Positions 1 to 64,000 of a stretch of 64,000 nucleotides of DNA are shown one piece after another. Source of the stretch: Escherichia phage sutha; sequence record PV245934.1; one strand, given 5' to 3'. How positions within the stretch are numbered: position 1 is the first letter of the stretch; each line of letters begins with the position of its first letter. The notes under the pieces were generated by a model. That model saw nothing but the letters and a program-made list of their open reading frames with translations, did no database searches and was not told where the DNA came from. A program made the translations under genes and the position numbers.

Positions 1-114
1 ACCCTGAGCTAAAGCTTGCGAAAACACACTGCTGGCATCAATACAGATAGTTAAAACACATGCTACTATCCAACAAATAAATGAAATAACTCCTAATAAT
101 TTTGCGATATTCAT
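1..114 (-). CDS. Ac-like small membrane protein (paralog of ac); gene runs off the window start
   Basis: ATG at 112-114 with GAGGAG SD; hand translation MNIAKLLGVISFICWIVACVLTICIDASSVFSQALAQG... still open at position 1; shares SVF-QA-AQG motif with adjacent 51-aa ORF. Confidence 0.45.
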   Translation of the reverse strand, partial: MNIAKLLGVISFICWIVACVLTICIDASSVFSQALAQG

Positions 115-124
115 AATATTCTCC

Positions 125-280
125 TCAACTATTTTTAGAACCAATGTACGCGAATAATGATAAAATCGCTAATACGCCCTGAGCTGATGCTTGCAAAAAT
201 ACTGAAGTTTCTCCAGTTATTACTGTTCCGATACATAAAAAGAACCAACAGAAAAAGGCTATACCGTGAACAAATTTCAT
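125..280 (-). CDS. ac: Acriflavine-resistance small membrane protein Ac (51 aa)
   Basis: Hand-translated ORF MKFVHGIAFFCWFFLCIGTVITGETSVFLQASAQGVLAILSLFAYIGSKNS, SD GAGGAAAAT upstream; size and position next to stp/ndd match T4 ac; below ORF-track size cutoff. Confidence 0.55.
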   Translation of the reverse strand: MKFVHGIAFFCWFFLCIGTVITGETSVFLQASAQGVLAILSLFAYIGSKNS

Positions 281-287
281 ATTTTCC

Positions 288-368
288 TCACTGGCGTCCG
301 AAGACGCCTTTGGTTTTAAGATTGTTACGATAGAACTGCATCACGTGTTCGTTGTGGAAATTACTCAT
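288..368 (-). CDS. stp: Stp peptide (26 aa), activator of host anticodon nuclease PrrC
   Basis: Hand translation [26 protein letters not shown] matches remembered T4 Stp; start overlaps ndd stop (TAATG); not in ORF track because <60 aa. Confidence 0.8.
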
Positions 369-826
369 TAATATGCCTGCAAAACAAATTTAAAGTTATC
401 AGCCAACATACGGTTCATTTCTTCAAGTGTTTGATACTCAGAATGATGATTACGAGTAAACGCTAAAGCTAACTGACCTTTACCAAATCCTGTCGTCAGA
501 GGTTTCATCTTAGAAGCAGGCAGATAAAACACTGTGTATGGAACATTGTTATTTGCAATAGTACGCGCAAGTTGAGACCGACGTTGACGAATATGACTTA
601 GAACTGCACTGAATCCTTGCTTAGAACGCTGATTACCTACATAAAATCGTGCAGACACACATGGATTACTAAATGGACGACCATCTAATTTACTTACTAA
701 AAAGTAAAATCCAGGTTTAGATAAAATATCTTTATGCGGAGTTCCTAAAAACCACTCACCGCCCTTGATTGTACCAATAACAGTAGCGCCTGCGTTGTTC
801 AGATCAGTAACAGTCATGTATTTCAT
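368..826 (-). CDS. ndd: Nucleoid disruption protein Ndd
   Basis: ORF 368..880; start moved to internal ATG (MKYMTV...) at 826 with SD GAGGAAA 8 nt upstream, giving about 152 aa as in T4 Ndd. Confidence 0.75.
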
Positions 827-884
827 ATTAATTTCCTCTAAATTATTTTCTACTCCATGGCCGCATGAATACGCGGCCATTAAA

Positions 885-1100
885 TTAATCGTCGCAGTCG
901 ACGCTCAATTCCCAAAACTCTTCTACAGTATAAGTTTCAGTATCATTTTCAATACAGAAACGTTCATTACTGTTATTTGCTAAAGTAGCATTAACTGTCG
1001 GTTTCTCGTTAGTGCTCTTAAGAGGTGAAATACGAATTAACTGATCACCGTTATCTAAACAAAAAATTTCACCAACTTTTACATCTTTAAAACTTTTCAT
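885..1100 (-). CDS. hypothetical protein (ndd-denB interval)
   Basis: 71-aa ORF in compact leftward array. Confidence 0.4.
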
Positions 1101-1215
1101 AATTCACCTCAAGGAGTATAAAATCCAAACGCAGTTGTTGACCATCCCATCCAATATGGGAAATTTGCACCAATGTAAAACATAAGAATATAAAACCAAA
1201 TGCTTAGTAAATTCA

Positions 1216-1434
1216 TCATTTTACACCATTCCAAATTGTTTCAACCACAGATTTTAAACCATTTTGATGAATATCAATTCCGACTACTGTCATCAAATAG
1301 ATTCCAACTACAACTGAACCTAAGGCAAAAATCAGCATGAAAATGAATAAAGCCGGAAAAATATTATCGAAAAACCACTCAATAAATGTAAAAGCACTGC
1401 GTTTACGCTTCATATTTTCCTCACATAAATCCAA
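1216..1434 (-). CDS. hypothetical small membrane protein
   Basis: 72-aa ORF with hydrophobic stretch FPALFIFMLIFALGSVVVGIYLMTVVGI. Confidence 0.4.
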   Translation of the reverse strand: MDLCEENMKRKRSAFTFIEWFFDNIFPALFIFMLIFALGSVVVGIYLMTVVGIDIHQNGLKSVVETIWNGVK

Positions 1435-1534
1435 AGTAAACGTTTAATACATCAATCATTAAAACGATTGGGAATATACTCAAAACTATTAGTATTATAA
1501 CTACATTCCATATAGCTTTAACAATCTTTTTCAT
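1421..1534 (-). CDS. hypothetical small membrane protein (37 aa)
   Basis: ORF 1421..1669 trimmed to internal ATG 1532-1534 preceded by GGAGGAACAGAAA leader and an early promoter cassette; MKKIVKAIWNVVIILIVLSIFPIVLMIDVLNVYFGFM. Confidence 0.4.
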   Translation of the reverse strand: MKKIVKAIWNVVIILIVLSIFPIVLMIDVLNVYFGFM

Positions 1535-1545
1535 TTTCTGTTCCT

Positions 1546-1594
1546 CCGTAGTTGATAGTTGTATAGTACCACGGAAGAACAGTCTTGTAAACAA
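1546..1594 (-). promoter_or_regulatory. early promoter cassette (-35 GTTTAC, -10 TACTAT-like, conserved leader ending GGAGGAACAGAAA-ATG)
   Basis: + strand ccgtagttgatagttgtatagtaccacggaagaacagtcttgtaaac; repeated nearly identically at 2050, 28518 and 54938. Confidence 0.55.
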
Positions 1595-1777
1595 CTTTTT
1601 TAAAAATATTCGTAATAAATGTGAATACCAACTACTACCGCTGAAACCTGTGCAACCCACCACGCACAAGCAATACGTACAGAATTCAAAATTTTCATAA
1701 TAACCTCATCACAAAAGTAAATGTTAAACAAATTACTGGAATACTAATTAACCAAACAAAACACCACCATAATGAAC

Positions 1778-2041
1778 TCATAGTTCAATCTCAATAATTT
1801 CAAGATTATTTTCTTTAATAGCTTTCTTTAAATCATCGTAAATAAGAACTTCCCAAGAATTGTTTAAATCACCATTCAACAAACGCTCTTGTTGCAATTT
1901 ATCAGTAAGATATGGTTGGTTTGATTCATATTTAGACAATCCCAATGAAATAAATGATGTTGCATCGTCAATTTCAGAATATTGTACATAAACAAATTCA
2001 CCTGTGATTTTATGTTTAACATAAAAGAATTTAAATTTCAT
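1778..2041 (-). CDS. hypothetical protein
   Basis: 87-aa ORF; ATG 2039-2041 preceded by GAGGAACAAAA leader and promoter cassette. Confidence 0.45.
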   Translation of the reverse strand: MKFKFFYVKHKITGEFVYVQYSEIDDATSFISLGLSKYESNQPYLTDKLQQERLLNGDLNNSWEVLIYDDLKKAIKENNLEIIEIEL

Positions 2042-2049
2042 TTTTGTTC

Positions 2050-2099
2050 CTCTGTAGTTGATAGTTGTATAGTACCATGGTCCTTGTAGTATGTAAACT
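2050..2099 (-). promoter_or_regulatory. early promoter cassette (repeat copy)
   Basis: + strand ctgtagttgatagttgtatagtaccatggtccttgtagtatgtaaac. Confidence 0.55.
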
Positions 2100-2114
2100 A
2101 GTTTATGAAATTTT

Positions 2115-2672
2115 TTAGATGGAAAGATACCATCCGTTGTAGTTGCTTTTTCGCACTACCTTACGAAGGTCTTCTCTATCACCAATGAACTTCGGAGTGT
2201 ACTGGATGACACCTGGATGAATTTCTTTAGTGTTGAATATAATTATACAGTCCGCGACTTGATGATTTAGAATGGGCCCTAGATTTATTCCAGAACCATA
2301 TGGATACTCTCCGCTGCATCCTGTTGTTACCGAAATCCAACGTGAGTCAGTTTGATGTGTCTTAACTTCTACACGGAGCCCACAGTATTTTGGATGTGCT
2401 AAAACATCCCATGCATATGTGTACGGATCATCGACATCTTCTTGACCTTTGTTAACATACCCGCTTAGCCAATCTGCTACAAAAAACTCTGCGTACACAG
2501 CGATACGGCATCTTTCGATAACTTCTGCCTTATCCTGATTCGGATTTTGTTTTAAAGAGTATCTTGCTGTATCAGAAATTTTGACCTTCATTTCACTAGT
2601 CAAGTCACCGTTCGATAGGGTAAATGCCGGAATCTGAAATAGTCTCTGTAAACCCGGATTCGTTTTCTGCAT
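2115..2672 (-). CDS. denB: endonuclease IV DenB
   Basis: 185-aa ORF adjacent to rIIB, same size and position as T4 denB. Confidence 0.6.
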   Translation of the reverse strand: MQKTNPGLQRLFQIPAFTLSNGDLTSEMKVKISDTARYSLKQNPNQDKAEVIERCRIAVYAEFFVADWLSGYVNKGQEDVDDPYTYAWDVLAHPKYCGLRVEVKTHQTDSRWISVTTGCSGEYPYGSGINLGPILNHQVADCIIIFNTKEIHPGVIQYTPKFIGDREDLRKVVRKSNYNGWYLSI

Positions 2673-2934
2673 TTAGACTTTCCTTTTTACCACTGAGATA
2701 AGCGTTATATACTTTAAGAGCGCCGTAATAAATTCGGTCATTTTCATCTAAAGACTCGCGGTCAAGTTCATCGAGCTCCTTTTTATCCATGACTATAACA
2801 TCATTACAGTAAAGAAACCCAAGTTTTTCGTGACCAAACTCAAATTTATTACAGTACACAATATTAGCGTGATGATTTCCGTGCAGTTTAATCTCTTTTA
2901 TGTCGGAATCACCGATATTCATACAATAAATCAT
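2605..2934 (-). CDS. hypothetical protein (overlaps denB 5' end by 68 nt)
   Basis: 109-aa ORF; overlap leaves one of the two starts uncertain. Confidence 0.35.
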   Translation of the reverse strand: MIYCMNIGDSDIKEIKLHGNHHANIVYCNKFEFGHEKLGFLYCNDVIVMDKKELDELDRESLDENDRIYYGALKVYNAYLSGKKESLNAENESGFTETISDSGIYPIER

Positions 2935-2951
2935 AATTTTTCCTTAAAACA

Positions 2952-2969
2952 AAAGGGCCGAAGCCCTTT
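2952..2969 (-). terminator. CUUCGG-type stem-loop (intercistronic hairpin, possible terminator/RNA stability element)
   Basis: + strand aaagggccgaagcccttt; transcript GGGCUUCGGCCC. Confidence 0.55.
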
Positions 2970-2972
2970 ATT

Positions 2973-3167
2973 TTACTTGAATTGTGCAATTCTTTTCTCT
3001 AGACATTCAGCATAAGATTTCATTGAGATAAACTGCGAAAGTAGCAGTTCTTGCTCAACTGTGCTAACTGTTAGAAACTTTGCGCTTTCTAAAAATTTGC
3101 TCAGTGCATTAATTTTGAGCATTAATTGATCGTATTCTTCTTTTACTCGTGCTTGATAACCTAACAT
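2973..3167 (-). CDS. hypothetical protein (64 aa)
   Basis: ORF between rIIB stop hairpin and hairpin at 2952-2969. Confidence 0.4.
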   Translation of the reverse strand: MLGYQARVKEEYDQLMLKINALSKFLESAKFLTVSTVEQELLLSQFISMKSYAECLEKRIAQFK

Positions 3168-3185
3168 AATTTTCCTTAATGTGAT

Positions 3186-3203
3186 AAGGGCCGAAGCCCT
3201 TAT
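3186..3203 (-). terminator. CUUCGG-type stem-loop overlapping rIIB stop
   Basis: + strand aagggccgaagccctta. Confidence 0.55.
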
Positions 3204-4138
3204 TTAAATTGTTCAGTAACGTCTTCAACTACTTCGTATTGGCAGGTACGCATTTTAGCATCGTTGTAATCAATCGGAATTGATACTACATCACGCGGAT
3301 GTACTTTAACTTTTACAACTCGGCTGGTTGAACTGCCAAAGTGACGAATATAAGATTTAGAACACACATGCAGACCATGAGAACAAGTTTGTGTATCATC
3401 GTCATTCACACGAGTACGTGGCATTTTAACTACTTTACCCGGACTGTTATCAAAGGTGTTTGAGTGACAGTCAAAGTAATTGCTACGAACTACTTTCCAA
3501 GCATAGAAGTAACCATCTTCTGTAATTTCAATATCGTTTGCTACCAAGAAATCAAAGAGTCGAGATACCGCTTTTTGGCTTGGGTTTTCCAACAGATTTT
3601 CCAAGAACGGAAAATAAAATTCAAAGTTTTCGCCTTTTTCCATCGAGTCAAGAATACGATCAACCAAACCAGACCGCAATTCAATATTTTGATAGAACAA
3701 GCTTCCACCTTCAATTCGAACATCGCCGGAAATATATTTTTCAACAGCGCGACGAACATTAATTTTTTGTGCCGCTTCTTCCAACTTATCCGCTACAAGC
3801 AGATTAAGAATTTCCTGGAAGTTTGAATGAGTATTAGGAGTTGCGTTATAAGTTACACCGTCAACAGTAATTGAAATGAATTTTTTAGATGCATTCCAAA
3901 TAATGTCAGATTTAGCAACTGGAGCAATAACTGCATCGCTATTAACTTTAACTGTAATATCACCGCTAATAGTAACTTTAGGGCGTTTAGCTTCTTCAGC
4001 ATTTTTCAAAACACGACGGATTGTGTCAACCGATACATCCTTCCAATAAGCTAATTCCTGCTGAGTGTAATTACCACTTGAATACAGTTTAACAATTTCA
4101 GCTTGTTCGTTTTTGGTCAGGCATTTAATATTGTACAT
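3200..4138 (-). CDS. rIIB: rIIB protein
   Basis: 312-aa ORF immediately downstream of rIIA, as in T4 (rIIB 312 aa). Confidence 0.85.
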   Translation of the reverse strand: MYNIKCLTKNEQAEIVKLYSSGNYTQQELAYWKDVSVDTIRRVLKNAEEAKRPKVTISGDITVKVNSDAVIAPVAKSDIIWNASKKFISITVDGVTYNATPNTHSNFQEILNLLVADKLEEAAQKINVRRAVEKYISGDVRIEGGSLFYQNIELRSGLVDRILDSMEKGENFEFYFPFLENLLENPSQKAVSRLFDFLVANDIEITEDGYFYAWKVVRSNYFDCHSNTFDNSPGKVVKMPRTRVNDDDTQTCSHGLHVCSKSYIRHFGSSTSRVVKVKVHPRDVVSIPIDYNDAKMRTCQYEVVEDVTEQFK

Positions 4139-4149
4139 AATTTTCCTTA

Positions 4150-6327
4150 TTAGGCCGCAAGGGCCTTCATAGTTTTAGCGATTTGAGAAACTTCATCATC
4201 ACTTAAAGAGTTGCGATATCCGATGAAGTCGGAAACAATACGGAATTTCTTGGTAAACTCAGCAACCATTTTATCACTGTTTTTTGAAGCATTATTTGAT
4301 AATACATCAAAAAGATTAGTTACTGTCCAGATGTCATGACCGATGGTATCTCTTCCACCATTAAAATATACACCCTGTAATGAACTAACCATATTAGCAA
4401 GTCGTGTATATTCTTCAGAAACTTCATCTACACTGAAGTACTTCATCATAAAATCTAACTCAGGATACTTGATAATTTTATCAATATATCGTTTAGCTGA
4501 ACTTGAATAACCTACATACTTATCATAATCTACATCATCAAAAGCATCTACATATAAATCACGCAAAGCTTCAAAAATACATTGGCACTGACCGAGTTCT
4601 TTTACCTTTTTCTGTAAAAGCGGACGAATAACATAAAATTCATTAATGCCAATAAGATTAGCCATACGAATCAAAATATTCATAGATGGATGACAGAGAG
4701 ATGTAGTACCATCCATAGAGAAAATATCAGAACGATGCATATACGCTACATAACCAGTAATTTCATCTGCTTCTGATGTGAGCGTAAATAATTCCTCTTT
4801 TTCCCACCGCCCGTCTTTAATTTCAAACTTAAATGCTGTAGCAGCTTTAGGACGAGGAGCTTTACTTTTAATTACCTTTGGAATATAGCTTTTAACTAAA
4901 GCTTCAATTTCTGACAAATAATGAATGTTAACTTCATCACTTTCAAACATTGCCATAATATCAGGAAGTAAATCAATCTGTGATTCTACTTCTGGATTAA
5001 TAAACAGAAGACGTTCGTTATGATGAATATTCAGAGTGTTATTAAATTCACTATCATCTAATGCACGTGCTAATCCACGGACAATATTAACACGATTTTT
5101 AATATTATCAATAACGATATTAATTTTTGTTGTATTAATACCAAACAGACGATAACTTGATGCAATGGCTGAAGTTTCATGACTTTGCTTAATGCGCTTC
5201 AGTCGAGGGTCAAGATTTACTTCATACACAACCCCTGCATTACATAACTTACTATCAGGTTCAAACATGCTCTGCATCTTTTTATATGACAGATTTTTAG
5301 TCGTGAATTTGACTGAATTACTAATCATATAATCTCGAGCAGAATATCCCATCTTCATTAATTCGCGATATGTATGACGAGGAGATGTAGATTCTTTAAA
5401 TCGTTTTACATCTTCATTAAATGCTTTCTCACTGAGTTCTTTAACTCGTTCAATAATATTTTTACGAGTACGATCATCCAATGAAAGAGCCTCACGAGAT
5501 GGAGCAATATCAAGTGAACCCATTGGAAACTTAATGTAATTCACTTCATTACGGATGCTTAGCCAGTTACGGTCTCTAATAACACCATCGATAGGATAAA
5601 CAATACCGCCATAGATAGCATATAATCCACCGCGATCAGGCCAGTATCTTTCTGGATTTACACCGTAATAGTCATCAAAATCCGGAAAATAATCAATTTC
5701 GCGGTCAAGACCATTAATGATAGCCAAATCTTTAAATGGTCGCATGATATAAGAAACTTCATAAGCAAAGTTTCTAAAGTCTTTTTCTTCAACTGGAACT
5801 ACGATTTCAATACCAGTTTTATCATTTGGACCCATTTCTTTTACGAATGTAGGTTTAATCTGCGGACCGTCACCATCCATGTAAGCTACATAACCACGAA
5901 TTTCACCTTTATGATACGAAGTAATACTAAACGTATCAGTATAACTAAATGGAGATTTAGAACCTAAACCAAATCCACCAATGAAATCATTAGATTCAGC
6001 CTTAGATGAACTGAAGTATGAATTATACAAACCAGGAGAATTATCATCACCCTGAATATCAAAATCACTCATACCGGGACCAAAATCTCGGCAAACAAAT
6101 CGTGGATCTAAACGTCCAGGAACTTGAATGATAAATTTTTCAGGATTTCCATTAAGAGCATGGGCATCAATCATGTTAGTAATCAATTCACGGACTACTG
6201 CGCGAATCTTGTTTGTATACAAATCAGATGACAGAATTTTAAATACTTTAGGATTTGCTGCGATGCTAAATGCTTTTGATTTAGAACCATTACCAAGAAT
6301 TGTTTCTTTTTCAGTGGTGATAATCAT
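4150..6327 (-). CDS. rIIA: rIIA protein (GHKL-type ATPase fold)
   Basis: 725-aa ORF, N-terminus [27 protein letters not shown]...[10 protein letters not shown]; size identical to T4 rIIA. Confidence 0.9.
4152..4166 (-). terminator. GC-rich stem-loop within rIIA 3' end
   Basis: + strand aggccgcaagggcct. Confidence 0.4.
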
Positions 6328-6337
6328 AATTTCCTCA

Positions 6338-6541
6338 TTAATTCATATTACGCTTAATAACTTCAGCAACTTCTAGTAGTTCATCTTTAGTTGCAGTGTC
6401 GGATTGAATTTTATCTCTAATATCTTTAAAGCGGTTTTTAAACTCTTCGGCTTCTCCCATATCGAAAAAGCGTTGAATGATTCTATATTCTCGATGAACT
6501 GCTTTATCAAAAAGTTCTAAATTTACTTTATATGATTTCAT
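6338..6541 (-). CDS. hypothetical protein rIIA.1
   Basis: 67-aa ORF between gene 39 and rIIA; own promoter (GTTTAC-17-TATAAT) upstream. Confidence 0.5.
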
Positions 6542-6565
6542 TTCAATATCCTCATTTGCCCAATT

Positions 6566-6597
6566 AATTATACCACATCCTTGTGGTAAAGTAAACT
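6566..6597 (-). promoter_or_regulatory. early promoter (GTTTAC-17 nt-TATAAT) for rIIA.1/rIIA/rIIB
   Basis: minus-strand reading gtttactttaccacaaggatgtggtataat. Confidence 0.6.
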
Positions 6598-8416
6598 ACT
6601 GGCTCATCCATTCTTTGCGAAGGTCAGCATTATCTCCCATGAGCATTTCAAAAAGCTCTTTCCAGTTCTCAGGAAGTTTAACAACATCATATACTGGATT
6701 TTGAATCATCTCACGATATTCAGATTTTTCCAACGAGCCAAGTCCCTTAATATAGCGGATGCTATGTTTAGGTAGAGCATCTTTGGCACTCTCATATTCA
6801 GCGACTGTATAAAACCATTCTTGTTTTTTACCGACCTGAGCGATGATTACAGGAGTTTTGACAAAGCGAATTCGTCCTTGCTCAAACAATTCTGGCCAAT
6901 TACTAAAAAATCCGAGCAGAGAAGGATAAATGCTTCCTAGACCATCATGGTCAGCATCAGTCATAATAGCAATATTATGATAATTCAAGTTTTCAGCTTT
7001 TTCACCAAGAACTAATCCAGTGATTGCGCAAATATCAAATAGTTCTTTGTTTTTAAGCATATCTGCATAAGACATACCCCAACTATTGAGAACTTTACCG
7101 CGTAATGGATAACCACCGTGAAGTTCTTTATCACGAACATCAATAAGATATCCGATAGCAGAATCACCCTCAGTCAAGAAAAGAGTAGTGTCAGCATCTT
7201 TACCACAAAGATTCGCTTTGATATGTTTATGAACCTTAGCTTTAGAAGCCTTTTTAGCTGCTTTAGTTTCTGCTGCTTTTTCTGCCGCCAATTTACGAGC
7301 CAAAGCAGCTTCAATAATCGGCATTAGAATTGCTTCATTATTTAGAATAGCACGTGAAATCTTTTTAGCATCAAGTTGAATATGACTACGAATTTCACCA
7401 AAAGGAGAAGTAAGTCGTTCTTTAGTTTGAGAATCAAATCGCATGTTTTTCATATCACGAACAAACATAACGATAGTCAAACATTCTTTAACGCGTGCTT
7501 TAGTTACATCAATTTTGAACTTACGTTTGATTTGTGGAATAAGGTCTTCACAAATATCATCCATCACACAGTCAATGTGATGGCCACCATTCTTAGTGTG
7601 AATGTTATTGACGTATGTTAATTGACGAAATCCATCCGGTGAACGACCAACCGCAATAGAACAATTTTCTTGTTCTTGAACAATAGCATGCTCATCATAT
7701 TGGCGTGCATATTTCTTAAAATTGCCCTGAACCTTTTTACCATTAAAGGTAAATTGAATATCAGGATAAACAACAGCAAGTGTCTGGAGACGATCTAGTG
7801 TAATGTCAAGATAAACCTGAGATAGCTCATTAGTTTCAAATGACATAAAATCAGGAATGAAAGTAACACGGGTTCCTTTCCATTTTCCAGGAATATCTTC
7901 CCATGATTTATTTTCCATGCCATTTGAACAACGAACTACAATATTATTTTGACCATCGCCAGTTTCACCGACAAACATCACAGAAAAAATGTTTGTCAAA
8001 CTAGAACCAACACCATTCATACCGCCAGTGACGCGTTCTTTATCATCACCGAAGTTACCACCTGCTTTTGGAATAGTCCATGCAGCAACAGGACCAGGAA
8101 TTTCTTCACCGGTAGGTGTTTTAACCATCGCCTGTGGAATACCGCGACCGTTATCTTCAACTGTTACTTGATTGTTTTTAATAGTAACATTAATTTTATT
8201 TGCGAATTTAAACTTAGTACGAATACCTTCATCTACTGAGTTATCGATAATTTCATCAATAAGCTTAACAAGACCAGGTACATACTGAACACTTTCCCAT
8301 TTACCAAACAGAAAGCGCTCATGCATTTCATTAGCTGAAGAGCCAATGTACATGCCGCTACGCTTTTTGATATGTTCAATATCGCTCAGAATTTTAATTT
8401 CATTCTTAATCATCAC
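6596..8416 (-). CDS. 39: DNA topoisomerase II large (ATPase) subunit, unsplit gp39 (covers T4 gp39 plus gp60)
   Basis: 606-aa ORF; N-terminus MIKNEIKILSDIEHIKKRSGMYIGS, GHKL ATPase motifs, C-terminal Toprim segment IAIMTDADHDGLGSIY that T4 encodes in separate gene 60. Confidence 0.9.
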   Translation of the reverse strand: MMIKNEIKILSDIEHIKKRSGMYIGSSANEMHERFLFGKWESVQYVPGLVKLIDEIIDNSVDEGIRTKFKFANKINVTIKNNQVTVEDNGRGIPQAMVKTPTGEEIPGPVAAWTIPKAGGNFGDDKERVTGGMNGVGSSLTNIFSVMFVGETGDGQNNIVVRCSNGMENKSWEDIPGKWKGTRVTFIPDFMSFETNELSQVYLDITLDRLQTLAVVYPDIQFTFNGKKVQGNFKKYARQYDEHAIVQEQENCSIAVGRSPDGFRQLTYVNNIHTKNGGHHIDCVMDDICEDLIPQIKRKFKIDVTKARVKECLTIVMFVRDMKNMRFDSQTKERLTSPFGEIRSHIQLDAKKISRAILNNEAILMPIIEAALARKLAAEKAAETKAAKKASKAKVHKHIKANLCGKDADTTLFLTEGDSAIGYLIDVRDKELHGGYPLRGKVLNSWGMSYADMLKNKELFDICAITGLVLGEKAENLNYHNIAIMTDADHDGLGSIYPSLLGFFSNWPELFEQGRIRFVKTPVIIAQVGKKQEWFYTVAEYESAKDALPKHSIRYIKGLGSLEKSEYREMIQNPVYDVVKLPENWKELFEMLMGDNADLRKEWMSQ

Positions 8417-8465
8417 TTATCCTCGTTTGGTTTCGGGAATATTATACTCCGGTAATCATAAAGCT

Positions 8466-8483
8466 AAAGGCCCGAAGGCCTTT
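8466..8483 (-). terminator. CUUCGG-type stem-loop after lipoprotein gene
   Basis: + strand aaaggcccgaaggccttt. Confidence 0.55.
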
Positions 8484-8743
8484 TATTTAAAACGGATAGT
8501 CGAATCCTTGAAGAATAGACCAGAACATACTGTTCCTTCTACTTTCTGCCCAGTAGGTCCAATAGCACGAAATCCAGTATGCTGGAAATCATTTTCAGAG
8601 CAACCGAACCAATTATATCCAGTGATTTCAATATTAGTAAAACCACTTGAAGACAAAACTTTAGTTGCATTATCAGCATCAGTACATCCTACTAAAGACA
8701 CTGCTAATACTAATGCTGCGATAGAACGATTAATATATTTCAT
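8483..8743 (-). CDS. putative lipoprotein
   Basis: 86-aa ORF with signal peptide and lipobox LVGC. Confidence 0.5.
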   Translation of the reverse strand: MKYINRSIAALVLAVSLVGCTDADNATKVLSSSGFTNIEITGYNWFGCSENDFQHTGFRAIGPTGQKVEGTVCSGLFFKDSTIRFK

Positions 8744-8745
8744 AA

Positions 8746-8922
8746 TTACCCTTTAAGCAAGTCGTAAAATCCACCATTCACATGCTTAGGAGCGGAAACT
8801 AACCGAATAGCAATCCGATGACAATCAGGACATACATCAGTATCCCTTTCAGAAATTTTCTTGATTTTTTCGTATTCTTTTGCACAGTCTTTGGATTGAC
8901 ATTTATAATCATAAAGAGGCAT
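8746..8922 (-). CDS. small zinc-ribbon protein (CxxC...CxxC)
   Basis: Hand translation MPLYDYKCQSKDCAKEYEKIKKISERDTDVCPDCHRIAIRLVSAPKHVNGGFYDLLKG; fills gap between goF and lipoprotein gene; below ORF-track cutoff. Confidence 0.45.
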   Translation of the reverse strand: MPLYDYKCQSKDCAKEYEKIKKISERDTDVCPDCHRIAIRLVSAPKHVNGGFYDLLKG

Positions 8923-8924
8923 AA

Positions 8925-9344
8925 TTATTCCTTAAAGTGAGCTTTCAACATCTGATACAAGGACCATGCTTGTTCATTATTTTCAATAGTAACTTTCATT
9001 ACCGGGAATTCTGTGAAATCTTCTATTTGTTCTTGCTCTTCCTGCTCTTGTTCTTCAGCAGCCTGATATGGATTTTCAACTTCATCAAAGAACCCAGCTT
9101 CGTTAGTAGAAAGCCAGATAAAGTTTTCGCCAAGGATATCACCATATGTTGAATATCCAACTGTGCCAGTAGATGTCACAATTTTAGTAGGACGCCCGTA
9201 ATAGTCAACATCTAAAATTTTAAAAGGTTCCATACCTAAACGGCGTGCATAGATTCCGTTATAAGTATGGTCTTTAATAAAAGCTTCTTGGGCTTGTTTA
9301 TTTTTAAATTGATACCATTTATTAACTTCAAATTTAATAGCCAT
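8925..9344 (-). CDS. goF: GoF-like protein
   Basis: 139-aa ORF at T4 goF position with acidic [10 protein letters not shown] tract. Confidence 0.45.
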
Positions 9345-9559
9345 TAATAAATTTCCTTCCAGTAAGTTGTGCCGTCTTCAGTAATTTCACGAAATACACC
9401 GTAAATTGGCTGTTTATCACCGACTTTCTCATACACATAAACAGAAGTCAAGTGAGTAAACTTGCTAGTATGTTCCTTTTGAACTACTACCAAATTTGGA
9501 TCAAATAATACATCTTCAAATTCATCATTAGTGCAATTCTGAACAATTTTACGTTTCAT
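9344..9559 (-). CDS. cef: Cef-like protein (71 aa)
   Basis: 71-aa ORF at T4 cef position and size. Confidence 0.4.
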
Positions 9560-9572
9560 TACAATTTCCTCA

Positions 9573-9842
9573 TTAATTGAACAGTGTAGCGATGCGTTTC
9601 AGAAGAGTGGCAGCACCTTTGGCGAATTTTACATCATGAAAAACAGTTTCTTCTTCCGTTACAGCACGAGCTTTAATGTTTTCACAACCCCAATTTTTAC
9701 GAACAATCTTCAAAAGCTGCAGTAAATCTTTACATTCTGCAATATCGATAACACATCCACGAGAATCTTCCATTATCGCACGATAACCGTAAGCCATACC
9801 ATAATCGTTGAAAGATTGTTCGATGATAATTAAGTTTTCCAT
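9573..9842 (-). CDS. hypothetical protein
   Basis: ORF 9573..9854 trimmed to ATG 9840-9842 preceded by TTGGAGAATAAA leader. Confidence 0.4.
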   Translation of the reverse strand: MENLIIIEQSFNDYGMAYGYRAIMEDSRGCVIDIAECKDLLQLLKIVRKNWGCENIKARAVTEEETVFHDVKFAKGAATLLKRIATLFN

Positions 9843-9865
9843 TTTATTCTCCAAGTTGTTTTCTG

Positions 9866-9900
9866 TATCAGTAGTTGATATTGATATAGTACCATAATCA
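9866..9900 (-). promoter_or_regulatory. degenerate copy of the promoter cassette (-35 not recognisable)
   Basis: + strand cagtagttgatattgatatagtaccat upstream of ORF 9573..9842. Confidence 0.3.
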
Positions 9901-9939
9901 ACTACCGATGTATATAGTTTTATGAAAAAATTTTAAACT

Positions 9940-10437
9940 TTATGCATAGCGGGCTTTGCTATAGTGTTTAATCCAACTTTCAGGAATGACTTTGTATGTT
10001 CCTAAAAATACCGCGTTGTACAACTTAACGCCATCTTCTACCCACTGATCGGTAATGTATGCACACATAGCGCGAGTACGGTGTTTTTGAACAACCCCTT
10101 CCTCATCTTCAGTAAATTCGAATTCATAAGGAGCAACGAACTTAATAGCTTGACCGAGTTTCCACTTAAAGTCTACGCCTACGTGCGAAGTATCAATCGT
10201 TTCAATTCCTTTAGCAGGAACAGCTTTCAAAAACGCAGACTCAAGAAATTTCGCACGAACATAGCCAAACTGAGGTTTAGACTTTCCATCTTTAGGAATG
10301 ATACGCACTTTTACTTCAGAATCTTCATCTTTAACGCCGTGTTTAAGCTGAATGCTTACAATTTCGACCAATTTTCCTGCTGCTTTAGAACGGGATTTAT
10401 CAGATACACGAGCAATTTCACCAATATTAATAATCAT
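9940..10437 (-). CDS. motB: MotB-like protein
   Basis: 165-aa ORF at T4 motB position; strong early promoter upstream. Confidence 0.45.
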   Translation of the reverse strand: MIINIGEIARVSDKSRSKAAGKLVEIVSIQLKHGVKDEDSEVKVRIIPKDGKSKPQFGYVRAKFLESAFLKAVPAKGIETIDTSHVGVDFKWKLGQAIKFVAPYEFEFTEDEEGVVQKHRTRAMCAYITDQWVEDGVKLYNAVFLGTYKVIPESWIKHYSKARYA

Positions 10438-10479
10438 AGTTATCTCTCACTTGTTAAAAAGATTTTATACTCCACAGGA

Positions 10480-10512
10480 CCATTATACTCTGGTCCCAAG
10501 AGTTTGTAAACT
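10480..10512 (-). promoter_or_regulatory. early promoter (GTTTAC-17-TATAAT) upstream of motB
   Basis: minus-strand reading gtttacaaactcttgggaccagagtataat. Confidence 0.6.
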
Positions 10513-10513
10513 A

Positions 10514-11053
10514 TTAATTCAAAATAGCTACCACTGCACTACGAGGTACTACACTAAAATCACCTGCATGAACAACGTTCAGAAGTTCAACACCATCTTC
10601 AATCCACTGGTCTGTTACCCAACCACAGACCGAAATAAATGGGGTCTTGATAGCTACAGCACGAGTTAGAAGGTCAGTAGGATCGCATTCTTGGAAGAGG
10701 ATAAGCTCTGCTTCAAAGACTATAGTTTTAATTACTTCATCATTATCTAAGCGTTGTGCTCGAATCACATAAGCTTTATTCTTATCATGCCAATTACTTT
10801 TTGAAAAACTTTTAACCACAAACTCGCCTTCACCCAAAACACTGGTCAATGCTTTATAACCCAAACTTAGTTCAGTAGTTTTAATTTCAGTTTCAACCAG
10901 TTTGTAGGTTTTGCCGATTTCAATAGCGGTAGTCATAGTAGGTTCCTTAATTTCCAGTGGTTTAACAGGGCATACATAAGTGCTTACAACATCAAAATCA
11001 ATCAGTTTAGCTACCGGATTTGGAGTGTATTCAGGATTATAATTAAATTTCAT
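10514..11053 (-). CDS. MotB paralog (motB.1 position)
   Basis: 179-aa ORF; shares motif C(G/A)(W/Y)(V/I)TDQW(I/V)EDGV(E/K)L with ORF 9940..10437. Confidence 0.45.
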   Translation of the reverse strand: MKFNYNPEYTPNPVAKLIDFDVVSTYVCPVKPLEIKEPTMTTAIEIGKTYKLVETEIKTTELSLGYKALTSVLGEGEFVVKSFSKSNWHDKNKAYVIRAQRLDNDEVIKTIVFEAELILFQECDPTDLLTRAVAIKTPFISVCGWVTDQWIEDGVELLNVVHAGDFSVVPRSAVVAILN

Positions 11054-11055
11054 AA

Positions 11056-11556
11056 TTATCTCATTTCAATAAAATCTATAAGTTCAGCATGGGATTTACG
11101 GAACATTACTTGATGTCCGCCAATGATAACTTGGTCATCTGGCACTTCGTATACAGCAAGATAAAATCCTTTAGAAGATAATTCTTCACGCTCTTCTCGT
11201 GTGAACCATCTCATCATATCATATTCACTAGCGAAAGCAAAATGATAAAGAGCTATAAACCATCCTGGAATATGATATTCTACTCCAACATAATCTTTCT
11301 TGAACTTAGTATTAATTACTATATTAGCGTTTTTAACTAATAGTTTATCTTCATGTGGTACAGGAATTCTTTTATTATCATCGCTATGATGCATAAAATT
11401 AGGTCTACTATAACCTACACGTAATAGCCACTCTTCGCTCCATGAATCTATTATACTCCTGTACGGCGTTATTTGAACACAAAGATTTCGACGTATTGTT
11501 ATAGCATCTTCATAATCAAGAATACTAAACGATGATTCAACACGATAAATTTTCAT
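11056..11556 (-). CDS. hypothetical protein (motB.2 position)
   Basis: ORF 11056..11595 trimmed to ATG 11554-11556 (SD GAGGA) because the upstream ATG lies inside the promoter. Confidence 0.4.
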   Translation of the reverse strand: MKIYRVESSFSILDYEDAITIRRNLCVQITPYRSIIDSWSEEWLLRVGYSRPNFMHHSDDNKRIPVPHEDKLLVKNANIVINTKFKKDYVGVEYHIPGWFIALYHFAFASEYDMMRWFTREEREELSSKGFYLAVYEVPDDQVIIGGHQVMFRKSHAELIDFIEMR

Positions 11557-11580
11557 TTTATTATCCTCAGTAGCTATGGT

Positions 11581-11614
11581 GTTATAATACCACAACTAAC
11601 CGAGGAAGTAAACA
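11581..11614 (-). promoter_or_regulatory. early promoter upstream of motB.2-position gene
   Basis: minus-strand reading gtttacttcctcggttagttgtggtattataac. Confidence 0.55.
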
Positions 11615-11619
11615 ACTTT

Positions 11620-12303
11620 TTATCGTTTTGTTGGAAGAGATAGAGGATCGCAATCTTCCTCTGATGGAGCATCTTCAAGACCCATAGCGTATCGCAAAGC
11701 ATACTTCATCATCAGGATGTCTTTCGCACAGTCATGAATAGAATTATGCGCAACAAATCCATCTAAAGTTCCCTTTGGAAGGGGACACGTTGTCATATCA
11801 CGAACAAGTAGAAGTGCTTCAATTCTGGTACGAATATCACGCTGATTCCAGAATTTACATGGTTCTAACTTAAATGTGTCAAGTTCATTCTCAGAAACAC
11901 CATTAAGACGTTGAATATCACGAATGAGATCGACTAAAATTGGAAAATCAAACGACATTCCACGGCACCAGCCTTGAGATTTCCAAGGATCGATATTATG
12001 TGCATTGATGTAATCATTAAATTTCGCAATACCGTCGATAGTGCTTACATCTTCATCGGACGGTGCAATATTTTTTCGAGCTTCAGGAGACTGATTTTTC
12101 CACCATTCGATAGTGCTTTTAGTAAAAAGACGATGTCCTTTTTGACTTTTTAAATCAAATTTGATTTTAATGCCGCGTGAAACTAATTCATCAAACGTTT
12201 CAACTACTTCTGGATTAGGGTCAAAGGCAATAACAGCCAAATCAATAACAGCTGCCTTTTCACCACTTCCCATTGTTTCAAAATCTATAATAAAATCAAA
12301 CAT
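11620..12303 (-). CDS. dexA: exonuclease A (DnaQ-like 3'-5' exonuclease)
   Basis: 227-aa ORF, N-terminal exo motif FIIDFETMG; size equals T4 DexA. Confidence 0.75.
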   Translation of the reverse strand: MFDFIIDFETMGSGEKAAVIDLAVIAFDPNPEVVETFDELVSRGIKIKFDLKSQKGHRLFTKSTIEWWKNQSPEARKNIAPSDEDVSTIDGIAKFNDYINAHNIDPWKSQGWCRGMSFDFPILVDLIRDIQRLNGVSENELDTFKLEPCKFWNQRDIRTRIEALLLVRDMTTCPLPKGTLDGFVAHNSIHDCAKDILMMKYALRYAMGLEDAPSEEDCDPLSLPTKR

Positions 12304-12545
12304 TAAATTTTCCTTGCTAAATCGCGAATTTGACCTACAGTATAATCTTGAATATAAACTTTATTAATAGGTTCATCAATAAATTTTGCCATAGATTCAA
12401 TATCTTTTTGTATTTCTTCAAGACTGTATACTATCTTTAAAGCTTTTTCGCGAATAGTAATATTTTCAGGACCCTGATTTTCTTCAATGACAGCTTTAAC
12501 ATTTGTCATAAGAGATTTAAACTGGTACCAACTCAATTCAATCAT
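12303..12545 (-). CDS. hypothetical protein dexA.1
   Basis: 80-aa ORF; weak paralogy to next ORF. Confidence 0.4.
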   Translation of the reverse strand: MIELSWYQFKSLMTNVKAVIEENQGPENITIREKALKIVYSLEEIQKDIESMAKFIDEPINKVYIQDYTVGQIRDLARKI

Positions 12546-12798
12546 TAATAATCGCCTTATAAAGATAGCTAATTTCGCCTAAAACGTAATCATTGATTGT
12601 AACAGTTTTCACTTCACCACAAAAGAATTCTAACGCAATTAAATCTCGTTCAATTTCTTCTAATTGAAGCCTCAACTTACTAGATTCTATTTTTACAGTT
12701 TCACGATTTTTGCTATAAGCAATTTCATAAATTTCGCTTACTTTATCTTGAAGAAGATAAAACTGATCTTTAGTTATTTCCACGAATAGCTTCCTCAA
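12538..12798 (-). CDS. hypothetical protein dexA.2
   Basis: 86-aa ORF. Confidence 0.4.
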   Translation of the reverse strand: MRKLFVEITKDQFYLLQDKVSEIYEIAYSKNRETVKIESSKLRLQLEEIERDLIALEFFCGEVKTVTINDYVLGEISYLYKAIIND

Positions 12799-12804
12799 AT
12801 TTAA

Positions 12805-14124
12805 TCATACATAAAACACATCATAACGACCACGGGTAACACCAACATAAAGAAGTTGTTGAGCCAATTCAGCATCTGCATAATGAATACAAGGCGTATA
12901 GATGAAAGCACGGTCTACAGACATGCCCTGAGCTTTGTGGAATGTTGATGCAGGAAGTGCTTTCACTTTACTGAACTGTGATTTAGCATCCCAAAAATCA
13001 CTCCATGGAGCTTTTCCACCTTTATTCCAATTTTTATAAGTTTCTGCCGTTTTACCTAAAAATAGGTTAAACTTATATAGCTCTTCATCAGATGAAATTA
13101 TTTTAATCTTTTCACGATAATATTCATCATCGCCGTAAGTTTCTACTGTTAAATCCCAATGACGAATTAGATATTCTCCAGAAACACCACGAGCTTTAAC
13201 AAACGTCGATGTATACTCTGCTTCTATAATACGAACTAATTGTCCGTTATTAAAAATAATTTCTGACACAGGCTTTCCATCAATTTTATATGTTTTAATT
13301 AATGGTTCCTGCATTACAATAATTTCACCGACAATAAAATCTTTATCAGTTTCAAAAATCTTTTTACGAATAATGCTATTTAACTTGTCAACAGATTTAT
13401 TCGTAAATGCCATTACGCGATTTTCAAACAAATCATCTAGAGATTTGACGATTGAAAAATAATTTACCATAAAATCGCGTAAAGCGGTATCACCAGTAAA
13501 TCCACGTACTCCATGCCCGTCAACAACTTTATCATAAATCCACTTACCGTTGCGAACATCAGTAGCTACATCAATAATAGGAGCATTACTGCGTTTAACT
13601 TCAGTAAGTTCACACTGATAAAAATCTTTGTGTGTAAAGAATGGACTGATATAAGCAGTATTTTCTCCTGGGTCAACAGGTCTAATTTGCTTATTATCGC
13701 CTATTCCAATTATAGTACACCATGGTGGAATAGTTGAAAGCAGAATTTTAAATAGCTTTCTATCATACATTGACACTTCGTCGCAGATTAATACCCTGCA
13801 TTTAGCTAAATCCGGTACTTCTTTTTGTTCAAAAAGAACGTTTTCTTCGTATGTTACTGGGTTAATTTTGAGAATACTGTGAATAGTACTCGCTTCTTTC
13901 CCTGATAGTTTTGAAAGAATCTTTTTAGCTGCATGTGTAGGAGCTGCTAAAATAATGCCAGTTTCGCCCGTAGATATTAAGGCTTCAATGATGAACTTAG
14001 TAAGAGTAGTCTTACCGGTACCAGCAGGTCCATTAATAGTTACATGATGTTTCTTTTCTTTAATAGCCCTCATAACGATGTTAAAGGCATTTTTCTGGCC
14101 TTCTGTCAAATCATCAAATGTCAT
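12805..14124 (-). CDS. dda: Dda DNA helicase (SF1)
   Basis: 439-aa ORF, Walker A GPAGTGKT, Walker B LICDEVSM; size equals T4 Dda. Confidence 0.9.
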   Translation of the reverse strand: MTFDDLTEGQKNAFNIVMRAIKEKKHHVTINGPAGTGKTTLTKFIIEALISTGETGIILAAPTHAAKKILSKLSGKEASTIHSILKINPVTYEENVLFEQKEVPDLAKCRVLICDEVSMYDRKLFKILLSTIPPWCTIIGIGDNKQIRPVDPGENTAYISPFFTHKDFYQCELTEVKRSNAPIIDVATDVRNGKWIYDKVVDGHGVRGFTGDTALRDFMVNYFSIVKSLDDLFENRVMAFTNKSVDKLNSIIRKKIFETDKDFIVGEIIVMQEPLIKTYKIDGKPVSEIIFNNGQLVRIIEAEYTSTFVKARGVSGEYLIRHWDLTVETYGDDEYYREKIKIISSDEELYKFNLFLGKTAETYKNWNKGGKAPWSDFWDAKSQFSKVKALPASTFHKAQGMSVDRAFIYTPCIHYADAELAQQLLYVGVTRGRYDVFYV

Positions 14125-14432
14125 CGTAAATTCCCTGCAATTGGTATACTAACAATACGCCCAGTATCTAAAATTCGCCGATATAATCTTTGTGTGTCTA
14201 CATCAGGCTTAACATGTTTAACTTCTATTTTATTAAACCAAAACTTGCGTGGAGTCTCAACTAATCTCGGAATTCCCATACCTAAAGCTAGTCGATACTG
14301 CTCTTTAAGAGTAGTAAATACTTTATCAGCAATCTCCCTTTCAAAAAATACAGCAGGACGATGTTCATCAAGAGGAACAGGCACCGCAAATCCATCTTTA
14401 TCTCTATACACTATCGCATATACATAAAACAT
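14121..14432 (-). CDS. hypothetical protein dda.1
   Basis: 103-aa ORF overlapping dda start by 4 nt. Confidence 0.45.
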   Translation of the reverse strand: MFYVYAIVYRDKDGFAVPVPLDEHRPAVFFEREIADKVFTTLKEQYRLALGMGIPRLVETPRKFWFNKIEVKHVKPDVDTQRLYRRILDTGRIVSIPIAGNLR

Positions 14433-14433
14433 A

Positions 14434-15180
14434 TTATCCTCGGATAAGTTTAAAAATTGAACAATTTAGCGGGTATCCTCTTTTCAGTTTAAGTTTATCA
14501 ATAAAAGACAAGTTTTGATACCGCTCTACACCTTGAATAATTTTATCACACATATCATATTGCATTTCTGCTTCTGACAACTTTTTCACAGTTTTCCAAT
14601 CCGAGCCTTTAAGAAGAACGTTCAATTTAACAACTTCAGCGCCTTCTGCTATACGAGAACCATCAATACGAGCTTTGAGTGCTATAATCGTTAGCTTAAC
14701 GTCAGAAGTTTGTTTTGATTTAGAAAGCTGAGAAATGTGTTCAATTCGGTTTTCACGTTTTTTCTGTATAGCTTTAATTTGATTATAAGTCTTTTTGATT
14801 TTAGCCCATTTCTTTTCATCTAAATTTAGTTTATGAACTTTTTTCGCAGATGAACGACCAATTCGTAAAGCAAACAAATCACGCTTTTCAATCAACTCTT
14901 CTAAAGTATAATCAGAACGAAATGTATTATACTTTTTCTTTACTGCAATAACATTCCCTTTAATGTATCCAACGTTATTATCAAAACGTTCTAATGATAA
15001 TTTCTCTCCTTCAATACGATTATCAAAAGGTTCTCCCGAGTAAGCGCAAACTTTCTGATCTAAAATGTTCTTAATGTAATTGAAGTCTAAGTTAAAATCT
15101 TTAGAGCGTCTTTTAGCAGATGCCTGAGTGTGCTCTAGACGACGTGTAATTTTACGAATTTGATTTTTAGACAGTTTCAT
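14434..15180 (-). CDS. srd: Srd-like protein
   Basis: 248-aa basic protein at T4 srd position between dda.1 and modA; early promoter upstream. Confidence 0.4.
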   Translation of the reverse strand: MKLSKNQIRKITRRLEHTQASAKRRSKDFNLDFNYIKNILDQKVCAYSGEPFDNRIEGEKLSLERFDNNVGYIKGNVIAVKKKYNTFRSDYTLEELIEKRDLFALRIGRSSAKKVHKLNLDEKKWAKIKKTYNQIKAIQKKRENRIEHISQLSKSKQTSDVKLTIIALKARIDGSRIAEGAEVVKLNVLLKGSDWKTVKKLSEAEMQYDMCDKIIQGVERYQNLSFIDKLKLKRGYPLNCSIFKLIRG

Positions 15181-15204
15181 ATTTTTCTCACGGACGGGTT
15201 AACT

Positions 15205-15241
15205 ACTTATACTATAACATTTTTACTTCAGCTTGTAAACA
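15205..15241 (-). promoter_or_regulatory. early promoter upstream of srd-like gene
   Basis: minus-strand reading gtttacaagctgaagtaaaaatgttatagtataa. Confidence 0.5.
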
Positions 15242-15296
15242 ACTTTATGAAAAATGCTTTAAAACTTTCATGGTATAATGAATCTAAGTCCTTCCA

Positions 15297-15899
15297 TTAT
15301 AGATTAAATCCTTCAAAATCAAGAGTATAGATAGTGTATGTTGAATACTTTTTATACTCATATCTATCCGCAATTCTAAATACACTTCCAGCTGGTATCA
15401 TTACTTCTTGTTCATCTGAAACTAATTCCATATTACGATAACGATGGCTATCCGGAAATTTAAAACTCGGACTATATTCTTTACAACGTAGAGCTTTTAT
15501 AGCATACTCCTGAAAATTAAATACCATAGGAGCTTTGAATTCAAAAATAACTTGCGTGTTGTATTCTAATCCAGAAGCAAAATGCAGAGCTATATTTTTA
15601 TCATATGAAGCTGATACTACTTTATCAAATGTAATAATATCAATTCCTTGATTTAACACCTGCTTAGTCTCAACTGGAACACCTCTCCAAAGAGGTTTAT
15701 CGTTTGGAACCAAACGAGATTTGATTATTTCATTTAACCAAGAATGATCGTCTGGCTTATTAGTAATACAATGAATTAAAAGTTCAATTTCGGATAAATT
15801 AAATCCTTCAGAAAGTAATTCTTCACGAATAGAAGCACGCACCGATGCATCCATTGATTTGATTTTAAAATCTTTTAATTGCATTGCTGAATATTTCAT
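15297..15899 (-). CDS. modA: ADP-ribosyltransferase ModA
   Basis: 200-aa ORF, same size and position as T4 ModA; paralogous to next ORF. Confidence 0.7.
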   Translation of the reverse strand: MKYSAMQLKDFKIKSMDASVRASIREELLSEGFNLSEIELLIHCITNKPDDHSWLNEIIKSRLVPNDKPLWRGVPVETKQVLNQGIDIITFDKVVSASYDKNIALHFASGLEYNTQVIFEFKAPMVFNFQEYAIKALRCKEYSPSFKFPDSHRYRNMELVSDEQEVMIPAGSVFRIADRYEYKKYSTYTIYTLDFEGFNL

Positions 15900-16519
15900 T
15901 CAACTACCTCAATATCATACACTTTAAATGTTCCAAATGAATCGTGTAATTTTTCTTTTGAAATAGAAGTTATTTTATACTTTCCAATTGGAATCATCCA
16001 TTCTTGTTCACGCACAATCATCATTAAGTTATCAGTACGTTCTGAATCTAATCCATCAGTATCTTCATATGTATACTTAAATTCAGTATTAGGAGAAGAA
16101 AGTATAATATCGCTGATATGGTCAGAGTAATTAAAAGCTTTATCAGTTTTTAAGCGAAGTACTATTTCAGTGGAATATTCAACATAAGAAAAACCGCATG
16201 CTGTGTGCAAACTAGTAGTAAATGAATCTACTCTATTCGTTGAAAACACTTCTCCAACTTGTAAATCTTTAATGAGCTCTTTTGTCGATTTTGATATACC
16301 ACGATATAACTGATGAGGTGATTCAGTTAAATGCTTTTTAATGATTTTATTCAACTGCCGATGAAGAGCTTCATTCTTTTTGGCTTCCATACATTGCCAA
16401 AGAACTGACTGTTCAAAGTCAGTAAATTTTTCACAGACCTTTTTATACATATCATATTGAAAATCAACGCTTTCAGCTTTTATAGATAACTGTTCAACAT
16501 CTGCAAGATTAATAATCAT
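15896..16519 (-). CDS. modB: ADP-ribosyltransferase ModB
   Basis: ORF 15896..16531 trimmed to ATG 16517-16519 (SD GGAGG), 207 aa as T4 ModB. Confidence 0.7.
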   Translation of the reverse strand: MIINLADVEQLSIKAESVDFQYDMYKKVCEKFTDFEQSVLWQCMEAKKNEALHRQLNKIIKKHLTESPHQLYRGISKSTKELIKDLQVGEVFSTNRVDSFTTSLHTACGFSYVEYSTEIVLRLKTDKAFNYSDHISDIILSSPNTEFKYTYEDTDGLDSERTDNLMMIVREQEWMIPIGKYKITSISKEKLHDSFGTFKVYDIEVVE

Positions 16520-16544
16520 GATAGCCTCCATATACTTCAGAAGC

Positions 16545-16576
16545 TATCATATCATTGTTAGGAAGGAAAGTAAACA
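16545..16576 (-). promoter_or_regulatory. early promoter upstream of modB
   Basis: -35 gtttac preceded by A-rich tract (aaaaagttgtttactttcc). Confidence 0.5.
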
Positions 16577-16586
16577 ACTTTTTGAA

Positions 16587-16769
16587 TTATTTTGCCCAGG
16601 GAGCCCAGGGCGGAGGGTCAAGATGGTATGAAGCTAGTTCTTCTAGAAGAGCATCTGGGGCTTCAATTCCATAATTCTGTAATACTATACGGTACTCTTT
16701 CTTATAATCACTAGAATCATTCTGGATATTCGTAGAATGATTATCTTCTAACATCTCAAATAAATCCAT
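16587..16769 (-). CDS. hypothetical protein (60 aa)
   Basis: ORF in compact leftward array. Confidence 0.35.
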   Translation of the reverse strand: MDLFEMLEDNHSTNIQNDSSDYKKEYRIVLQNYGIEAPDALLEELASYHLDPPPWAPWAK

Positions 16770-16777
16770 ATTAATTC

Positions 16778-17248
16778 CTAGCGATAAAAACCAAATTGAC
16801 GATTAGCTTCAATAATCTTTCTTTCTTCTTCGGACATTCTCCAGCGTAGTCCAACATCAAAATGAGCCCAGACCATCTTAACGAATGCATTTATATCTTT
16901 AATATCTTCAATAATGAATGTTTTACTTTTAGAAGGTTGACTCGCTAATTTAACTTTATCGTCTTCAAACAGGTCAAAAAGACCATATTCATGAGCTCTT
17001 TTATAGCCTTTAATAGTTAAAGCTTCAGAAGAAGAAAATGGTGAATCAGTATTCTGCAAAATATCTTCAGTATGCTTTATAATTAGAATAACATTTTCTG
17101 GATATTTTCTTTCTTTTATATCTTTAATTAAAATATCCGGATTTTCTGCTAAAGGAATAATTAATGAGCACTCTTTATCAAGTGTATTTACTGATTTACC
17201 TTCTTTAGACATAAATTCTATTGAATAATGTTTTGCTACTTCAATCAT
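16778..17248 (-). CDS. hypothetical protein (mrh position)
   Basis: 156-aa ORF. Confidence 0.4.
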
Positions 17249-17401
17249 GTGATTTCCTCTTGCCTACTAATGGGCCGTCAGGAATTTTGTTTTCCTGGAT
17301 ATATTTCTCATTTTCTTCCATCATTTTACTGCCAATTTTAAGAAGCAAATCCAATGCTTCATTTGCTTTAGCCTTGGCCTCTTCTAGCGTCATATCTCTG
17401 T

Positions 17402-17605
17402 TCACGATTTATCCCCATAGATGTCTCTCATCAATTTAAGCGCTGAGCGTTCTAATTTCTTTTCTTTCTCAGCACTAATCATTGATTTCATCCATTCTTC
17501 TGATTCGTTCTGCATTTCTTTATTTGCTTGTTCAACCCAACCATCGTCAATATACATTGAGTTTGGTCTATTGAACCATTCAAACATTTTCTTCAGAACT
17601 TTCAT
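17402..17605 (-). CDS. hypothetical protein (67 aa)
   Basis: ORF in array. Confidence 0.35.
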
Positions 17606-18077
17606 TTGTTTTACCTAAAACAACAGTAGGAGCATCGTCAAATTTATGAATTTTGAGTAAATTTGGATTTAAATTATTCCATAAAGATGTAATAAAATAT
17701 GATAGTGCATTTTCTTCTGTAATTATAAATTTATTTCCCTTATCTATTTTCCAGTCATATATTGAATCATATGAATATAATGGTAATGGTTTATTGTTAT
17801 AATATGATTCAGCAACATCAATATAGTTAGATTTAGTAAATGCTTCAATTGCTCTAAACGGACTATTTGGCACAGTTTCAATAATTCCGATCTTTTTAAG
17901 TTTTATTTCAACATCTTCTGGAACTGGCATTGAAATAAAATCTTCTACTAGATACATGCTATTATCATATCTTTTATCAATCATTACTGCTACAGTAATT
18001 GGAACGTCTTTAGCAAACGACATACTATTACTGCTAATATACATTTCAAACAAAATCGCTTCCATAATTTTCCTCAA
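17580..18077 (-). CDS. hypothetical protein (165 aa)
   Basis: ORF in array. Confidence 0.4.
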
Positions 18078-18415
18078 TCACAAGATGTAGATGAACAACT
18101 AGAATCACAAGAACTTCCACATGAATCGCCCGTCCATACATGAACAGGAACATTAGTGTCATATGAATCAGAACTAGACTGTGTATTCTGCGTATTAGAT
18201 GATGTAGTAGGTGTTGACCAACGCCAAGGATTTTTATAATATTCTTGGGCTTCTTCATAAGTCATAGTAACTGCTTCTACTGTTCCATCTCCCATATAAA
18301 CATATTCAACTACAGTTAAAGGAAGGTAGTCGTTTGAAATAGGAACTACACCTTCTCCAGGAGCTGTAGAGAAAAAATCCGTAAAGAAATTTTTAAACCA
18401 GTTAAAGATAAACAT
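18074..18415 (-). CDS. hypothetical protein with Cys/Ser-rich C-terminal tail
   Basis: 113-aa ORF ending ...[17 protein letters not shown]. Confidence 0.4.
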
Positions 18416-18627
18416 TACAAAAAGCCTCTTTGAAATTCGATTCTTTGAAATCCACCCCAGTCAGTGTATCGCATTTCAGCATTGAACTCGACTGAACCAT
18501 CTGCATGCATCATGAATGAATGCGTGACGATATCACAATCCCAGCTTTTCATGCCCCATTTATCAGAGATAGCTTTATCAAGAACCTTCTGGAGGTCTTC
18601 ATTTGGTTTAATCCAGCGATTTAACAT
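18415..18627 (-). CDS. hypothetical protein (70 aa)
   Basis: ORF with early promoter upstream. Confidence 0.4.
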   Translation of the reverse strand: MLNRWIKPNEDLQKVLDKAISDKWGMKSWDCDIVTHSFMMHADGSVEFNAEMRYTDWGGFQRIEFQRGFL

Positions 18628-18651
18628 AGTGCTCTCCTCTATAAGATAATT

Positions 18652-18684
18652 CTATTATACCATACTCATTTTGGAAAGTAAACT
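18652..18684 (-). promoter_or_regulatory. early promoter
   Basis: minus-strand reading gtttactttccaaaatgagtatggtataat. Confidence 0.55.
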
Positions 18685-18698
18685 GGCAAAATGAAAAA

Positions 18699-18719
18699 AG
18701 GACTCCCGAAGGAGTCCTT
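18699..18719 (-). terminator. stem-loop with UUCG tetraloop and U-tract after soc (terminator-like)
   Basis: + strand aaaaaaggactcccgaaggagtcctt; transcript GGACUCCUUCGGGAGUCC + UUUUUU. Confidence 0.65.
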
Positions 18720-18725
18720 GAATTA

Positions 18726-18971
18726 TTAACCACCAGTTACTTTCCACATATCTTCGTTTGCAGCAATCCATGCATCACGTTGATTTTCTTCGTATACAGT
18801 AGTATATGCTGCTTTTTCTGAAGGGAATATCTGGTAATGAGCACCAGAAATTTTGTGAACGTCAGAATAAAGAGGGAAAGCTACAGAAATTTCTTTTCCT
18901 TCAATTTTCTTATTTCCATCTAATTTCTGCTCAAACGTTTTGATATTAACATAACCGCGAGTACTAGCCAT
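18726..18971 (-). CDS. soc: small outer capsid protein Soc
   Basis: 81-aa ORF MASTRGYVNIKTFEQKLDGNKK...; late promoter TATAAATA upstream; hairpin downstream. Confidence 0.85.
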   Translation of the reverse strand: MASTRGYVNIKTFEQKLDGNKKIEGKEISVAFPLYSDVHKISGAHYQIFPSEKAAYTTVYEENQRDAWIAANEDMWKVTGG

Positions 18972-18999
18972 GTAATTCTCCTTTTATTTAAATTACATG

Positions 19000-19012
19000 A
19001 TTATTTATATCA
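19000..19012 (-). promoter_or_regulatory. late promoter TATAAATA upstream of soc
   Basis: + strand tatttata at 19003-19010 = TATAAATA on coding strand, about 30 nt before soc ATG. Confidence 0.55.
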
Positions 19013-19183
19013 GTCTTCAACGAAAACTTGTGCCAGGAATTCATGTTCATCTTGAATTTGTTTATATAAAGCCATTACAGCATTTATATTAGAGCTATCT
19101 ACTTTAAGCTGATAAGCATACCACTCGTATAAATTAATTAAAGCTTTTTGACGTCTAATAAATTCTTCTTTGGATATTTTCAT
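19010..19183 (-). CDS. hypothetical protein (57 aa)
   Basis: Hand translation MKISKEEFIRRQKALINLYEWYAYQLKVDSSNINAVMALYKQIQDEHEFLAQVFVED; ATGA overlap with upstream ORF; below ORF-track cutoff. Confidence 0.35.
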   Translation of the reverse strand: MKISKEEFIRRQKALINLYEWYAYQLKVDSSNINAVMALYKQIQDEHEFLAQVFVED

Positions 19184-19380
19184 TTTGAATGTTCTATAAT
19201 TAATTTTAAGGCTTCTTCGCTGACAAAAATTTCATCAGGACCTTCTTCTACAACCCAATCAACCACACGAAGCTGATTAGATAAGAGCTCGCATACGAGC
19301 TCTTTGTCATAATTTTTAAATAGCTGGTCAATACGTTTCTTGCGGGCTTTCTTAAGCTGGCGTTTATTTAAACGAGCCAT
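19180..19380 (-). CDS. hypothetical protein (66 aa)
   Basis: ORF between gene 56 and soc. Confidence 0.4.
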   Translation of the reverse strand: MARLNKRQLKKARKKRIDQLFKNYDKELVCELLSNQLRVVDWVVEEGPDEIFVSEEALKLIIEHSK

Positions 19381-19898
19381 TAATAACCTCGATCTTGACG
19401 AGCGAAGTTTTCAGCATTCTTCAAATAATAAAGTTTAAAGATTTCTTCAGCCGTAAGACCGAGACCTTGGAACATGTTCAGAACGAAATGAAGAATATCA
19501 ATCATTTCAAATTTAATTTCCAACTGGTCTTGAGGAGACAAATCAGTAATTAGAGTTTCACGACGTTCACCATGCTGCGACTTCCAAGGCTTCCATACAG
19601 CAGATGCATCTTTTTCACCATTGCTCATACCACCAAGAGAAGTCAGAAGTTCACGGAATTCATCATCAATGTAATCTTTCTGATTACGCAGCCAATCAAC
19701 AACTTCGCCTGCAGTAGCCAAATCATCAGGATGACGGTTATATTCAGGTTTATCTTTAGCTAAACGAACCTGCAAAGATTTCTGCATATCAAGCATAACC
19801 TGCAGCGGGTCTTTTTCATCACCGAGAATATCCCAATATTCGTTTTGAGCTTTATCAGCGCCTTCGATCAGTTGTGAACATTCATTAAAGTATGCCAT
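19380..19898 (-). CDS. 56: dCTP pyrophosphatase (dCTPase/dUTPase) gp56
   Basis: ORF 19380..19991 trimmed to ATG 19896-19898 (MAYFNECSQLIEGADKAQNEYWDILGDE), SD AAGGA; 172 aa, close to T4 gp56. Confidence 0.8.
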   Translation of the reverse strand: MAYFNECSQLIEGADKAQNEYWDILGDEKDPLQVMLDMQKSLQVRLAKDKPEYNRHPDDLATAGEVVDWLRNQKDYIDDEFRELLTSLGGMSNGEKDASAVWKPWKSQHGERRETLITDLSPQDQLEIKFEMIDILHFVLNMFQGLGLTAEEIFKLYYLKNAENFARQDRGY

Positions 19899-19969
19899 TA
19901 TTTTTCCTTTCAATTCATGGATTAGTAGATTAATTATACAATAAATATATAAAGCAATAAGGAGGACAT

Positions 19970-20170
19970 ATGGTACAAAAATTAATGGCACTTGTTAATG
20001 CCATCAAAGGTAATAAAAAACGTATAGCTTTTACTATTTCTGCTATGATAGGAATTTTACTTTGGAATTTTGTTTTATCGCCAGTTGCTCTTGCTCATGG
20101 CGTTAGTATTCCAGTAATTACTCTTGATACATTCGTAGATTTAGCATTTGCTTTAGTTGGGTTAATTTAA
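19970..20170 (+). CDS. hypothetical small hydrophobic protein; the only plus-strand ORF in an intergenic gap
   Basis: 66-aa ORF with consensus SD AAGGAGG 5 nt before ATG; hydrophobic; between divergent gene 56 and convergent gene 61. Confidence 0.4.
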   Translation: MVQKLMALVNAIKGNKKRIAFTISAMIGILLWNFVLSPVALAHGVSIPVITLDTFVDLAFALVGLI

Positions 20171-21195
20171 ATCTTAGCATATTTAGATAGACGCATTTTA
20201 GCCATCAACCCCTGAGCAATATTATTTTTCATATATTCCATAATTTGTTCAGGGGTTGCACCTTCCTTTCTAATCATATCATTAACATCTTTTGATTTCC
20301 AGGGAGATTTGTCCCAAAACATAACCCTTTCTCCTGCATCAACCAATTTAGTCATTCGTTTAATAGTGTCAGGATGACGAGGTTCATTATCTAAAACCCA
20401 TACACGTCTATCTTTAAATGGAACAATTTCTAGGTCTAATTGACCACCTGTAATAGCTATACCATTTTCAATAAAAAGTGAATCTATAGGTCCTTCTAGA
20501 ACATATACATCACCATCTTTGACTCGTTCGACTCCATATATTTTTGTTGCCTCAGGATAAGCTTTGATGGTGATATATTTTTGAGGAGCATCTTTCTTTA
20601 ATGCACGTCCTTGAAAAGACTCAGCTTTTCCATTAGCATTATAAATTGGAATAACAAGACGAGGCTCAGGTATTTCCTTTTTGTATGTTCCTGGTGCTAT
20701 GCTATTAACTAATTTAGGCCATTCGGTTGTAAACCAAAGATATTTCCATTTGTCCTTTGGAATACAACGAGCTTTTACGTATTTTATAATTGGATGGTCT
20801 TCCGCCAGTTTATCTAATCTAATACATGATGGAAGAGATTTAATTATTTTCTTCTCGGGTTGTTTAGGAAGTTCTTTAGGTTTTTCTACTGAACGACTTT
20901 TACCTTTTTCTTTTCTTATTTCAAAGATATACTCACGATATAAATCGGGTTCAAACTCCTTTAAATATATTCCGATTGGTGCATGATAGTTACAGTTATA
21001 ACAATGAATATTTCCTTCATTATTATCACCATAATACCATCCACGGGCTTTATTTTGGTCGGTTTTTGAATCTCCACAAACAGGGCATCTAAACCGCAAT
21101 TTAAAAGTTGAACTATTATTTACTTGTGTGAATTTAGGTAAATGAGCTAATGCACGGTATGCAAACTCATTATCAATCCAAGGTATTGATGACAT
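20167..21195 (-). CDS. 61: DNA primase gp61
   Basis: 342-aa ORF, zinc-binding CPVCGDS...CYNCNYH and Toprim-like core; size equals T4 gp61. Confidence 0.9.
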   Translation of the reverse strand: MSSIPWIDNEFAYRALAHLPKFTQVNNSSTFKLRFRCPVCGDSKTDQNKARGWYYGDNNEGNIHCYNCNYHAPIGIYLKEFEPDLYREYIFEIRKEKGKSRSVEKPKELPKQPEKKIIKSLPSCIRLDKLAEDHPIIKYVKARCIPKDKWKYLWFTTEWPKLVNSIAPGTYKKEIPEPRLVIPIYNANGKAESFQGRALKKDAPQKYITIKAYPEATKIYGVERVKDGDVYVLEGPIDSLFIENGIAITGGQLDLEIVPFKDRRVWVLDNEPRHPDTIKRMTKLVDAGERVMFWDKSPWKSKDVNDMIRKEGATPEQIMEYMKNNIAQGLMAKMRLSKYAKI

Positions 21196-21197
21196 TT

Positions 21198-21362
21198 TTA
21201 CTCTTCTTTTTCTTTAGATTCCTCTTTTTTCTTTTTAGGAATCTGTTCAGGACCTTTATTTACTACAGCGCCTGACGTTGTTCCAGTAGAGATATTTTCA
21301 GGATTACCACCTGAATCTCCAGCGACCATATCTTCTTTAATAAATTCTTTATATGTTTTCAT
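21198..21362 (-). CDS. hypothetical protein 61.1 (54 aa)
   Basis: Hand translation MKTYKEFIKEDMVAGDSGGNPENISTGTTSGAVVNKGPEQIPKKKKEESKEKEE; below ORF-track cutoff. Confidence 0.45.
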   Translation of the reverse strand: MKTYKEFIKEDMVAGDSGGNPENISTGTTSGAVVNKGPEQIPKKKKEESKEKEE

Positions 21363-21363
21363 A

Positions 21364-21990
21364 TTAACCTCTATTCATAAAAGCATTAAAAATTTGATCG
21401 TCAATAGAAACTTTTACTTTAGACTGTTTTTCTGATGGCAATTCATATCCGCATATTACAATTTTGTGATCAATATCAAAATACACAGAAGCAATATGAT
21501 TAATGATGTTTTCAGTAAAGTCTAAATCAACATCAATATCTTTTTGACCACAACCTAAAGGATAAATAATGCGAGTAATTCGATTATCTTTAACAAAGAT
21601 TCCACCGACATACTCTGTGCTGCGTTTAAAGTCTACACGCCGACGAAATGAAAAATATTCAGGCTCTTTATGAGCTCTGCTCATAGGACATAACGAGTAA
21701 CTAGAATAAGAGATGTCAAATCCTACGCCTTCAATATGAGCCAAATTATCATGATTAAACCAATTATAATCGTACGCCAAGTCCATTAGATTATAATATG
21801 TAAAAGGCACCGGATTAACGTCATTAGTCACAAGCATGTAATTAGCAACTGCTATAATTTCATTGTTTTTAACGAATACAAACCGTGATTGATGCGAATG
21901 ACCTGGACCCGCGTTTTCACGATTAATGATATAACACTGGGCACCTTTATATTTGTATGTATCTTTGCACTTGTGCATTTGATAGAGCAT
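21364..21990 (-). CDS. 61.2-position protein (T4-family 61.2 is the anti-DarT factor AdfA; assignment here positional)
   Basis: 208-aa ORF between 61.1 and sp. Confidence 0.45.
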   Translation of the reverse strand: MLYQMHKCKDTYKYKGAQCYIINRENAGPGHSHQSRFVFVKNNEIIAVANYMLVTNDVNPVPFTYYNLMDLAYDYNWFNHDNLAHIEGVGFDISYSSYSLCPMSRAHKEPEYFSFRRRVDFKRSTEYVGGIFVKDNRITRIIYPLGCGQKDIDVDLDFTENIINHIASVYFDIDHKIVICGYELPSEKQSKVKVSIDDQIFNAFMNRG

Positions 21991-22283
21991 TATTCACCTA
22001 CCACTTCAGCGATGATATTTTTATTATTGAAGTTTTTATCACAATACAGAACGTAATTATACTGCATTACACCACCAGACTTAAGCTGTTTTTGTACTTC
22101 AGCTTTCATTTCAGGGCGATCACGCTCAACGATATTCATAATATCTGCTTCAATCTGAGTTTCAACCTCAGTCTGATCTGCGGTCATAGACCATTCACAC
22201 AAATCTTTATCATAACCTGCCATAGCAGGCTGAGCAGCACAAGAAGCCAAAGCAAAAATTGCAGCAAAAACAAATTTTTTCAT
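21990..22283 (-). CDS. sp: Spackle (Sp) periplasmic protein
   Basis: 97-aa ORF with signal peptide MKKFVFAAIFALASCAAQPAMA; size and position as T4 sp (61.3). Confidence 0.7.
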   Translation of the reverse strand: MKKFVFAAIFALASCAAQPAMAGYDKDLCEWSMTADQTEVETQIEADIMNIVERDRPEMKAEVQKQLKSGGVMQYNYVLYCDKNFNNKNIIAEVVGE

Positions 22284-22304
22284 GATAATCTCCTCAGTAG
22301 TTTA

Positions 22305-22342
22305 TGTTTATATAGTATCTCAATTTTCAACAAAAGTAAACA
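22305..22342 (-). promoter_or_regulatory. early promoter upstream of sp
   Basis: -35 gtttac at 22336-22341 (RC), -10 region atactatataaac. Confidence 0.5.
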
Positions 22343-22343
22343 C

Positions 22344-22601
22344 TTATTTTAAAACTTCTGCATAATCACATGTTACAAACTGTTTCTCTAACTTGACGAT
22401 TTTACGAAAGTATCTTTTGCATTGACGAATCTGTCGCTTCGTAGGGCGCACAGCAAACTTAATAAATTCCACTCGACCAAATGGAGGACTTTCTTCTGCT
22501 GGAATATCTAACACCAATTCCCACGTATCTGCAACAAGTGCTTTGAATTGAGTATTTTTCCTGACATTATACGGGGTAGGTTTAAATAAAACAATATGCA
22601 T
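22344..22601 (-). CDS. hypothetical protein 61.4
   Basis: ORF 22344..22643 trimmed to ATG 22599-22601 (SD GAGGA) just after dmd stop. Confidence 0.4.
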   Translation of the reverse strand: MHIVLFKPTPYNVRKNTQFKALVADTWELVLDIPAEESPPFGRVEFIKFAVRPTKRQIRQCKRYFRKIVKLEKQFVTCDYAEVLK

Positions 22602-22602
22602 A

Positions 22603-22785
22603 TTATCCTCGACAATCAACTTCACATACTTTCTTGTCATCAATGAAAGCTTTAACTAATGCTTTATTAACTTCAGCATATTGAGTAGTAGCCCATTGAA
22701 CGTCATCTTTCATCATTGTGATTTCTTTAGTAAACATGCTTTCATTCTTAAACCACCCCATAAAAACTACCTTTACTAATTCCAT
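22603..22785 (-). CDS. dmd: Dmd, antitoxin against host RnlA/LsoA
   Basis: 60-aa ORF at 61.5 position directly downstream of gene 41; size equals T4 Dmd. Confidence 0.75.
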   Translation of the reverse strand: MELVKVVFMGWFKNESMFTKEITMMKDDVQWATTQYAEVNKALVKAFIDDKKVCEVDCRG

Positions 22786-22811
22786 AAAAATCTCCTCATT
22801 TAACCAACAAG

Positions 22812-22845
22812 ACTACTATACCATAGTCTTGTCAGCTTGTAAACT
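22812..22845 (-). promoter_or_regulatory. early promoter upstream of dmd
   Basis: minus-strand reading gtttacaagctgacaagactatggtatagta. Confidence 0.5.
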
Positions 22846-24271
22846 AAAATTTTAATTCATTTGCCAAAGCATCTAACTGAGCTCGAGCCGATTCATTTCT
22901 TTGATAGCGGTTCTGTTCAGCCTGAATCTGCTGTGAACCTGCTACTTCGTTCACTTCAGTTGGAGTAGAATCTTGTTCAATTTCTACCCATTTCTGATTT
23001 CCTTTTTGAACACCCATCAAAAACTTATTCCATTTATTCTTATCACCATATCGTGATTTGATTTGCTTAATGAGTTGTTGTTCAGCAGCTGCTAACTCCT
23101 CGGTTTCAATGACCGCAAGCATAAAATCGGCTGTTGCTGGAAGACCGGCGGATTCTGCAATATCGCTCATGTTAACATCAGAAGAATCCCAAGCTTGCTT
23201 ACCAACCTGCGCTGCAGTCCAAAGAACAGTTTCGGTTTCAACAGCCAGAGCACGCAATTCTTCTGCGATGGCTTTAACAGTTGTGTAACTATTTTCTGAA
23301 TAAACTCTGATGCGACAAGATTTACAAATACCCAAATAGTCAACAATAATGATTGTTGGAACAAAATTCTTCTTGAGCTTTAATTCGTTTAAAAGCGATC
23401 GAAATGTATTAGCGTCTGCTCCACCAGTAGGATACTGTTTAACGATTAAACGTCCAAGGGTAGATTTCTCACGCCATTTTTCCATTTTTCCTTTATATTC
23501 AGCGTAAGAAATATGCCCATCATCAATGTCATCAAGAGAAACATCGAGCATATTAGCGTCAATACGCTTAGCACAGACTTCTTCTGCCATTTCCATGGAA
23601 ATGTAAAGAACATTATGTCCAAGCTGTAAATAATCTGCTGCCAATGAACACAGACCTAATGACTTACCGACGTTAACACCAGCCATTAAAACGTTCAGTG
23701 TTCCAGTCTCAGCTCCGCCTTTAGTAATTTTGTTTAGAATTTTGAGTTTAAATGGAACCTTACGAGCTTTATTCATATAAGATAGCCAACGTGCTTCGTA
23801 GTCATCCATCCAATCATGACCAACGTAGCTATCAAATGAAATTGATAATGCTTGACGCATGATGTCAGGAATAGCACCTACATCTGGCATTTTCTTATTT
23901 CGTTTTTCCGGAGGAAGCTCAGCATTAGTTTGAATTTCAATTATTTTAGACGTAGCATTAAACATCGCCCTTTGCTGAACATATTTTTCTGTTTCTTTTA
24001 CTAACCAGCTGTGGTCTTCTGGCGAATCGGCCAGTTTTGAAATAAGTGTTTTTACACCAGAATATTCTGTTTCAGTAAATGAACTATTTTCTAATGCAAC
24101 ATTTAACGCATTAATAGATGGAACGCTATGGTACTCATTGACATGAGATTTAATTAATTTGAATGTATTTTTAGCTGGACCACTTTCAAAATATTCTGAA
24201 TCCATATATGGCCAAACTTTTGAAAAATAAGCTTGATCAAATATGAGATGAGAAAGAATAATTTCTACCAC
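22844..24271 (-). CDS. 41: replicative DNA helicase gp41 (DnaB-like)
   Basis: 475-aa ORF, Walker A GVNVGKS; size equals T4 gp41. Confidence 0.9.
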   Translation of the reverse strand: MVEIILSHLIFDQAYFSKVWPYMDSEYFESGPAKNTFKLIKSHVNEYHSVPSINALNVALENSSFTETEYSGVKTLISKLADSPEDHSWLVKETEKYVQQRAMFNATSKIIEIQTNAELPPEKRNKKMPDVGAIPDIMRQALSISFDSYVGHDWMDDYEARWLSYMNKARKVPFKLKILNKITKGGAETGTLNVLMAGVNVGKSLGLCSLAADYLQLGHNVLYISMEMAEEVCAKRIDANMLDVSLDDIDDGHISYAEYKGKMEKWREKSTLGRLIVKQYPTGGADANTFRSLLNELKLKKNFVPTIIIVDYLGICKSCRIRVYSENSYTTVKAIAEELRALAVETETVLWTAAQVGKQAWDSSDVNMSDIAESAGLPATADFMLAVIETEELAAAEQQLIKQIKSRYGDKNKWNKFLMGVQKGNQKWVEIEQDSTPTEVNEVAGSQQIQAEQNRYQRNESARAQLDALANELKF

Positions 24272-24280
24272 ACTTACTCC

Positions 24281-24625
24281 TTAAAAGAATTTAAATTTTT
24301 TCTTTGACCTTTTATTAAATGCATCTTGTAGTTGCATTGTAATACATTTTTCTACATGAGGAGCTAACTCAGCTTTTCTTTCTTGGTCAAGAACAGCAAA
24401 GTCCATTACGACTTTTCCATCAACCCAATCTAATTTTGTCACATACACAATGTGTGTAGAACCGTCTTCTAGTTTAATGACAATCTCCTGGATAACATTT
24501 TCCATAGCAGATTTAATTATCTTAAGAGATTCATTAAAAAGACGTTCTTTTCTTTCTTCTTCCCCCTCCGAAGAGGGGGATTCATCGATAATTTCTAGAT
24601 CTAAATCTAAATCATCTTTATTCAT
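24281..24625 (-). CDS. 40: gp40-like protein
   Basis: ORF 24281..24643 starts at GTG in track; ATG at 24623-24625 (MNKDDLDLDLEIID...) more plausible. Confidence 0.5.
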   Translation of the reverse strand: MNKDDLDLDLEIIDESPSSEGEEERKERLFNESLKIIKSAMENVIQEIVIKLEDGSTHIVYVTKLDWVDGKVVMDFAVLDQERKAELAPHVEKCITMQLQDAFNKRSKKKFKFF

Positions 24626-24687
24626 TAAATTCTTCCATATCACTTAACTGATCTAGGTCAGTTTCTAAATCAGCTGCTGATTTACTT

Positions 24688-25800
24688 TTACTTTCTGGAG
24701 ATTTTAAATTTTTCAACCTTTGAGTTAATCAATTCATCAACTTCAGCTTCAACAATTTCATTACTATCAATAGCACCTAACTGATAAGCACGTTTAATAG
24801 CATCTCGGAATGGTTGATGCTTAAATAAAGGACCCCAGAATGTAGTGCAATTGGTATCTTTTGCACGCCAAGATTTTTCTTCGCGAATCATCTCACCGGT
24901 TTCTTCATCAAGAAATTCACGAGCATACCAACCATTTTTAGGTTTTACTACAAATCCTAATTCAAGAGCCATATCTAACAATCCAGAATAAGGATCGATA
25001 CCACCGTCAAATTTAACATCAATAAAGAATTTACTTTTTTCTTTGACGGTACGAGATTTTTCTACATTTAGAACAAATTGATACCCCTGAAGATCAGAAC
25101 CATCTTTAATCTGGCGCTTACCGATAATGAATACAGTATCAGCCGAATACATTACGCCTGTACCACCTGTCATCACGGTTTTACTAAACATTTCAATTGT
25201 TTCAATTGTATGGTTAACCGCAACACATGGAATGTTTTTAATACTAAAATAAGGAGTAACAATACGGAATAATGACTTCAGTGATTTAGCACGAGTCATA
25301 TCTGCCACAGATTTTTCATTCAAGGCATCTTCCGTTTCTTTCTTAGAAGCCATATTACCAATTGAGTCGATGAATACAATAACCTTTTCACCACGCTCAA
25401 TAGCTTCAAGCTGATTCACCATATCAATTTTCAGCTGTTCAACTGACTGAATTGGCGTATGAATTACTCGTTCCGGGTCAACCCCCATGGATCGCAAATA
25501 AGCTGGAGTAATACCAAATTCGCTATCATAGAATAGACAAACTGCATCAGGATATTTGTTCAAATATGCCGCAACCATAGTCAAAGACATATTTGATTTA
25601 AAGTGTTTAGAAGGCCCTGCGAAAATAGTTAAACCAGACTGCATACCGCCATTAATCGCACCAGAAATAGCAATATTAAGCATTGGAATTTTTGTACGAA
25701 TTACATCCTTTTCATTAAAGAATTTAGATGTAGTCAGTTCAGCAGTCATTTTAGAAGTGGAAGCTTTAATCAAACGGGATTTTAAATCTGCAATAGACAT
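24688..25800 (-). CDS. uvsX: UvsX recombinase (RecA family), C-terminally truncated by apparent frameshift
   Basis: 370-aa ORF with RecA-like core; ends ...KFKISRK*; +1 frame continues 27 codons to stop at 24618-24620. Confidence 0.9.
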   Translation of the reverse strand: MSIADLKSRLIKASTSKMTAELTTSKFFNEKDVIRTKIPMLNIAISGAINGGMQSGLTIFAGPSKHFKSNMSLTMVAAYLNKYPDAVCLFYDSEFGITPAYLRSMGVDPERVIHTPIQSVEQLKIDMVNQLEAIERGEKVIVFIDSIGNMASKKETEDALNEKSVADMTRAKSLKSLFRIVTPYFSIKNIPCVAVNHTIETIEMFSKTVMTGGTGVMYSADTVFIIGKRQIKDGSDLQGYQFVLNVEKSRTVKEKSKFFIDVKFDGGIDPYSGLLDMALELGFVVKPKNGWYAREFLDEETGEMIREEKSWRAKDTNCTTFWGPLFKHQPFRDAIKRAYQLGAIDSNEIVEAEVDELINSKVEKFKISRK

Positions 25801-25878
25801 TCATTTTTTTCCATAGGCATCATTATATTTTCCTCACTGGTTAAAGATAGAGTAATTATAACACAATAAATTTAGGCA

Positions 25879-26727
25879 TTAATCAACTGCTATTGGATGA
25901 ATAGCATTAAACTTATGAAATGCTTCTGATTTTTCTTTACGCGAAACACACATGCGAAGAACCTTTAGTGGTTCATCTTCTTCACCCAACGATTTTCGTT
26001 TTTCAATATTCGATGTTTTCCAACGAGCTTGCTCTGGAAACTCTCTATTGATTTGTTCAAGCGCTCTATTATGTTTAGAATTACTACGAATTGAACTACA
26101 CCCGCCAGGAGCTTGTGCTTTTCCAGATACAACTAGATATTTGAACAAGGCCAAATGCGGATAACCTTGATTAATTAAATTGAGAAATGCATACATATCT
26201 TCGCATAAATCAATTTTTCCATACCCAATTTGTTCTGTAGTAAGTTTTCCAAGGTCATACCATGTATTCGTGAATCCATATGAGTTTTCACGATAATTAC
26301 CCCAAGATGAAGTAATTTTAAAAATTGGTAGACGAGCATGGCCATGATAATACCCGCAATCCATGGCATCCTCAACGTATTGAATCAATTCATAGAACTG
26401 TTCACGAGTTAATTGATTAATTTTATCTACACATCGGCGATCATCTCTTTTTCGCATTGAACTCATACGAATAGTAGTATCATCGTCAATCATCCAGATT
26501 CGTTGACCTGCATACATATCAGTAATTGCTTTACGAGTACCGGCAATTCCATTAACATCATCAGGAATAGTTACAATTTTAGCTTTAGACCCGTAAGCGT
26601 CATAATAAGCTTTTTCTTCATGTTCACGTACTACAATATGGGGTTCATAATCAGTCGGAAACATATCAAGGGCAGAAACTGCCCCTACGCGTTGATAACT
26701 TGGAATTACGAATTGAATCATTTCCAC
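25879..26727 (-). CDS. putative GT-A fold glycosyltransferase at the beta-gt locus (candidate beta-alpha-glucosyltransferase as in T2/T6)
   Basis: 282-aa ORF with IWMIDDDTT (DxD-type) motif; occupies slot between uvsX and 42 but does not resemble T4 beta-gt as I recall it. Confidence 0.45.
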   Translation of the reverse strand: MEMIQFVIPSYQRVGAVSALDMFPTDYEPHIVVREHEEKAYYDAYGSKAKIVTIPDDVNGIAGTRKAITDMYAGQRIWMIDDDTTIRMSSMRKRDDRRCVDKINQLTREQFYELIQYVEDAMDCGYYHGHARLPIFKITSSWGNYRENSYGFTNTWYDLGKLTTEQIGYGKIDLCEDMYAFLNLINQGYPHLALFKYLVVSGKAQAPGGCSSIRSNSKHNRALEQINREFPEQARWKTSNIEKRKSLGEEDEPLKVLRMCVSRKEKSEAFHKFNAIHPIAVD

Positions 26728-27458
26728 TCACCATTATAATCTTTTTTCGCAATATGAGTTTCGCCAGTTTTCCACCAATGGTCAACCAAATAAAAATGAC
26801 GGGAATACACATGAAGACTTCCGACATTCCATATAATGGAACCTGCTTTATACTGACGAGTTGAATCGCCTGCATTCAAATCAGATACTAATTTATCTAA
26901 TACGTATTTTTGCCATGCATAATCATTACGGAATCCGAAGACCACGTCATTTGAGCGCATGCTTACTACTGCATTGACTTTCTTATCACGAATCAGGTAC
27001 TGTACTGTATTCGTACACATGAAATCTGACATACCATTTTTATTGTAGTCAAATTGCATGGATGGACGAGTATAAATCATGATACCACGTCGAGAATCAG
27101 GATTTTGACCAAGTTCAGCTAAACACATGTCATATTGAGCATAGTTATCTTCTGACCAGATAGCCCAACCATAATTCGAGTTAATTTCACCTTTAGAAGA
27201 TGCTACCTGCTGCCAAATCTTTGGTGTTTCACCTGGAATATCTTTAACAAACAGACTTTGAGACTTGTACCATTCAAGTTCACGCTGAATGTATTCATCA
27301 TTAAGAGCGCCAAAAATAAACGGTTCATCTGCTACAAATGATGCGCCAATAATTTCAATAGTTTTAACACCAGTTTTATCAACTACGAAATCTTTTTCTT
27401 TTAATGCAAGCCCCAAATGAAGACGGATTTCTTCAACTGTCAAAGAGTCACTAATCAT
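26718..27458 (-). CDS. 42: dCMP hydroxymethylase gp42
   Basis: 246-aa ORF, thymidylate-synthase-like fold; size equals T4 gp42. Confidence 0.9.
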   Translation of the reverse strand: MISDSLTVEEIRLHLGLALKEKDFVVDKTGVKTIEIIGASFVADEPFIFGALNDEYIQRELEWYKSQSLFVKDIPGETPKIWQQVASSKGEINSNYGWAIWSEDNYAQYDMCLAELGQNPDSRRGIMIYTRPSMQFDYNKNGMSDFMCTNTVQYLIRDKKVNAVVSMRSNDVVFGFRNDYAWQKYVLDKLVSDLNAGDSTRQYKAGSIIWNVGSLHVYSRHFYLVDHWWKTGETHIAKKDYNGEWK

Positions 27459-27611
27459 TTAAACCTCAATTGATACATTCATATTTAACTTGTAACAGTA
27501 ATAAACCCCAACCTAAAATAATAGTTGGAATCATAAGAGGAACCGTTACACTATAGTATATACTTATTATAACCATCAAGATTAAAAGCAATGCTGTTAT
27601 AATTTTGCTTT

Positions 27612-27863
27612 TCATTCCTTCTCTCTGATGATAATTACCTGATTTGGCTGCGCAGACTTTTTAGTTTCACCTGCAATTGACCAAATAAATGTAATAAACC
27701 AACCAATAATTGACCAGTTAAACAGTAAAGATGTGAAAAAGATTCCTACTGTCGATTTTGACCCACGCATCAAGGCGATAAACCATGGAAGCATGTATAT
27801 AATAATAGCCAACACGCCTGAAACTAAAACCATAAAAATTGAACCTGCTACTAAAGTTTCCAT
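27612..27863 (-). CDS. imm: immunity (superinfection exclusion) membrane protein Imm
   Basis: 83-aa ORF with two hydrophobic segments; size and position as T4 imm. Confidence 0.7.
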   Translation of the reverse strand: METLVAGSIFMVLVSGVLAIIIYMLPWFIALMRGSKSTVGIFFTSLLFNWSIIGWFITFIWSIAGETKKSAQPNQVIIIREKE

Positions 27864-27870
27864 GTTTTCC

Positions 27871-28251
27871 TCACTTAGTCAAATTTTTTACACATGAATT
27901 ATAAGAATTCACTACATACTCCATCGGAGCGTTTTTACCAGTACGCCATTGGTAATTATTAGCCCAATTAGCCCAAAGCTCGGCGCAGTAGTTTTCAATT
28001 TTTTCTTCGTGTGTAATTACATCCGAATTACGATATGCTTGAGCAGATTCATCTGGACGAATAGCTTCGTCAAAATTCGCCTGCATTTGTTCTACTGTCT
28101 GTTTTGGAGCTTCTTTATAGCACTTGACATTAGGATTATAAAATTTGCTTGAACAGTTTACAATTTTTCCTACATCAGACTGATTTACTACCGGTCCTTG
28201 AGCTACACAACCAGTAAGACCTAATGCAATAACCAAAATAGCGATTTTCAT
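27871..28251 (-). CDS. putative lipoprotein (imm.1 position)
   Basis: 126-aa ORF with lipobox LTGC. Confidence 0.45.
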   Translation of the reverse strand: MKIAILVIALGLTGCVAQGPVVNQSDVGKIVNCSSKFYNPNVKCYKEAPKQTVEQMQANFDEAIRPDESAQAYRNSDVITHEEKIENYCAELWANWANNYQWRTGKNAPMEYVVNSYNSCVKNLTK

Positions 28252-28261
28252 AATAATTTCC

Positions 28262-28498
28262 TCAAATACAAGTAGTAATTACTCCAGTAGTGCTTACACA
28301 GATATTACCTAATTGAACACCCAGCGTTCCATTAGTATTCATATGAAGATTATCATCAATTTTTGTTGATACTTTACCATTCATGTGAATAACAGTATTA
28401 GATTCAATCACATTCTGAGTATCATTTTCAATATCAATAAATGGAACAGCTGCTAATGCAACTAAACACACTGCTAAGCAACCATAAACAATTTTCAT
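28262..28498 (-). CDS. hypothetical secreted protein
   Basis: ORF 28262..28510 trimmed to ATG 28496-28498 behind TTGGAGAATAAA leader; signal-peptide-like N-terminus. Confidence 0.4.
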   Translation of the reverse strand: MKIVYGCLAVCLVALAAVPFIDIENDTQNVIESNTVIHMNGKVSTKIDDNLHMNTNGTLGVQLGNICVSTTGVITTCI

Positions 28499-28514
28499 TT
28501 TATTCTCCAAATCC

Positions 28515-28566
28515 GTATCAGTAGTTGATAGTTGTATAGTACCATAGAAGAACAGGGATGTAAACA
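28515..28566 (-). promoter_or_regulatory. early promoter cassette (repeat copy)
   Basis: + strand cagtagttgatagttgtatagtaccatagaagaacagggatgtaaac. Confidence 0.55.
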
Positions 28567-28652
28567 GTTTTGTGAAAAAATTTTTAGGGAATCCAAAGGG
28601 TCCAGAATCATCTCTTTTTCATAAGTATAGATTTATATTACTTGTATGAAAA

Positions 28653-28670
28653 AGGGACCTGGAGGTCCCT
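28653..28670 (-). terminator. GC-rich stem-loop after gene 43
   Basis: + strand agggacctggaggtccct. Confidence 0.5.
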
Positions 28671-28682
28671 AGATTTATTCTA

Positions 28683-31379
28683 TCAGCCAAACAGGAAGTC
28701 TAACGAAGCTTTTTCTTCATAGTCCATGCCAGCCGATTCACACATACCCGCAAGCGGTTTAACAAACGATTTTTGGAACAAAGTTGAGTGGTCAATCCAA
28801 GATAGCACATCAGAACGAATTTCTTTTGGAAGTTCTGTACCCGATGGCCAAGCAATGCACTTGTCACCAAATGGATTTCCTTCACGTAATGGAAGAACCA
28901 TTACTTTATTTCCATCCAAAATTGGAGCTACACCCAGACCACTAACAGCTCGACGATAAGTTAGCACACCGCGAATATGGAACGGGCATTTAAATCCTGG
29001 CCAACCTTTATCATCATATTTCGCTATATCGTTCGCAGTTTTTACTTCAGCAATAACTTTATAGTCAAGTTGACGATATTCTTTCTCGAAGTTCTTGTAG
29101 TATTCTTGGACAGACTCTTCACCTTCCTGAAGAATACGACGAATACTTTCTTCGAGAGCTTCTTGCACTGCTTTTGGTGTTGAACTCTGCTGAGTTTCCA
29201 TACCCATGATTTTTAGATGCGGTTCAGCAAATCGCTTATCTTCCATATCATAAACGTTCAGAGCATAACGCTTTTTCGCTTTCCAAAATCCACCAACGCC
29301 CTTTGAACCAAGTGGAGGGCAAGAAATAGCTTCACGGTCCATATGCATCAGATGCTCGCGGTTATTCATATAATCACATAACTCACGATATGCAACATCA
29401 ATCATAGGTTCCATCTTTTTCTTACCGAACTGATTCATGAATTCAACTAAATCGTTCTGCTCTTTGAATCGGTCAAGACCAACTTTTTCAATAACTTTAT
29501 CTACACAGACATATACCGAATCAGTATCACCTGCTGCGATAAAATCTTCATCATTAGTTCCACATACTTTATTCAGATATTCATTAATTTTACGAGCAAT
29601 CCACTGAATACCAACTTGGCCGAAAATTGTGATAGCAGTAGCATTTCGCAAATCATAGTAACGGAAATGAATATTACCAAGAGCACCATAAAGACTGTTA
29701 ATAAGAATTTTACGGTTCAGCTGATTTGTATTAGCAAGTGTAGCAGCTTTTTCACATTCTTCAATCAGACTATTGAGAACAGATTCAGTATAATTCGATA
29801 GTTCATTTAAGAAATCATCACTGAACTTAACATATCGTTCAACTTCTGGTTTAGTTGAACAAGACCCTGCGCCTTTCATAATAATCTTTTTAATAGCTTC
29901 GGCATTCATTTCTTCAGCGAACATTTTCTTTTTCCAGTCTTTACGCTGGAAAAATACTTTAGCGATTTCCTTTGGAATGATACCTTCTTGATGCTTATCA
30001 TACATCCATCCATTCGGAGAACAAGAATATTCATCACTCGGTTTAGGAGCTGTTCCTGCGATATATTCATGAATTGGATGAACTTTAAACTGCCCACGAA
30101 TAGTCTCAGGACTAATGTTAACCTGACGAATAATGCTCGGATACAGAGACGTCAAGTCAAAACTCATAATATATCGACGAGCAATTGGTTTAGGTTCAAA
30201 CACAAATGCACCCGGAAAACTCTGTTTAACGTGCGAACCCTGTTGAGGAATAACCTTATGTTCACCTTTCAATGAGTTAAAAATAATAGCATCCCAAGTT
30301 TTAATAGGACTCATTACACCGGAAAAAGGCATTTTAGCGTAATAAGACATACTTAAAACTAGATCGATAAACCCGCGAATTTTATCAATTGCTTGAACTG
30401 ATTCTACGTCAATGATGTTATAACTAATGTATCGTTGATGATTAGTCTCACGAAGTTTATTAATAGGACCATCGTACGGTAATTTACCTTTTTTGGTTTC
30501 ATGTTGAGCAACTGATTCCAAAGAGAATGACGGCAAATTAGTAAATGCGAATTTCTTATACAAATCTAAATAATCAAGAATAGATACGCCATCAATAGAA
30601 TAAATTTCTTTGCTACCGTACACATTTTGAATTAGTTTAGATTTTACTCGACCGATTGGAGAGAAACGTTTCATACTACGTTCACCGAGAACCATTTTAA
30701 CGCGATTCATGATATACGGAACGTCAAACCCCTCAATATTCCAACCAGTAAAAATGGCAGGTCGTTTCTGTTCCCAGAGATTGATATATTCCATGAGCAT
30801 ATCACGCTCATTATCAAATGGCATATAAATTACTCGGTCAAGAATTTCTTGAGGAACTTCATCACCACCTTCACAGTCAAGCTTAGCAGCTAACTTTGCA
30901 TCCCATTTTGATACTGAACCGTACATTGAATTCAACAAATCAAAGACGTAAAAACGATCGTCAATTGAATCATAATGAGTGATAGCATCAATTTCATATT
31001 CTGCTTTCATTGGGTCAGGAAATTTATCACCAGTAACCTCAATGTCACAGTTAGCTACACGAACAAATTTTCGGTCATAAACAATTTCTGAACCATATGT
31101 ATCACTGATATAAGCGAGTTTAAAATCGTTCATACCGAGAGCTTCGAGACCGATGTCTTCCATTCGCTTCATCCAGTCTCGTGCATCTTTCATTGATGGA
31201 AATTTTTGAGGAGCGCAATTTTTACCATAAATGTCTTTGTATTTTGACTCTTCCTTACAATGCCTAAACATAGTCGGAAGATATTCTACTTCACGAGTAC
31301 GTTCCTTTCCGTTTTCATCAATATAACGCTCAACAATATTATTTCCGACTGTTTCGATAGAGATATAAAATTCTTTCAT
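28683..31379 (-). CDS. 43: DNA polymerase gp43 (family B)
   Basis: 898-aa ORF; exonuclease and polymerase motifs (DTDS); size equals T4 gp43. Confidence 0.95.
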   Translation of the reverse strand: MKEFYISIETVGNNIVERYIDENGKERTREVEYLPTMFRHCKEESKYKDIYGKNCAPQKFPSMKDARDWMKRMEDIGLEALGMNDFKLAYISDTYGSEIVYDRKFVRVANCDIEVTGDKFPDPMKAEYEIDAITHYDSIDDRFYVFDLLNSMYGSVSKWDAKLAAKLDCEGGDEVPQEILDRVIYMPFDNERDMLMEYINLWEQKRPAIFTGWNIEGFDVPYIMNRVKMVLGERSMKRFSPIGRVKSKLIQNVYGSKEIYSIDGVSILDYLDLYKKFAFTNLPSFSLESVAQHETKKGKLPYDGPINKLRETNHQRYISYNIIDVESVQAIDKIRGFIDLVLSMSYYAKMPFSGVMSPIKTWDAIIFNSLKGEHKVIPQQGSHVKQSFPGAFVFEPKPIARRYIMSFDLTSLYPSIIRQVNISPETIRGQFKVHPIHEYIAGTAPKPSDEYSCSPNGWMYDKHQEGIIPKEIAKVFFQRKDWKKKMFAEEMNAEAIKKIIMKGAGSCSTKPEVERYVKFSDDFLNELSNYTESVLNSLIEECEKAATLANTNQLNRKILINSLYGALGNIHFRYYDLRNATAITIFGQVGIQWIARKINEYLNKVCGTNDEDFIAAGDTDSVYVCVDKVIEKVGLDRFKEQNDLVEFMNQFGKKKMEPMIDVAYRELCDYMNNREHLMHMDREAISCPPLGSKGVGGFWKAKKRYALNVYDMEDKRFAEPHLKIMGMETQQSSTPKAVQEALEESIRRILQEGEESVQEYYKNFEKEYRQLDYKVIAEVKTANDIAKYDDKGWPGFKCPFHIRGVLTYRRAVSGLGVAPILDGNKVMVLPLREGNPFGDKCIAWPSGTELPKEIRSDVLSWIDHSTLFQKSFVKPLAGMCESAGMDYEEKASLDFLFG

Positions 31380-31398
31380 AGATATTCCTTAGTTTATA

Positions 31399-31418
31399 GC
31401 CCGAGTTATTAGGCTCTT
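31399..31418 (-). promoter_or_regulatory. gene 43 translational operator hairpin (DNA polymerase autoregulation site)
   Basis: mRNA reads GAGCCUAAUAACUCGGGCU then AAGGA SD and AUG; matches the T4 gp43 operator hairpin with AAUAACUC loop as I recall it. Confidence 0.6.
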
Positions 31419-31427
31419 GATATATTA

Positions 31428-31445
31428 TACTCCAAATAAGGGGCC
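31428..31445 (-). terminator. CUUCGG-type stem-loop between regA and gene 43
   Basis: + strand aaggggccgaagcccctt. Confidence 0.55.
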
Positions 31446-31457
31446 GAAGCCCCTTGC

Positions 31458-31826
31458 TTAATTACCAATCGTATATTTAGGAACGAGTTTCCATTCATGT
31501 TTTTGTTTAAAAGAAATAACTCGGAAGTTATTAGTTAAATCTTTCATAAAAGTTCTTTGACCAGGGACGATTTCAATCAGTCCCCAATCTTCTAATAGCC
31601 ATGCAATCGAATCACGACGAACTTCATCTTCTTCTGTCATTTCAACTTGGCGACCATCCATACGAAGCATTTCTTTAAAATGAACGATATAGTATAGTCC
31701 TTTTTTCTGAAGAATATGACAGGACTGATACAGAACTTTATCTTTATTATTAGCAATTCCCATACGAGTCAAAGTTTCTTTTACTTTCAGAAAATCTTCA
31801 GGTTTTTTAAGAGTAATTTCAATCAT
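31458..31826 (-). CDS. regA: translational repressor RegA
   Basis: 122-aa ORF MIEITLKKPEDFLKVKETLTRMGI...; size and position as T4 RegA. Confidence 0.85.
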   Translation of the reverse strand: MIEITLKKPEDFLKVKETLTRMGIANNKDKVLYQSCHILQKKGLYYIVHFKEMLRMDGRQVEMTEEDEVRRDSIAWLLEDWGLIEIVPGQRTFMKDLTNNFRVISFKQKHEWKLVPKYTIGN

Positions 31827-31827
31827 T

Positions 31828-32391
31828 TTACCATTTCAATGCTAGTTTTTTGAGTTGTTTCTGTTCTTTTACGTTCTTAGTCACTTCTTTCAAAAAATCA
31901 TCCGTGACTAAACCTTTTAGTTCTTTTAATACTAAAGGAAGTTTTCCATTTTTAGTAAGAATTGATTTATAGTTAATTGCATCATTTGTATTAACTTGAT
32001 ACCGCTTAGCAAGTAACTTAATAATCAATACTTCGGTAGAATCTTCAACCAGTTTTGCCCATTTACCATATCTTTTACCACGAGGAACTGCAGCCATCAG
32101 ATAATTAAAATGAGCTTCATCACTTAAACCTGATCCAATTAAATTCATAGCATATACAGCTGGCATGCATTCAGGAAATTGTGATAATGCATTCTCAACC
32201 ATGTATTTTGAATAATCTTTTTGAGCAATAGAGCATTTAGTTTTATTATTAATAGCTCCAATTATTTCAAAAAATTCATTTTCAGCTTTTTCTTTAAAAG
32301 AATCAGCAGCGGATTGGACAGCTGTCCAATCTTTTGAATACCAAGCAACTTGATGCTCGTTTAATTGAATATCATCTTCAAATAAGCTCAT
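31828..32391 (-). CDS. 62: clamp loader small subunit gp62
   Basis: ORF 31828..32412 trimmed to ATG 32389-32391 giving 187 aa (T4 gp62 size); ATGA overlap with gene 44 stop. Confidence 0.75.
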
Positions 32392-32392
32392 A

Positions 32393-33352
32393 TCACTTCC
32401 ACTGCATTTCACATGCCAATTGAATGAAAAGATAAGCTAGATGCAATTCAGTATTAGCTGCAATACCATGATACTGGTTATTTTCGCCGACAATTTCGTA
32501 CATACGAATAATACTTTGCGGAGTTACGCGTGTATAGATTTCTTCGGCAAGTTTACCTACGAACCACGAATAATCAGCTGCATATTTTGGTGCTAAAGCT
32601 CTGAGTTGTTTAACATCTTTATTTTTGAGAGACTCAAGAACATCATCAATAGCACCACGATCGTTAGTAACCAGTGATAAAATACCAGCATCCAAAACAC
32701 CTTTAGATGAATAACTATCGAGCTCGCCAATAGTTTTACGAAAATCAGGAAAATTCTTTTTAACCAAAGCCGCTACAACTTTCATATCAGCTATAGCAAT
32801 TCCTTCATGCTTGCAGATTTCAGTCAATCGACGAATCATCTGCTTCATCATTTCAATTTTATCTTCATCGGTCGGTTGACCGAATGTAATAACTCGGCAG
32901 CGTGACTGAAGCGGTTTAATAATACCATCAATATTGTTAGCAGTAATAATAATACTACAGTTTGAACTATAAGCTTCCATAAAGGAACGAAGATGTCGCT
33001 GAGACTCTGCTAACCCTGAACGGTCAAATTCATCAATAACGATTACTTTTTGACGACCATCAAATGAAGCTGCACTGGCAAAATTAGTCAAAGGACCGCG
33101 AACGAAATCAATTTTACAATCTGATCCATTCACAAACATCATATCAGCATTTACATCATGACACAATGCTTTTGCTACAGTTGTTTTACCTGTTCCTGGA
33201 GAAGGAGAATGAAGAATAATATGTGGAATCTTACCTTTACTTGTAATAGATTTAAAGGTTTCTTTATCAAAGGCGGGAAGAATACATTCATCGATAGTAG
33301 ATGGACGATATTTCTGTTCAAGAATGTGTTCTTTTTCATTTACAGTAATCAT
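32393..33352 (-). CDS. 44: clamp loader large subunit gp44 (AAA+)
   Basis: ORF 32393..33367 trimmed to ATG 33350-33352 (SD GAGGA) giving 319 aa; Walker A GTGKT, Walker B VIDEFD. Confidence 0.9.
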
Positions 33353-33385
33353 AATTTCCTCATTCAAGTTTTAGTGTAAATTATA

Positions 33386-33403
33386 AAGGGCCGAAGCCCT
33401 TTA
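33386..33403 (-). terminator. CUUCGG-type stem-loop between genes 45 and 44
   Basis: + strand aaagggccgaagcccttt. Confidence 0.55.
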
Positions 33404-34090
33404 TTAAAAATCGTGGGTAGAATCAGCTTCAAGAGCTACTACATAATTCGCGTGTTCACCTTCAAATTTAGCAGCGCCTTGTTTACCTTTTGCCCAGAGC
33501 AGAAGTTTATAATTTCCTGGTTGCATTTTCATATTTGCCATATTGATAATGAAATTAAATGTATTTTCACCATCATAATCACCAAGAGTCAAAGAATATT
33601 TAACACGGGTCAGAGCAGAATCTTCTACTTTATTAAAACCGTTAATTACGATTTTACCTTCTTTTACCGTGATAGCAATTGTATCAATTTGCAGACCACG
33701 AGATACACGCAACAGTTGTTGAAGGTCTTCAGCTTTAATTTCGGTAACAACAGATGCTACCGGGAATGGAATTGGTTTATTAGGAGCAACTACTGTACTC
33801 GGATCGGCTGCTGGCCAAAAAATTGTTGAACGGGCATCAGCAATTTTAATATTTCCATCTTCTGACTGGGAAATTTCTGCATCATCATTAACTAAAGACA
33901 GAATACCGAGAAAACCGTTCAAATCGTAAATTGCTACATCAAAATCAATAACGTCAGAAATATTTGCTTCCGCATAAGTTGTACCATTAACTGCGCGAGT
34001 CATAATAAATTGACCGGATTTAAGCATAATACCGGAGTTAATAGTAGCGAAATTTTTAAGCAGAGCAGTAGTATCTTTAGACAGTTTCAT
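33404..34090 (-). CDS. 45: sliding clamp gp45
   Basis: 228-aa ORF; size and position as T4 gp45. Confidence 0.85.
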   Translation of the reverse strand: MKLSKDTTALLKNFATINSGIMLKSGQFIMTRAVNGTTYAEANISDVIDFDVAIYDLNGFLGILSLVNDDAEISQSEDGNIKIADARSTIFWPAADPSTVVAPNKPIPFPVASVVTEIKAEDLQQLLRVSRGLQIDTIAITVKEGKIVINGFNKVEDSALTRVKYSLTLGDYDGENTFNFIINMANMKMQPGNYKLLLWAKGKQGAAKFEGEHANYVVALEADSTHDF

Positions 34091-34145
34091 GTAATTTCCT
34101 TCAATTCAAATGAGATTTAATTTTATAACTAATTTAATAAAGCAA

Positions 34146-34535
34146 TTAACGATTAAAATCAGCTGCGATTGTTTCAGCAACAATTTGAGCAGCAACAATT
34201 AGACGTTCATCTGCATTACCGCAATAATCATCTTCAAGACGTTCACCGCATGAAGTCATAATAAATTTAGCACCGGCGTTTAGGGATTCTGTAGTATGTT
34301 TGCGCATTAGTTCAATCCATTTATTACTTACTTCACGATCGATAGCTTCATAATACGCATGACGAGCAGGTGCAGATTTAATTTTGTTCTGAATAACTTC
34401 CATTGCGTTATCAGAAAGAGACAAAACCCATGCTCGACGAATTTTATTTTGGTTTTGTGGATTTGATTCAGAACGCACGTGTTTTGGCTGAATATCTTTT
34501 ACGTCAACAGTATAATTCACAGTAATTTTAGTCAT
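34146..34535 (-). CDS. rpbA: RNA polymerase-binding protein RpbA
   Basis: 129-aa ORF at T4 rpbA position and size. Confidence 0.65.
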
Positions 34536-34544
34536 AATACACCT

Positions 34545-34745
34545 TTAGTCATAATAATCAGTAACAGTCCAAGCTTCATTTCTATTGGACATTATTTTTG
34601 TATATTCTGCTTTAAATGCATTCCTAAGCATAGATTCAGTAACTATATGCTCTTCATTAGAAAAATTATTTCTCAGAATATATCGTTTTATTTCAGGAAT
34701 AGTTAATAGATGTTGTCCAGTTGAATATTCCATTTTTTCCTCCAT
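34545..34745 (-). CDS. hypothetical protein (66 aa)
   Basis: ORF in array. Confidence 0.4.
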   Translation of the reverse strand: MEEKMEYSTGQHLLTIPEIKRYILRNNFSNEEHIVTESMLRNAFKAEYTKIMSNRNEAWTVTDYYD

Positions 34746-34787
34746 AGAGATTATACTCTAATAAATTAAAGCATAATCTCTTATAAA

Positions 34788-36470
34788 TTAAACCATTACA
34801 GTAAATCGACCAACTTTCTTCATTTGAAGATGCTGACCATATTCTTGTGGGTCATGGTCTTTATGCGAAATTATAAAAACATTAGTATTTTTCATTGAAT
34901 TTATAATATTAGCTACACCTTTAATACCTTCGGCATCAAATGACCCATCAAACACTTCATCAAGAATTAATGTACTAATACTAACACCAGATACAATAGA
35001 AGCAATATCACGCCAAGTAAATAAAAGAGCAATATCAATTCGTGCTTTTTCACCTTCACTAAATGAAGCATAACTAAAATCTTCACGACCACGGGATTTA
35101 ATGGTCTCATTAAATTCTTCATCTAATGTAAACACATAATCCGCTTCCATTATTTTAAGATAATGGTTAATCTGCTTATTAAATAATGGAATGTACTTTT
35201 TAATAATAGCACCTTTAATACCAGAATCTTTGAGCATATCAGTCAAAATTCCTCGGTGGTATTTTTCCATTACTAAATTAGTTTTTGTCTTAACAATTTT
35301 ATCAAGTTCTTCTTGAAGCAGTGCTATTTCATCAGCATGGTCAATAAATTCAGAAGATGCTTTTTCTATAGCCGCTTTAACCTTTTTAGCTTTATCTACC
35401 GTCGTGATTAGAGATTGCTTTTTATTGCGAATATCATTTGCTAATGACTGTTGGGTTTTAATATTATCTCGGTATTCATCAACAAGAACTTTTAAATTAT
35501 CGCGATGCGTTGAAAGCTGTTCAAACGAATGCGTACATTCAGAAACTTTATCTTTAATTTTAGAAACAACTTTATCACCGGAACTTAATTGTGACAAACA
35601 GGTTGGACATAATCCACCTTCGTGATACATATTAATGACTTTATTATACGAGTCAATTTTTGATTTAATTAAAAATGCTTCTTGACCGATTTTATTAAAT
35701 GCATCAGTCGGGTCTTCATCCAAAACAATATTAACTAATCTTTCATTAGCTTCTTCTATTTCCGATTTTAGCGTTCTAGCTTCTTTTGCTAAATCATCAT
35801 ACATATTCTGCAGACGAGTAAGGTTATCACCAGTTAATTTTTTCTGGCGTTCAACGTTATCATTATATATTTTAATTTGCTGGATAATACTATCTTTTTT
35901 AACATCAAGCACTTGGTTTTGTGAATTTAATTCACGTATTAGTGCTTTATTAAGCTTATCCATTTCAGCTAATGTTCCTACCTCAAGCAGGTCTTCCACA
36001 AGCTTTCTTCGCGCAGGGGTCGACAAACCCATGAAAGGGGTATACCCTGCTGTACCAAGGACAACAATCTGCTTGAAACTGGCATATGACATTCCGATAA
36101 GCTGTTCAAATTCTGCTTGGAAATCTTTACTGCTGGCAGATTCATTAAGACGTGTACCGTTAACGGTGATTTCGAAAACGTTTGGTTTTTGTCCTCTTTT
36201 GATATAGTACTTTTTCTCATCATATTCCATCCACAGTTCAACTAAAAGCTCTTTCTTATTTGTGCTGTTTATTAATTGGCCTTTCTTTACATCACGGAAT
36301 GGCTTGCCAAAAAGCCCAAATGTGATGGCTTCTAACATAGTAGACTTACCACCACCATTTCGTCCAGTAATAAGAGTTTTTTGAACCTTATCTAATTGAA
36401 TGTCAATAGGATTTCCACCTACTGACATTATATTTTGATACCTAACTCGGTTTAGTTTAAAATTCTTCAC
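34788..36470 (-). CDS. 46: recombination nuclease subunit gp46 (Rad50/SbcC-like ATPase)
   Basis: 560-aa ORF, Walker A GRNGGGKS, coiled-coil middle, CPTC zinc hook, Walker B LILDE. Confidence 0.9.
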   Translation of the reverse strand: MKNFKLNRVRYQNIMSVGGNPIDIQLDKVQKTLITGRNGGGKSTMLEAITFGLFGKPFRDVKKGQLINSTNKKELLVELWMEYDEKKYYIKRGQKPNVFEITVNGTRLNESASSKDFQAEFEQLIGMSYASFKQIVVLGTAGYTPFMGLSTPARRKLVEDLLEVGTLAEMDKLNKALIRELNSQNQVLDVKKDSIIQQIKIYNDNVERQKKLTGDNLTRLQNMYDDLAKEARTLKSEIEEANERLVNIVLDEDPTDAFNKIGQEAFLIKSKIDSYNKVINMYHEGGLCPTCLSQLSSGDKVVSKIKDKVSECTHSFEQLSTHRDNLKVLVDEYRDNIKTQQSLANDIRNKKQSLITTVDKAKKVKAAIEKASSEFIDHADEIALLQEELDKIVKTKTNLVMEKYHRGILTDMLKDSGIKGAIIKKYIPLFNKQINHYLKIMEADYVFTLDEEFNETIKSRGREDFSYASFSEGEKARIDIALLFTWRDIASIVSGVSISTLILDEVFDGSFDAEGIKGVANIINSMKNTNVFIISHKDHDPQEYGQHLQMKKVGRFTVMV

Positions 36471-36730
36471 AAAAGATTCCTTTTAATGTATCTTTTAGAC
36501 CATTCTATCATATCATCATAATCTAAAAAGTATTCATCAAATTCAGCCATGCAAACAACACCTTGTGCTGCTTTTGATGTGATATAAATTATTCCAACAT
36601 ATCTAGAATCTTCTTCGGTGTAATCAATATTTGCTATGAATTCATCGTTAATGTCAAATGTCGAAAACTTCACAGTATGCATCCTTAATACAAGATACAG
36701 CCATATCTTGTAATGATTTAGGTGTGTCAT
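36467..36730 (-). CDS. hypothetical protein (46.1 position)
   Basis: 87-aa ORF; 5' overlap with next ORF makes start uncertain. Confidence 0.35.
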   Translation of the reverse strand: MTHLNHYKIWLYLVLRMHTVKFSTFDINDEFIANIDYTEEDSRYVGIIYITSKAAQGVVCMAEFDEYFLDYDDMIEWSKRYIKRNLL

Positions 36731-36917
36731 TATCTAAAATGTTGAAGTTAAAAGATACAGCCCAGTCAGTGCAGACCGTAACCTTTTTAATACAATTATC
36801 TTCAACCTCTAACGGTTCAAACCAATATTCAATAATTTCTTTATGCCCAATATCATCTTTTACTTCGCATTCAAAATGCTGGCTCATCATAACATTTTTA
36901 AATTCATCAAAAGTCAT
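36654..36917 (-). CDS. hypothetical protein (46.2 position)
   Basis: 87-aa ORF. Confidence 0.35.
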   Translation of the reverse strand: MTFDEFKNVMMSQHFECEVKDDIGHKEIIEYWFEPLEVEDNCIKKVTVCTDWAVSFNFNILDNDTPKSLQDMAVSCIKDAYCEVFDI

Positions 36918-37933
36918 TGTGTTGCCTCTACATATAACTGATTTGCATATTGAATAAGTGCTTCACGGTCAGAATCAGTGATGTCTGGAATTGCATTAAT
37001 GTATTCTTCCATCAACGTCTGAAGAGATTGAACTTCAACTTCTTCGCTATCATCTGACTCGACAGAGTTATCAATCTTTGACACAACTCGTAATGAATGC
37101 ACAACTTTTTCTAGTTCAGATTCGAACTTCGTTAGATTTTTGTCTACCTCAGTTACTATAACACGTACTGATAGATTTGTAAAATCTTTATAGTCAATTT
37201 TTCCCTTAAATGGATATTGAATTCGACGATGCCAGGTAGTGTTGTTTGGAATAAATTCCATTCGTTCTGTTTCTGTATCAAACATCCAGAACCCACGAGG
37301 GTCATTCTCGTCACCTGCAGTTAGTGTCCATGGTGTCCCAATATATCTGACGTTAGCAGCCTCAGAGATAGTATGGAAGTGACCAGACCACACCTCTTTA
37401 TAAGTCTTAAGGAAATCAGGTTCAAGACCGTGAGATTTCATTCCTTTATAAAAATAAAATCCATTCAGCTCCCAGTGACCGACACAAAAAGAAGCAGATG
37501 AAGTTTTGATGTGTTCAAGAATTTCACCAGTATTTTCTTCGCACATCCAAGGAATTAAATCAATCAAACATCCGTCAAAATCTACTGTAGTAGGCTTATC
37601 ATATACTTTAACATTAGGATATTTAGCCAAAAGCTCAGTAGAAGCATTTGGATGCATTACATTTTTATAGTGGAGATCGTGATTTCCTACAATAGTATGT
37701 AATGTGATTCCAGCGTCATCAAGCATTTGAACTATTTCACGGGCAAACTCCATAGTTTTATGCGTGATCGCTTTTCGTACATCAAAAATATCACCGTATT
37801 GAATCCATACAGTAATTCCATTTTTCTTAGAATATTCTATCGCTTGCTTAATTCCGTCAAGTTGAATACCGCGAATCCATTCATCATCAGCTTTAACGCC
37901 TAAATGCCAATCACCCAAGTTTAGTATTTTCAT
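36914..37933 (-). CDS. 47: recombination nuclease subunit gp47 (Mre11/SbcD-like phosphoesterase)
   Basis: 339-aa ORF, metallophosphatase motifs GDWH, GNHD; size equals T4 gp47. Confidence 0.9.
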   Translation of the reverse strand: MKILNLGDWHLGVKADDEWIRGIQLDGIKQAIEYSKKNGITVWIQYGDIFDVRKAITHKTMEFAREIVQMLDDAGITLHTIVGNHDLHYKNVMHPNASTELLAKYPNVKVYDKPTTVDFDGCLIDLIPWMCEENTGEILEHIKTSSASFCVGHWELNGFYFYKGMKSHGLEPDFLKTYKEVWSGHFHTISEAANVRYIGTPWTLTAGDENDPRGFWMFDTETERMEFIPNNTTWHRRIQYPFKGKIDYKDFTNLSVRVIVTEVDKNLTKFESELEKVVHSLRVVSKIDNSVESDDSEEVEVQSLQTLMEEYINAIPDITDSDREALIQYANQLYVEATQ

Positions 37934-38534
37934 GGTGTCTTTTCCATCCTAATTTAGCTGCTTTTGAAACTAGTTCTTTAATTTTTCCTTTTGTCCATTC
38001 AGGACCAGGAGGTTCATGACATAACATTTGCTTAACTCCGTTATTATACCATTTTTTACCTTTATTATGCGATGAAGCTTTAAATTTATTTGACCTTCCT
38101 TTTACATAGCCTTCTGGAATATACGGTAAAAAGGCAGATTTTCCTGTTAATGGGTCATGTGAATGTATGTTTCCTTTACAATTATGAGAACCATATAATG
38201 GATGATTTTGTCCTTTAATATCTCTTCCAAATGAACCTTTTGGAGCAGCATATGACATATTAAAGAATAATGGATTTTTAACCGCATCATGCAAACGTTG
38301 ATAATATAACTCACATTTAATAGCTTCTTCGCGCGTATCAAATTCATCTAAAATGCATGAATCAAATAAATGTGGGTTATCTGAAAGTTCTTCATTATAA
38401 ATTTTCTTATACTTTTTAGATAAAACTGATCCATGATATCCGGCTAAATGCCTATCTAAAGATGTAGATCCAATATAAAAAGGAGGAAGTTTATCTCCAC
38501 TATATATTGTTAAATAAGTTATATATTTTTTCAT
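37911..38534 (-). CDS. GIY-YIG family (Seg-like) homing endonuclease
   Basis: 207-aa ORF with N-terminal YITYLTIYSGDKLPPFYIGSTS (GIY...YIG) motif; 3' end overlaps gene 47 start by 23 nt. Confidence 0.55.
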   Translation of the reverse strand: MKKYITYLTIYSGDKLPPFYIGSTSLDRHLAGYHGSVLSKKYKKIYNEELSDNPHLFDSCILDEFDTREEAIKCELYYQRLHDAVKNPLFFNMSYAAPKGSFGRDIKGQNHPLYGSHNCKGNIHSHDPLTGKSAFLPYIPEGYVKGRSNKFKASSHNKGKKWYNNGVKQMLCHEPPGPEWTKGKIKELVSKAAKLGWKRHHENTKLG

Positions 38535-38694
38535 ATATCAAGAACCGTCATTGAAATGCAAAATAAAATTATTGAAATAAATCCATCTGGAGTACTAAAG
38601 AACCCAATCCAACATGCTCTAGTGAATAGATAAAATGCAAGAAAAAGTATCACATATCCAAGAAATATCATTATATCAAACTCCGTATAAAGCT

Positions 38695-38712
38695 AAAGGG
38701 CCGAAGCCCTTT
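38695..38712 (-). terminator. CUUCGG-type stem-loop after alpha-gt
   Basis: + strand aaagggccgaagcccttt. Confidence 0.55.
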
Positions 38713-39913
38713 ATTTTGTAATAATGTCAAACTGTTCTTTAAAGCAGAAGCTTGAATCTTGGTGCTGATACAAAAATTCATAAGCTTTTTCGCGTTCACG
38801 GTCATAAAGAGCTCGGTCAGATGACAGTTCTTTAATACGCTCAAATGTTGATTCCATGCCATTTTCATCAAACCAAACGATACCGCTATCATGTGAAATT
38901 AACGGAGTATTATCAACACGGAATTTTAAATTTTCACCAGTAGATTTCCAAAATACTGGAATTGTTCCGCATGCACCAAGCTCGAGATGAGTATATTCTA
39001 AAGAACGTTGTAGATATTTTTTGTCCAACTTACTCAGCTGATAACCAAATCCGGATTTACGCATACGTTCAAGCATTTCGCTATTTACATAACGGTCAAG
39101 AATTTGCGTTGGCAAATTAGGAGCAATTTTAATTTGGTCTACTTGATGAAGACGATAATACTCGTATGGAATTCCTTTTTCTTTAATAGGAATGAACGCT
39201 GGAGAACGTTCCAGACCTTCCATAATAGTACTTAGTCCTGCAGGTTTAAGATGTTTTTCATGAAAATCAAACATCTGATAAAAGCCTTTCCATGTAGTAG
39301 TACGACCAATCCAACGGTTGATATTCATGTTAATTTCAGAAACATCTTTCCAGTAGGTTGATCGAACTTTCGCAATATCCATAGGAGGCTGAAAGTTATA
39401 TACGGTCGGTGCTTCTTCAATATCATCAAACAGAGAAACAGTTTCCGGATACCATTCTTTCATCAAAACTTTATTAAAGTCACCATTATCAGAATGACTA
39501 AAAATAACATCAGCTCGACGAACAGTTTCTTCTAATCCCAAATTTCGGCGCAAAGAAAGAGAAGAATGGTCATGTTGATAAACTACAACACGAACCGAAG
39601 GTTTAATGTTATCAATAATTTTTTTATAGTTATTAATTGTGTCTTCTTCAACTGAAGTAGCAGGAACTGAATTGATAATTAGAATATCACAATCATTTAC
39701 CAGCTTAAGGGTTTTATCGTATTCTTTTGCCAATAAAACCGGAATTGAAAATGATTTATAATCATGTGCGCAATTACGAGTAAATGATTTATCTTTAGCA
39801 TAAACCAAAGTTACTTCATGACCATTTTTAATAAACCAATCACGCTGCTCAAGAGAAAATTTAGTTACACCGCAACCTTCAAGACCTCGAGCCATAAAAA
39901 TACATACTTTCAT
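38711..39913 (-). CDS. a-gt: DNA alpha-glucosyltransferase
   Basis: 400-aa ORF MKVCIFMARGLEGCGVTKFSLEQRDWFIKNGHEVTLVYAKDKSF...; size equals T4 alpha-gt. Confidence 0.85.
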   Translation of the reverse strand: MKVCIFMARGLEGCGVTKFSLEQRDWFIKNGHEVTLVYAKDKSFTRNCAHDYKSFSIPVLLAKEYDKTLKLVNDCDILIINSVPATSVEEDTINNYKKIIDNIKPSVRVVVYQHDHSSLSLRRNLGLEETVRRADVIFSHSDNGDFNKVLMKEWYPETVSLFDDIEEAPTVYNFQPPMDIAKVRSTYWKDVSEINMNINRWIGRTTTWKGFYQMFDFHEKHLKPAGLSTIMEGLERSPAFIPIKEKGIPYEYYRLHQVDQIKIAPNLPTQILDRYVNSEMLERMRKSGFGYQLSKLDKKYLQRSLEYTHLELGACGTIPVFWKSTGENLKFRVDNTPLISHDSGIVWFDENGMESTFERIKELSSDRALYDREREKAYEFLYQHQDSSFCFKEQFDIITK

Positions 39914-39919
39914 TTAATA

Positions 39920-39962
39920 TCCTCATTGTTTTGGTTTATTTTACCAAAAATTTATAAAGCAA
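39920..39962 (-). promoter_or_regulatory. middle-mode (MotA-dependent) promoter upstream of alpha-gt
   Basis: minus-strand reading attGCTTTAtaaatttttggTAAAATaa: MotA box TGCTTTA about 12 nt before -10. Confidence 0.5.
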
Positions 39963-39965
39963 TAT

Positions 39966-39981
39966 AGGAGCCGAAGCTCCT
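39966..39981 (-). terminator. CUUCGG-type stem-loop upstream of alpha-gt promoter
   Basis: + strand aggagccgaagctcct. Confidence 0.5.
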
Positions 39982-40156
39982 ATCCGCATAATACACCGTA
40001 CAGAGGCTCATTAGAGCTTCTAAATTTAATACGCTTATATGTTATAGTTCCTTCTGCTTTAGCTTTATCATGAGACTCTTTAAAGCGTCTCATCATTTCT
40101 ACTTTAGAGGAACGAATTTTATTATAATCTATTTCAGAAGTCTGGGTGTTCATCTT

Positions 40157-40363
40157 TCACAGTTGCCACCATTTTTTGACTTGATAAGAATCAACCCACA
40201 CTTTCATATTAGGGTCTGCTTTTACAATAGGAGGATTAACTTCTTTAATTGAACTATCATGGTATTCTTTTTCAGAAATTTTCACACAAAGATGACCATT
40301 CAAAGATTCAGTAAATCCTGCATTAATTTTAAGACGCTTGAATTTTACGTGTGTAAGCATCAA
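40157..40363 (-). CDS. hypothetical protein (68 aa)
   Basis: ORF in array. Confidence 0.35.
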   Translation of the reverse strand: MMLTHVKFKRLKINAGFTESLNGHLCVKISEKEYHDSSIKEVNPPIVKADPNMKVWVDSYQVKKWWQL

Positions 40364-40646
40364 TCATATCCTCAATCTGTGATCTAGTAGTCTTCCAAAG
40401 AATACTAATGAGTTCATCGTTATATGGCTGTTTTAGAATATCCCGACTTTTCTTGATAGCATATTCGTATTGAGCAAAATTATTGTTTTCAGCTGCAATC
40501 TGAGCGTGTTTATAAAGACGGTTCAGTTCGCGTTTGTTTTTAGACAATAACTTATTTGCTTTTCTTTCTGCTTCAAGACGGTTCTTTTCTTCAATAGAAG
40601 AAATAAGCTTTTCCACTTCATCATTAATTTCGGGTTTATCAGTCAT
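40329..40646 (-). CDS. hypothetical protein (105 aa)
   Basis: ORF in array. Confidence 0.4.
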   Translation of the reverse strand: MTDKPEINDEVEKLISSIEEKNRLEAERKANKLLSKNKRELNRLYKHAQIAAENNNFAQYEYAIKKSRDILKQPYNDELISILWKTTRSQIEDMIDAYTRKIQAS

Positions 40647-40647
40647 A

Positions 40648-40866
40648 TTATTTCTCTAATATAAAATAAAAATCATCATCTGTTAAATGATACCGATAGT
40701 TTAATTCTACACCATTAGATTTAAAAGCGGTATCATACGGATTTTCTGGATCAATATCAATGTCAAGAGCTAAAACTTCCCTGAGATACATTTTAAGTAA
40801 ATAGGGAATAGCTTCAACTTCAGGTATTTCTTCCAAGAATCCGGAGAGGTTAATCGTTAGCCTCAT
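40648..40866 (-). CDS. hypothetical protein (72 aa)
   Basis: ORF in array. Confidence 0.4.
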
Positions 40867-41413
40867 ATAAAAAATCCAAACTAGGAGAATCGTCTACAAC
40901 ACTTTTCTTTTCAGCCCCCGGTGTTCTATAGGTTGATTCTTCGTAATGCGTCATTTTATCGTAGATGTCTTGAATAAAAGTTTCATCTACTAACGCAACC
41001 ATATCGTCGTCACGACTGTCATAGACATTGTGAACGAAGTAACTATATTTCTTTGCAACTTCCTTACGTTCTTTTTTAATACGTTGGACGAATGCATTAA
41101 AACAAGCTTGAGTTATATATGCATGTGGGTTTTTATATTTCGTTTCATCAAAATTATGAAGTCCCTTAATAGAAGCTTCTATACCATCTGCAATCATTTC
41201 TTGTTTCCAAGACTGGGTGTATCCTGAAAAGTTGAAACGTTTAGATAAGCCTTCTGCAATAAGCATAATGGCTAATCCGATAGTATCATTCTGACGAACT
41301 ACTTTATTTGGGTCTTTATTATTTGCTAATTCTGTTTTCCAATCAATAATAGCTTGTAAAAGCTCTTTATTGTTTACGTAATTATATTTAGGCTTAGTTT
41401 CTGACATTTTCAC
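40850..41413 (-). CDS. 55: late-transcription sigma factor gp55
   Basis: 187-aa [29 protein letters not shown]...; size and position as T4 gp55. Confidence 0.85.
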
Positions 41414-41485
41414 CTCTTAGCTCAATTCATAGATCTATTATATCATAATATTTGAAGATCTATCTTAAAGCATAGAGGATATCAG

Positions 41486-41755
41486 TTATCTAAGTAAACA
41501 GTATGCTTGGAATACTTTCTCCATCATCTTTTTAAATTCATGAATATCTATATAATGACTAGTTAAATCAGCATGATATAAAAAGTCTAAAAACTTTTCA
41601 TGTGTGCTAACATATTCGCTTTCATTTAATTCAGAAACATGACTTTCCCAATATCCAACACCAGTCTTATTTGGGAAAAATGAAATTTTCATATATTGGT
41701 CAACATAGAAAATTCCATAATTTTCAATAGTAATAGAAATATTAATAAATTTCAT
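41486..41755 (-). CDS. hypothetical protein (89 aa)
   Basis: ORF in array. Confidence 0.4.
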   Translation of the reverse strand: MKFINISITIENYGIFYVDQYMKISFFPNKTGVGYWESHVSELNESEYVSTHEKFLDFLYHADLTSHYIDIHEFKKMMEKVFQAYCLLR

Positions 41756-41967
41756 ACATTCATCAACTTAGCCGCTTCAAGAGCTACATCTAACGAATCA
41801 AATTGATCGACATATTCAATCAGTTTGCCGTAATTAGCATATAACCACCATTGGCTAAATTCATACTCAAGGATAAATCCATTTCCTTCAATTTGAGTTA
41901 AACCAATGCCATTTGTATTTACTTCATATCCGGCAAGACGTAAATCGTTAATAAGAGCTTCGTTCAT
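41752..41967 (-). CDS. hypothetical protein (71 aa)
   Basis: ORF in array. Confidence 0.4.
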   Translation of the reverse strand: MNEALINDLRLAGYEVNTNGIGLTQIEGNGFILEYEFSQWWLYANYGKLIEYVDQFDSLDVALEAAKLMNV

Positions 41968-41969
41968 AA

Positions 41970-42296
41970 TTATGCCTTAGTAATTTTCAGGTCAGCAAAT
42001 TTTTTCTTGCGTTGATTTTTCATACGACGAATAGTTTTATCGGAAATTTCATGCTTTTGATAAGCTTTAGATTCTACGCCAAAAGCTTTAACATCAAATT
42101 CTGACAAGATATATTGAACCAACAATTCACGGACAGTGTTGCGTCCAATCTTCTGATCATTCTGTTTCATCATTTGATGAAGCTCTTTTTCCCATTTATC
42201 CAAAATTTGAGGAGTTACAATATCGCCTTTTTCTAGCAAAGAAACTACTTTATCATATGCGTAAGAATTAATGACGTTTTTAATTTGAATAGTCAT
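41970..42296 (-). CDS. hypothetical protein (108 aa)
   Basis: ORF in array. Confidence 0.4.
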   Translation of the reverse strand: MTIQIKNVINSYAYDKVVSLLEKGDIVTPQILDKWEKELHQMMKQNDQKIGRNTVRELLVQYILSEFDVKAFGVESKAYQKHEISDKTIRRMKNQRKKKFADLKITKA

Positions 42297-42334
42297 ACAT
42301 TATCCTCAATTGCGTTAAAATTTTATTATCCAAA

Positions 42335-42350
42335 AAGGGCCGAAGCCCTT
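42335..42350 (-). terminator. CUUCGG-type stem-loop
   Basis: + strand aagggccgaagccctt. Confidence 0.5.
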
Positions 42351-42549
42351 AGCTAAACTGTTTGGCTCCCTTCCAGCCTTCGTACATCATTGCGGCTGAT
42401 ATTAATATTGCTCCTGCGCATTTTGAATATTTGTGATTCCAAAACCAGTTCAGAAAAACTTCGTCATCAATACCTTGGGCTATCATATTTTCAAAGAACT
42501 GACGACGAGCTTCGGCAATTCGTTGCGATAATTTAGATTCAGGATTCAT
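42349..42549 (-). CDS. hypothetical protein (66 aa)
   Basis: ORF followed by hairpin. Confidence 0.4.
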   Translation of the reverse strand: MNPESKLSQRIAEARRQFFENMIAQGIDDEVFLNWFWNHKYSKCAGAILISAAMMYEGWKGAKQFS

Positions 42550-42765
42550 TTAAATTTTCCAGTTACCGTTTTCATCAATAAATTTAATCCAGTCATTTAC
42601 TGACCACTTGGTCGTATCGCCTTTTGGAGCAACATTTAAAGTGTATAATCCTTGTTTAAAAAGCATGCGTTTGATATTCATATTTTCCTCAGCTATAACG
42701 ATAACACTCGTTTGATTTGCGCTTAGCAACTCGTTGAGAAGTATTGTAATCAAAATCATCGTCAA
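42550..42765 (-). CDS. hypothetical protein (71 aa)
   Basis: ORF in array. Confidence 0.4.
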   Translation of the reverse strand: MTMILITILLNELLSANQTSVIVIAEENMNIKRMLFKQGLYTLNVAPKGDTTKWSVNDWIKFIDENGNWKI

Positions 42766-43028
42766 TGTAAACTGATTTTTTTCAACTTTCTTACTTCACT
42801 ACGTAATTGACGATTTAGCTCATCTTTAACTTCTGAATCAATGCCTTTCATTCTACGCCATTTATCAGAGCGAAAAATGTTTTCAACCATATCTTTATGA
42901 CTTACACCATCAGGAGCTTTACGCTTTCCGAAATAGTCATAATCACGTACTTTTAAATCTTTACGACGATACGTTTTACCCATGGAGTTTAATTTCCTTA
43001 GCAACTGAACTAAATACAGCACGATCAC
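42762..43028 (-). CDS. hypothetical protein (88 aa)
   Basis: ORF in array. Confidence 0.4.
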   Translation of the reverse strand: MIVLYLVQLLRKLNSMGKTYRRKDLKVRDYDYFGKRKAPDGVSHKDMVENIFRSDKWRRMKGIDSEVKDELNRQLRSEVRKLKKISLH

Positions 43029-43158
43029 AAATCATCTGTTTATGTAACTTGAGTATAAGATAATAAACTTCAAAACCGTTTACATAAGTAACACGAACAA
43101 CATTACCATTAATAAAATAATATTGTCCCTTTTTAATCTCTTTATCAACCACAACCAT
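42976..43158 (-). CDS. hypothetical protein (60 aa)
   Basis: ORF with early promoter upstream. Confidence 0.35.
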   Translation of the reverse strand: MVVVDKEIKKGQYYFINGNVVRVTYVNGFEVYYLILKLHKQMICDRAVFSSVAKEIKLHG

Positions 43159-43185
43159 ATCAAATCCTCAAAGGCAATTCATATG

Positions 43186-43219
43186 TTAATAATACCACAG
43201 TTTGAACTTGTTGTAAACA
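43186..43219 (-). promoter_or_regulatory. early promoter
   Basis: minus-strand reading gtttacaacaagttcaaactgtggtattatta. Confidence 0.5.
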
Positions 43220-43298
43220 ACTTTGTGAAATTATTTTAGGGAATGATAAGAAGGGAACGATAGCTTAGAATGGTAATATACAGAATGTGAGAAAGAAA

Positions 43299-43311
43299 GG
43301 CCCAGAGGGCC
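43299..43311 (-). terminator. short GC-rich stem-loop after nrdH
   Basis: + strand ggcccagagggcc. Confidence 0.35.
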
Positions 43312-43315
43312 CGTC

Positions 43316-43639
43316 TTAGTCTTCTATGATATCTCTATCATATCCAAGTGAAATGAGAGTTTCTTTGAAGTGTTTAATGTTCTTTTGTCTAGAATCATTG
43401 ATGAAAATGACTGGATAACGAATGTTAAGAGATGTGAATCCAGCACGTTTAGCAAGAGATACAATCAGTGGACGATCATACTCAATCTTACCATTATTTG
43501 TAAGAACTTTATAGAAAGTAAAAGGAGCATTGAGCTCCTTTAGAAGTTTTGTAACTGATTGACATCCAGGACAACGACCTACTTCATCTGGAATTCCATA
43601 GACTTCAATCTTATTCTTTGAGTTCGAGTTTTGTTCCAC
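43316..43639 (-). CDS. nrdH: NrdH-like glutaredoxin (CPGC redox motif)
   Basis: ORF 43316..43768 contains KIEVYGIPDEVGRCPGCQ; N-terminal 43 codons of track ORF overlap upstream gene; GTG at 43637-43639 with SD AAGGA proposed as start. Confidence 0.5.
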   Translation of the reverse strand: MEQNSNSKNKIEVYGIPDEVGRCPGCQSVTKLLKELNAPFTFYKVLTNNGKIEYDRPLIVSLAKRAGFTSLNIRYPVIFINDSRQKNIKHFKETLISLGYDRDIIED

Positions 43640-43922
43640 GAGAAATAATTCCTTGATAAGCCCAGTATGGCGGGTTAACAGAATCATCGCCAGAATTTTC
43701 TTCAGGAAAATAAACCTGGATAACAAATCCAGATGCATCAAAGGTAAAATAAACCGTAGGTAATTCACCTAACAATTCAGCACGGTTATTAATTTCTTCA
43801 AGTTCTCGTTCTCGTCCAGCCCAAAAACTAGGATTTAGACTACATTCATAGAAATAATAGTCATTACCGAACATATCAAAACCCTTCCAACTCTCTACCA
43901 CATATCGCTCAAAACTAATCAT
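43611..43922 (-). CDS. hypothetical protein (103 aa)
   Basis: ORF in array. Confidence 0.4.
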   Translation of the reverse strand: MISFERYVVESWKGFDMFGNDYYFYECSLNPSFWAGRERELEEINNRAELLGELPTVYFTFDASGFVIQVYFPEENSGDDSVNPPYWAYQGIISRGTKLELKE

Positions 43923-43924
43923 AA

Positions 43925-44140
43925 TTAGGCCTTTTTATCAAGAACAGCATTTAGTTTGTTAGTAATTTTATCCAGACGCTCATTGAACTCGCTAGAAGAT
44001 AAGCCTTTTTCTGGAGAAATTAAGCTAATCACGAAAAATATAGCAATAAAAGGAATAAGGAAAATAGCTCCAACTGCCATAAACAGAAAGAATGTTACAG
44101 TTGTAAGAAAATCAGCTAAACCTTTACGAAATTTATACAT
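43925..44140 (-). CDS. hypothetical small membrane protein
   Basis: 71-aa ORF with hydrophobic segment. Confidence 0.4.
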   Translation of the reverse strand: MYKFRKGLADFLTTVTFFLFMAVGAIFLIPFIAIFFVISLISPEKGLSSSEFNERLDKITNKLNAVLDKKA

Positions 44141-44255
44141 ATTTTACCCTTAATTGATTAACCAAGCATTGATAAGCACTAAACTATACTGTGAATAAAA
44201 TTCTGGACCAAAATGAAAAATCATATCATTTATAGTATCCATAATGTAATTCAAT

Positions 44256-44747
44256 TTAATCATGTTTCCACACCCCATCGGTATTTGACCAAAGTCGCTG
44301 ATTATCTGATCCTCGCCACAGCTTTTTGGTCGGAAGATTTTTCTCATACTTCCCATCAATAATAACATCAACATATTTAAGCATTTCTAGTTGTTTAATA
44401 TCTTCAAACTTATATCCTGTCCACAACCAAATGCTTTTATTGGGATAAAGATTTTTTACTGTTTGAACAATGCAATGAATAACATCTCGGTTATCAGGAT
44501 AGAGAGGGTCTCCTCCAGTTATAGTTAATCCTTCTATATAATCATTATTCAAACATTCAATTAATTGTTCTAGTGTTTCACCAGTGAATGGAACGCCATT
44601 TCTAGCATTCCATGTTGATTTATTATAACACCCTTCACATTTATGCAAACAACCTGTAACGAAAAGAACGACCCTGCATCCAGGACCATTAACAAAGCAG
44701 CAAGGGTATATTCTGTCATAATTCATAATAATATCCAATTTTTCCAA
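44256..44747 (-). CDS. nrdG: anaerobic ribonucleotide reductase activating protein NrdG (radical SAM)
   Basis: 163-aa ORF with Cys cluster CxxxCxxC-like GCLHKCEGC. Confidence 0.8.
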   Translation of the reverse strand: MEKLDIIMNYDRIYPCCFVNGPGCRVVLFVTGCLHKCEGCYNKSTWNARNGVPFTGETLEQLIECLNNDYIEGLTITGGDPLYPDNRDVIHCIVQTVKNLYPNKSIWLWTGYKFEDIKQLEMLKYVDVIIDGKYEKNLPTKKLWRGSDNQRLWSNTDGVWKHD

Positions 44748-45557
44748 GCTTCATCAGTAGAATTACAGCGTTTTAGTATAAGATGTCTAGAAACTTTTAT
44801 GGCATTTGAGCACTTTTTAATTGAATCATATTTAATACCGTCAACTGAAACGGTTTTGCTAGTTGGAGAAATTTTTCCATACATTGGATTTTTTGAACCA
44901 ACTTGAAGTCCTTTTAAAGCTTTTGAAAGCTTTTGTCTAGATTCCAATGACATGGGAGAATTCTTTTTACCTTCAATAATTCGCTTGCGATGAAGTTCGC
45001 GTTCTTCTTCACTCAAAGAATTGTAATATTTTTTAACACCGTTTGATATAGATAATTTATCTTTCTCAGACCGCTCTCCAGCTAATTTACTTCTAACATC
45101 TTTTCGCTTCATAGCTATGCTTACGGCTTTATTTAAATTTGCTTGATGCTCTGGCGTACGTTTATATTTCTTTAAAGCACGTGAAATAGCTATTTTAGTT
45201 TCTTCTGTTCTCTTTTTACCTTTATTTGCTAAACTATTTTTGCGGCGATGTTCAAGTGTCTGTTCATAGGCAGTTCCACCTTTTCCACCAGGTTTAATAT
45301 TATATGTATTTTCTTTTAGACAATACTCTTCGGTTACAAGTTCAGCTTCTTTATCATACATTTGTTTTTCATTATCAAAAACATGTAAAATTTCTTTATT
45401 AAAATTTTTTCTACCATGTTTTAATAAAGCGGCACGAATCAATGTTCCTGACCCCATATAACCGTCATTTATTTATGTTATCGGTGCTATGCGCACCGAT
45501 ATATTCCTTTGAATTAATTATATTTGTTATTTTATAAATTATATAATACCTATGCAT
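44723..45557 (-). pseudogene. GIY-YIG homing endonuclease gene split by frameshift (29-codon catalytic N-terminus + 244-aa body)
   Basis: ATG 45555-45557 opens MHRYYIIYKITNIINSKEYIGAHSTDNINK* (GIY-YIG motif), stop at 45468-45470; body ORF 44723..45457 in +1 frame carries NUMOD-like repeats; A-rich site ataaataaatgacgg. Confidence 0.5.
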
Positions 45558-47367
45558 GTTTTACTCGTTTTACCATTTCTTTCATTTTACCTAAATTCCA
45601 TGGAACAACGCTAGGAGTTCCAAGATATCCGCATGTTCTTCTTATTGTATTCATCTTTTTAGGATCAGTTTCTCCACAAATAGAACAAACAAATCCGTTT
45701 TCAGTAGGAGTCATTTCATGGGTACTTCCACACGTAAAACATTTATCTACTGGCATATTAACACCAAAATAATCTAAATGTTGTGCAGCATAATCCCATA
45801 CAGCCTCAAGACCTTTTAGGTTATTTTTCATATCAGGAAGTTCAACATAAGAAATGTGACCACCTGTCGCAATGAAATGATACGGTGCTTCGCGAGAAAT
45901 CTTTTCAAACGGAGTAATATTTTCTTCTACTGAAACGTGGAAACTATTAGTGTACCAGCCTTTATCGGTAACATCTTTTACACTTCCATATTTTTCGGTA
46001 TCAAGTTTACAGAAGCGATAACACAGGTTTTCAGCAGGAGTAGAATACAAGCTAAAAGCAAATCCGGTTCTTTCAGTCCACTGTTTAAGACGAGCATTCA
46101 TTTTAGTCAAAATTTCTTGCCCAATATCACGACCGACAAGAATATTCAATTCGTGAATACCGATGTATCCCAGGGATACTGAACTTCTACCGTTTTTAAA
46201 TAACTCAATTATATCATCATCGGGTTTAAGACGAACCCCGAATGCACCTTCTTGGTAAAGAATAGGAGCAACAGTAGCTTTAACTCCTTTTAATGAACTA
46301 ATTCTACACATCAATGCTTCAAAACATAAATCCATTCGCTCATTGAACAATTCGGCAAATTTCTGTTCATTGAATTGTGTTCCAATATAAGAATCTAACG
46401 CAATGCGAGGAAGATTCAGTGTTACAACGCCAAGATTATTACGTCCATCAAGAATTTCATTACCAGTCGAATCTTTCCATACGCTCAAGAAACTACGGCA
46501 ACCCATTGGAGAAACAGGAATAGATGAACCTGTGATAGCTTTATTGTTCTTAGCCGAAATGATGTCAGGATACATTCTTTTGCTTGCGCATTCTAAAGCA
46601 AGCTGCTTAATATCATAGTTCGGATCGTCTTTATAAAGATTAACACCTTCTTCAACAAACATAACAAGTTTAGGGAAAATAGGAGTTATCCCATCACGAC
46701 CAAGGCCTTTAATACGATTTTTCAGAATTGCTTTCTGAATCATTCGTTCAGTCCAGTCAGTTCCCGTACCAAATGTAATTGTTACAAAAGGCGTTTGTCC
46801 GTTTGAACTAAAGAGAGTATTTACTTCATATTCATAAGCTTGGAATGCATCGTATACATCTTTTTCTGTTTTAGATTGGGCATAATTCAACGCATCAGCG
46901 ATTTGCCATTTTTCTGCGTCCTCAATATGTTTTGCATAGGTGCGTTTAACATAAGGAGAAAGGACTTTATCTACATTCGCAAAAGTCGTTCCACCGTATT
47001 GATGGGAAGCAACCTGTGCAGTAATTTGTGCCATAATTGCAGTAGCAACACCGATTGATTTAGGAGTTTCAATCTGTGCATTACCGAGCTTAAATCCGTT
47101 CTCAAGCATTCCTTTTAAATCTACTAAACAGCAATTAGTAAATGGAAGAGCAGGGGAATAATCAATATCATGGAAATGAATAATTCCGCTTTCATGCGCT
47201 TTCATAATAAAAGACGGGACCATATTTTTGGCAATGTGTTTAGACACAATACCAGCCATAAGGTCCCGTTGAGTTGGAAAAACACGAGAATCTTTATTAG
47301 CATTCTCGTTTAAAAGGTCTTTATTAGTTTTATGAATCAATCCTTCAATTTCTTTTTCAATTGTCAT
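45550..47367 (-). CDS. nrdD: anaerobic ribonucleoside-triphosphate reductase NrdD (glycyl radical enzyme), uninterrupted
   Basis: 605-aa continuous ORF with C-terminal zinc ribbon CxxC...CxxC and glycyl-radical region; size equals spliced T4 NrdD. Confidence 0.9.
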   Translation of the reverse strand: MTIEKEIEGLIHKTNKDLLNENANKDSRVFPTQRDLMAGIVSKHIAKNMVPSFIMKAHESGIIHFHDIDYSPALPFTNCCLVDLKGMLENGFKLGNAQIETPKSIGVATAIMAQITAQVASHQYGGTTFANVDKVLSPYVKRTYAKHIEDAEKWQIADALNYAQSKTEKDVYDAFQAYEYEVNTLFSSNGQTPFVTITFGTGTDWTERMIQKAILKNRIKGLGRDGITPIFPKLVMFVEEGVNLYKDDPNYDIKQLALECASKRMYPDIISAKNNKAITGSSIPVSPMGCRSFLSVWKDSTGNEILDGRNNLGVVTLNLPRIALDSYIGTQFNEQKFAELFNERMDLCFEALMCRISSLKGVKATVAPILYQEGAFGVRLKPDDDIIELFKNGRSSVSLGYIGIHELNILVGRDIGQEILTKMNARLKQWTERTGFAFSLYSTPAENLCYRFCKLDTEKYGSVKDVTDKGWYTNSFHVSVEENITPFEKISREAPYHFIATGGHISYVELPDMKNNLKGLEAVWDYAAQHLDYFGVNMPVDKCFTCGSTHEMTPTENGFVCSICGETDPKKMNTIRRTCGYLGTPSVVPWNLGKMKEMVKRVKHA

Positions 47368-47837
47368 TTTAAACTCTTTCTAAGCTGCTTCTTAAATGAA
47401 GTTATTAATTGTGTTTTGGTGTCAGATTCATTATATTCAAATCCTCTTTGAAGCATCTCAGCCATCATTTCCTCTTTTCCTAAACGAGAAAATTCCTTTG
47501 ATTTATCTCCAACAAAGTTAGGGTGAATATTATTTTGGGTGTAATCGGATTTTAAATAAGTAAGTAAATTTTCTAACCATTCAAGATAATCAACACCTTG
47601 CCCCTTTAAGCCAGAACGATTAAATTTATGTTTCATTTGACCTTCTGCAGCATTGCAGAGATTACATAGCAACCCACGTACCTTTCCTGCTTTTGGTCCA
47701 TTTAATTCATGGTCATGGTCAAGGTGATTAGCTTGAACATCAGGATTTAGTTCTCGTTGGCAAATTAAGCATTTACCGCTTTGTGCATCATAAAATTTCT
47801 GTTTTTCTTCTTTGTATAATTTGCCAGTCAATAACAT
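47364..47837 (-). CDS. 49: endonuclease VII gp49 (Holliday junction resolvase)
   Basis: 157-aa ORF, zinc-binding CLICQ...HLDHDH...CNLCN; size equals T4 gp49. Confidence 0.85.
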   Translation of the reverse strand: MLLTGKLYKEEKQKFYDAQSGKCLICQRELNPDVQANHLDHDHELNGPKAGKVRGLLCNLCNAAEGQMKHKFNRSGLKGQGVDYLEWLENLLTYLKSDYTQNNIHPNFVGDKSKEFSRLGKEEMMAEMLQRGFEYNESDTKTQLITSFKKQLRKSLK

Positions 47838-47885
47838 AATAAACCCTTACCTTAAATAGATAAGGGTATTTATTATTTTCAAGTA

Positions 47886-48350
47886 TTAAAATGCTCGTTC
47901 AGAAAAAGAAATTTGAGTTTCAAGCCATTCAATATATTCTGCTGCAGCTTGCATCAAATTTCCTTCATAGCCATCGTTATTTTCTTGTGCAGCTAATTTA
48001 GCTAATGCATATGAAATACGTTCACCCTGAAAAGCGGCTTTAGGTTTATGAATAGCTTGATCAACTCGTTCTACAACTTCTTCAATTTCGCCATTTTCTA
48101 CTGATTCAGTATTCCACAAGCACCAATACGTAATTGGCTTATCATAGATGTTAATAATCTTTCCATCAGAAAGTTCAATTTCAATAATTCCAGTATCAGG
48201 TTCTATATCATCTTCACATTCTTTTGCAAGTTCACGAACTTTAAAGACAGTACCTGCACTAAGTTCCGGCCAGTAATTACACAGCCCTTTATCAGCACGA
48301 TTAATTCTAAACCACTTATCTACTGTAATCATGTCCCATCTCCATATCAA
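47886..48350 (-). CDS. hypothetical protein (pin/49.x position)
   Basis: 154-aa ORF. Confidence 0.35.
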   Translation of the reverse strand: MIWRWDMITVDKWFRINRADKGLCNYWPELSAGTVFKVRELAKECEDDIEPDTGIIEIELSDGKIINIYDKPITYWCLWNTESVENGEIEEVVERVDQAIHKPKAAFQGERISYALAKLAAQENNDGYEGNLMQAAAEYIEWLETQISFSERAF

Positions 48351-48455
48351 TTATGTCATTTATTGTAGGTTCATTATATACTGTTTCTTCATCAGTGTAA
48401 ACCGGTTCTTCCGGTTCTGGCTCTACTGTTTCCCATCTAGCCGCCCACCAAGGTT

Positions 48456-48776
48456 TTATAGCGTAATCCATTCTCGTATTGTCTGAGTTACTACACGTTC
48501 ACGGGGCTCGACTAGTTCAACAGTCGGAACTGCATAATACCAGTCAGAATGGTAAGAACCTGAGCGAGATTCATTTACAGACACATGAACGTTATGTTTT
48601 GGACTAAAATAAACGCACTGCCGATACTGGCATTTGCCATCTTGTACCCAATCTTCTATTTCGACAGGTTTAAGATAATCCGAAAAATCGAAATCATAAT
48701 TTTCTGAAAATGCATCATGGTCTTCGATGATTTCACTCAGAACTGCATCAACATCTAATTTATTTTCAATATTCAT
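48456..48776 (-). CDS. hypothetical protein (106 aa)
   Basis: ORF in array. Confidence 0.4.
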   Translation of the reverse strand: MNIENKLDVDAVLSEIIEDHDAFSENYDFDFSDYLKPVEIEDWVQDGKCQYRQCVYFSPKHNVHVSVNESRSGSYHSDWYYAVPTVELVEPRERVVTQTIREWITL

Positions 48777-48786
48777 TTTTCACCAA

Positions 48787-48996
48787 TTAATTTCGCAATT
48801 TATTAAGTTCTTCATAATCAATCCAGGATTCTAGTCCTGATGGCAAATCAGATTCAATTTCCCAAAGAAGTTCTTCAATTTTCTGAAGACGATCTAATTC
48901 TTCAGCAGGAATAGTAACCATTGACGGAGTTCTTGATACACTAATATCGTAAATCATATTTATCCCAGTTTGACCATACAATCGCCGTATTTCCAT
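48787..48996 (-). CDS. hypothetical protein (69 aa)
   Basis: ORF in array. Confidence 0.35.
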   Translation of the reverse strand: MEIRRLYGQTGINMIYDISVSRTPSMVTIPAEELDRLQKIEELLWEIESDLPSGLESWIDYEELNKLRN

Positions 48997-49175
48997 TTAG
49001 AAATAGACTTTTCACCATTAGAATAGTAAACTTCGAGTTTAGCACGATTATTTTTAATTTGAATAACCTTTGCTGTCATCAAAGTTCCATACCCGTAATA
49101 AACTGCAACCTCATCACCTACATATACCGCGCTTCCGCGGTAGTCATGGATATAATCAGTTCCTTCGAGCATCAT
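48960..49175 (-). CDS. hypothetical protein (71 aa)
   Basis: ORF in array. Confidence 0.35.
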   Translation of the reverse strand: MMLEGTDYIHDYRGSAVYVGDEVAVYYGYGTLMTAKVIQIKNNRAKLEVYYSNGEKSISKWKYGDCMVKLG

Positions 49176-49435
49176 TTAAAGTATTCCCGCAATTGGTCAA
49201 ATCCACCAATATGACTTCCATCAGGAGCAAATACTTGTGGCATTGTCAACCCAATTTGAGTATCACGACCTAGTTTCGCCAGAAGCTCAGCGATTTTCTC
49301 ATCATCAAAAACACCTTTTTCCGGCATAATGTTGATAAATTCAAACGGCTGTTTCTTCACAGTCAAGAGACGTTTTGCATTATCGCAATATACGCATTTG
49401 TGGATGTTGCTATCATAACCATATACTTTAAACAT
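49172..49435 (-). CDS. nrdC: thioredoxin/glutaredoxin NrdC
   Basis: 87-aa ORF with CVYC redox motif; size equals T4 NrdC. Confidence 0.7.
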   Translation of the reverse strand: MFKVYGYDSNIHKCVYCDNAKRLLTVKKQPFEFINIMPEKGVFDDEKIAELLAKLGRDTQIGLTMPQVFAPDGSHIGGFDQLREYFK

Positions 49436-49436
49436 A

Positions 49437-49679
49437 TTATTCCTTAATTCCTAGTACTTGTTTAAAAGTCTCGTCGTAATCAAGACTTTGACCTGTTTGT
49501 TCTTTATGTTTGTATATAATATCACTTACTTCTGATAGCATATTTTTATATGAACGAGTTAAAGCAGATTTAAGTACGCTGTATCTATCAGGAAATTTAC
49601 CGTGTTCATTATAATACGCTATTGCTAATTCACGGACTGCCTTTTCAGCAATCTCCATATATTCTTTACGCTTTGTCAT
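49437..49679 (-). CDS. hypothetical protein (80 aa)
   Basis: ORF in array. Confidence 0.4.
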
Positions 49680-49984
49680 TTTTTTTCTCGGTTAAATCGG
49701 TGTTTGCAATGACGGCATTTATAACGAAGATTACTAGTCTGCCAATGAACTAATTGAACCTGTTCAGTACCGCATTCAGGACAATTAGGAACGTTTTTAG
49801 AAGCCCTTTCGCGGCGTTCAACCATAGCCATAATGGCATCCCAAGCAGGAGGTTTAAAGTCTAGATCGTCACAACCATGAATCTTTCCACGCATTTCTAA
49901 ATCGTCTTCTTCACCAGCCATAATAATTTTAATTAGACTGGAATTACTTGAAGCTGCAATATCTTCTAATAGACGCTTTTTCAT
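49676..49984 (-). CDS. hypothetical zinc-ribbon protein
   Basis: 102-aa ORF with CPECG...CRHCKH. Confidence 0.4.
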
Positions 49985-50892
49985 TTCAATACCTCAATAG
50001 CATTACGTAAACCATTTGCTTTTGCATTAAGAGCTTTTAACAATTTAGTGTGTTCGGCAATCTGAGCTTCAACTTCAACTAGTCGAGATTTGAGGTATTC
50101 ACGTTCTTCACTCAGATTATCAACCTTTTCTGCTTTAGGTTCTTTTACAACTTGCTTATATGTATTAGGGTTCTTCAGTTTAATTAGAATGCGTGAACTG
50201 TATAACATTGAACCATTATCTTCGGTTTCATCATACATTTCCACCATCGTGCAGAGTTTATAAGACAACGAACGAATAGTTTTGTTATGCTTATTAATTT
50301 CTCTAGCTGTCATGGTGCCGAGATTACGTGAGTAATAATAAGGAACCTGGATATTAATTAATACTGATGAACCACCTGGCTTGTGTGTTACTTCATCAGC
50401 AATAACCCAATCCTTAACATGAACTGTATTTGTACGGTCATCGCCTGCGGTAAATAGTTTGCGAGCATGCTTAAAAAGCATATTCACTTGGTCATTGAAT
50501 TGACAAGCAAATTTATCAGCAAATTTAGTTTCAGGAATGGTAGATAACCAATCAGCCAAATGGGTCTTTTTAACATCGTTAACAATAGTAAATTCAACCA
50601 AATCAGTTATAGATGTCTCAGATTTAATAAAGCTCGGCTTCATAAAGTTTTTAATGTTATCACGAGCTATCACAGAAGATAGTAATCGGGAACGTTTGAA
50701 CCACTCTAGCAAAGAACCAAGAGAATGTGAATACGCGTTTTGTGTATCTTTACAAATATGGTTTTCCCATCCAATATAGTCTAAAAAATCACGAAGAATA
50801 TTATTGATTACTGCTCTGTGTCCTATCTGATAATTACGATGTTTAGTAATAAGACTATCAAAATAATCAATATAATGTTTACGAGTTTTCAT
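49981..50892 (-). CDS. hypothetical protein with C-terminal coiled coil (paralog family member 1)
   Basis: 303-aa ORF; N-terminus MKTRKHYIDYF; heptad-like C-terminal 50 aa. Confidence 0.5.
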   Translation of the reverse strand: MKTRKHYIDYFDSLITKHRNYQIGHRAVINNILRDFLDYIGWENHICKDTQNAYSHSLGSLLEWFKRSRLLSSVIARDNIKNFMKPSFIKSETSITDLVEFTIVNDVKKTHLADWLSTIPETKFADKFACQFNDQVNMLFKHARKLFTAGDDRTNTVHVKDWVIADEVTHKPGGSSVLINIQVPYYYSRNLGTMTAREINKHNKTIRSLSYKLCTMVEMYDETEDNGSMLYSSRILIKLKNPNTYKQVVKEPKAEKVDNLSEEREYLKSRLVEVEAQIAEHTKLLKALNAKANGLRNAIEVLK

Positions 50893-50944
50893 GTTCTTCT
50901 CACTTGGTTAATGATTTATGCTCCGAACCATCCTTGGCTTTAAA

Positions 50945-51946
50945 TTACTTAATTAACTGTAAAGCTTGTTCCAAACGATCAAGGCGATTAACAGATTCTT
51001 CCCAAATCCTTTTAGCCTTCTCATATTCTTTCTGCGCTTTATTAGAAATTTCTAGAACTTCTTTATAAGCTTTTTCTAGTGCAATAACTTCTGGACGAAT
51101 TTCTATCGGTTCAGGCGAATCATCAAGATTATCCATTAGTTCCTCAAGTGTAGTTTCTTCTTTAGGAGTATTCACAATTTCATCACATTTTTGTTGGTAA
51201 ATTTCTTTATCAGTCGGTGAATAAGCACATTTCACTTCACGAAGACTAACTACAATTTTGTATCCTTCCCAACCACACGTATTTTTAAAAGGATAAGTAT
51301 GAATATTTTCTACCGTTTCCATACAAAGTAATGCAGTCTCTAATTGCCAAGTTATATCACTAGCAATTGAGAAAAATTTATTAATGTTCTTTTGATTAGT
51401 TTCTGGTGTAAAAAATCTGTAATTAATAAAAATAGCTACTTTGTTTTTATCAAGCTCATATTCTTCTGCTATAATCATATCATCAGCTAATGGATGAATT
51501 TGACGATAACCGCCATAGCATAATTTAGAAGCTGATTTTAGAATTTGCTTCGTAAAACTCCTAAATTCACTAACCCAACGACGAGTAAAAATATTCTCAG
51601 GGTCTTCTTTATTATTGAGATGATAAGAATTAACATCACCGAACCAATTATATCCTACTACATCTTTAGTTCGTTTAATTTCTTTCCCAAATTTACCAAG
51701 AATATCTCTGTTGACTAAGTATGAAAGAAGACGAGACCCTTTAAAGGTTTTCTTAATGTCATCTTTATCTGTACGACTAGAAATTTCACGAACTTCATGA
51801 ATAAATTTGCCAGAAGAAACAATGCTTACATCAATATTATTGAGCCATTGATTGATAATAGAAAGAACACTATTCTGACTAGACATAGGTTTAACTTTAT
51901 CATCAATAACACTGTTGAATGATTTGATATATTCGTTACGAGTCAT
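50945..51946 (-). CDS. hypothetical protein with C-terminal coiled coil (paralog family member 2)
   Basis: ORF 50945..51997 trimmed to ATG 51944-51946 (SD GAGGAG; upstream ATG lies inside promoter); shares SFTKQILKSASKL block with member 3. Confidence 0.5.
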   Translation of the reverse strand: MTRNEYIKSFNSVIDDKVKPMSSQNSVLSIINQWLNNIDVSIVSSGKFIHEVREISSRTDKDDIKKTFKGSRLLSYLVNRDILGKFGKEIKRTKDVVGYNWFGDVNSYHLNNKEDPENIFTRRWVSEFRSFTKQILKSASKLCYGGYRQIHPLADDMIIAEEYELDKNKVAIFINYRFFTPETNQKNINKFFSIASDITWQLETALLCMETVENIHTYPFKNTCGWEGYKIVVSLREVKCAYSPTDKEIYQQKCDEIVNTPKEETTLEELMDNLDDSPEPIEIRPEVIALEKAYKEVLEISNKAQKEYEKAKRIWEESVNRLDRLEQALQLIK

Positions 51947-51973
51947 ATTAATCTCCTCAGTAGAAAGTAAGAA

Positions 51974-52005
51974 CATTATACCACATCCTTGTGGCAAAGT
52001 AAACT
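51974..52005 (-). promoter_or_regulatory. early promoter upstream of paralog family member 2
   Basis: minus-strand reading gtttactttgccacaaggatgtggtataat (near-identical to the promoter at 6566). Confidence 0.6.
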
Positions 52006-53032
52006 AGTTCAGTGCATTTAGTGCATTGTTCAGTTTAGAACGTTGCTTCGTAAGATTTTTGACTTTTTCTTGAGCTTTTTCTAGTATCTTTTCAGCTTCT
52101 AGCACTTCATTAGTTGCTTTAACGAGTTCATCATCTACTGCCTTGATAGACTTCTCAATCGCATCCGCGTGCCATTTTTCAACAGGTTTAAGACTCGGAT
52201 TTTCAACAGGAAGAAAATTCACTTTATTGAATTTCCATGCATCATTATTACCTGAACTATACATCCAAAATTTAGGATCGTTTGATGAGTAATTGGATAA
52301 ATTTAAATTTAAGTTATCTTGCACTTCTTGCTTTTTCTCTTGCGGGACTTCGTCCTTTCTCAAAAAATCGTATTTAAATGAAACGATCATATCAAGTTCA
52401 TACGTTGTTGTGTCTAATTTAAATCGTTCAAAACGAGGTAAAATCTTAGATTGAACAGCAGCAACAACATCCATATACTTAAATGCTTCTGTCAACTGCG
52501 ATTTAAGGCATTCGCAAATTGAAAGAGAATTTTTTGTATTAGGTTTAAAGCTAATTCGTGCAGTTCTATTATTTTCTTTTAATGGTCTTACTTCCATCTG
52601 AAGAGTATAACCATCAAATTTCAGATTCTTTAAGTTAATATCAGAACCTTTTAACCGACTCGCAGTTGATAAAATTTGCTTTAATTGTCTACGGAACAGA
52701 GCAATAAATCTCCATTCAATACGATAATGATTTGGATTGAAAAATCCAGATGATAAATCGACCTTACTTTGACCAACGCCTTGAACAAATAGAGGATTTT
52801 TATAATCAATAGTTTTACAGAAATCGGTGAGCTGCTCACGGGCCGTCATTTGTGTAATATACCCTGCTTTACTAAAATTACGCACCCATTCACTGCTATT
52901 CGTATACTTAAAGTGATGAATAACACGATTAACTTTATCAGGGTCTAAATTATTTTCACACAAAAATGTCATAGCATCACGAGTATAGCTGGCATTACGA
53001 ACCATATCTTCAATTTGAGAACGAGTTTTCAT
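52004..53032 (-). CDS. hypothetical protein with C-terminal coiled coil (paralog family member 3)
   Basis: 342-aa ORF; N-terminus MKTRSQIEDM; block RRQLKQILSTASRL. Confidence 0.5.
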   Translation of the reverse strand: MKTRSQIEDMVRNASYTRDAMTFLCENNLDPDKVNRVIHHFKYTNSSEWVRNFSKAGYITQMTAREQLTDFCKTIDYKNPLFVQGVGQSKVDLSSGFFNPNHYRIEWRFIALFRRQLKQILSTASRLKGSDINLKNLKFDGYTLQMEVRPLKENNRTARISFKPNTKNSLSICECLKSQLTEAFKYMDVVAAVQSKILPRFERFKLDTTTYELDMIVSFKYDFLRKDEVPQEKKQEVQDNLNLNLSNYSSNDPKFWMYSSGNNDAWKFNKVNFLPVENPSLKPVEKWHADAIEKSIKAVDDELVKATNEVLEAEKILEKAQEKVKNLTKQRSKLNNALNALN

Positions 53033-53040
53033 GGTATTCC

Positions 53041-53949
53041 TTAAGATTTAAGTAAATCAACAATTTTAATTAACTTTTCACGCTCAGATTTAGCTTTACT
53101 ACTCAGTCCAGATAGTCTGAAAATTTCATCATCATATTGTTGAATAGAAATATTCAGCTCTTCAATCTGCTTATTAAAATAATCAATTTGTTCAGAATGT
53201 TTTTCGTTACTACGAACTGGTACAGGTTTTGCAGGCAATGTAGTTGAACTGGATTCATCCGGGCGATAAATTAAAATACAACTTGAACCAATAGGGCATT
53301 TTGCACCAGATGAATATTCTAATGTTCCAGCTTCTTTTAAAACTTCAAAAGCTAAACAGAGATGATGCCCCATATTAACATAATCTGTAGAGTGAGCTCT
53401 GATGTAATAATCATCTCCACGAGTACTAAATTTAAAGCATTTAAGGTCTTCTGTATTATTGGTCTTAAAAATCATTTGTTTATCTAGACCTTTAGCTAAT
53501 CGAGCACCTAATGCTAATAATCGTCGTTGATTTTCCCACAAATCTGCGATCATTTGGTCAAATGATAATTTCGGCATTAGTCGACCATAAAGGTCATATC
53601 CTTTATTATAATTGCGAAGGATTTCACTCGCATTAATACGAGACAACGCTCCAATTTTATTAAGGGCTTTCATAATGCGATTAGATAAAAGCATTCCAGA
53701 CCCGTTTGTTCGTTGTAAATGTTTTTCTAATCCAAATCCAATATCAACTTTAAACTTATCTAAAATTTCGGCGTGAACATCTTTATCAATAACATTTAAA
53801 TTTAGTACTGGGTTAAATTTATGAAAAAATTTATCTGACTCGTCGTGTTGAAGTACAGTCCATTCATTTGATTTTTTATTAACTAAAGATTTAATTACTG
53901 CATTGACATTATTAATTGCTACTGACATATTTTCCTCACTCAATTTCAA
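53041..53949 (-). CDS. hypothetical protein with C-terminal coiled coil (paralog family member 4)
   Basis: 302-aa ORF; block NQRRLLALGARLAKGL; coiled-coil C-terminus. Confidence 0.45.
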   Translation of the reverse strand: MKLSEENMSVAINNVNAVIKSLVNKKSNEWTVLQHDESDKFFHKFNPVLNLNVIDKDVHAEILDKFKVDIGFGLEKHLQRTNGSGMLLSNRIMKALNKIGALSRINASEILRNYNKGYDLYGRLMPKLSFDQMIADLWENQRRLLALGARLAKGLDKQMIFKTNNTEDLKCFKFSTRGDDYYIRAHSTDYVNMGHHLCLAFEVLKEAGTLEYSSGAKCPIGSSCILIYRPDESSSTTLPAKPVPVRSNEKHSEQIDYFNKQIEELNISIQQYDDEIFRLSGLSSKAKSEREKLIKIVDLLKS

Positions 53950-54343
53950 TTTTACTAAATATACAGAATAAGATGGAACAGACTATATAAGCACCACACA
54001 CAGATTGAACTAATACCATTCCAAAGAACCAAACAATATTATCAAACAGTGTCTGTTTTACGTCGAAAGGACGTAAACTTACAGTAATATTATCACCTTT
54101 TTCTATTGAAGAATACATCTCTGGGGAAATATATTCACTAAATCTATAACCGTCTTTGAGTTCATATACGGCAATAAACGATAAACTAGACCCTTTTCCT
54201 TGTGTTCCTGTAATGGTATTAACTACAGTAACATCATAATCTTTATAATGCATATAATCATTAATAGCATAATAACCGTATGCAACTACTACGCATAAAC
54301 AACATATCAATAAATTCAATCTTTTAATTATCAACTGTTTCAT
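53936..54343 (-). CDS. hypothetical membrane protein
   Basis: 135-aa ORF with two hydrophobic segments. Confidence 0.4.
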   Translation of the reverse strand: MKQLIIKRLNLLICCLCVVVAYGYYAINDYMHYKDYDVTVVNTITGTQGKGSSLSFIAVYELKDGYRFSEYISPEMYSSIEKGDNITVSLRPFDVKQTLFDNIVWFFGMVLVQSVCGAYIVCSILFCIFSKIEIE

Positions 54344-54398
54344 AATAATCTCAATTAAAAGGGCTTAGAACCATTATACCATCCTTGGTATAAAGCGG

Positions 54399-54926
54399 TT
54401 ATGCGAGTACCGTCTTTAACCGTTCTTCAAACTTCCGAAGAGTATTTTGGCGTTCAGCTCTTTGCTTTTTGTAAGTTTCAATACGCTCTGAAATGAGAGT
54501 GTATCGTTCATTTACTGATTCTTTCATAAAATCAGGAATTTCACGAGAAGCTTTAATCTCATCAAATTTATCAATAACAGCTTGCTCTTCAGCAATTAAG
54601 TTATCATACATCAAAATATCTTTCTTGATGAACTCAATATCTTCTTGAGTTACACGAGATAATTTAGATGCTTTATCCTTTTTGTACTGTTCGTTAGTAT
54701 CACGAGACCAGTGTAATGTACGATTTTTATTCGTATTCTTGTAAATTTCTACAATACCAATCTCATCAATAATAACGATCCAATTCCAACGGGATTTGTA
54801 AATTTGTCCTCCATCAACAGTGATTTCACCTCCGATTGAGATGTCATTAAAGAACTTGCTTTGTGCTTCAGATTTAAATTTACCATCGTTGTAATTTACC
54901 AAGTTGAAAATATCTTTAGCGTTCAT
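54399..54926 (-). CDS. hypothetical protein with C-terminal coiled coil
   Basis: 175-aa ORF behind promoter cassette and GGAGGAACAGAAA leader. Confidence 0.45.
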   Translation of the reverse strand: MNAKDIFNLVNYNDGKFKSEAQSKFFNDISIGGEITVDGGQIYKSRWNWIVIIDEIGIVEIYKNTNKNRTLHWSRDTNEQYKKDKASKLSRVTQEDIEFIKKDILMYDNLIAEEQAVIDKFDEIKASREIPDFMKESVNERYTLISERIETYKKQRAERQNTLRKFEERLKTVLA

Positions 54927-54937
54927 TTTCTGTTCCT

Positions 54938-54984
54938 CCGTAGTTGATAGTTGTATAGTACCACAGAGGAACAGTCTTGTAAAC
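54938..54984 (-). promoter_or_regulatory. early promoter cassette (repeat copy)
   Basis: + strand ccgtagttgatagttgtatagtaccacagaggaacagtcttgtaaac. Confidence 0.55.
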
Positions 54985-54986
54985 CA

Positions 54987-55301
54987 CTAAAAGAAACTTC
55001 TTTCACAATTTTTTCCACTGAACCAAGCGCTCACTGCTTTCTTAGTCTCAGGAGCAGTGTTATCCATAAACCATTCAAAGGCAGCCTTTTTATGATTCTG
55101 GAGGGCTTCTCGGGCTTTAATCTGCTCACGGTCTATTAACACTAACATATGAGCCTTTCTTGTCACCAGGGGCTTCTTATGATTTTTTGAATATTCCCAA
55201 TCATTTGTCCATCGCATCGTTGTTGCGAACTGAAATACTGCTTCTTTAATTTTAGTTTCGTAAATTTCACGAGCCTTTGAGTATAACATCATTACCTCCA
55301 T
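54987..55301 (-). CDS. hypothetical protein (104 aa)
   Basis: ORF in array. Confidence 0.4.
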   Translation of the reverse strand: MEVMMLYSKAREIYETKIKEAVFQFATTMRWTNDWEYSKNHKKPLVTRKAHMLVLIDREQIKAREALQNHKKAAFEWFMDNTAPETKKAVSAWFSGKNCERSFF

Positions 55302-55391
55302 TTACCAGTTTAATTCTAGTCATCTTTTTAACGGCAGTCCATATAATCTATTTCTGAACTGCCTTTTTGTCTTAGAAGGCCTCTTATGAAT

Positions 55392-56360
55392 TTATTTCAG
55401 AAGAGTAACCTCAGCGATTTCTTGCCAACCGTTTTTGTCGGTCATAATAAAGTCAGCAAGATACAGAGCAGTACGCAGTGAAACATTGCGTAAACGATTA
55501 ACATTGACTTTCATCCATGATAATGCTTTATAAGTTTCTTCATCAGAAAGACCGCGCTTTTGCATCATGTCGGTTGAAAGAATAACATCTTCAACCCTGA
55601 CCATAATTTCTTCATTAGTGTGAACACCCAAATCCAAATAAACTGAGCGGGACACTAATGCTTGTAAATGTGGAGCAAGTTTAGTACCACGGTCTAATTC
55701 GCGGTCAATGTCAACGTTTGTGATAAAAACAATCGTTCCTTTAAATTCAAACTCACGCTCAATGCCTTTTTCTTCTAAGTAAGAAGATGCGGTGCTCCAG
55801 CAGACTTTACGGGTCTCTCCAGTGTCCAGAGCAGCTTTCAGAAGATTAAGAATGTCCATATCAGAGAAAACATCCACATCATCAATCAAAAGGACAGAAT
55901 TCTCTTCACGATTATTCCAAAGCTGTTCATAAAGACCGATACCAGAGATTTTACCATTAATGCTTTTATATTCAATGTATCCATTATCATTTGCTTTATT
56001 CAAAGCTTTATCTAAAGAATACGTTTTACCAATACCCGCCGCACCAGAGATAATCAATGAACGAATATTTCCGTTAATAATACCATTCGTCATCATTCCC
56101 ATAACATTAAATCTTTTATTAATGCGGGTTTTCATATCTTCATATGATTCTTTAACTTCTTCAACTTTTACACCATCATATGAAATATCTGATTTGTAAA
56201 CCCAAACACCGCGACGTTTACCGTCAATTTCAACAAAAACTTTACCATCTCCTTGTGCATCTACCGGAGCATTATCTGGGAACCATTCGCCTAAGAGCTC
56301 AAAAGTTCCAGAGATTTCTTTACCGAAGTAGATACCCTTATTGATAGTTACAGTTTTCAT
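55392..56360 (-). CDS. AAA+ family ATPase
   Basis: ORF 55392..56372 trimmed to ATG 56358-56360 (TTGGAGAATAAA leader); Walker A GAAGIGKT, Walker B LLIDDVD. Confidence 0.55.
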   Translation of the reverse strand: MKTVTINKGIYFGKEISGTFELLGEWFPDNAPVDAQGDGKVFVEIDGKRRGVWVYKSDISYDGVKVEEVKESYEDMKTRINKRFNVMGMMTNGIINGNIRSLIISGAAGIGKTYSLDKALNKANDNGYIEYKSINGKISGIGLYEQLWNNREENSVLLIDDVDVFSDMDILNLLKAALDTGETRKVCWSTASSYLEEKGIEREFEFKGTIVFITNVDIDRELDRGTKLAPHLQALVSRSVYLDLGVHTNEEIMVRVEDVILSTDMMQKRGLSDEETYKALSWMKVNVNRLRNVSLRTALYLADFIMTDKNGWQEIAEVTLLK

Positions 56361-56384
56361 TTTATTCTCCAATTTTACATTTGT

Positions 56385-56426
56385 TTTGATAGGGTAATAG
56401 TATCACACTACTACCCTGCTGTAAAC
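56385..56426 (-). promoter_or_regulatory. early promoter (cassette variant) upstream of AAA+ ATPase gene
   Basis: + strand ttgatagggtaatagtatcacactactaccctgctgtaaac. Confidence 0.45.
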
Positions 56427-56429
56427 AAT

Positions 56430-56693
56430 TTATTTTAATGTTTGCCAAATTTTTACTGCTTCGCGACGAGATACTTCTACGGCGCCAAGTTCTATAGCTT
56501 TTTGGCGTCGCCGAGCGTGTAAGTCATAATGTTTAATGCGTTTATCTTGAAACCAAGAACGTTTCATTCCTATTGCTTCTGCCATTTCGTGAAGCTCTTC
56601 AATATCTCCATCAGTGAACATATGACAATTTTTAGTTGGATGACCGCGAAGTTTCCATCCATGATTCATTAAAACATCTACGTAAACTGTCAT
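56430..56693 (-). CDS. hypothetical protein (87 aa)
   Basis: ORF in array. Confidence 0.4.
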   Translation of the reverse strand: MTVYVDVLMNHGWKLRGHPTKNCHMFTDGDIEELHEMAEAIGMKRSWFQDKRIKHYDLHARRRQKAIELGAVEVSRREAVKIWQTLK

Positions 56694-56839
56694 TGATTCT
56701 TCTCCAAATAAGTTTCGATAATTTTCTGGGCGAGATAAACCGCGTTATCTTCAGTTGCGTCTTCTAAGAAACTTTCAAAACACTCTGAAATTTCTTCTGT
56801 ATCAATCAACTTTTTTACTTCAATTGGTGTAATTTTCAT
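56690..56839 (-). CDS. hypothetical protein (49 aa)
   Basis: Hand translation MKITPIEVKKLIDTEEISECFESFLEDATEDNAVYLAQKIIETYLEKNQ; ATGA overlap with next gene; below ORF-track cutoff. Confidence 0.35.
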   Translation of the reverse strand: MKITPIEVKKLIDTEEISECFESFLEDATEDNAVYLAQKIIETYLEKNQ

Positions 56840-56865
56840 TTTGTTTTCCGTTTAAGTGTTTGTTT

Positions 56866-56906
56866 TGATAGTTGTATAGTACCATAAAGCTTTATGCTTG
56901 TAAACC
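56866..56906 (-). promoter_or_regulatory. early promoter cassette (partial copy)
   Basis: + strand ttgatagttgtatagtaccataaagctttatgcttgtaaac. Confidence 0.5.
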
Positions 56907-56937
56907 ATTTTGTGAAAAAATTTTGAAATAAAAAAAA

Positions 56938-56953
56938 GGAGCCCGAAGGCTCC
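56938..56953 (-). terminator. stem-loop with UUCG tetraloop and U-tract after NTase-fold gene
   Basis: + strand aaaaaaaaggagcccgaaggctcc. Confidence 0.6.
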
Positions 56954-56956
56954 CTA

Positions 56957-57970
56957 TCATTTATAATAACTTCGGTGGTTTTCAAGATAAACCCTCTCAA
57001 GGAAGTCATCCCAGAAACCCATGTCTACTTTTTGCTGCATACCGTTCTTAGAAGCTTCAATGGATGCTGCTTCTACTTGATCGACCACATCTTCCAAAAA
57101 CTCTTGAACAGTTTTAAATGGATGCTTACCCAGCTTCACGTCGAGAATAAATGGAGCATCTTGGAGTGGATAAACCAAGTCACCAGTTTTGTAAATTTCC
57201 AATAGTTGAAGTCCACCACGGCAGGCATGGCTCAGAGCTTTCCAGTCAATGCCTTCGTTGGCTTCGGCCTTACGAGCACGTTCACCGTATTCAGCATCTA
57301 ATTTGTTCAGTGACTGCTTAAGCTCAATAAGAGAAAGCGTTGTCTGATATTTACGACCCAACACAGTGTAGAACGTTTGCGGGCCTGTTTTCTCATGATT
57401 ATGGAACACCCATTCACAGAATTCGTTTTCTGGAAGACGATGCTTAATATCTTCAACTTTAGTACGACGCTGCTTAATGGAACCGTCTTCTTGGTAATCA
57501 ACCCATTGCTCAGGGATTTGATTAACTACTTTCAATACATCGCGTAATGCAGCCAAACGAGAACCCTTGACACCGTATTTAGAAGCTTGCTTGCGGACAT
57601 ATCCTAAATAGGATTTCATGTTAGTCGTATAAAAACGAGAACGGTTGTCTTGAATAAACTTCCACACATCAGGCAAATCAGATTTAACCACTAGCTCAGG
57701 TGGAGTGTGGAGCATATCCAATGCTACAGTTTCACCATCTGCTGCTAATTTAAAGAAATATTTAAGACTGTATAGTTCATGGTCAATATCATCTTTAGTG
57801 TTTTTAGATGATGTGTTGTTAGTGTTTTTACTCATATGCTCTTTAACATTTCCGATAAGAATATCGCGAGCAGGAGGAACAAAGATTTCTTTAAAATCTA
57901 CATCAGATTCTGGAGTAGAAGTTCCATAAAGATGACTACCAAAATAGCTTTTCATTACTGTTTTCATCAT
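56957..57970 (-). CDS. nucleotidyltransferase-fold protein (Pol-beta-like minimal NTase motif)
   Basis: 337-aa ORF with GS-x10-DVD motif (FGSHLYGTSTPESDVDF) near N-terminus. Confidence 0.5.
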   Translation of the reverse strand: MMKTVMKSYFGSHLYGTSTPESDVDFKEIFVPPARDILIGNVKEHMSKNTNNTSSKNTKDDIDHELYSLKYFFKLAADGETVALDMLHTPPELVVKSDLPDVWKFIQDNRSRFYTTNMKSYLGYVRKQASKYGVKGSRLAALRDVLKVVNQIPEQWVDYQEDGSIKQRRTKVEDIKHRLPENEFCEWVFHNHEKTGPQTFYTVLGRKYQTTLSLIELKQSLNKLDAEYGERARKAEANEGIDWKALSHACRGGLQLLEIYKTGDLVYPLQDAPFILDVKLGKHPFKTVQEFLEDVVDQVEAASIEASKNGMQQKVDMGFWDDFLERVYLENHRSYYK

Positions 57971-58437
57971 TCAGCCTTATATTCAATAACAGGACATACT
58001 TTAGCTTTACGCGCTTTTAAAAATTCGACGATAATAGACTTCTTGGGTTGAATAGGAGGTAAACCTTTATACGCCCTATCAATATTTTCTACATGTAAAG
58101 CATAATCCTTTTTCCATTTATAATCTTTATAATCTTTATATTTTTCATGCAGTTGTGCAGGAATAACAAATGAACCAATAATAAGTAAAACAAGCAAAAT
58201 AGCAAGTATAAATGCTGATGGAATAAGAGTCCATAAACTACCAAAAATAAGCCATTTCTGCATGATTTCTGCGCAGATGATAGTTAGACCTGCTAGTATA
58301 GTACATCCGAAAAAAGAAACGAAAAATGTAGGAATAACAATAGACCAAAAATACGCGCACAGTGTCTTAGGTCGTTTCCATTCATCATTAAACATTTTGA
58401 ATAATTTATAGTGCCAAGAGCTTTCATTAATAATCAT
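57967..58437 (-). CDS. hypothetical integral membrane protein
   Basis: 156-aa ORF with several hydrophobic segments. Confidence 0.45.
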   Translation of the reverse strand: MIINESSWHYKLFKMFNDEWKRPKTLCAYFWSIVIPTFFVSFFGCTILAGLTIICAEIMQKWLIFGSLWTLIPSAFILAILLVLLIIGSFVIPAQLHEKYKDYKDYKWKKDYALHVENIDRAYKGLPPIQPKKSIIVEFLKARKAKVCPVIEYKAE

Positions 58438-58439
58438 AA

Positions 58440-58961
58440 TTATCCTTTCATTGAAGGTGTAACAGTTGTTAAATACTTAATCATAGCTTCAGCTTCTGAT
58501 TTTGATAATGAAATTTCTCCATTGTTTTGACGAATAGAAATAAAATCCGGATGACGGTCACCACCAGCTTTTAAAACACACATATAAGTATCAGTTTCAT
58601 CTTCAATATCTGAAATGATTGAAGCAGTTCCACATGAATGTGGTTTTTGATAAATCAATGCAGCTTTTCTTCCACCGTTTGACTGCTCATAGGCTTTTAA
58701 TACATCAAGCAAATCAGTTCTTTTATCAATAGCTAAGATGTTGTTTTCATCTTCAATGTTAAATCCTTCGGATACTTCATAAAGTGTCACCCATAAATCG
58801 CCAATATCAATGACAGCATTCACCTTTCCATGATTTTCAAGAGCATTACAAATTTTCTTGATTTCGTCATAACTCATTTTAATAATATCATCTCCTTGAA
58901 TAAGGAAGATGTCATTTTTAAATTTAACACGAATTAAACCACTTTCACTTGAAATAAACAT
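58440..58961 (-). CDS. hypothetical protein (paralog of next ORF)
   Basis: 173-aa ORF; shares FNIE and YL..V.P.M motifs with 58968..59501. Confidence 0.4.
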   Translation of the reverse strand: MFISSESGLIRVKFKNDIFLIQGDDIIKMSYDEIKKICNALENHGKVNAVIDIGDLWVTLYEVSEGFNIEDENNILAIDKRTDLLDVLKAYEQSNGGRKAALIYQKPHSCGTASIISDIEDETDTYMCVLKAGGDRHPDFISIRQNNGEISLSKSEAEAMIKYLTTVTPSMKG

Positions 58962-58967
58962 ATTTCC

Positions 58968-59501
58968 TCACTTTGAAATCATAGTTGGAATGACAGAATC
59001 AAGATAAGTCTTTAGCGCAATAGCTTCGTCTTTGGTAAATGTGACAATATGCGATCGAAAATCATCAATTTGGCGAATAGTTAAGACATCTCCCTCTTCA
59101 TAGCATTTTGATACATTTAAAAGAGTTTCATCATTCTGATTGCAAGCGTTAGTAATAATAGCATTGCAATTTTTAAGCCATTTTAAACTACGTTTTCTTT
59201 CATTAGAATAATAAAAATATTTAATCTTAGCTATAAAACTATCCCAATGGATAACTGATAAGCATATTGACTCGCTTTCAATATTAAATCCTGGGCATGA
59301 AGAATAAAAATGAATTTTATGCTCATCATTAATGCTTACAATTTTATCAGTATAAGGATTTTCAATTTGGGTTAAATGAATGATTTCACTAGGCGTAAAA
59401 TATAGCATATCGTCTTCTTGTGTCAAACGATACATATTATTTACTTTTTCTATAGCCAATTCACCAAAAAGTGAACTAACTTCTAATACTAATCGTTTCA
59501 T
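58968..59501 (-). CDS. hypothetical protein (paralog of previous ORF)
   Basis: ORF 58968..59522 trimmed to ATG 59499-59501 (SD AAGGA). Confidence 0.4.
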   Translation of the reverse strand: MKRLVLEVSSLFGELAIEKVNNMYRLTQEDDMLYFTPSEIIHLTQIENPYTDKIVSINDEHKIHFYSSCPGFNIESESICLSVIHWDSFIAKIKYFYYSNERKRSLKWLKNCNAIITNACNQNDETLLNVSKCYEEGDVLTIRQIDDFRSHIVTFTKDEAIALKTYLDSVIPTMISK

Positions 59502-59502
59502 A

Positions 59503-59781
59503 TTAATCCTTTTTATTGGCACGAATTTGTTCTAAAATTTTAGAGTATTCCTTTGTATCAGATTTACGTACAATCGATACACAATAAGGCATACTGTCGG
59601 TGTCTTTTATAAAGCGTTCCAAATGACACTCTAATAAAATTTCTGGATTATAAATCGTGTACATCAAATTACCTGTTGCTCCACGATATTGACAGATTTC
59701 TACTGATTGAACACCATTCCATAATTTTGTTAAGACCAAATCACCTACTTCTAATTTAGGAAAGCCCATGTTATTCACCAA
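59503..59781 (-). CDS. hypothetical protein (92 aa)
   Basis: ORF in array. Confidence 0.4.
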   Translation of the reverse strand: MVNNMGFPKLEVGDLVLTKLWNGVQSVEICQYRGATGNLMYTIYNPEILLECHLERFIKDTDSMPYCVSIVRKSDTKEYSKILEQIRANKKD

Positions 59782-59956
59782 TTAAAGTTTCAATATAAGA
59801 ATCAAGATTTACTTTAGCTTCTTCCATAAGAGTTTTGTATTTAATCTTGTTAGCATGTCCGGAGAAAGCTGATTCATCAATAATTGTTGATGTATGAACA
59901 GCTTTACTATACGTCTCAATTAATTCTCTTAATTTAAAAGCCTGCTCACTTGTCAT
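59771..59956 (-). CDS. hypothetical protein (61 aa)
   Basis: ORF in array. Confidence 0.35.
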   Translation of the reverse strand: MTSEQAFKLRELIETYSKAVHTSTIIDESAFSGHANKIKYKTLMEEAKVNLDSYIETLIGE

Positions 59957-60060
59957 TACATACTCCTCTGAATCATATCAATAATGTTGTTCACCAGATT
60001 ATAAGTAAACAAAGGATAATTATATTGAATCATCACATACACAACAAACAAAATTTTCAT
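59956..60060 (-). CDS. hypothetical small hydrophobic protein (34 aa)
   Basis: Hand translation MKILFVVYVMIQYNYPLFTYNLVNNIIDMIQRSM; SD GGAGAAG; TAATG overlap with next gene. Confidence 0.3.
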   Translation of the reverse strand: MKILFVVYVMIQYNYPLFTYNLVNNIIDMIQRSM

Positions 60061-60084
60061 TCTCTTCTCCTTGGCAGTTGACAA

Positions 60085-60119
60085 GATTACTATACCATAA
60101 CCTTGTCAACTTGTAAACC
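60085..60119 (-). promoter_or_regulatory. early promoter
   Basis: minus-strand reading gtttacaagttgacaaggttatggtatagtaat. Confidence 0.5.
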
Positions 60120-60283
60120 GTTAAATGACGTTTTCAATAAAATTCTGGAGTTTTGTGTGAGCATCAACCATGATTTTCATTTCTTCTTTTGCGAAAGCTG
60201 TACCTCTTTCCCGAGCAGAATACTCATAGTCAGAAACTGCATTAGCATATTCTTCAATTAGCTTCATTAAAAACATCTGCTTT

Positions 60284-60478
60284 TCAGTTTTCATTATTCC
60301 ACCTAATCATTTCAAGATATTGAACTAACTTAGCTTTAGATTTATCCAAATCCTTTTTAGCTGCTGCTATACCTTCGTATGAATATCCTTCACAATGCTC
60401 AACTGCCAATTGGTATGAATCTATTTCAACATCACGTACTAATTTAATGATTTTTTCAAACTGTTCGCGTGTCAGCAT
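60284..60478 (-). CDS. hypothetical protein (64 aa)
   Basis: ORF in array. Confidence 0.35.
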   Translation of the reverse strand: MLTREQFEKIIKLVRDVEIDSYQLAVEHCEGYSYEGIAAAKKDLDKSKAKLVQYLEMIRWNNEN

Positions 60479-60480
60479 AC

Positions 60481-60720
60481 TTAAACTCTCGTATTGTGAT
60501 CGATAATTTCATCAAGAAACATATCTAACGCTTCTAAAGCATTATCAACTTTAGCTTCAAGTTCTTCAGCGCCTTTATTTGCAATGCCTGTCGAAAACCA
60601 AGCAAAGTCACTAAGTTCCTCGTCTGCTTTGCGAATTAAAGCTACCAATTCTTTAATTTTATCTGCTTGTTCGATACTAATCATTATTCCACCACATATG
60701 AAAGAGAGAATATTGCACAC
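60481..60720 (-). CDS. hypothetical protein (79 aa)
   Basis: ORF in array. Confidence 0.35.
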
Positions 60721-60917
60721 GCCATATGAGTTGCAGCTTCATCACACATATCATAACGTTTCTTAAGAAGTTCTACAAGTTCTTCACTGGTAACTTCATC
60801 CATGTCGACGAAAAAATCACCATTAATGATGACGTAGATATTTCCTTCTTGATTAAGTGCTTCAATTTTCATGATGTTCTCCTCTTTATCTGATAGTTGT
60901 ATAGTATCACAGCTCAA
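60684..60917 (-). CDS. hypothetical protein (77 aa)
   Basis: ORF with early promoter upstream. Confidence 0.35.
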
Positions 60918-60931
60918 ATGGAAAGTAAACC
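60888..60931 (-). promoter_or_regulatory. early promoter cassette (partial copy)
   Basis: + strand ctgatagttgtatagtatcacagctcaaatggaaagtaaac. Confidence 0.5.
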
Positions 60932-60945
60932 GGTAAAATGAAAAA

Positions 60946-60965
60946 AGTCTCCCGAAGGAGACTAA
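60946..60965 (-). terminator. stem-loop with UUCG tetraloop and U-tract after rI.-1
   Basis: + strand aaaaaagtctcccgaaggagact. Confidence 0.6.
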
Positions 60966-60967
60966 TG

Positions 60968-61354
60968 TTATTCGAGGGAAAGAAGATATTTACTTTGATA
61001 AAACATTCCAGTAATATCATCTATCGTACTTTGAATGGCTGGAGGCATTTCTTTGTAAATGCTGTTAGATTGGTCTAGTATGCGATCAATCATTTTAATT
61101 GTGTCGGTAGGAAGTTTACTGGCATCTGGAATAGAAGGTGTGTATTTTCTACCAGAATACCCCAAATATTGCTCACCAAATTTATCAATCAAATCTGGCA
61201 ACTCAGAGAAAATAAAATCGTATGCTTTGTGTCTAGCATAACTTTTAGTTTCAAAATGCGCAGAATGAAAATAAGCTTGTGCAGCCATTAATAAACCTAA
61301 GTATTCATCTGCCTTTGAAGGTTTTCCACTTTGTGAAAAGTCGCTGAATTTCAT
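60968..61354 (-). CDS. hypothetical protein rI.-1
   Basis: 128-aa ORF immediately downstream of rI. Confidence 0.45.
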
Positions 61355-61644
61355 TCAGTCTCCAATTTAATGTTCATAATTCTAGCGTATGATTGTGCCA
61401 TCTCCGCGCCTCGCTCTATACATTCAAAATCGGAAGAGCACGGGTCATTTTTATAGGTCGTTCGCATAAAACTATAGAACTGTTCAGATGATTCTACGCT
61501 TTTATTTTCAAAAAGCATATAAACGTGTCTAATACCAGATTCCATAAATTTATCAAAATGAGGATCGACATTCGCTTCAATCGGTGGAGATAAAGCAAAC
61601 GCTAATCCTAGCATGGCAAATAGTGCCGTTGCTTTTAAGGCCAT
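61351..61644 (-). CDS. rI: lysis inhibition regulator rI (periplasmic antiholin)
   Basis: 97-aa ORF with signal-anchor MALKATALFAMLGLAFALSPPIEA; size equals T4 rI. Confidence 0.8.
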   Translation of the reverse strand: MALKATALFAMLGLAFALSPPIEANVDPHFDKFMESGIRHVYMLFENKSVESSEQFYSFMRTTYKNDPCSSDFECIERGAEMAQSYARIMNIKLETE

Positions 61645-61656
61645 AAAGGCCTCCTA

Positions 61657-61869
61657 TCATTTTTGTCCTGTATTTACTTTGTGCCGGTGCACGGCCTTAA
61701 CTTTATCAAGGTATTTTTCAAAATTTCGCAATCTAGTATAGTCTGCCGGAGATTGGTTGAGTGATACTTCTCGACGCAAAGCTGAAATGATATTTCCAAC
61801 TTCCCTACGAATTTCATCTAATTGAAGAACAGTAAGATTGCGAAGTTGCTTTTCAGTTAATTGTAGCAT
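61657..61869 (-). CDS. hypothetical protein rI.1
   Basis: 70-aa ORF between tk and rI. Confidence 0.45.
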
Positions 61870-61892
61870 ATATACCCCTTTAGTTAGATAAA

Positions 61893-61904
61893 CCTATTTA
61901 TAAC
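61893..61904 (-). promoter_or_regulatory. possible late promoter TATAAATA between tk and rI.1
   Basis: + strand tatttata at about 61895-61902. Confidence 0.35.
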
Positions 61905-61911
61905 TTTTGCA

Positions 61912-62493
61912 TTAACCGAGCTTTTTAGTTAATTCATTCCAATGTTTTCTACACAAAGAAACATAAATTTCATCACCAATACAGATTTGATCACCTTCTT
62001 TAACTGGTGTTCCATCTTCCATTAATCGAGCCGTCATAATCGTTTTTTTACCGCAATGACAAACTGCCTTTAGTTCAATAAGTTTATCTGCAATCGCCAA
62101 AAGTTCTTTAGAACCTTCAAATAATTTTCCGGCGAAATCAGTCCTTAGACCATAAGCCATAACAGGAACATTATATGTATCAACAATTCGACTTAATTGA
62201 TGCACCTGTTCAGTTTTTAAAAACTGGGCTTCATCTACAAATACACAATGAATATCTTTTTGTGCTTCAGCCCATTTATAGAACTCAAAAATATCCATAT
62301 CATCCGTAATAATATTCGCTTCCTGCTTAATTCCAATGCGAGAAACGACTTCACAGACAGAATCGCGAGTATCAATAGCAGGTTTAAGAACTAATACACC
62401 CATTCCGCGTTCTTTATAATTATGCGCAGCAGTCAAAAGAGAAGCAGATTTTCCAGCATTCATTGCTGCATAAGTAAAAATTAAACTCGCCAT
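61912..62493 (-). CDS. tk: thymidine kinase
   Basis: 193-aa ORF, P-loop YAAMNAGKS, C-terminal zinc ribbon; size equals T4 Tk. Confidence 0.85.
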   Translation of the reverse strand: MASLIFTYAAMNAGKSASLLTAAHNYKERGMGVLVLKPAIDTRDSVCEVVSRIGIKQEANIITDDMDIFEFYKWAEAQKDIHCVFVDEAQFLKTEQVHQLSRIVDTYNVPVMAYGLRTDFAGKLFEGSKELLAIADKLIELKAVCHCGKKTIMTARLMEDGTPVKEGDQICIGDEIYVSLCRKHWNELTKKLG

Positions 62494-62502
62494 ATCACCT
62501 TC

Positions 62503-62709
62503 TTAAAGCGTATTCACATAAGCTATTAATTCGTTTTCTTTCTTATCAAACCGGTCAGCAAATTCTTCTTGCTGTTCGGGAGATAGCGGGCCGTATTCAT
62601 CATAAAAGGTGTTTGCTTCTGTATGCTCATCTAGAAGTTCATGGATAAGCTCAAACAATTTATCTTTTTGTTCTTTACTCAGACTCATAACCATGTAACC
62701 TTTAAGCAA
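62503..62709 (-). CDS. hypothetical protein (tk.1 position)
   Basis: 68-aa ORF. Confidence 0.4.
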   Translation of the reverse strand: MLKGYMVMSLSKEQKDKLFELIHELLDEHTEANTFYDEYGPLSPEQQEEFADRFDKKENELIAYVNTL

Positions 62710-62897
62710 TATTCTTCTACATGTTGTTTACGACCTTTCCTATCAATAAAGGTATATTCAACGAATGTTCCAATATAGTCTTTATCTACATCATGAGGAC
62801 TATTAATTGGGCATTTAGTACGGCAAATGCGTTCCCATTGACGAATAATTTCTGCTTTGTTTTTAGGATCAAACGGATGCGGGTAATGTGCTTTCAT
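62685..62897 (-). CDS. hypothetical protein (tk.2 position)
   Basis: 70-aa ORF. Confidence 0.4.
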   Translation of the reverse strand: MKAHYPHPFDPKNKAEIIRQWERICRTKCPINSPHDVDKDYIGTFVEYTFIDRKGRKQHVEEYCLKVTWL

Positions 62898-63348
62898 AAT
62901 CCACCACTATTAAATCAATATCAGGAGTAAACATGTCGATTAATTTAGAAACCTTATCCCAATCACCGCCAGCAATACCGCAACCTATGCGTGGAATGTA
63001 AATTACTGGTTTAAACAAAAGGGTCTCTGCCTGTAGATTTAATTCTATCATGCAGTTTACTAAAGCACCATAATCAAGATTAGGACCCGGTTCGTATTGC
63101 GTATACAGGTTATAGCATATACCAAATCCCGTAGGACTATGTTTAAAAACAATAGACATATCGCCTAATTTATCGCGAGAACCGTACTCGGTAGTAGTTT
63201 TATCTATTTCTAAAATTTTAGGATAGGCCCTCGCTAATTGACCCGCTACACCTGAACCCATAGTATGAAAGCAGTTGCACCCGTGCGCAATAATATTACC
63301 TTGAAGAAATAGGGCGACAATATCGCCCTTGATATATTTTACAATCAT
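62869..63348 (-). CDS. macro-domain-like protein (predicted ADP-ribose binding/processing)
   Basis: 159-aa ORF; GNIIAHGCNCFHTMGSGVAGQL resembles macro-domain N-terminal motif (VVNAAN..L.GGGV.GAI), IPRIGCGIAGGDW resembles the distal P.IstG.yG motif. Confidence 0.45.
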   Translation of the reverse strand: MIVKYIKGDIVALFLQGNIIAHGCNCFHTMGSGVAGQLARAYPKILEIDKTTTEYGSRDKLGDMSIVFKHSPTGFGICYNLYTQYEPGPNLDYGALVNCMIELNLQAETLLFKPVIYIPRIGCGIAGGDWDKVSKLIDMFTPDIDLIVVDYESTLPASV

Positions 63349-63686
63349 CTAGTACTCAATCCTCGATTATAAGAATCTACCAAACGGTCAACCATTGAAT
63401 GACAAGCGGCTTTATCTTTCTCCTCCGCAACTGAACATTCTAAGGTATTCCACTTTTTAGCATATCGTTTTAATAAAGTATCGTTCTTGTATCTGCTTGA
63501 TTTATCTCTTTCTCCGTCTTTATATGCATATATTAATTTCTGCGCAAATTCAGCTTGGCATGCTTTATTTTTCCCACAATAATCCGCGGCAGTACGGTTT
63601 ACATACTCTCTAATTTCAGTATATGATGTATTTGCTAACGCAGAAAATGAAATTAATCCTATACATAAAACCAAAATTTTAGTCAT
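63345..63686 (-). CDS. hypothetical secreted protein
   Basis: 113-aa ORF with signal peptide MTKILVLCIGLISFSALA. Confidence 0.4.
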   Translation of the reverse strand: MTKILVLCIGLISFSALANTSYTEIREYVNRTAADYCGKNKACQAEFAQKLIYAYKDGERDKSSRYKNDTLLKRYAKKWNTLECSVAEEKDKAACHSMVDRLVDSYNRGLSTR

Positions 63687-64000
63687 TTACTATTTCCAAA
63701 AGTTTATTATTTTTAAGGTAGTTAGCCTTTTCTAGGACTTCAGAAGCATATTTAGAACCTGCTTTAACATTCCATCCCGAATTATAAGAGGATATCGCCT
63801 TTCTTATATCGCCCTTATGTATATTTAACCAATAAGAAAGTTCAATGTACGCCCAGGAAGCTGAATTGGACCGTTTATTCAACATTCTTTTTATTTCGGC
63901 ATCGGTCATATTATAACCAAGTTCCTTAACTCTTGCTCGCATAGTTGGCAAATAATTTTGGAACATTCCATAGGCATGATGTTTTGGTTTAGATTTTAAA
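63679..64000 (-). CDS. lytic transglycosylase (GH23/SLT)-like protein, 5'-truncated by window edge
   Basis: Frame is open from 64000; SLT-like motifs AYGMFQ and SSYNSGWN; ORF-track ATG at 63966 probably internal. Confidence 0.45.
   Translation of the reverse strand, partial: LKSKPKHHAYGMFQNYLPTMRARVKELGYNMTDAEIKRMLNKRSNSASWAYIELSYWLNIHKGDIRKAISSYNSGWNVKAGSKYASEVLEKANYLKNNKLLEIVND

Follow-up and report, generated by a model that had tools for sequence, protein, structure and literature searches.

The window analysed here, a 64,000-nt stretch of Escherichia phage sutha (PV245934.1), is 96-97% identical to many Tequatrovirus genomes and its gene order is colinear with that of T4 from ac to ~62 kb; judged by its sequence, it is the early region of a Tequatrovirus (T4-like phage), with the early genes on the minus strand. 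On that strand lie nine copies of a cassette ~95-120 nt long, all in the same orientation, each running from an AT-rich upstream region (about -60) through the ATG of the gene that follows (Table 1). The copies, designated by the positions of their -35 elements, sit in the ndd, cef, sp, imm and nrdC.x-mobD.x regions, and none of the nine falls in the replication-gene block at 29-54 kb.

Table 1. Promoter cassettes (labelled by the position of the -35 element) and the accessory ORFs next to them.
Feature	Label	Coordinates	Strand	Details
Cassette before ndd.4 homolog	1591	1532..1625	-	-35 TTTACA 1591-1586; spacer agactgttcttccgtgg; -10 TACTAT 1568-1563; leader acaactatcaactacGGAGGaacagaaa; ATG 1534-1532; T4 ortholog, -35 at 166806
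Accessory 87-aa ORF, phrog_2390		1778..2041	-	Homolog of PST ORF268
Cassette downstream of denB, before 87-aa ORF	2097	2039..2130	-	-35 2097-2092; -10 2074-2069; short leader; ATG 2041-2039; T4 ortholog at 167085
Accessory 89-aa ORF, phrog_3720		9573..9842	-	
Variant cassette before 89-aa ORF, upstream of cef	9914	9840..9945	-	-35 TATACA; -10 TACTAT 9891-9886; long leader ending GGAGAATAAAA; ATG 9842-9840
Diverged cassette before sp (spackle)	22340	22281..22370	-	TTTACT-N17-TACTAT, then ataaacataaactactGAGGAGattatc-ATG
Accessory 78-aa ORF, phrog_4189		28262..28498	-	Hydrophobic N-terminus
Cassette downstream of gene 43, before 78-aa ORF and imm.1	28564	28496..28600	-	-35 28564-28559; -10 28541-28536; long leader ending GGAGAATAAAA; ATG 28498-28496
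Cassette before nrdC.8	54983	54924..55015	-	T4 ortholog at 53942
Variant cassette before nrdC.10	56425	56358..56455	-	TTTACA gcAGGGTAgtagtgtga TACTAT TACCCTatcaaaac; leader ending GGAGAATAAAA
Accessory ORFs of 49 aa (phrog_6888) and 87 aa (DUF4031)		56430..56839	-	Between two direct cassettes
Cassette before two-ORF insert	56904	56837..56955	-	UUCG-loop terminator upstream, 56955-56936; palindromic spacer
Partial-match cassette before mobD.5	60929	60870..60963	-	UUCG-loop terminator upstream, 60963-60946; TTTACT-N17-TACTAT, then acaactatcagataaaGAGGAGaacatc-ATG; T4 ortholog at 58779

A probable family of paralogous early promoters

An earlier note on this DNA had listed near-verbatim repeats of a ~50-bp module, four of them full and four partial, and had proposed that a formal repeat search and alignment be used as a check. 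These analyses recovered the copies. The minus-strand 37-mer TGGTACTATACAACTATCAACTACGGAGGAACAGAAA occurs exactly at 1535-1571 and 54927-54963 and with two mismatches at 2041-2077, and 100 shuffles gave no match (0 expected). Over 67 nt, the segments 1530-1596 and 54922-54988 are 96% identical (64/67), and the repeats found at 1539, 2045, 9862, 22288, 28512, 54922, 56852, and 60868 fall in families D1-D3 and D11. When at most one mismatch is allowed, the core TACTAT-N5-TATCAA has eight minus-strand matches (1552, 2058, 9875, 28525, 54944, 56386, 56865, and 60890), which are precisely the four full and four partial copies of the note; 1.1 matches are expected and none of 100 shuffles reaches nine. 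A ninth core match, on the plus strand, was rejected as unrelated to the family. All eight listed copies thus stand, as does the repeat itself, but the list left out the diverged member before sp and the module is longer than the ~50 bp that had been stated.

Every copy has a T4 ortholog, these lying upstream of ndd.4, ndd.6, cef, sp, imm.1, nrdC.8, nrdC.10, and mobD.5, and the motA promoter of T4 also belongs to the family. A 96-mer search found 2849 places in 573 phage records (~5 per genome), nearly all of them from Tequatrovirus.

The copies might be alike solely because strong T4 early promoters are selected toward one extended consensus, with no exchange between them and no role in recombination, and T4 early promoters do share a consensus that goes beyond -35 and -10 (UP/-35/TGn/-10; Hinton 2010, PMC2988021). 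Identity within the family, however, runs across non-consensus spacer positions and through 28-37 nt of leader, whereas ten other early promoters in the window work with spacers and leaders unrelated to those of the cassettes: over the first 20 transcribed bases (20 nt after the -10), identity is 70-100% inside the family and 10-55% between the family and these ten. The start-site box CTATCAA is conserved also in EcL8g, a phage of another genus (Karamvirus), so that part of the similarity between copies is due to functional constraint rather than exchange. Cassette identity nevertheless exceeds, as far as these comparisons go, what promoter selection alone explains, and selection as the sole cause is considered improbable, also in the light of the mosaic sites described below.

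Promoter architecture, stem-loops and RegB motifs

The cassettes share a layout of an AT-rich upstream region, GTTTAC(A/T), a 17-nt spacer, TGn, TACTAT, the start-site box CTATCAA, a short, unstructured leader of 22-37 nt, a Shine-Dalgarno sequence and, usually, ATGAAA. Eight of the nine fit the promoter pattern TTTACW-N17-TAYWAT exactly, the exception being 9914 (reported as the copy at 9866 in the earlier note), whose degenerate -35, TATACA, is common to T4, BCH953P4, and ES21. The 30 nt upstream are 70-87% A+T in eight copies and 57% in 60929, where the terminator fills that space. An independent promoter scan flags TGn at 54983, 56425, and 56904, and the combination of UP element, -35, TGn, and -10 with positional orthology to the upstream regions of T4 early genes places the copies among the T4 early promoters. 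All nine end in the Shine-Dalgarno sequence and start codon of the gene that follows, and the layout agrees with the proposal of the earlier note that promoter, leader, and Shine-Dalgarno sequence are supplied as a unit before a small ORF.

Only some six of the nine copies show a clear stem-loop, which takes more than one form. UUCG terminators lie upstream of 56904 and 60929, so that an intrinsic terminator directly upstream of the promoter is not general (2/9 copies). At 1591 the spacer, an anti-Shine-Dalgarno sequence, pairs with the Shine-Dalgarno sequence in a 14-bp stem, a stem of the same length is formed with that sequence at 54983 by the spacer agactgttcctctgtgg, and at 9914 the spacer GGTAGTTGAT pairs with the leader segment ATCAACTAC. 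The duplex energies of these three promoter-spanning helices stand out from spacer shuffles (p = 0.002), their fold z-scores are -5 to -6.7, and they are followed by AAAATG with no T run. At 56425 a hairpin enclosing the -10 finds support only in the whole-segment fold (z of -3.05); the spacer-shuffle test is not significant (p = 0.19). Fold and duplex analysis gave no convincing stem-loop at 2097, 22340, or 28564, and at gathering thresholds the window as a whole matched none of the Rfam covariance models.

The strong cleavage-site consensus of RegB is GGAGRAYARAA (PMC3014915). It has only three exact matches in the 64 kb (9842-9852, 28498-28508, and 56360-56370) and all three are Shine-Dalgarno sites of cassettes (GGAGAATAAAA). 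The remaining cassettes have GGAG or GAGGAG in the Shine-Dalgarno sequence and do not match the full consensus.

The conservation of the initial transcribed segment ACAACTATCAACTAC reaches well past the elements contacted by polymerase, which would fit a cis-regulatory operator or RNA element through which a phage factor switches off or tunes this subset of promoters together. The mechanism by which T4 early promoters are shut off is stated to be unresolved (PMC2988021, PMC3014915), and the subset includes the motA promoter. No binding factor is known, however, the discriminator (acaac, taccc, or agacc) is free to vary from one ortholog to another, and the start box is common to Karamvirus promoters outside the family. 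Paralogy together with a start-site preference explains the pattern, and shared regulation of this kind is judged quite unlikely.

Accessory genes and exchange at the cassettes

Indels were compared among four Tequatrovirus genomes, those of the window phage, T4, BCH953P4, and ES21, and flanking ORFs were compared across relatives as the earlier note had proposed; presence/absence differences adjoin five of the nine copies. At the ndd.6 site T4 lacks the 87-aa ORF apart from a remnant of eight codons (MKIAEIEL), and T4 homology stops right after ATCAACTAC. The T4 copy there has an imm.1-type leader and, from imm.1 itself, the first 12 nt of the coding region. This ORF occurs as two alleles of ~51% amino-acid identity, each accompanied by its own leader type, and 236 of 497 records cover at least 80% of the query, consistent with the window's insert being present. 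In the nrdC.10 slot two direct cassettes enclose a 460-nt insert; in its place T4 and ES21 have one hybrid cassette, and BCH953P4 carries another ORF. Of 582 related phage records, 117 show coverage of at least 80% for that query, again consistent with presence of the insert. The 78-aa ORF of the imm.1 slot is absent from T4 and BCH953P4, and the junction there is marked only by a repeated 8-nt ATGAAAAT. For the cef slot, where T4, BCH953P4, and ES21 share a ~200-nt deletion inside the 89-aa ORF, a cassette crossover was rejected, the difference being an internal microhomology deletion.

The cassettes are themselves mosaic. At the ndd.4 site, spacer type and discriminator type occur in all four combinations among seven genomes, the multi-base patches taccc/acaac and cttccg/cctctg being reassorted at this one site, and the apparent donor is the nrdC.8 copy. 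This reassortment and the imm.1 codons in the T4 ndd.6 cassette both count against consensus selection as the sole cause. What is in its favor is that indel enrichment at the cassettes is not significant: four events were observed at cassette-preceded gene starts against 2.6 expected (P = 0.26), and the indel association of the family (5/9) differs from that of the other early promoters (1/10) with p = 0.057, also not significant. About 25 of 30 indel events among the four genomes have no cassette at either end, and many of the cassette-free events involve homing-endonuclease genes.

Another alternative is that the cassettes are attachment sites of an integron-like mobile system, in which a dedicated recombinase moves ORF mini-circles. 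Mini-circles of such elements were detected in RB49/phi1 and the possibility was raised on that occasion (Arbiol et al. 2010, PMC2839356), and a direct cassette lies on either side of the nrdC.10 insert. Against this, the same study found no integrase or recombinase apart from the machinery of general T4 recombination, the breakpoints vary by site (cassette core, ATGAAAAT, or inside an ORF) with no fixed crossover site, and in every genome examined the accessory ORFs are all at orthologous sites, none having been seen at a cassette elsewhere. Such a system is regarded as highly improbable. General recombination at the repeats is a different matter, and the claim of the earlier note that they are its substrates gains backing, at the sequence level, from the breakpoints inside cassettes and from the mosaic cassettes. 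Its term "mobile" is supported for gain, loss, and replacement in situ but not for movement between sites.

Proposed mode of action

Very probably the repeats make up one sub-family of the T4-type early promoters and are carried on ~100-nt cassettes, which are paralogs that exchange patches of sequence and serve as crossover points for accessory ORFs. Following the T4 paradigm, host sigma-70 RNA polymerase would fire the cassette promoters straight after infection, with transcription expected to start at the A of CTATCAA. The resulting leader of 22-37 nt would, by analogy, give efficient translation of the first small gene, and in the three copies that carry the strong RegB consensus, cleavage would be predicted to stop expression again within minutes. 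The upstream terminator of some copies, or the promoter-spanning hairpin of others, would insulate the gene from read-through transcripts. Near-identity would be maintained because paralogous cassettes keep swapping short patches via homologous recombination or gene conversion, and their homology in direct orientation would provide the crossover points at which related phages lose, gain, or replace small accessory ORFs.

Comparison with known systems

The cassettes resemble the T4 early promoters (PMC2988021) in their UP-like region, GTTTAC -35, TGn extended -10, and 17-nt spacing, and in being placed before immediate-early genes, each copy being the positional ortholog of a T4 site. They differ in that the sub-family also shares spacer, start region, and leader. 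The GGAGAATAAAA of three cassettes fits the strong-site consensus of RegB exactly (Uzan and Miller 2010, PMC3014915) and is a candidate cleavage site, while the short-leader type GGAGGAACAGAAA departs from the full consensus. The helices at 1591, 54983, and 11612 (14-17 bp, in which the 5' arm precedes the start site and the 3' arm lies over the Shine-Dalgarno sequence) are reminiscent of the translational control of T4 e, soc, 49, and I-TevI by a hairpin that contains an internal promoter. With the 5' arm so placed, only read-through transcripts would be masked; the masking is a prediction here, and the internal promoter is late in the T4 genes and early here.

The conserved promoter/leader elements of the internal-protein (IP) loci in T-even phages (Repoila et al. 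1994, discussed by Arbiol 2010, PMC2839356) likewise combine a T4 early promoter with weak AT-rich stem-loops, and shuffling of small genes is associated with both. The IP loci are located outside the window, and in one IMG/VR locus (L008) a family member whose hairpin encloses the -10 stands before an IP-type gene (MKTYQEFIAE...). Morons and integron gene cassettes are comparable as small accessory genes that bring or receive their own promoter, and sometimes a terminator, and are gained or lost as a unit; unlike integron gene cassettes, the present ones are not known to have an integrase or attC-type site, and exchange is apparently by general homologous recombination at a repeated regulatory sequence.

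The closest counterpart is the PeSL or "promoter-early stem-loop" element described for the T4/PST pair with the consensus TTTACW-N17-TAYWAT (Comeau et al. 2014, PMC4122927). Fig. 6A of that study covers the ndd slot, which in the window has the 1591 and 2097 copies on its two sides. PeSLs (PMC2839356, PMC4122927) are composite elements that unite a sigma-70-type early promoter with an AT-rich region and a stem-loop, together with a Shine-Dalgarno sequence and a start codon. Like the cassettes, they stand in front of small ORFs of unknown function in plastic regions, close by indels that distinguish near relatives. In contrast to the PeSL drawn for PST, the upstream terminator stem-loop is found in just 2/9 copies here, 4/9 having a promoter-spanning hairpin and 3/9 no convincing stem-loop. 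Mini-circles and promoter and terminator activity are features of the published elements, the cassettes of the window being known from sequence. The consensus fit, the shared ndd slot, and the PST ORF268 homolog all support the likeness to T4-type promoter-early stem-loop cassettes that the earlier note had drawn. Its observation was correct and is not new, because the module had already been described as a recombination cassette (Arbiol 2010; Comeau 2014): the cassettes match the PeSL elements.

The early promoter cassettes as a sequence family

The promoter and leader module described in an earlier note as four full and four partial copies is recovered at the same eight sites by its core, TACTAT-N5-TATCAA, which with at most one mismatch occurs eight times on the minus strand against 1.1 expected, and an independent repeat search groups positions 1539, 2045, 9862, 22288, 28512, 54922, 56852, and 60868. 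The 37-mer, a minus-strand repeat quoted in that note, is exact at 1535-1571 and 54927-54963 and has two mismatches at 2041-2077, while none of 100 shuffles matched, and the region 1530-1596 is 96% identical to 54922-54988 over 67 nt. A ninth and more diverged member lies at ∼22281-22370 in front of sp. Hence the module is real, but the ∼50 bp first assigned to it is too short, as each cassette spans ∼95-120 nt, starting in AT-rich sequence ahead of the -35 and extending as far as the start codon.

Promoter calls in this work rest on the T4-specific pattern and on orthology in place of a generic sigma-70 scan, which was not discriminating (51 sites vs. 43.7 expected), and they give ∼19 good early promoters in the window. 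The listed copies (named here by the -35 position on the minus strand) share 70-100% identity with each other and 10-55% with the other ten early promoters over the 20 nt that follow the -10, except at 56904 and 56425, where the common sequence is limited to the first 10-13 nt after the -10. Judged by sequence, the cassettes are a true sub-family and more than a promoter consensus. Near-identical pairs of early promoters are also found outside the family, at 6567-6598/51975-52006 (97%) and 22807-22844/60081-60118 (89%), and paralogous promoter families are therefore general in the sutha genome. The spacers of these two extra pairs differ from those of the reported family. Searches of the window against Rfam and for tRNAs gave no match.

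Each cassette begins with an AT-rich region, often containing aaaaattttttcacaaaac, and G-TTTAC(A/T), continues with a spacer of 17 nt that has TGG or TGA at its end, then TACTAT, five variable bases, and TATCAA, and ends with the leader, the Shine-Dalgarno sequence, and ATG (most commonly ATGAAA). T4 early promoters are laid out in the same way, with UP, -35, TGn, and -10 elements together with extra conserved regions (Hinton, 2010, PMC2988021). From standard spacing, transcription is predicted to start at the A of CTATCAA, giving a predicted 5' UTR of ∼22 nt with the short leader (...ACGGAGGAACAGAAA-ATG) and of ∼30-37 nt with long leaders (e.g., ...ACTGATACGGATTTGGAGAATAAA-ATG). Three long leaders, at 9842, 28498, and 56360, have GGAGAATAAAA at their ends, and no other sequence in the window matches GGAGRAYARAA, the consensus of strong sites for the RegB endoribonuclease in the ribosome-binding regions of early genes (PMC3014915). 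Only two copies are directly preceded by a canonical terminator (UUCG loop plus T run), one at 56955-56936 and one at 60963-60946.

Genomic setting, orthologs, and genes served

The first 8 kb and the 20-44 kb region of the window match hundreds of Tequatrovirus genomes at 96-97% identity over nearly their full length, and by blastn the window is colinear with T4 (NC_000866), from position 1 at T4 165384 (gene ac) to 64000 at ∼T4 62047, through the rIIB/rIIA origin. All of its prereplicative genes are on the minus strand. A positional T4 ortholog was found for every cassette copy, and the family also includes the T4 motA promoter (163672). A query with a 96-nt cassette matched 2849 places in 573 phage records, or about five per genome; almost all of these records are Tequatrovirus, and the matches in a few other T4-like genera are weak. 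The genes served directly are small and mostly of unknown function.

Cassette copies and GGGCTTCGGCCC hairpins in the window (minus strand), with T4 orthologs and predicted folds of the segment from -35 to ATG
Feature	Window position (-35 or span)	T4 -35	T4 downstream gene	Served directly in window	Fold, kcal/mol (z)
Cassette	1591	166806	ndd.4	ndd.4 homolog	-22.7 (-6.4)
Cassette	2097	167085	ndd.6	87-aa ORF (phrog_2390), then ndd.6 and ndd.5	
Cassette	9914	6629	cef	89-aa ORF (phrog_3720) before cef	-19.5 (-5.1)
Cassette	22340	20108	sp	sp	
Cassette	28564	27079	imm.1	78-aa ORF (phrog_4189), hydrophobic N-terminus, before imm.1	
Cassette	54983	53942	nrdC.8	nrdC.8	-23.2 (-6.7)
Cassette	56425	55383 (single hybrid cassette)	nrdC.10	nrdC.10	-16.4 (-3.1)
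Cassette	56904	55383 (same hybrid)	nrdC.10	49-aa ORF and 87-aa DUF4031 protein	
Cassette	60929	58779	mobD.5	mobD.5	
Hairpin	2952-2975				
Hairpin	3185-3208				
Hairpin	8466-8489				
Hairpin	31438-31461				
Hairpin	33385-33408				
Hairpin	38695-38718				
Hairpin	42334-42357				

Several other features of the window were observed. The interval 19938-19959 holds 20 nt where T4 has ∼0.9 kb including dam and BCH953P4 and ES21 have ∼1.45 kb, and sutha appears to be without a Dam methyltransferase gene at the usual place. Most large differences from T4 lie at homing-endonuclease or intron sites (6931-6996, 19009-19380, 25788-26736, 39904-39929, 44734-45575, 46829-46832, and 57971-58943): the gene 60/mobA split of the topoisomerase gene, mobB, and the nrdD intron with I-TevII are absent, and other sequence takes the place of segF, mobC, mobD, and the region of segA and b-gt. 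At 2687-2881, 37934-38527, 41481-41740, and 59500-59944 the window has insertions, each seen against at least two of the genomes T4, BCH953P4, and ES21 and none bordered by an early-promoter cassette. The seven GGGCTTCGGCCC hairpins, with A/T runs on either side, look like intrinsic terminators with a UUCG tetraloop that are reused between genes.

Indels and exchange at the cassettes

Comparison of the window with T4, BCH953P4, and ES21 revealed ∼30 distinct indel or replacement events, four of which touch five family cassettes. In the window, a 460-nt insert of two ORFs at the nrdC.10 site lies between two direct cassettes (56904 and 56425), while T4 and ES21 have one cassette, the 5' part of which is that of the 56904 copy (terminator, palindromic spacer, and ACAACTATCA) and the 3' part a long leader that runs into nrdC.10. 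In BCH953P4 the site is occupied by a different ORF. The Karamvirus phage EcL8g has the same two ORFs and a downstream cassette, and the two-cassette state is therefore old; at least 80% query coverage of this slot in 117 of 582 related records is consistent with carriage of the insert. The cassette-flanked accessory ORF at 56430-56693 encodes the DUF4031 protein (Pfam E=1.5e-21), which has 93% protein identity to the EcL8g copy at the same site.

At the ndd.6 site, homology to T4 breaks right after ...ATCAACTAC and returns at the last codons of ORF87 (the 87-aa ORF), and in its place T4 has an 8-codon remnant, MKIAEIEL, the leader and first 12 nt (ATGAAAATCGCT) of which are those of the imm.1 cassette and gene. 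This sequence pattern points to an origin of the T4 site by ectopic exchange between two cassettes. Query coverage of at least 80% in 236 of 497 records is consistent with an ORF87-type insert, and in other records the slot is empty or has different inserts; PST has ORF269 and ORF268, the latter a homolog of ORF87. At the imm.1 site the 78-aa ORF is present or absent, with the junction at a repeated ATGAAAAT. The fourth event, at the cef site, is a ∼200-nt deletion in T4, BCH953P4, and ES21. It adjoins the cassette but is internal to the 89-aa ORF, and a cassette crossover was rejected as its cause. In T4, 6482-6653 (locus L002) and 167008-167039 (L001) are unannotated intergenic deletion remnants of ORFs that the window has in full: ahead of cef, a stub of the 89-aa ORF with a frameshift and, before ndd.6, the 8 codons with a start copied from imm.1.

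Exchange on a finer scale was seen when cassettes from four genomes and from IMG/VR, where a scan gave 21 loci from about eight contigs that served as extra genomes, were sorted by downstream gene. Spacer (cttccg or cctctg) and discriminator (taccc or acaac) are combined in all four possible ways at the ndd.4 site, one in T4, ES21, and locus L021, another in the window, a third in BCH953P4, and the fourth in L023, while the nrdC.8 cassette, 53 kb away, always has cctctg with acaac. Since these patches are multi-base and ∼15 nt apart, the pattern indicates probable short-tract conversion between dispersed copies. ORF87 itself has two alleles with ∼51% amino-acid identity at the same site, that of the window and BCH953P4 always after the short leader and the other (ES21, PST, and four IMG/VR loci) always after the long leader. 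The tie of allele to leader type argues for joint replacement of leader and ORF, the crossover on the upstream side falling in the conserved core. The alleles were compared between window 1778-2041 and ES21, PST, and IMG/VR L011, L020, L021, L023, and L025; both end in EIEL and overlap ndd.6 at ATGA, which suggests that the whole of ORF87 may have been replaced between conserved flanks.

The view that the repeats are substrates for recombination is supported within limits. Breakpoints and mosaics support the cassettes as homology that may be used for loss, gain, allele replacement, and conversion, but the data do not show that they are dominant in plasticity or that ORFs hop between sites. No cassette is found at the ends of ∼25 of the 30 events, many of which involve homing-endonuclease genes (mobA/gene 60, segF, segA, mobB, mobC, I-TevII, and mobD), and none of the accessory ORFs was found at a non-orthologous cassette site in the genomes compared. 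Four events at family cassettes compare with 2.6 expected at random over 105 minus-strand gene starts (P=0.26), and events occur at 5/9 family promoters vs. 1/10 other early promoters (p=0.057); enrichment is suggestive or null depending on the null model, and none is claimed.

Promoters within predicted hairpins

When the segment from the -35 to the ATG is folded, copies 54983, 1591, 9914, and 56425 are predicted to form very stable hairpins with the -10 in the loop, and the Shine-Dalgarno sequence makes up the 3' arm in copies 1591 and 54983. The stems differ in sequence (AGGGTA/TACCCT, GGTCT/AGACC, AGGGCT/AGCCCT, and GGTATGAG/CTCATACC), and the same design is present at the non-family promoters 11612 and 10510. 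Folding gave no convincing stem-loop at 2097, 22340, or 28564. A shuffled-spacer test applied to the window, T4, BCH953P4, ES21, and EcL8g gave p<=0.01 in each genome for 5-7 of 16-24 early promoters. Pairing of spacer and leader has similar medians at promoter-preceded and other gene starts (Mann-Whitney p=0.39), and only the extreme tail (<=-15 kcal/mol) differs, with 4/18 promoter-preceded genes vs. 2/87 others (p=0.008). No compensatory changes, and so no evidence of covariation, were found in the 54983 stem across Tequatrovirus orthologs, where T4 and ES21 have broken outer pairs and the 9 bp of the inner stem do not vary. Spacers complementary to the downstream leader and Shine-Dalgarno sequence were observed at 11556-11612, 1534-1591, 54926-54983, and 22785-22843 (minus strand), with duplexes of -18 to -25 kcal/mol.

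Because no T runs follow the promoter hairpins, they are read as masks for read-through RNA, not as terminators, and we infer that they would act in this way. Control by a late promoter within a hairpin is known for e, soc, 49, and I-TevI and is an analog of the cassette hairpins. A possible though on balance doubtful reading is that the cassettes are RegB-limited units for expression from their own promoter only, the dispersed copies of which evolve in concert. About one third of early promoters would be built inside a hairpin in which the spacer is complementary to the bases immediately following the -10 and, in the strongest (1591, 54983, and 11612), pairs with the Shine-Dalgarno sequence itself. 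Transcripts initiated at the cassette would be open to ribosomes and to RegB, while in read-through transcripts begun upstream a 14-17 bp helix would sequester the ribosome-binding site. Hairpin and RegB-consensus Shine-Dalgarno sequence would together form a self-contained unit giving a short burst of expression, and short-tract gene conversion across >50 kb would keep the copies in concert. If true, this would explain how such a unit can be inserted in front of any small ORF.

Comparison with known elements

The likeness to the promoter-early stem-loop (PeSL) elements of T4-type phages, which the earlier note had drawn, holds for the promoter, the AT-rich region, the Shine-Dalgarno sequence and ATG, the location, and the association with indels, and only partly for the stem-loop. 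Stem-loops between or overlapping the promoter boxes are PeSL sub-classes, and analogous T4 early-promoter elements are present at the IP loci (Arbiol et al., 2010, PMC2839356). The PeSLs of T4 and PST have the same promoter consensus as the window cassettes, and the published ndd slot, with T4 ndd.4/.5 vs. PST ORF268/269 (Comeau et al., 2014, PMC4122927, Fig. 6A), is the window interval between the 2097 and 1591 copies. The observation is therefore a correct rediscovery, at orthologous sites, of a published class of element; it is confirmed, and its interpretation is supported.

The cassettes illustrate how small genes new to T4-like phages are brought under the immediate-early programme, and how a repeated regulatory sequence can offer a site of crossover at which genes are lost or gained and alleles replaced. 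The crossover idea has been published before for T4-type phages, the ndd locus included, and the window is a further example and not a new principle. The additions to the PeSL model are modest and could refine it: short patches reassort between cassettes 53 kb apart, an ORF allele and its leader type travel together, and some copies have an anti-Shine-Dalgarno sequence in the promoter spacer.

Follow-up and report, generated by a model that had tools for sequence, protein, structure and literature searches.

Background

In bacteriophage T4, genes 56 and 61 are separated by a region that carries dam and the origin oriA (T4 record), and the primer of this origin is the minus-strand, MotA-dependent transcript of gene 56 (T4 record note; X01416). 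The early and middle transcripts of T4 all run counter-clockwise, and clockwise transcription is exclusively late (PMC2988020). Late promoters consist of an 8-bp TATAAATA box at positions -13 to -6 (Geiduschek and Kassavetis, PMC2988020), the commonest variant of which, found in 9 of the 50 T4 late promoters listed there, has an A at -13.

In many relatives of T4, a small ORF is found next to gene 61. Its family, phrog_2024 (RB69ORF029w family), has members such as RB32ORF030w that are annotated as hypothetical proteins between gp56 and gp61 in hundreds of Tequatrovirus and Mosigvirus genomes, and the PHROG annotation assigns no function to it. Nolan et al. (2006) list RB69ORF029w with one transmembrane (TM) segment, at residues 21-41; a literature search for RB69ORF029w and RB32ORF030w found no paper text. 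The T4 records NC_000866 and AF158101 and the 1984 record X01416 leave the ORF unannotated.

In this study, we analysed a window of 64 kb, which is the initial part of a Tequatrovirus (T4-like) genome, running from rIIA and sharing approximately 95-98% identity with numerous phages of E. coli and Shigella, and followed up a plus-strand ORF of 66 aa between genes 56 and 61 that had been noticed in the bare sequence (the original prediction). In length, position, strand and 4-nt stop overlap the ORF equals RB69ORF029w and the other members of phrog_2024; there is no difference in kind, and it is another member of that family. The family is already catalogued, and what is added here is its omission from the T4 reference and the presence of late-gene hallmarks within an early region. 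We consider it likely that the ORF represents a bona fide conserved Tevenvirinae gene, encoding an inner-membrane protein of 62-69 aa, for which late expression from a AATAAATA box is proposed.

Results and discussion

The 56-61 interval and its plus-strand ORF

The interval between genes 56 and 61 measures 268 bp, close to the predicted length of about 270 bp, and is occupied by the 66-aa ORF at 19970..20170 (plus strand, ATG start, stop included). The coordinates, the start codon and the amino acid sequence given in the original prediction all proved exact. The left neighbour, at a distance of 71 bp, is gene 56 (dCTPase/dUTPase, MAYFNECS...; 19380..19898, minus strand), and the right neighbour is gene 61 (DNA primase, 342 aa; 20167..21195, minus strand). 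The latter is convergent with the ORF, as had been predicted, and the TAA stop codons of the two genes overlap in a common palindrome, TTAA, at 20167..20170. A Shine-Dalgarno (SD) sequence, AAGGAGG, is located at 19959..19965 (plus strand); the consensus ribosome binding site is thus present as claimed, at a distance of 4 nt (acat) from the ATG rather than 5 nt. An intact copy of the ORF, preceded by AAAGGAGG, is also present in T4 (NC_000866 17738-17938, plus strand), between dam and 61.

The list of ORFs contained a 203-aa version of gene 56 (19380-19991, minus strand) with a GTG start at 19991. This version was rejected as a listing artefact that spans the intergenic promoters; the true start of gene 56 is the ATG at 19898, as in T4 and the annotated relatives.

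The ORF had been called the convincing plus-strand gene of the window, and it was the sole plus-strand ORF with a PHROG match in the non-exhaustive set tested, the four others (157-333, 59950-60081, 60103-60261 and 21569-21673) giving none. The first three of these small ORFs lie at two stretches of the window, 1-367 (367 bp) and 59957-60283 (327 bp), that are devoid of any long minus-strand ORF.

Conservation and selection of the 66-aa protein

The 66-aa protein matched phrog_2024 over its full length (E 2e-30), its residues 2-66 aligning with positions 1-65 of the 65-position profile. Of the 35 clusters that a protein search retrieved, most shared 85-92% identity with it, and homologues of 65%, 57% and 51% identity were also among them. 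Using tblastn, the gene was found in 692 phage records, near full length in 685 of them, and remote versions were found in 116 further records. In an exhaustive search with a HMMER profile, 1.8 billion representative proteins yielded 7 clusters only, among them a remote member of 62 aa, indicating that the family is narrow and confined to the T4-like phage group.

The arrangement 56(-) / ORF(+) / 61(-) is shared by RB69 and other Mosigvirus, and by metagenomic T4-like contigs that carry divergent homologues; Kanagawavirus and Gelderlandvirus have remote versions of 62-69 aa at the equal position and on the equal strand. The homology search suggested in the original prediction therefore reveals a family conserved in relatives, whose position between 56 and 61 and opposite strand are kept in at least four genera (Tequatrovirus, Mosigvirus, Kanagawavirus and Gelderlandvirus). 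The 4-nt stop overlap with the primase gene also recurs in T4, RB69, Kanagawavirus and Gelderlandvirus, and a strong SD is kept in all eight lineages compared.

Within Tequatrovirus, dN/dS was 0.15-0.25 (Nei-Gojobori), and the variable sites among ten copies were distributed 9:2:13 over codon positions 1:2:3, the second positions of the ORF being nearly invariant. Across genera, where homologues of 44-65% identity occupy the equivalent site, dN was about 0.3-0.5 and dS was saturated (>1). No minus-strand gene overlaps the ORF in a way that would confound this result. As judged from these comparisons, purifying selection acts on the ORF at the protein level. A chance ORF in AT-rich intergenic DNA, as might be supposed from its shortness (66 codons) and from its absence from the annotation of both T4 reference records, is refuted by the conservation, the synteny and the dN/dS data, and we give it practically no credence.

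The functional product could instead be a late antisense RNA that down-regulates the primase (gene 61), with the ORF being incidental. The ORF is convergent and overlapping with gene 61, and a scan detected no plus-strand intrinsic terminator within 2.7 kb downstream of it, so that a late transcript of the ORF would run antisense into gene 61; several T4 sites are, moreover, transcribed on both strands at different times (PMC2988020). We nevertheless regard this account as very unlikely, because the protein is conserved across genera at a distance where the DNA is saturated, the strong SD has been retained by every lineage compared and the second codon positions hardly vary. An antisense effect could coexist with a functional protein, but cannot account for the coding constraint.

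The T6 record AP018814 (L017, about 1572) has an ATT in place of the ATG start codon and annotates a 61-aa version beginning at Met6; high expression would thus not be indispensable everywhere. This record labels the product 'putative head morphogenesis protein', a label that was rejected because the record's product names plainly cannot be trusted, with 'ferredoxin' given for the dCTPase and 'terminase small subunit' for soc.

A putative late promoter on the plus strand

Counter-clockwise transcription corresponds to the minus strand in the window, and the ORF is oriented opposite to all early and middle genes there. Upstream of it, at 19940..19947 (plus strand), lies the late-promoter-like box AATAAATA, which is the A(-13) variant of TATAAATA (7 of 8 positions matching) and is followed by the AT-rich sequence TATAAAGCAAT. 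The predicted start near 19953 would give a leader of about 16 nt that contains the SD, and its T4 counterpart would lie at about 17,722 of NC_000866. From these features we infer late, gp55-dependent expression of the ORF, which would be transcribed clockwise by gp55-RNA polymerase from the box at 19940-19947.

The core of the box is rare in the window. ATAAATA was observed 7 times against 40.8 expected, an approximately six-fold depletion, with just 2 plus-strand copies, of which one is that located 12 nt upstream of the SD of the ORF. The full TATAAATA was observed twice against 11.4 expected, and one of these copies is the promoter of soc. The sites of TATAAATA or ATAAATA elsewhere in the window are 19002-19009 (minus strand), upstream of soc; 61895-61902 (minus strand); 21562-21568 (plus strand); and 45470, 47867 and 48957 (minus strand). 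The plus-strand copy at 21562 is inside a 61.2-like gene and no credible ORF comes after it.

Exact ATAAATA was present 5' of the ORF in six of the eight lineages compared, and L014 and Gelderlandvirus had one-off variants of the box only (TATTAATA and ATTAAATA). The position of the box relative to the promoter on the opposite strand differs among lineages, since it falls in the spacer of that promoter here, beyond the MotA box in RB69, L008 and L011, and at a dam-proximal site in T4, which suggests that the box is maintained by selection rather than merely inherited. In some lineages only 3-5 nt separate the box from the SD, which would place the predicted start within the SD or right at it.

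The RB69 late promoters that Nolan et al. (2006) listed with an HMM include none preceding RB69ORF029w, which counts against a late promoter there, and a scan for sigma-70 promoters returned sites no more frequently than in shuffled sequence. A search of the T4 literature on small proteins, ribosome profiling and transcription start sites gave no accessible table spanning the locus of the ORF; T4 has been the subject of dRNA-seq (bioRxiv 10.1101/2024.04.04.588121).

Middle promoter of gene 56 and hairpin on the minus strand

Also present in the gap that separates gene 56 from the ORF is a MotA-type middle promoter of gene 56 at 19933..19957 (minus strand), seen in the sequence itself and in an alignment with the 56-dam junction of T4. 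It is composed of the MotA box TTGCTTTA (19957-19950), a spacer of 11 nt and the -10 sequence TATAAT (19938-19933). This is the layout of an oriA-type promoter, namely a MotA box TGCTTtA, about 12 bp and a -10 TATAAT directly upstream of 56, and the promoter aligns with T4 P(M)16.53, from which the oriA primer transcript is made. The plus-strand late box lies within the spacer of this minus-strand promoter, which would make the 71-bp gap a compact back-to-back pair of a middle and a late promoter.

The overlap of the putative ORF promoter with a MotA promoter that matches the oriA primer promoter of T4, in the dam-less layout, might be taken to favour the idea, raised in the original prediction, that the ORF marks an origin-associated rightward transcript in a dam-less phage. 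This idea did not survive the comparison with T4. The oriA primer is a minus-strand transcript, and the T4 ORF is situated about 0.9 kb from oriA, with dam in between, and is equally conserved. The location of the ORF follows gene 61, with the 4-nt stop overlap in five genera or lineages, and selection acts on its protein. An origin-associated role is accordingly given a very small probability, below even that of the antisense RNA.

A terminator-like hairpin of 11 bp (20007-19982) followed by TTTTTG is found on the minus strand 3' of gene 61. The hairpin is embedded in codons 5-13 of the ORF, and the whole feature (20007-19972) lies within codons 1-13. Its folding energy is -12.4 kcal/mol (z -3.9), and none of 200 shuffled sequences folded as well. 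Early primase transcripts would probably end at this hairpin, just before the promoter of 56; if it works, almost all of the ORF would be covered in antisense by the 3' end of the 61 mRNA. In T4 the structure is weaker, and distant lineages have a different one or lack it. The hairpin was considered as the cause of the conservation of the ORF and rejected, since the structure is not kept in distant lineages and is a feature of Tequatrovirus.

Prediction of a small inner-membrane protein

The 66-aa protein has a GRAVY of 1.28, a net charge of +3 and a hydrophobic 19-mer from residue 19, and its sole basic cluster, KGNKKR, is located just N-terminal to a hydrophobic stretch of 23-27 residues. 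AlphaFold2, run with the family alignment, predicted helices at residues 2-12, 16-42 and 52-62 (mean pLDDT 83). These correspond to a basic amphipathic N-terminal helix, a TM helix (~16-42) and a hydrophobic C-terminal helix (52-62), with a Pro/Gly-containing loop predicted between the latter two. The invariant or near-invariant columns across genera are the basic cluster, W32-N33-(F/Y)34, P38, G44, P48 and an acidic residue at 53 or 57; W32-N33-(F/Y)34 sits mid-helix and forms part of the conserved core WNF..P..G..P. The C-terminus is hydrophobic through the last residue, …FVDLAFALVGLI (…ALVGLI). LMALVNAIK is the sole tryptic peptide of the protein that would be convenient for mass spectrometry. 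The protein therefore carries the hallmarks of phrog_2024, which are a basic N-terminal segment, a TM helix with W-N-(F/Y) and a P…G…P loop.

The original prediction of a small hydrophobic protein, for which TM-helix prediction had been proposed as a check, agrees with the one long TM helix predicted here. The product is a predicted small inner-membrane protein, and by the positive-inside rule it is most likely inserted with its N-terminus in. Sequence searches of Pfam, NCBIfam and the PDB found no relative of the protein; the sole hit in the domain and PDB searches, to NqrE (E 0.018), was dismissed as noise due to TM composition. A Foldseek search against viral models retrieved family members only.

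The protein would probably act late in infection, by helix-helix contacts that it makes within the inner membrane. A role in lysis timing, in the envelope or in membrane-associated assembly is a guess, made with low confidence. Other short phage-encoded envelope proteins are Imm, Sp/61.3, RI and the i-spanin PseT.3 of T4, which reside in the inner membrane or periplasm and act on lysis timing or superinfection. The imm and sp genes are on the early strand, and those of RI and PseT.3 belong to other clusters. The ORF differs from imm and sp in being on the late strand and in the hydrophobic C-terminus of its product; sp is about 2 kb away from it, in the same early region (T4 record). No sequence or profile similarity of the 66-aa protein to Imm, Sp, RI or PseT.3 was found.

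The holin T of T4, the antiholin RI, RIII and the spanins PseT.3/PseT.2 are encoded elsewhere in the genome, which counts against the ORF encoding a holin. The proposal would be that the product is a holin, a pinholin or a type-I-toxin-like peptide that makes the inner membrane permeable late in infection and is restrained at early times by the 3' end of the primase mRNA acting in antisense. Class II holins and pinholins (e.g. S21 68) are similar in size (60-70 aa), have one or two hydrophobic helices and are expressed late, as is predicted for the ORF, and one UniProt entry of the family is labelled 'Holin'. As regards the early restraint, antisense coverage of the ORF by early gene 61 transcripts would reach as far as the hairpin at 20007-19982. 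The 'Holin' label is, however, an automatic name on that single entry, and neither Pfam nor NCBIfam gave a holin family match. The charged cytoplasmic tail expected at the C-terminus of a class II holin is replaced by hydrophobic residues, the only basic cluster being N-terminal, and the lysis-cassette context is lacking as well, since the neighbours are the dCTPase and primase genes and no endolysin or spanin gene adjoins. We consider a holin or toxin-like peptide improbable, and favour a small inner-membrane protein of the kind predicted above.

For T4, the consequence would be that a universally conserved late inner-membrane gene is missing from the reference. It is a tentative and rather doubtful suggestion that this gene has a distinct role, for example in exclusion, in head assembly linked to the membrane or in the tuning of lysis or of lysis inhibition, and that the convergent overlap might serve to regulate it and the primase mRNA reciprocally. 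The ORF escapes omics studies in which annotated T4 features alone are counted. The practical value is modest.

dam as optional cargo of an insertion hotspot

The original prediction had placed dam and oriA between 56 and 61 of T4, in keeping with the T4 record, and had pointed to the lack of dam from the interval studied here. This lack was confirmed, as tblastn with T4 Dam found no homologue in the 56-61 interval or in the whole 64-kb window (best E 0.76). The T4 region (56-dam-61; X01416; NC_000866 16.2-18.9 kb) shares with the window genes 56 and 61, the MotA promoter of 56 and the 66-aa ORF, and differs by a segment of roughly 0.85 kb, with dam and the remnant of a 186-aa gene, that is missing from the window. 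In the alignment, this extra segment is flanked on one side by the MotA box of the 56 promoter and on the other by the late box and RBS of the ORF. Since T4 has the intact ORF plus dam, the view of the ORF as peculiar to this phage or as a stand-in for dam had to be abandoned.

The dam-less layout was found in 334 of the 503 phage records that matched the interval; the remainder align only from the SD onward, like T4. This remainder is consistent with the number of records that have a T4-type Dam at 90% identity or more, about 182. Four states of the gap between 56 and the ORF were distinguished: empty, 186-aa gene plus dam, dam plus remnant (T4) and HNH endonuclease, with the empty state accounting for about two-thirds of the Tequatrovirus records. 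The gap is an insertion hotspot, and the lack of dam represents its empty state rather than a peculiarity tied to the ORF. Other genera (metagenomic T4-likes, Mosigvirus and Gelderlandvirus) also show the empty layout, which is therefore probably ancestral, with dam as optional cargo.

In most dam carriers, including T2, the segment contains a 186-aa gene (phrog_8706) that overlaps the start of dam (e.g. L007, 2341-2901, minus strand) and is full length in about 155 Tequatrovirus records. Its product has a weak, sub-threshold match to the Pfam DpnII restriction-endonuclease family (E 0.0045). T4 and a few others retain the last 20-28 codons of this gene (remnant in L001, 3640-3702, minus strand), and because only this tail remains, the 'dam' of T4 looks like a deletion derivative of a two-gene cassette resembling a restriction-modification system. 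T6 has the empty layout, which fits an old observation that T6, unlike T2 and T4, reportedly does not induce a DNA adenine methylase.

A second methylase of the D12 class (PF02086) is encoded between nrdA and nrdB in about eight Tequatrovirus genomes, several of which have a dam-less 56-61 interval. In phage T4_ev240 (L018, 2992-3783) it is a non-orthologous protein of 263 aa with 33% identity to T4 Dam. An empty 56-61 interval thus does not prove that a phage is Dam-less; the nrdA-nrdB region lies outside the 64-kb window. The status of dam as optional cargo matters where the methylation state of therapeutic or environmental T4-like phages is inferred from partial sequence.

Homing-type insertions were also seen at gene 56. 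An HNH endonuclease is encoded directly upstream of gene 56 in several Tequatroviruses (e.g. phage RPN226; L024, 821-1471), and in Kanagawavirus 305 (Kosakonia phage 305; L019, 1032-1682) gene 56 is interrupted by a homing endonuclease and annotated as two pieces.

Follow-up and report, generated by a model that had tools for sequence, protein, structure and literature searches.

The window, a 64,000-nucleotide stretch of Escherichia phage sutha (PV245934.1), covers the early/replication region of a Tequatrovirus, T4-like with T2/T6-type glucosylation genes, and the genes lie on the minus strand. Their order is gene 42, the beta-glucosyl-HMC-alpha-glucosyltransferase gene, uvsX, gene 40, and gene 41, and the same uvsX-40-41 order is annotated in REP4, ESh30, D5505, PYps32T, and BW-1. 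An Rfam scan of the entire 64-kb window matched no RNA family. As deposited, the uvsX open reading frame occupies 24688..25800 (minus strand) and encodes 370 residues in the ORF list, the last four of which (ISRK) are out of frame. The product matches the UvsX-like recombinase family of PHROG (phrog_97), and its RecA-like core (Pfam PF00154, residues 40-268, E = 1.7e-11) and T4_UVSX_C domain (PF21134, residues 271-335, E = 5e-39) are both intact. Gene 40 (24281..24625, minus strand) encodes the 114-aa head vertex assembly chaperone (Pfam Phage_head_chap). Its product is 100% identical to REP4 gp40, and by that match the start codon is the ATG at 24625-24623.

The deposited uvsX protein ends in ...NSKVEKFKISRK followed by a TAA at 24690-24688, and the ORF and its translation bear out the C-terminus ...VEKFKISRK that a sequence-only reading of this DNA had described. 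The frame shifts after residue 366, at a run of four A on the coding strand (TTTT on the plus strand; 24702..24705, minus strand) that has three A in relatives, and the acidic tail is left untranslated. In the +1 frame the gene reads K-SPESKSKSAADLETDLDQLSDMEEFNE and terminates at 24620-24618, so that the coding sequence for 27 residues of acidic tail (SPESKSKSAADLETDLDQLSDMEEFNE), with its stop codon, lies stranded at 24618..24701 on the minus strand; this frame of 27 codons had also been noted beforehand. With one A taken from the run, 366 and 27 residues join into a UvsX of 393 aa, the length predicted, and this repaired protein has an exact match in a collection of 15 billion proteins. A search of the same kind found no exact entry for the 370-aa form. 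The out-of-frame codons are more than a chance open stretch, since all 84 nt of the stranded tail match, base for base, a tail allele existing in relatives and the repaired protein is already on record. The identification of the gene, of the shift site, and of the lost tail was correct throughout.

The premature TAA of the shifted frame (24688..24690, minus strand) precedes the start codon of gene 40 by 62 nt. The stop codon of the tail frame, which is the normal uvsX stop, overlaps the gene 40 ATG by 8 nt (ATGAATAA), and an 8-nt overlap of the two genes is also annotated in REP4, ESh30, D5505, PYps32T, and BW-1. Gene 40 had been said to begin exactly at the tail-frame stop; the two overlap rather than abut. 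The Tequatrovirus form of the gene, with an in-frame acidic tail and a stop codon over the gene 40 ATG, is not what the deposited uvsX displays. T4 UvsX has 391 aa (PMC3016280), as the sequence-only reading stated, and T6/RB-type UvsX has 393 aa. These T-even proteins and the window copy have the core, the T4_UVSX_C domain, and the gene position in common, and residues 31-360 of the repaired protein match the structure 3io5 in the PDB (E = 2e-203). The window copy differs from them in the shift of frame after residue 366 and the untranslated acidic tail.

A 301-nt query over the site matched 502 phage-genome records. In the best 60 of these 502 matches 300 bases cover the 301-nt query, and 14 of those best 60 differ from the window by that single gap alone. 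A 49-mer with the A4 run at its centre, designed so as to give A3 alleles no 28-base seed, matched none of 50,697 phage records. Exact-pattern scans yielded no A4 and four A3 occurrences in viral contigs, and no A4 and seven A3 occurrences in metagenome contigs; genome contigs, scanned for the A4 pattern alone, yielded none. All related loci fetched (20/20) carried A3, and alignment with REP4 placed a 1-base insertion in the window at 24702-24705. The uvsX gene is annotated at 1182 nt (393 aa) in REP4, ESh30, D5505, PYps32T, and BW-1. The finding named beforehand as speaking against a lost tail was a 370-aa UvsX shared by relatives in which the downstream frame is not conserved; every close relative examined has a full-length UvsX of 391-393 aa, and in them the downstream tail frame is conserved under purifying selection. 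Compared with every relative examined, the window has an inserted A, and this insertion is seen in this record alone. Around uvsX no sampled genome exceeds approximately 97% DNA identity to the window, even where proteins are identical. The six contigs that share identical neighbouring proteins or an identical repaired UvsX (L011, L012, L020, L021, L022, and L031) are only about 96-98% identical to the window at the DNA level, and no second, independent copy of this genome came to light.

One reading of the A4 run is that of a recoding site, at which a +1 slip of tRNA-Lys on AAA_A, or slippage during transcription, would yield two UvsX isoforms. A +1 slip on AAA-A would regenerate the exact wild-type sequence, and T-even phages use recoding elsewhere, for example in gene 60 bypassing. 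Against this, A4 was present in none of the relatives examined, so there is no conserved shift arrangement, and AAA is followed by ATC, a sense codon in common use that is neither a stop nor rare. Programmed +1 frameshifting of the prfB type is marked by a conserved shift site, a slow A-site codon, and a stimulator. None of the three was seen at the run, and the sequence upstream of A4 contained no Shine-Dalgarno-like element at prfB-type spacing. RNA folding around the run is unremarkable (z = -1.7), with a single local hairpin approximately 28 nt downstream of A4 within ordinary tail coding sequence, and neither the fold nor promoter and terminator scans revealed recoding signals. Transcriptional slippage is associated with A/T runs of roughly eight or more, and a run of four A is far below the length that supports it. 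The slippage site that had been offered as one of three options is hence not supported, given the absence of A4 from the relatives examined, the 4-base run, and the lack of a stimulatory element, and we regard recoding at this site as very unlikely.

Comparison of uvsX alleles showed that two of the contigs, L020 and L021, encode a protein identical to the repaired UvsX. Their 31 and 26 substitutions relative to the window uvsX, respectively, are all silent, because the encoded proteins are identical. In the tail, polymorphism among relatives falls at codon positions 1, 2, and 3 in the numbers 0, 1, and 5. The exclusively silent differences, the intact tail allele, and this distribution over codon positions together point to purifying selection on the tail until essentially now. 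By this pattern of substitutions, the whole uvsX gene, tail included, has evidently been under selection until very recently.

Among UvsX homologues of 380-413 aa, a net-acidic tail of 16-40 residues is present in all that were listed, and many carry a loosely conserved SAAD(I/L)E(N/T)DL motif in it. A separate and sizeable clade of 355-364 aa in other T4-like genera (P0071, P0077, P0080, and P0090-P0134) keeps both Pfam domains and stops near T4 residue 358 without an acidic tail; UvsX of Cronobacter phage S13, for example, has 356 aa and the C-terminus ...EVKDLLG. To judge from these homologues, the acidic tail is conserved within the genus and not universal in the family. Given this conservation in the genus, the frameshift either arose extremely recently or is not real.

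The existence of such short forms raises the possibility that the window uvsX belongs to a natural tail-less lineage. Proteins of that lineage are just 60-72% identical, reach a normal stop at approximately T4 residue 358, which is about 8 residues earlier, end in ...ELI/LLG, and have no stranded tail coding sequence after them, whereas the window retains its tail DNA in full and identical to a Tequatrovirus allele. Membership in this lineage is refuted by the 84 nt of intact tail sequence together with the known 393-aa Tequatrovirus allele obtained upon repair, and we assign it next to no probability. Even taken jointly, recoding and a natural tail-less lineage amount to a very small chance.

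To search for further frame breaks, 88 REP4 and 31 BMB16 proteins were compared with the window by tblastn, and the ORFs of the fetched loci were compared as well. Exactly three frame-broken genes were found in about 120 genes. The first is uvsX, where the change from A3 to A4 at 24702-24705 was followed in phage records, contig scans, and fetched loci. The second is a conserved gene of 97 aa (DUF5499 / phrog_1774; 42692-42983, minus strand), in which a run at 42776-42782 has gone from A6 to A7. Both halves of this gene are 100% identical to the REP4 protein. A 47-mer with A7 had no match in any phage record, the 30 best of 578 matching records were one base shorter at this site, and the viral-contig scans gave no A7 against seven A6. 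The third is a segH homing endonuclease gene between nrdD and nrdG (44723-45555, minus strand), with a GIY-YIG N-terminus and with NUMOD3 and I-TevI-like DNA-binding motifs, which is split by a 4-bp tandem duplication of ATAA at 45473-45476 relative to RB3 segH. This duplication was absent from all phage records searched. Its sequence suggests real slippage in the phage and not a fault of sequencing, and the genome probably contains at least one true private frameshift. An apparent fourth frame break near 48960 was rejected, as it belongs to a relative and not to the window: in the viral contig concerned (L027), two gaps near 10454-11256 fuse neighbouring ORFs.

To look for a general excess of homopolymer errors, the window was aligned with five relatives over about 49 kb. 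In these six genomes, private 1-bp indels numbered five in the window versus 0-2 per relative. Just one of those in the relatives fell inside an annotated gene, in ESh30, whose record is flagged UNVERIFIED; it is a T6-to-T7 insertion at ESh30 (L006) position 15358. Two of the window's private-looking indels, at 43227 and 34733, turned out to be common to 12 and 1 other records, respectively, and are natural polymorphisms. Another of the five sits in a divergent stretch. The indel at 34733 is a G deletion just upstream of a 62-aa gene beside rpbA (GP45.2 in wV7), and the one record among 443 matching phage records that shares it, UoN_LDJ77_1, is otherwise approximately 96.7% identical to the window. 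Seven of ten large window proteins are exactly on record, which indicates that the substitution accuracy of the record is good. DNA polymerase (gp43) is among these seven. A private mutator polymerase was considered and rejected, because gp43 is the standard allele; fresh frameshifts are therefore not explained in that way.

We propose that the phage would carry an ordinary T6/RB-type Tequatrovirus uvsX allele to which a single surplus A at 24702-24705 has been added through an error in base calling or assembly, with over-calling of the homopolymer as its most plausible form. It would then make a normal UvsX of 393 aa with a RecA-like ATPase core, a T4_UVSX_C helical domain, and a disordered acidic tail, from a gene whose normal stop codon would overlap the gene 40 start (ATGAATAA). 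We infer a sequencing origin of the extra A with a confidence slightly above even. A4 is found in no other record and A3 in all fetched loci, a one-base deletion restores a protein already exactly on record, and uvsX is otherwise undecayed, with silent differences alone from its nearest alleles. The DUF5499 gene supplies a second unique +1 gain in an A run (42776-42782) of a conserved gene, and the relatives are almost without private coding frameshifts, the sole one being in the UNVERIFIED ESh30. A real A3-to-A4 slip, moreover, would be a rare event: it would have had to strike a gene under strong constraint, and from T4 frameshift rates three-base runs would be expected to slip seldom.

Several observations argue the other way. 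With just three frame breaks in about 120 genes the window is not riddled with errors, and two apparently private 1-bp indels proved to be shared natural polymorphisms. The 4-bp tandem duplication in segH is untypical of sequencing errors, and consensus errors in runs of 3-4 bases are uncommon on short-read platforms. The extra A resembles other homopolymer frameshifts in phage records, whether over-calls or Streisinger-type slippage as in T4, in the one-base gain of an A run with the downstream frame preserved. It differs from them in that the 3-to-4 run is short and an unusual site for either process. A truncated UvsX would also be viable, an expectation that follows from the dispensability of uvsX in the laboratory, where T4 uvsX deletion mutants are viable (PMC8262927), and from the natural lack of the tail in some other genera.

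Several of these observations lend weight to a genuine and very recent +1 slippage mutation in the isolate, yielding a 370-aa UvsX with its folded domains intact. We consider this a substantial possibility, somewhat short of an even chance. It is favoured by the segH duplication, which looks like real slippage in the same window, by the otherwise clean assembly (7/10 large proteins exact, three frame breaks), and by the viability of uvsX deletion mutants. The clade of 355-364 aa naturally ends near T4 residue 358, and the crystallised T4 UvsX construct, residues 30-358, is likewise without the tail (PMC3016280; 3io5). Recombination genes are, in addition, known targets of defence-escape mutations: T6 escapes from Shedu via stop codons in UvsW (PMC13434031), and UvsX-like genes are defence-escape targets in Staphylococcus phages (bioRxiv 10.64898/2026.06.25.731849). 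On the other side, the tail is found in all listed homologues of 380-413 aa and in all full-length Tequatrovirus-type UvsX examined, and it is under clear purifying selection. In vitro, UvsX truncated by 49 or 54 C-terminal residues no longer forms condensates and is less active in strand exchange (PMC11951158). The variant occurs in no other record searched, and the DNA polymerase is a standard allele without private mutator changes. On balance an artefact is the likeliest origin of the uvsX lesion, which would at most be a new mutation of a single isolate.

If the frameshift were real, UvsX would lose its last 27 residues, of which 9 are acidic and 2 basic, and gain ISRK in their place. The calculated mass would fall from 44.1 to 41.6 kDa and the pI rise from 5.46 to 8.19. 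The C-terminal acidic tail of E. coli RecA is autoregulatory, and its deletion alters DNA binding. The UvsX C-terminus is similar in being acidic and in that its acidic residues modulate DNA binding, and from residue 338 it has been described as intrinsically disordered (PMC11951158). The published UvsX truncations of 49 and 54 residues exceed the 27 lost here, and no literature was found on the removal of these 27 alone. Translation of uvsX would end 62 nt short of the gene 40 ATG and not on it, and any translational coupling between uvsX and gene 40 would therefore be lost. A phage with a genuine mutation of this kind would be expected to remain viable, to show altered recombinase behaviour, and possibly to translate less gp40.

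It would be a further step for the frameshift to be not only real but also selected, the phage being a natural isolate with a tail-less, basic UvsX (pI about 8) that keeps its catalytic domains; we find this improbable. By analogy with RecA tail deletion, the benefit might lie in changed recombinase regulation. Alternatively, it might lie in evading a host defence by which recombination proteins or intermediates are sensed.

Should the extra A be an error, the consequence is one of annotation only, and uvsX should be annotated with 393 aa or marked as carrying a frameshift. Should it be real, the phage would serve as a natural experiment on the conserved tail of UvsX, which is acidic and disordered and has been linked in vitro to DNA-binding dynamics and condensate formation (PMC11951158), and the case would bear also on translational coupling of uvsX and gene 40. 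Either outcome leaves the known working of UvsX unchanged. The case is biologically ordinary and concerns a known gene with a one-base lesion seen in this record alone.

Two further features of the window were recorded. An A run at 25804-25810, which separates the uvsX start codon from the ribosome-binding region, is A7 in the window and in ESh30, and A6 in REP4, D5505, PYps32T, BW-1, and four contigs (L020, L021, L022, and L031). The two lengths represent a natural polymorphism that these genomes share. Between gene 47 and the alpha-glucosyltransferase gene lies a 207-aa ORF (37911-38534, minus strand) with a weak GIY-YIG match. REP4 lacks this ORF, ESh30 has extra genes at the corresponding position, and the ORF is probably another mobile homing endonuclease gene.

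Follow-up and report, generated by a model that had tools for sequence, protein, structure and literature searches.

The window analyzed here is a 64,000-nucleotide stretch of phage DNA in which a single gene lies at the locus that carries the beta-glucosyltransferase gene in T4, between uvsX and gene 42 (Table 1). The open reading frame at 25879..26727 on the minus strand is genuine and, read from its GTG, encodes 282 amino acids, the length given in a preliminary description of this DNA. The real product is almost certainly shorter by two residues. The third codon of the frame, ATG (26721..26719), shares bases with the TGA that ends gene 42 (26720..26718), the two forming ATGA. A product of 280 aa, encoded by 25879..26721, is most likely because of this overlap and because the annotations of RB32, T2, EH2, Some, and RB14 all start the orthologue at that ATG, giving a gene of 843 nt and a product of 280 aa and likewise overlapping gene 42 by 4 nt. 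Residue numbers below refer to the 280-aa protein. The overlap also suggests that translation of the gene, here called ba-gt, is probably coupled to that of gene 42, with which it would share one mRNA.

Table 1. Coordinates of ba-gt, its sequence motifs, and associated genes in the window (fractions are counts among 47 aligned TAGT family members)
Feature	Coordinates	Strand	Basis and remarks
Gene 56, dCTPase/dUTPase homologue; clears dCTP, allowing hmC to take the place of C	19383..19898	-	tblastn with T6 gp56
uvsX	24688..25800	-	Pfam T4_UVSX_C, E=5e-39
ba-gt (ggt), beta-glucosyl-HMC-alpha-glucosyltransferase	25879..26721	-	280 aa plus TAA stop; mechanical ORF reaches GTG at 26727
GGCSSIR (G206..R212), family-specific motif	26086..26106	-	G206 and G207, 41/47; C208, 38/47; R212, 46/47
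E174-D175, candidate catalytic base region	26197..26202	-	D175, 41/47; helix H174-184 of the model begins here
IWMIDDDTT with DxD-type motif D79-D80-D81 (26479..26487)	26473..26499	-	D79, D80, and D81, 47/47
IPSYQR (I6..R11), first beta-strand and the loop after it	26689..26706	-	I6 and R11, 47/47; P7, 45/47; Y9, 43/47
ATGA overlap of ba-gt start and gene 42 stop	26718..26721	-	Sequence; same 4-nt overlap in RB32, T2, EH2, Some, and RB14
Gene 42, dCMP hydroxymethylase; makes hm-dCMP	26718..27458	-	97% identical to T6 gp42; Pfam Thymidylat_synt; gene 42 in the RB32 annotation
alpha-gt, DNA alpha-glucosyltransferase; makes the alpha-glucosyl-hmC substrate of ba-gt	38711..39913	-	PF11440, E=1e-234

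The placement between uvsX and gene 42, already proposed in the preliminary description, is borne out by the identification of both neighbors, and the gene order around ba-gt is the same in the window, RB32, T2, T6, EH2, and Some. Only a 78-nt spacer separates uvsX from ba-gt. T4 carries at this locus the beta-glucosyltransferase gene and the homing endonuclease gene segA, whereas the window has neither; a segA-type insertion between uvsX and ba-gt was looked for in the window and none was found. A sigma-70 promoter scan around ba-gt returned 11 sites, compared with 10.8 expected from shuffled sequence, and no promoter is called near the gene because such sites are no more frequent than in the shuffles.

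Protein identity is 99.3% to RB32 ORF041c, 98.2% to the T2 protein over 280 aa, and 97.7% to the T6 protein over 261 aa. The ba-gt product matches PHROG 842 (“beta-glucosyl-HMC-alpha-glucosyltransferase”) over residues 2 to 277 (E=1e-89) and Pfam PF20691 (TAGT, for TET/JBP-associated glycosyltransferase) over model positions 2 to 205 of 205 with 37.5 bits, the curated gathering cutoff being 27.5 bits; NCBIfam holds no model for it. The comparison with T2 and T6 glucosyltransferases that the preliminary description had proposed as a check thus gave strong matches and supports its suggestion of a T2/T6-type transferase of the second glucose. Equally sound was its remark that the protein does not resemble T4 beta-glucosyltransferase: the best blastp match between the two is not significant (E=3.4), and the Pfam family of the T4 enzyme (PF09198) is unmatched. 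A T4 beta-glucosyltransferase gene relocated elsewhere in the window was considered separately and rejected, as tblastn over the whole 64 kb found no homologue (best E=1.5).

[quoted passage not shown] Sequence identity, predicted fold, motifs, and gene context come from the window, and the function of the enzyme and the DNA chemistry of T6 and its relatives come from the literature.

The gene is not new: it is widespread and carries correct annotations. Megablast with ba-gt matched 478 phage records, every one with at least 80% coverage of the gene and 446 at 95 to 99% DNA identity. These are mostly Tequatrovirus phages of Escherichia, Shigella, and Yersinia, and in many of them the gene is named beta-glucosyl-HMC-alpha-glucosyltransferase; a GenBank note on the RB32 orthologue reads “similar to T2, T6 b-gluc-a-gluc transferases.” The T2 and T6 glucosyltransferase genes were reportedly cloned by Winkler and Rueger in 1993. 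The window as a whole shows ∼97% DNA identity to phages ECO4, a51, vB_Eco_Some, and several BASEL phages, and RefSeq records with 97% DNA identity to the window name the gene correctly. The BASEL paper describes its Tequatrovirus phages in a generic statement as hydroxymethyl-glucosylated and does not type their glucosyltransferases. The finding is therefore ordinary, since hundreds of T4-like phages carry the gene. Both a-gt and a T2-type ba-gt are present in 12 of 14 T4-like sequenced RB phages (PMC6024577), and the authors who described the Durham Tequatrovirus phages also place the TAGT at the T4 beta-GT position (PMC13390438). It is the T4 arrangement at this locus that is rare: alpha-GT is combined with beta-GT in 6 of 753 glucosyltransferase-encoding phage genomes, and the usual pairing is that of a TAGT with alpha-GT or beta-GT (PMC13216743).

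A sequence search of the PDB found no solved structure of any TAGT family member: the single ba-gt protein gave chance matches only (E>1), and the sole match of the 47-member profile was a GT2 enzyme (E=0.023). The fold was therefore assessed by structure prediction. The model is a single Rossmann-like alpha/beta/alpha domain with GT-A topology, and a two-domain GT-B fold is not seen in it, in agreement with the GT-A-like fold expected in the preliminary description from the motif IWMIDDDTT, which is indeed present (residues 75 to 83). The C-terminal 80 residues are family specific.

All of the residues that are invariant in the 47-member alignment (I6, R11, R63, and D79 to D81) are present in the window protein. 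In the family profile, IPSYQR aligns with IPTYNR of the GT2 enzyme 9jma, and this motif (IPSYxR in the family) would form the nucleotide-binding loop. MIDDD aligns with FLDDD of the same GT2 glucosyltransferase, in keeping with the position of a DxD motif after the fourth strand of the GT-A topology; in the predicted model D79 to D81 stand at the end of strand E74-78, and by analogy they would hold a divalent metal and the UDP-sugar. The chemistry is expected to be inverting because the donor is alpha linked and the product beta linked, and D175 is a candidate for the general base of an inverting GT-A enzyme. The position of E174-D175 at the start of a helix would be like that of the “ED” motif of GT2 enzymes. 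GGCSSIR falls in a lower-confidence part of the model (residues 201 to 210, pLDDT of ∼67).

The closest known systems are the T2 and T6 ba-gt genes (PHROG 842) and RB32 ORF041c, with which the window gene shares the length of 280 aa, 98 to 99% identity, the locus, the 4-nt overlap, and the partners alpha-gt, gene 42, and gene 56. Within PF20691, the window protein has in common with the family the IPSYxR and DDD motifs and the conserved R63 and R212. Most TAGT members are metagenomic or phage proteins that are 13 to 35% identical and of unproven specificity, and the family also takes in the GT domain of animal GREB1, which is related to the phage TAGTs (PMC7968844). Identity to GT2-like inverting enzymes of the GT-A class (WrtF, 9omh; the AvpGT/PglI-like beta-1,3-glucosyltransferase, 9jma; SpsA, 1h7l; and TarP, 6h1j) is 8 to 15%; the acceptor of such enzymes is a lipid-linked or polymeric glycan, whereas the ba-gt enzyme acts on a sugar carried by a base in DNA. 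T4 beta-glucosyltransferase (PF09198) occupies the same locus, uses the same UDP-glucose donor, and likewise leaves a beta-linked product on phage hmC DNA, but it has a GT-B fold (PMC13216743) and accepts hmC, while the ba-gt enzyme has a predicted GT-A fold and accepts alpha-glucosyl-hmC, and their sequences are dissimilar.

The partners that make the substrate (alpha-gt, gp42, and gp56) were all found in the window. The alpha-gt named in the preliminary description is confirmed at its position, and its product is 98.5% identical to that of T2, 99% identical to that of Some, and 90.8% identical to that of T6. The window gp56 is 71.5% identical to T6 gp56 over all 172 aa (tblastn, E=9e-83), whereas the neighbors 61, 42, and nrdD are 97 to 99% identical; it is as if this allele of gene 56 had diverged locally or been exchanged.

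The pathway would run as follows. (i) gp56 and gp42 would convert dC to hm-dC in the nucleotide pool and so supply hm-dCTP, which the polymerase would place in DNA as hmC. (ii) After replication, alpha-gt would attach an alpha-linked glucose to hmC in the DNA. (iii) The ba-gt enzyme, as its function is known from T6, would then draw on UDP-glucose for a second glucose, joined to the alpha-glucose by a beta-1,6 linkage, giving gentiobiosyl-hmC. This last transfer to alpha-glucosyl-hmC DNA is supported by T6 genetics (PMC11078745) and by classical enzymology cited in a recent study (PMC13216743). Deletion of ba-gt from T6 leaves only alpha-glucosyl-hmC, with loss of gentiobiosyl-hmC, for which the gene is thus required, and renders the phage more sensitive to Brig1, a DNA glycosylase that excises alpha-glucosyl-hmC and does not degrade T6 DNA (PMC11078745). 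In the window phage, gentiobiosylation would likewise mask alpha-glucosyl-hmC from defenses such as the Brig1 glycosylase. GmrSD acts on all three sugar forms (PMC13216743).

The presence of the gene does not by itself tell how far the DNA is modified, since T2, whose gene product is 98.2% identical to that of the window, has only ∼5% gentiobiosyl-hmC despite carrying ba-gt (PMC6024577). T6 DNA has ∼72%, a contrast with T2 that was observed 60 years ago. Among the Durham phages, HPLC/MS detected beta-glucosyl-hmC in none; Solly, TB37, QOTSP, NR1, CP, Some, and EH2 have about one-third hmC, two-thirds alpha-gentiobiosyl-hmC, and a trace of alpha-glucosyl-hmC, and in EL, BGP, and Geo the pattern is intermediate, at 1:2:2 (PMC13390438). 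The window has Some and EH2 among its closest relatives, and the ba-gt proteins of these two phages differ from that of the window by 5 and 3 residues, respectively, none at conserved positions.

The T2 ba-gt (AP018813, 7283..8125) is the common allele (that of RB14 and EH2) with R11H and P251S as its only changes (corresponding to 26689..26691 and 25969..25971 in the window). The 5' part of the T2 allele is found at 100% identity in seven T2 records and SV76 only. A hypomorphic R11H/P251S enzyme is suggested by the sequence as the cause of the low gentiobiosylation of T2 and could explain the T2/T6 contrast because none of the 47 aligned family members departs from R11.

The deposited T6 genomes also carry lesions in this gene. 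In MH550421 (7138..7980), codon 10 is a TAG amber codon, and for this reason the gene is annotated from Met20, with a product of 261 aa. In AP018814 and NC_054907 (911..1750), one Asp of the invariant DDD is lost in frame, leaving 279 aa, so that one residue of the putative catalytic motif is missing from the RefSeq protein that recent work has taken as “T6 TAGT.”

The window allele differs from the T2, T6, and RB32 proteins by a few conservative substitutions; those that set it apart from the common allele are K46, V50, and I101, at nonconserved positions. It is a full-length frame with all invariant and near-invariant residues intact, and it has neither R11H nor P251S nor either of the T6 lesions. 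The DNA of the window phage is predicted with moderate confidence to be T6-like, with mostly gentiobiosyl-hmC and no beta-monoglucosyl-hmC, because the allele keeps every invariant residue and because the ba-gt/alpha-gt pair is closest to those of phages with about two-thirds gentiobiosyl-hmC. In its broadest form the proposal would be that the allele of ba-gt, rather than its mere presence, sets the sugar pattern of T-even phages, that a T2 hypomorph explains ∼5% versus ∼72%, that the window phage is T6-like, and that laboratory passage, as the two different T6 lesions would then imply, has repeatedly relaxed selection on the gene or selected against it; we offer this combination tentatively and consider it more doubtful than probable.

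Three other readings of the gene were weighed. The enzyme could be only weakly active, as in T2, leaving mostly alpha-monoglucosyl-hmC with a few percent gentiobiosyl-hmC. The low value in T2 with the gene present and the intermediate pattern of EL, BGP, and Geo are precedents for this, and the window alpha-gt is much closer to that of T2 than to that of T6, the ba-gt protein also being close to that of T2. However, the two T2-specific substitutions, one of them at an invariant residue, are absent from the window, and the window shows 99% identity in alpha-gt and 98.2% in ba-gt to Some, with its measured value of about two-thirds gentiobiosyl-hmC. In addition, a tblastn search of the window with the dam methyltransferase of T2, whose gene adjoins gene 56 in that phage, found no homologue; dam is carried by T2 and by EL, BGP, and Geo, the Durham phages with intermediate gentiobiosylation, although its absence is linked to high gentiobiosylation by correlation only (PMC13390438). 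On this evidence weak activity is unlikely, if the least improbable of the three. With no dam found (locus 18756..21195), the window is like the phages that lack this gene and have high gentiobiosylation.

A functional replacement of T4 beta-glucosyltransferase, which would place a single beta-glucose directly on hmC beyond the reach of alpha-gt, is very improbable. Its position is syntenic with that of the T4 gene, bare hmC would be available as a substrate (about one-fourth to one-third of hmC is unglucosylated in T2, T6, and their relatives [PMC6024577, PMC13390438]), and solitary TAGT homologues, which may have other substrates, are known in phages without alpha-gt or beta-gt (PMC13216743). 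Nevertheless, beta-glucosyl-hmC is undetected in the Durham phages that carry the gene (PMC13390438), deletion of T6 ba-gt turns gentiobiosyl-hmC into alpha-glucosyl-hmC (PMC11078745), and the predicted GT-A fold is unrelated to the GT-B fold of the T4 enzyme. There is similarly little likelihood of an inactive remnant or of a different sugar donor, with glucose modification unaffected in either case. The lesions in MH550421 and AP018814 show that damaged copies are deposited, and the frameshifted uvsX described below indicates that the window sequence is not free of error or mutation, but ba-gt itself is a full-length frame with its invariant and near-invariant residues in place and with near identity to the RB32 protein. 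The T2/T6-type beta-glucosyl-HMC-alpha-glucosyltransferase, with predicted T6-like activity, is the preferred reading.

For the window itself this carries little weight, as ba-gt is a textbook component of T2/T6-type phages. Its value is predictive: a phage with alpha-gt and an intact ba-gt and without beta-gt should carry mostly gentiobiosyl-hmC and no beta-glucosyl-hmC and should resist defenses specific to alpha-glucosyl-hmC, such as Brig1, while staying sensitive to GmrSD-type enzymes. Such predictions could be of use in the choice of phages for therapy and in the reading of defense system screens. What is modestly new is confined to the comparison of alleles, i.e., R11H in T2 and the lesions in T6 stocks.

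Several further features of the window were recorded. A G+C-rich hairpin of 9 bp (GGGGCAG-UUU-CUGCCCU), terminator-like and with a U-rich stretch after it, lies at 26667..26687 on the minus strand, within ba-gt codons 12 to 18. The 91-nt fold that contains it is only modestly more stable than shuffled sequence (z=−2.2), and a terminator is annotated under ba-gt in the record of Yersinia phage fPS-65 as well. The hairpin may be due to chance or may serve as an attenuator between these two genes, gene 42 and ba-gt, and no function is claimed for it.

The uvsX product has 370 aa, compared with the usual 391 to 393. An extra A in the A-run at 24702..24705 (TTTAAAATC, versus TTTAAATC in RB32) shifts the frame, and for this reason the protein ends in ...VEKFKISRK*. 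The next frame still encodes the conserved acidic C-terminal tail, SPESKSKSAADLETDLDQLSDMEEFNE, and the change is either a genuine UvsX truncation or a homopolymer sequencing error.

Two further loci are reminiscent of homing endonucleases. Between gene 47 and alpha-gt, an ORF of 207 aa (37911..38534, minus strand) is probably a seg-like homing endonuclease gene because it has a weak GIY-YIG match (E=8e-4, below the Pfam cutoff); it is 98.6% identical in phage Some and absent from this position in the T2 and T6 records. Adjoining nrdD, the minus strand of 45209..45551 has segA-like (GIY-YIG) similarity spread over two frames (tblastn HSPs 45551..45471 and 45472..45209) and could represent a diverged or frameshifted homing endonuclease of the segH type.
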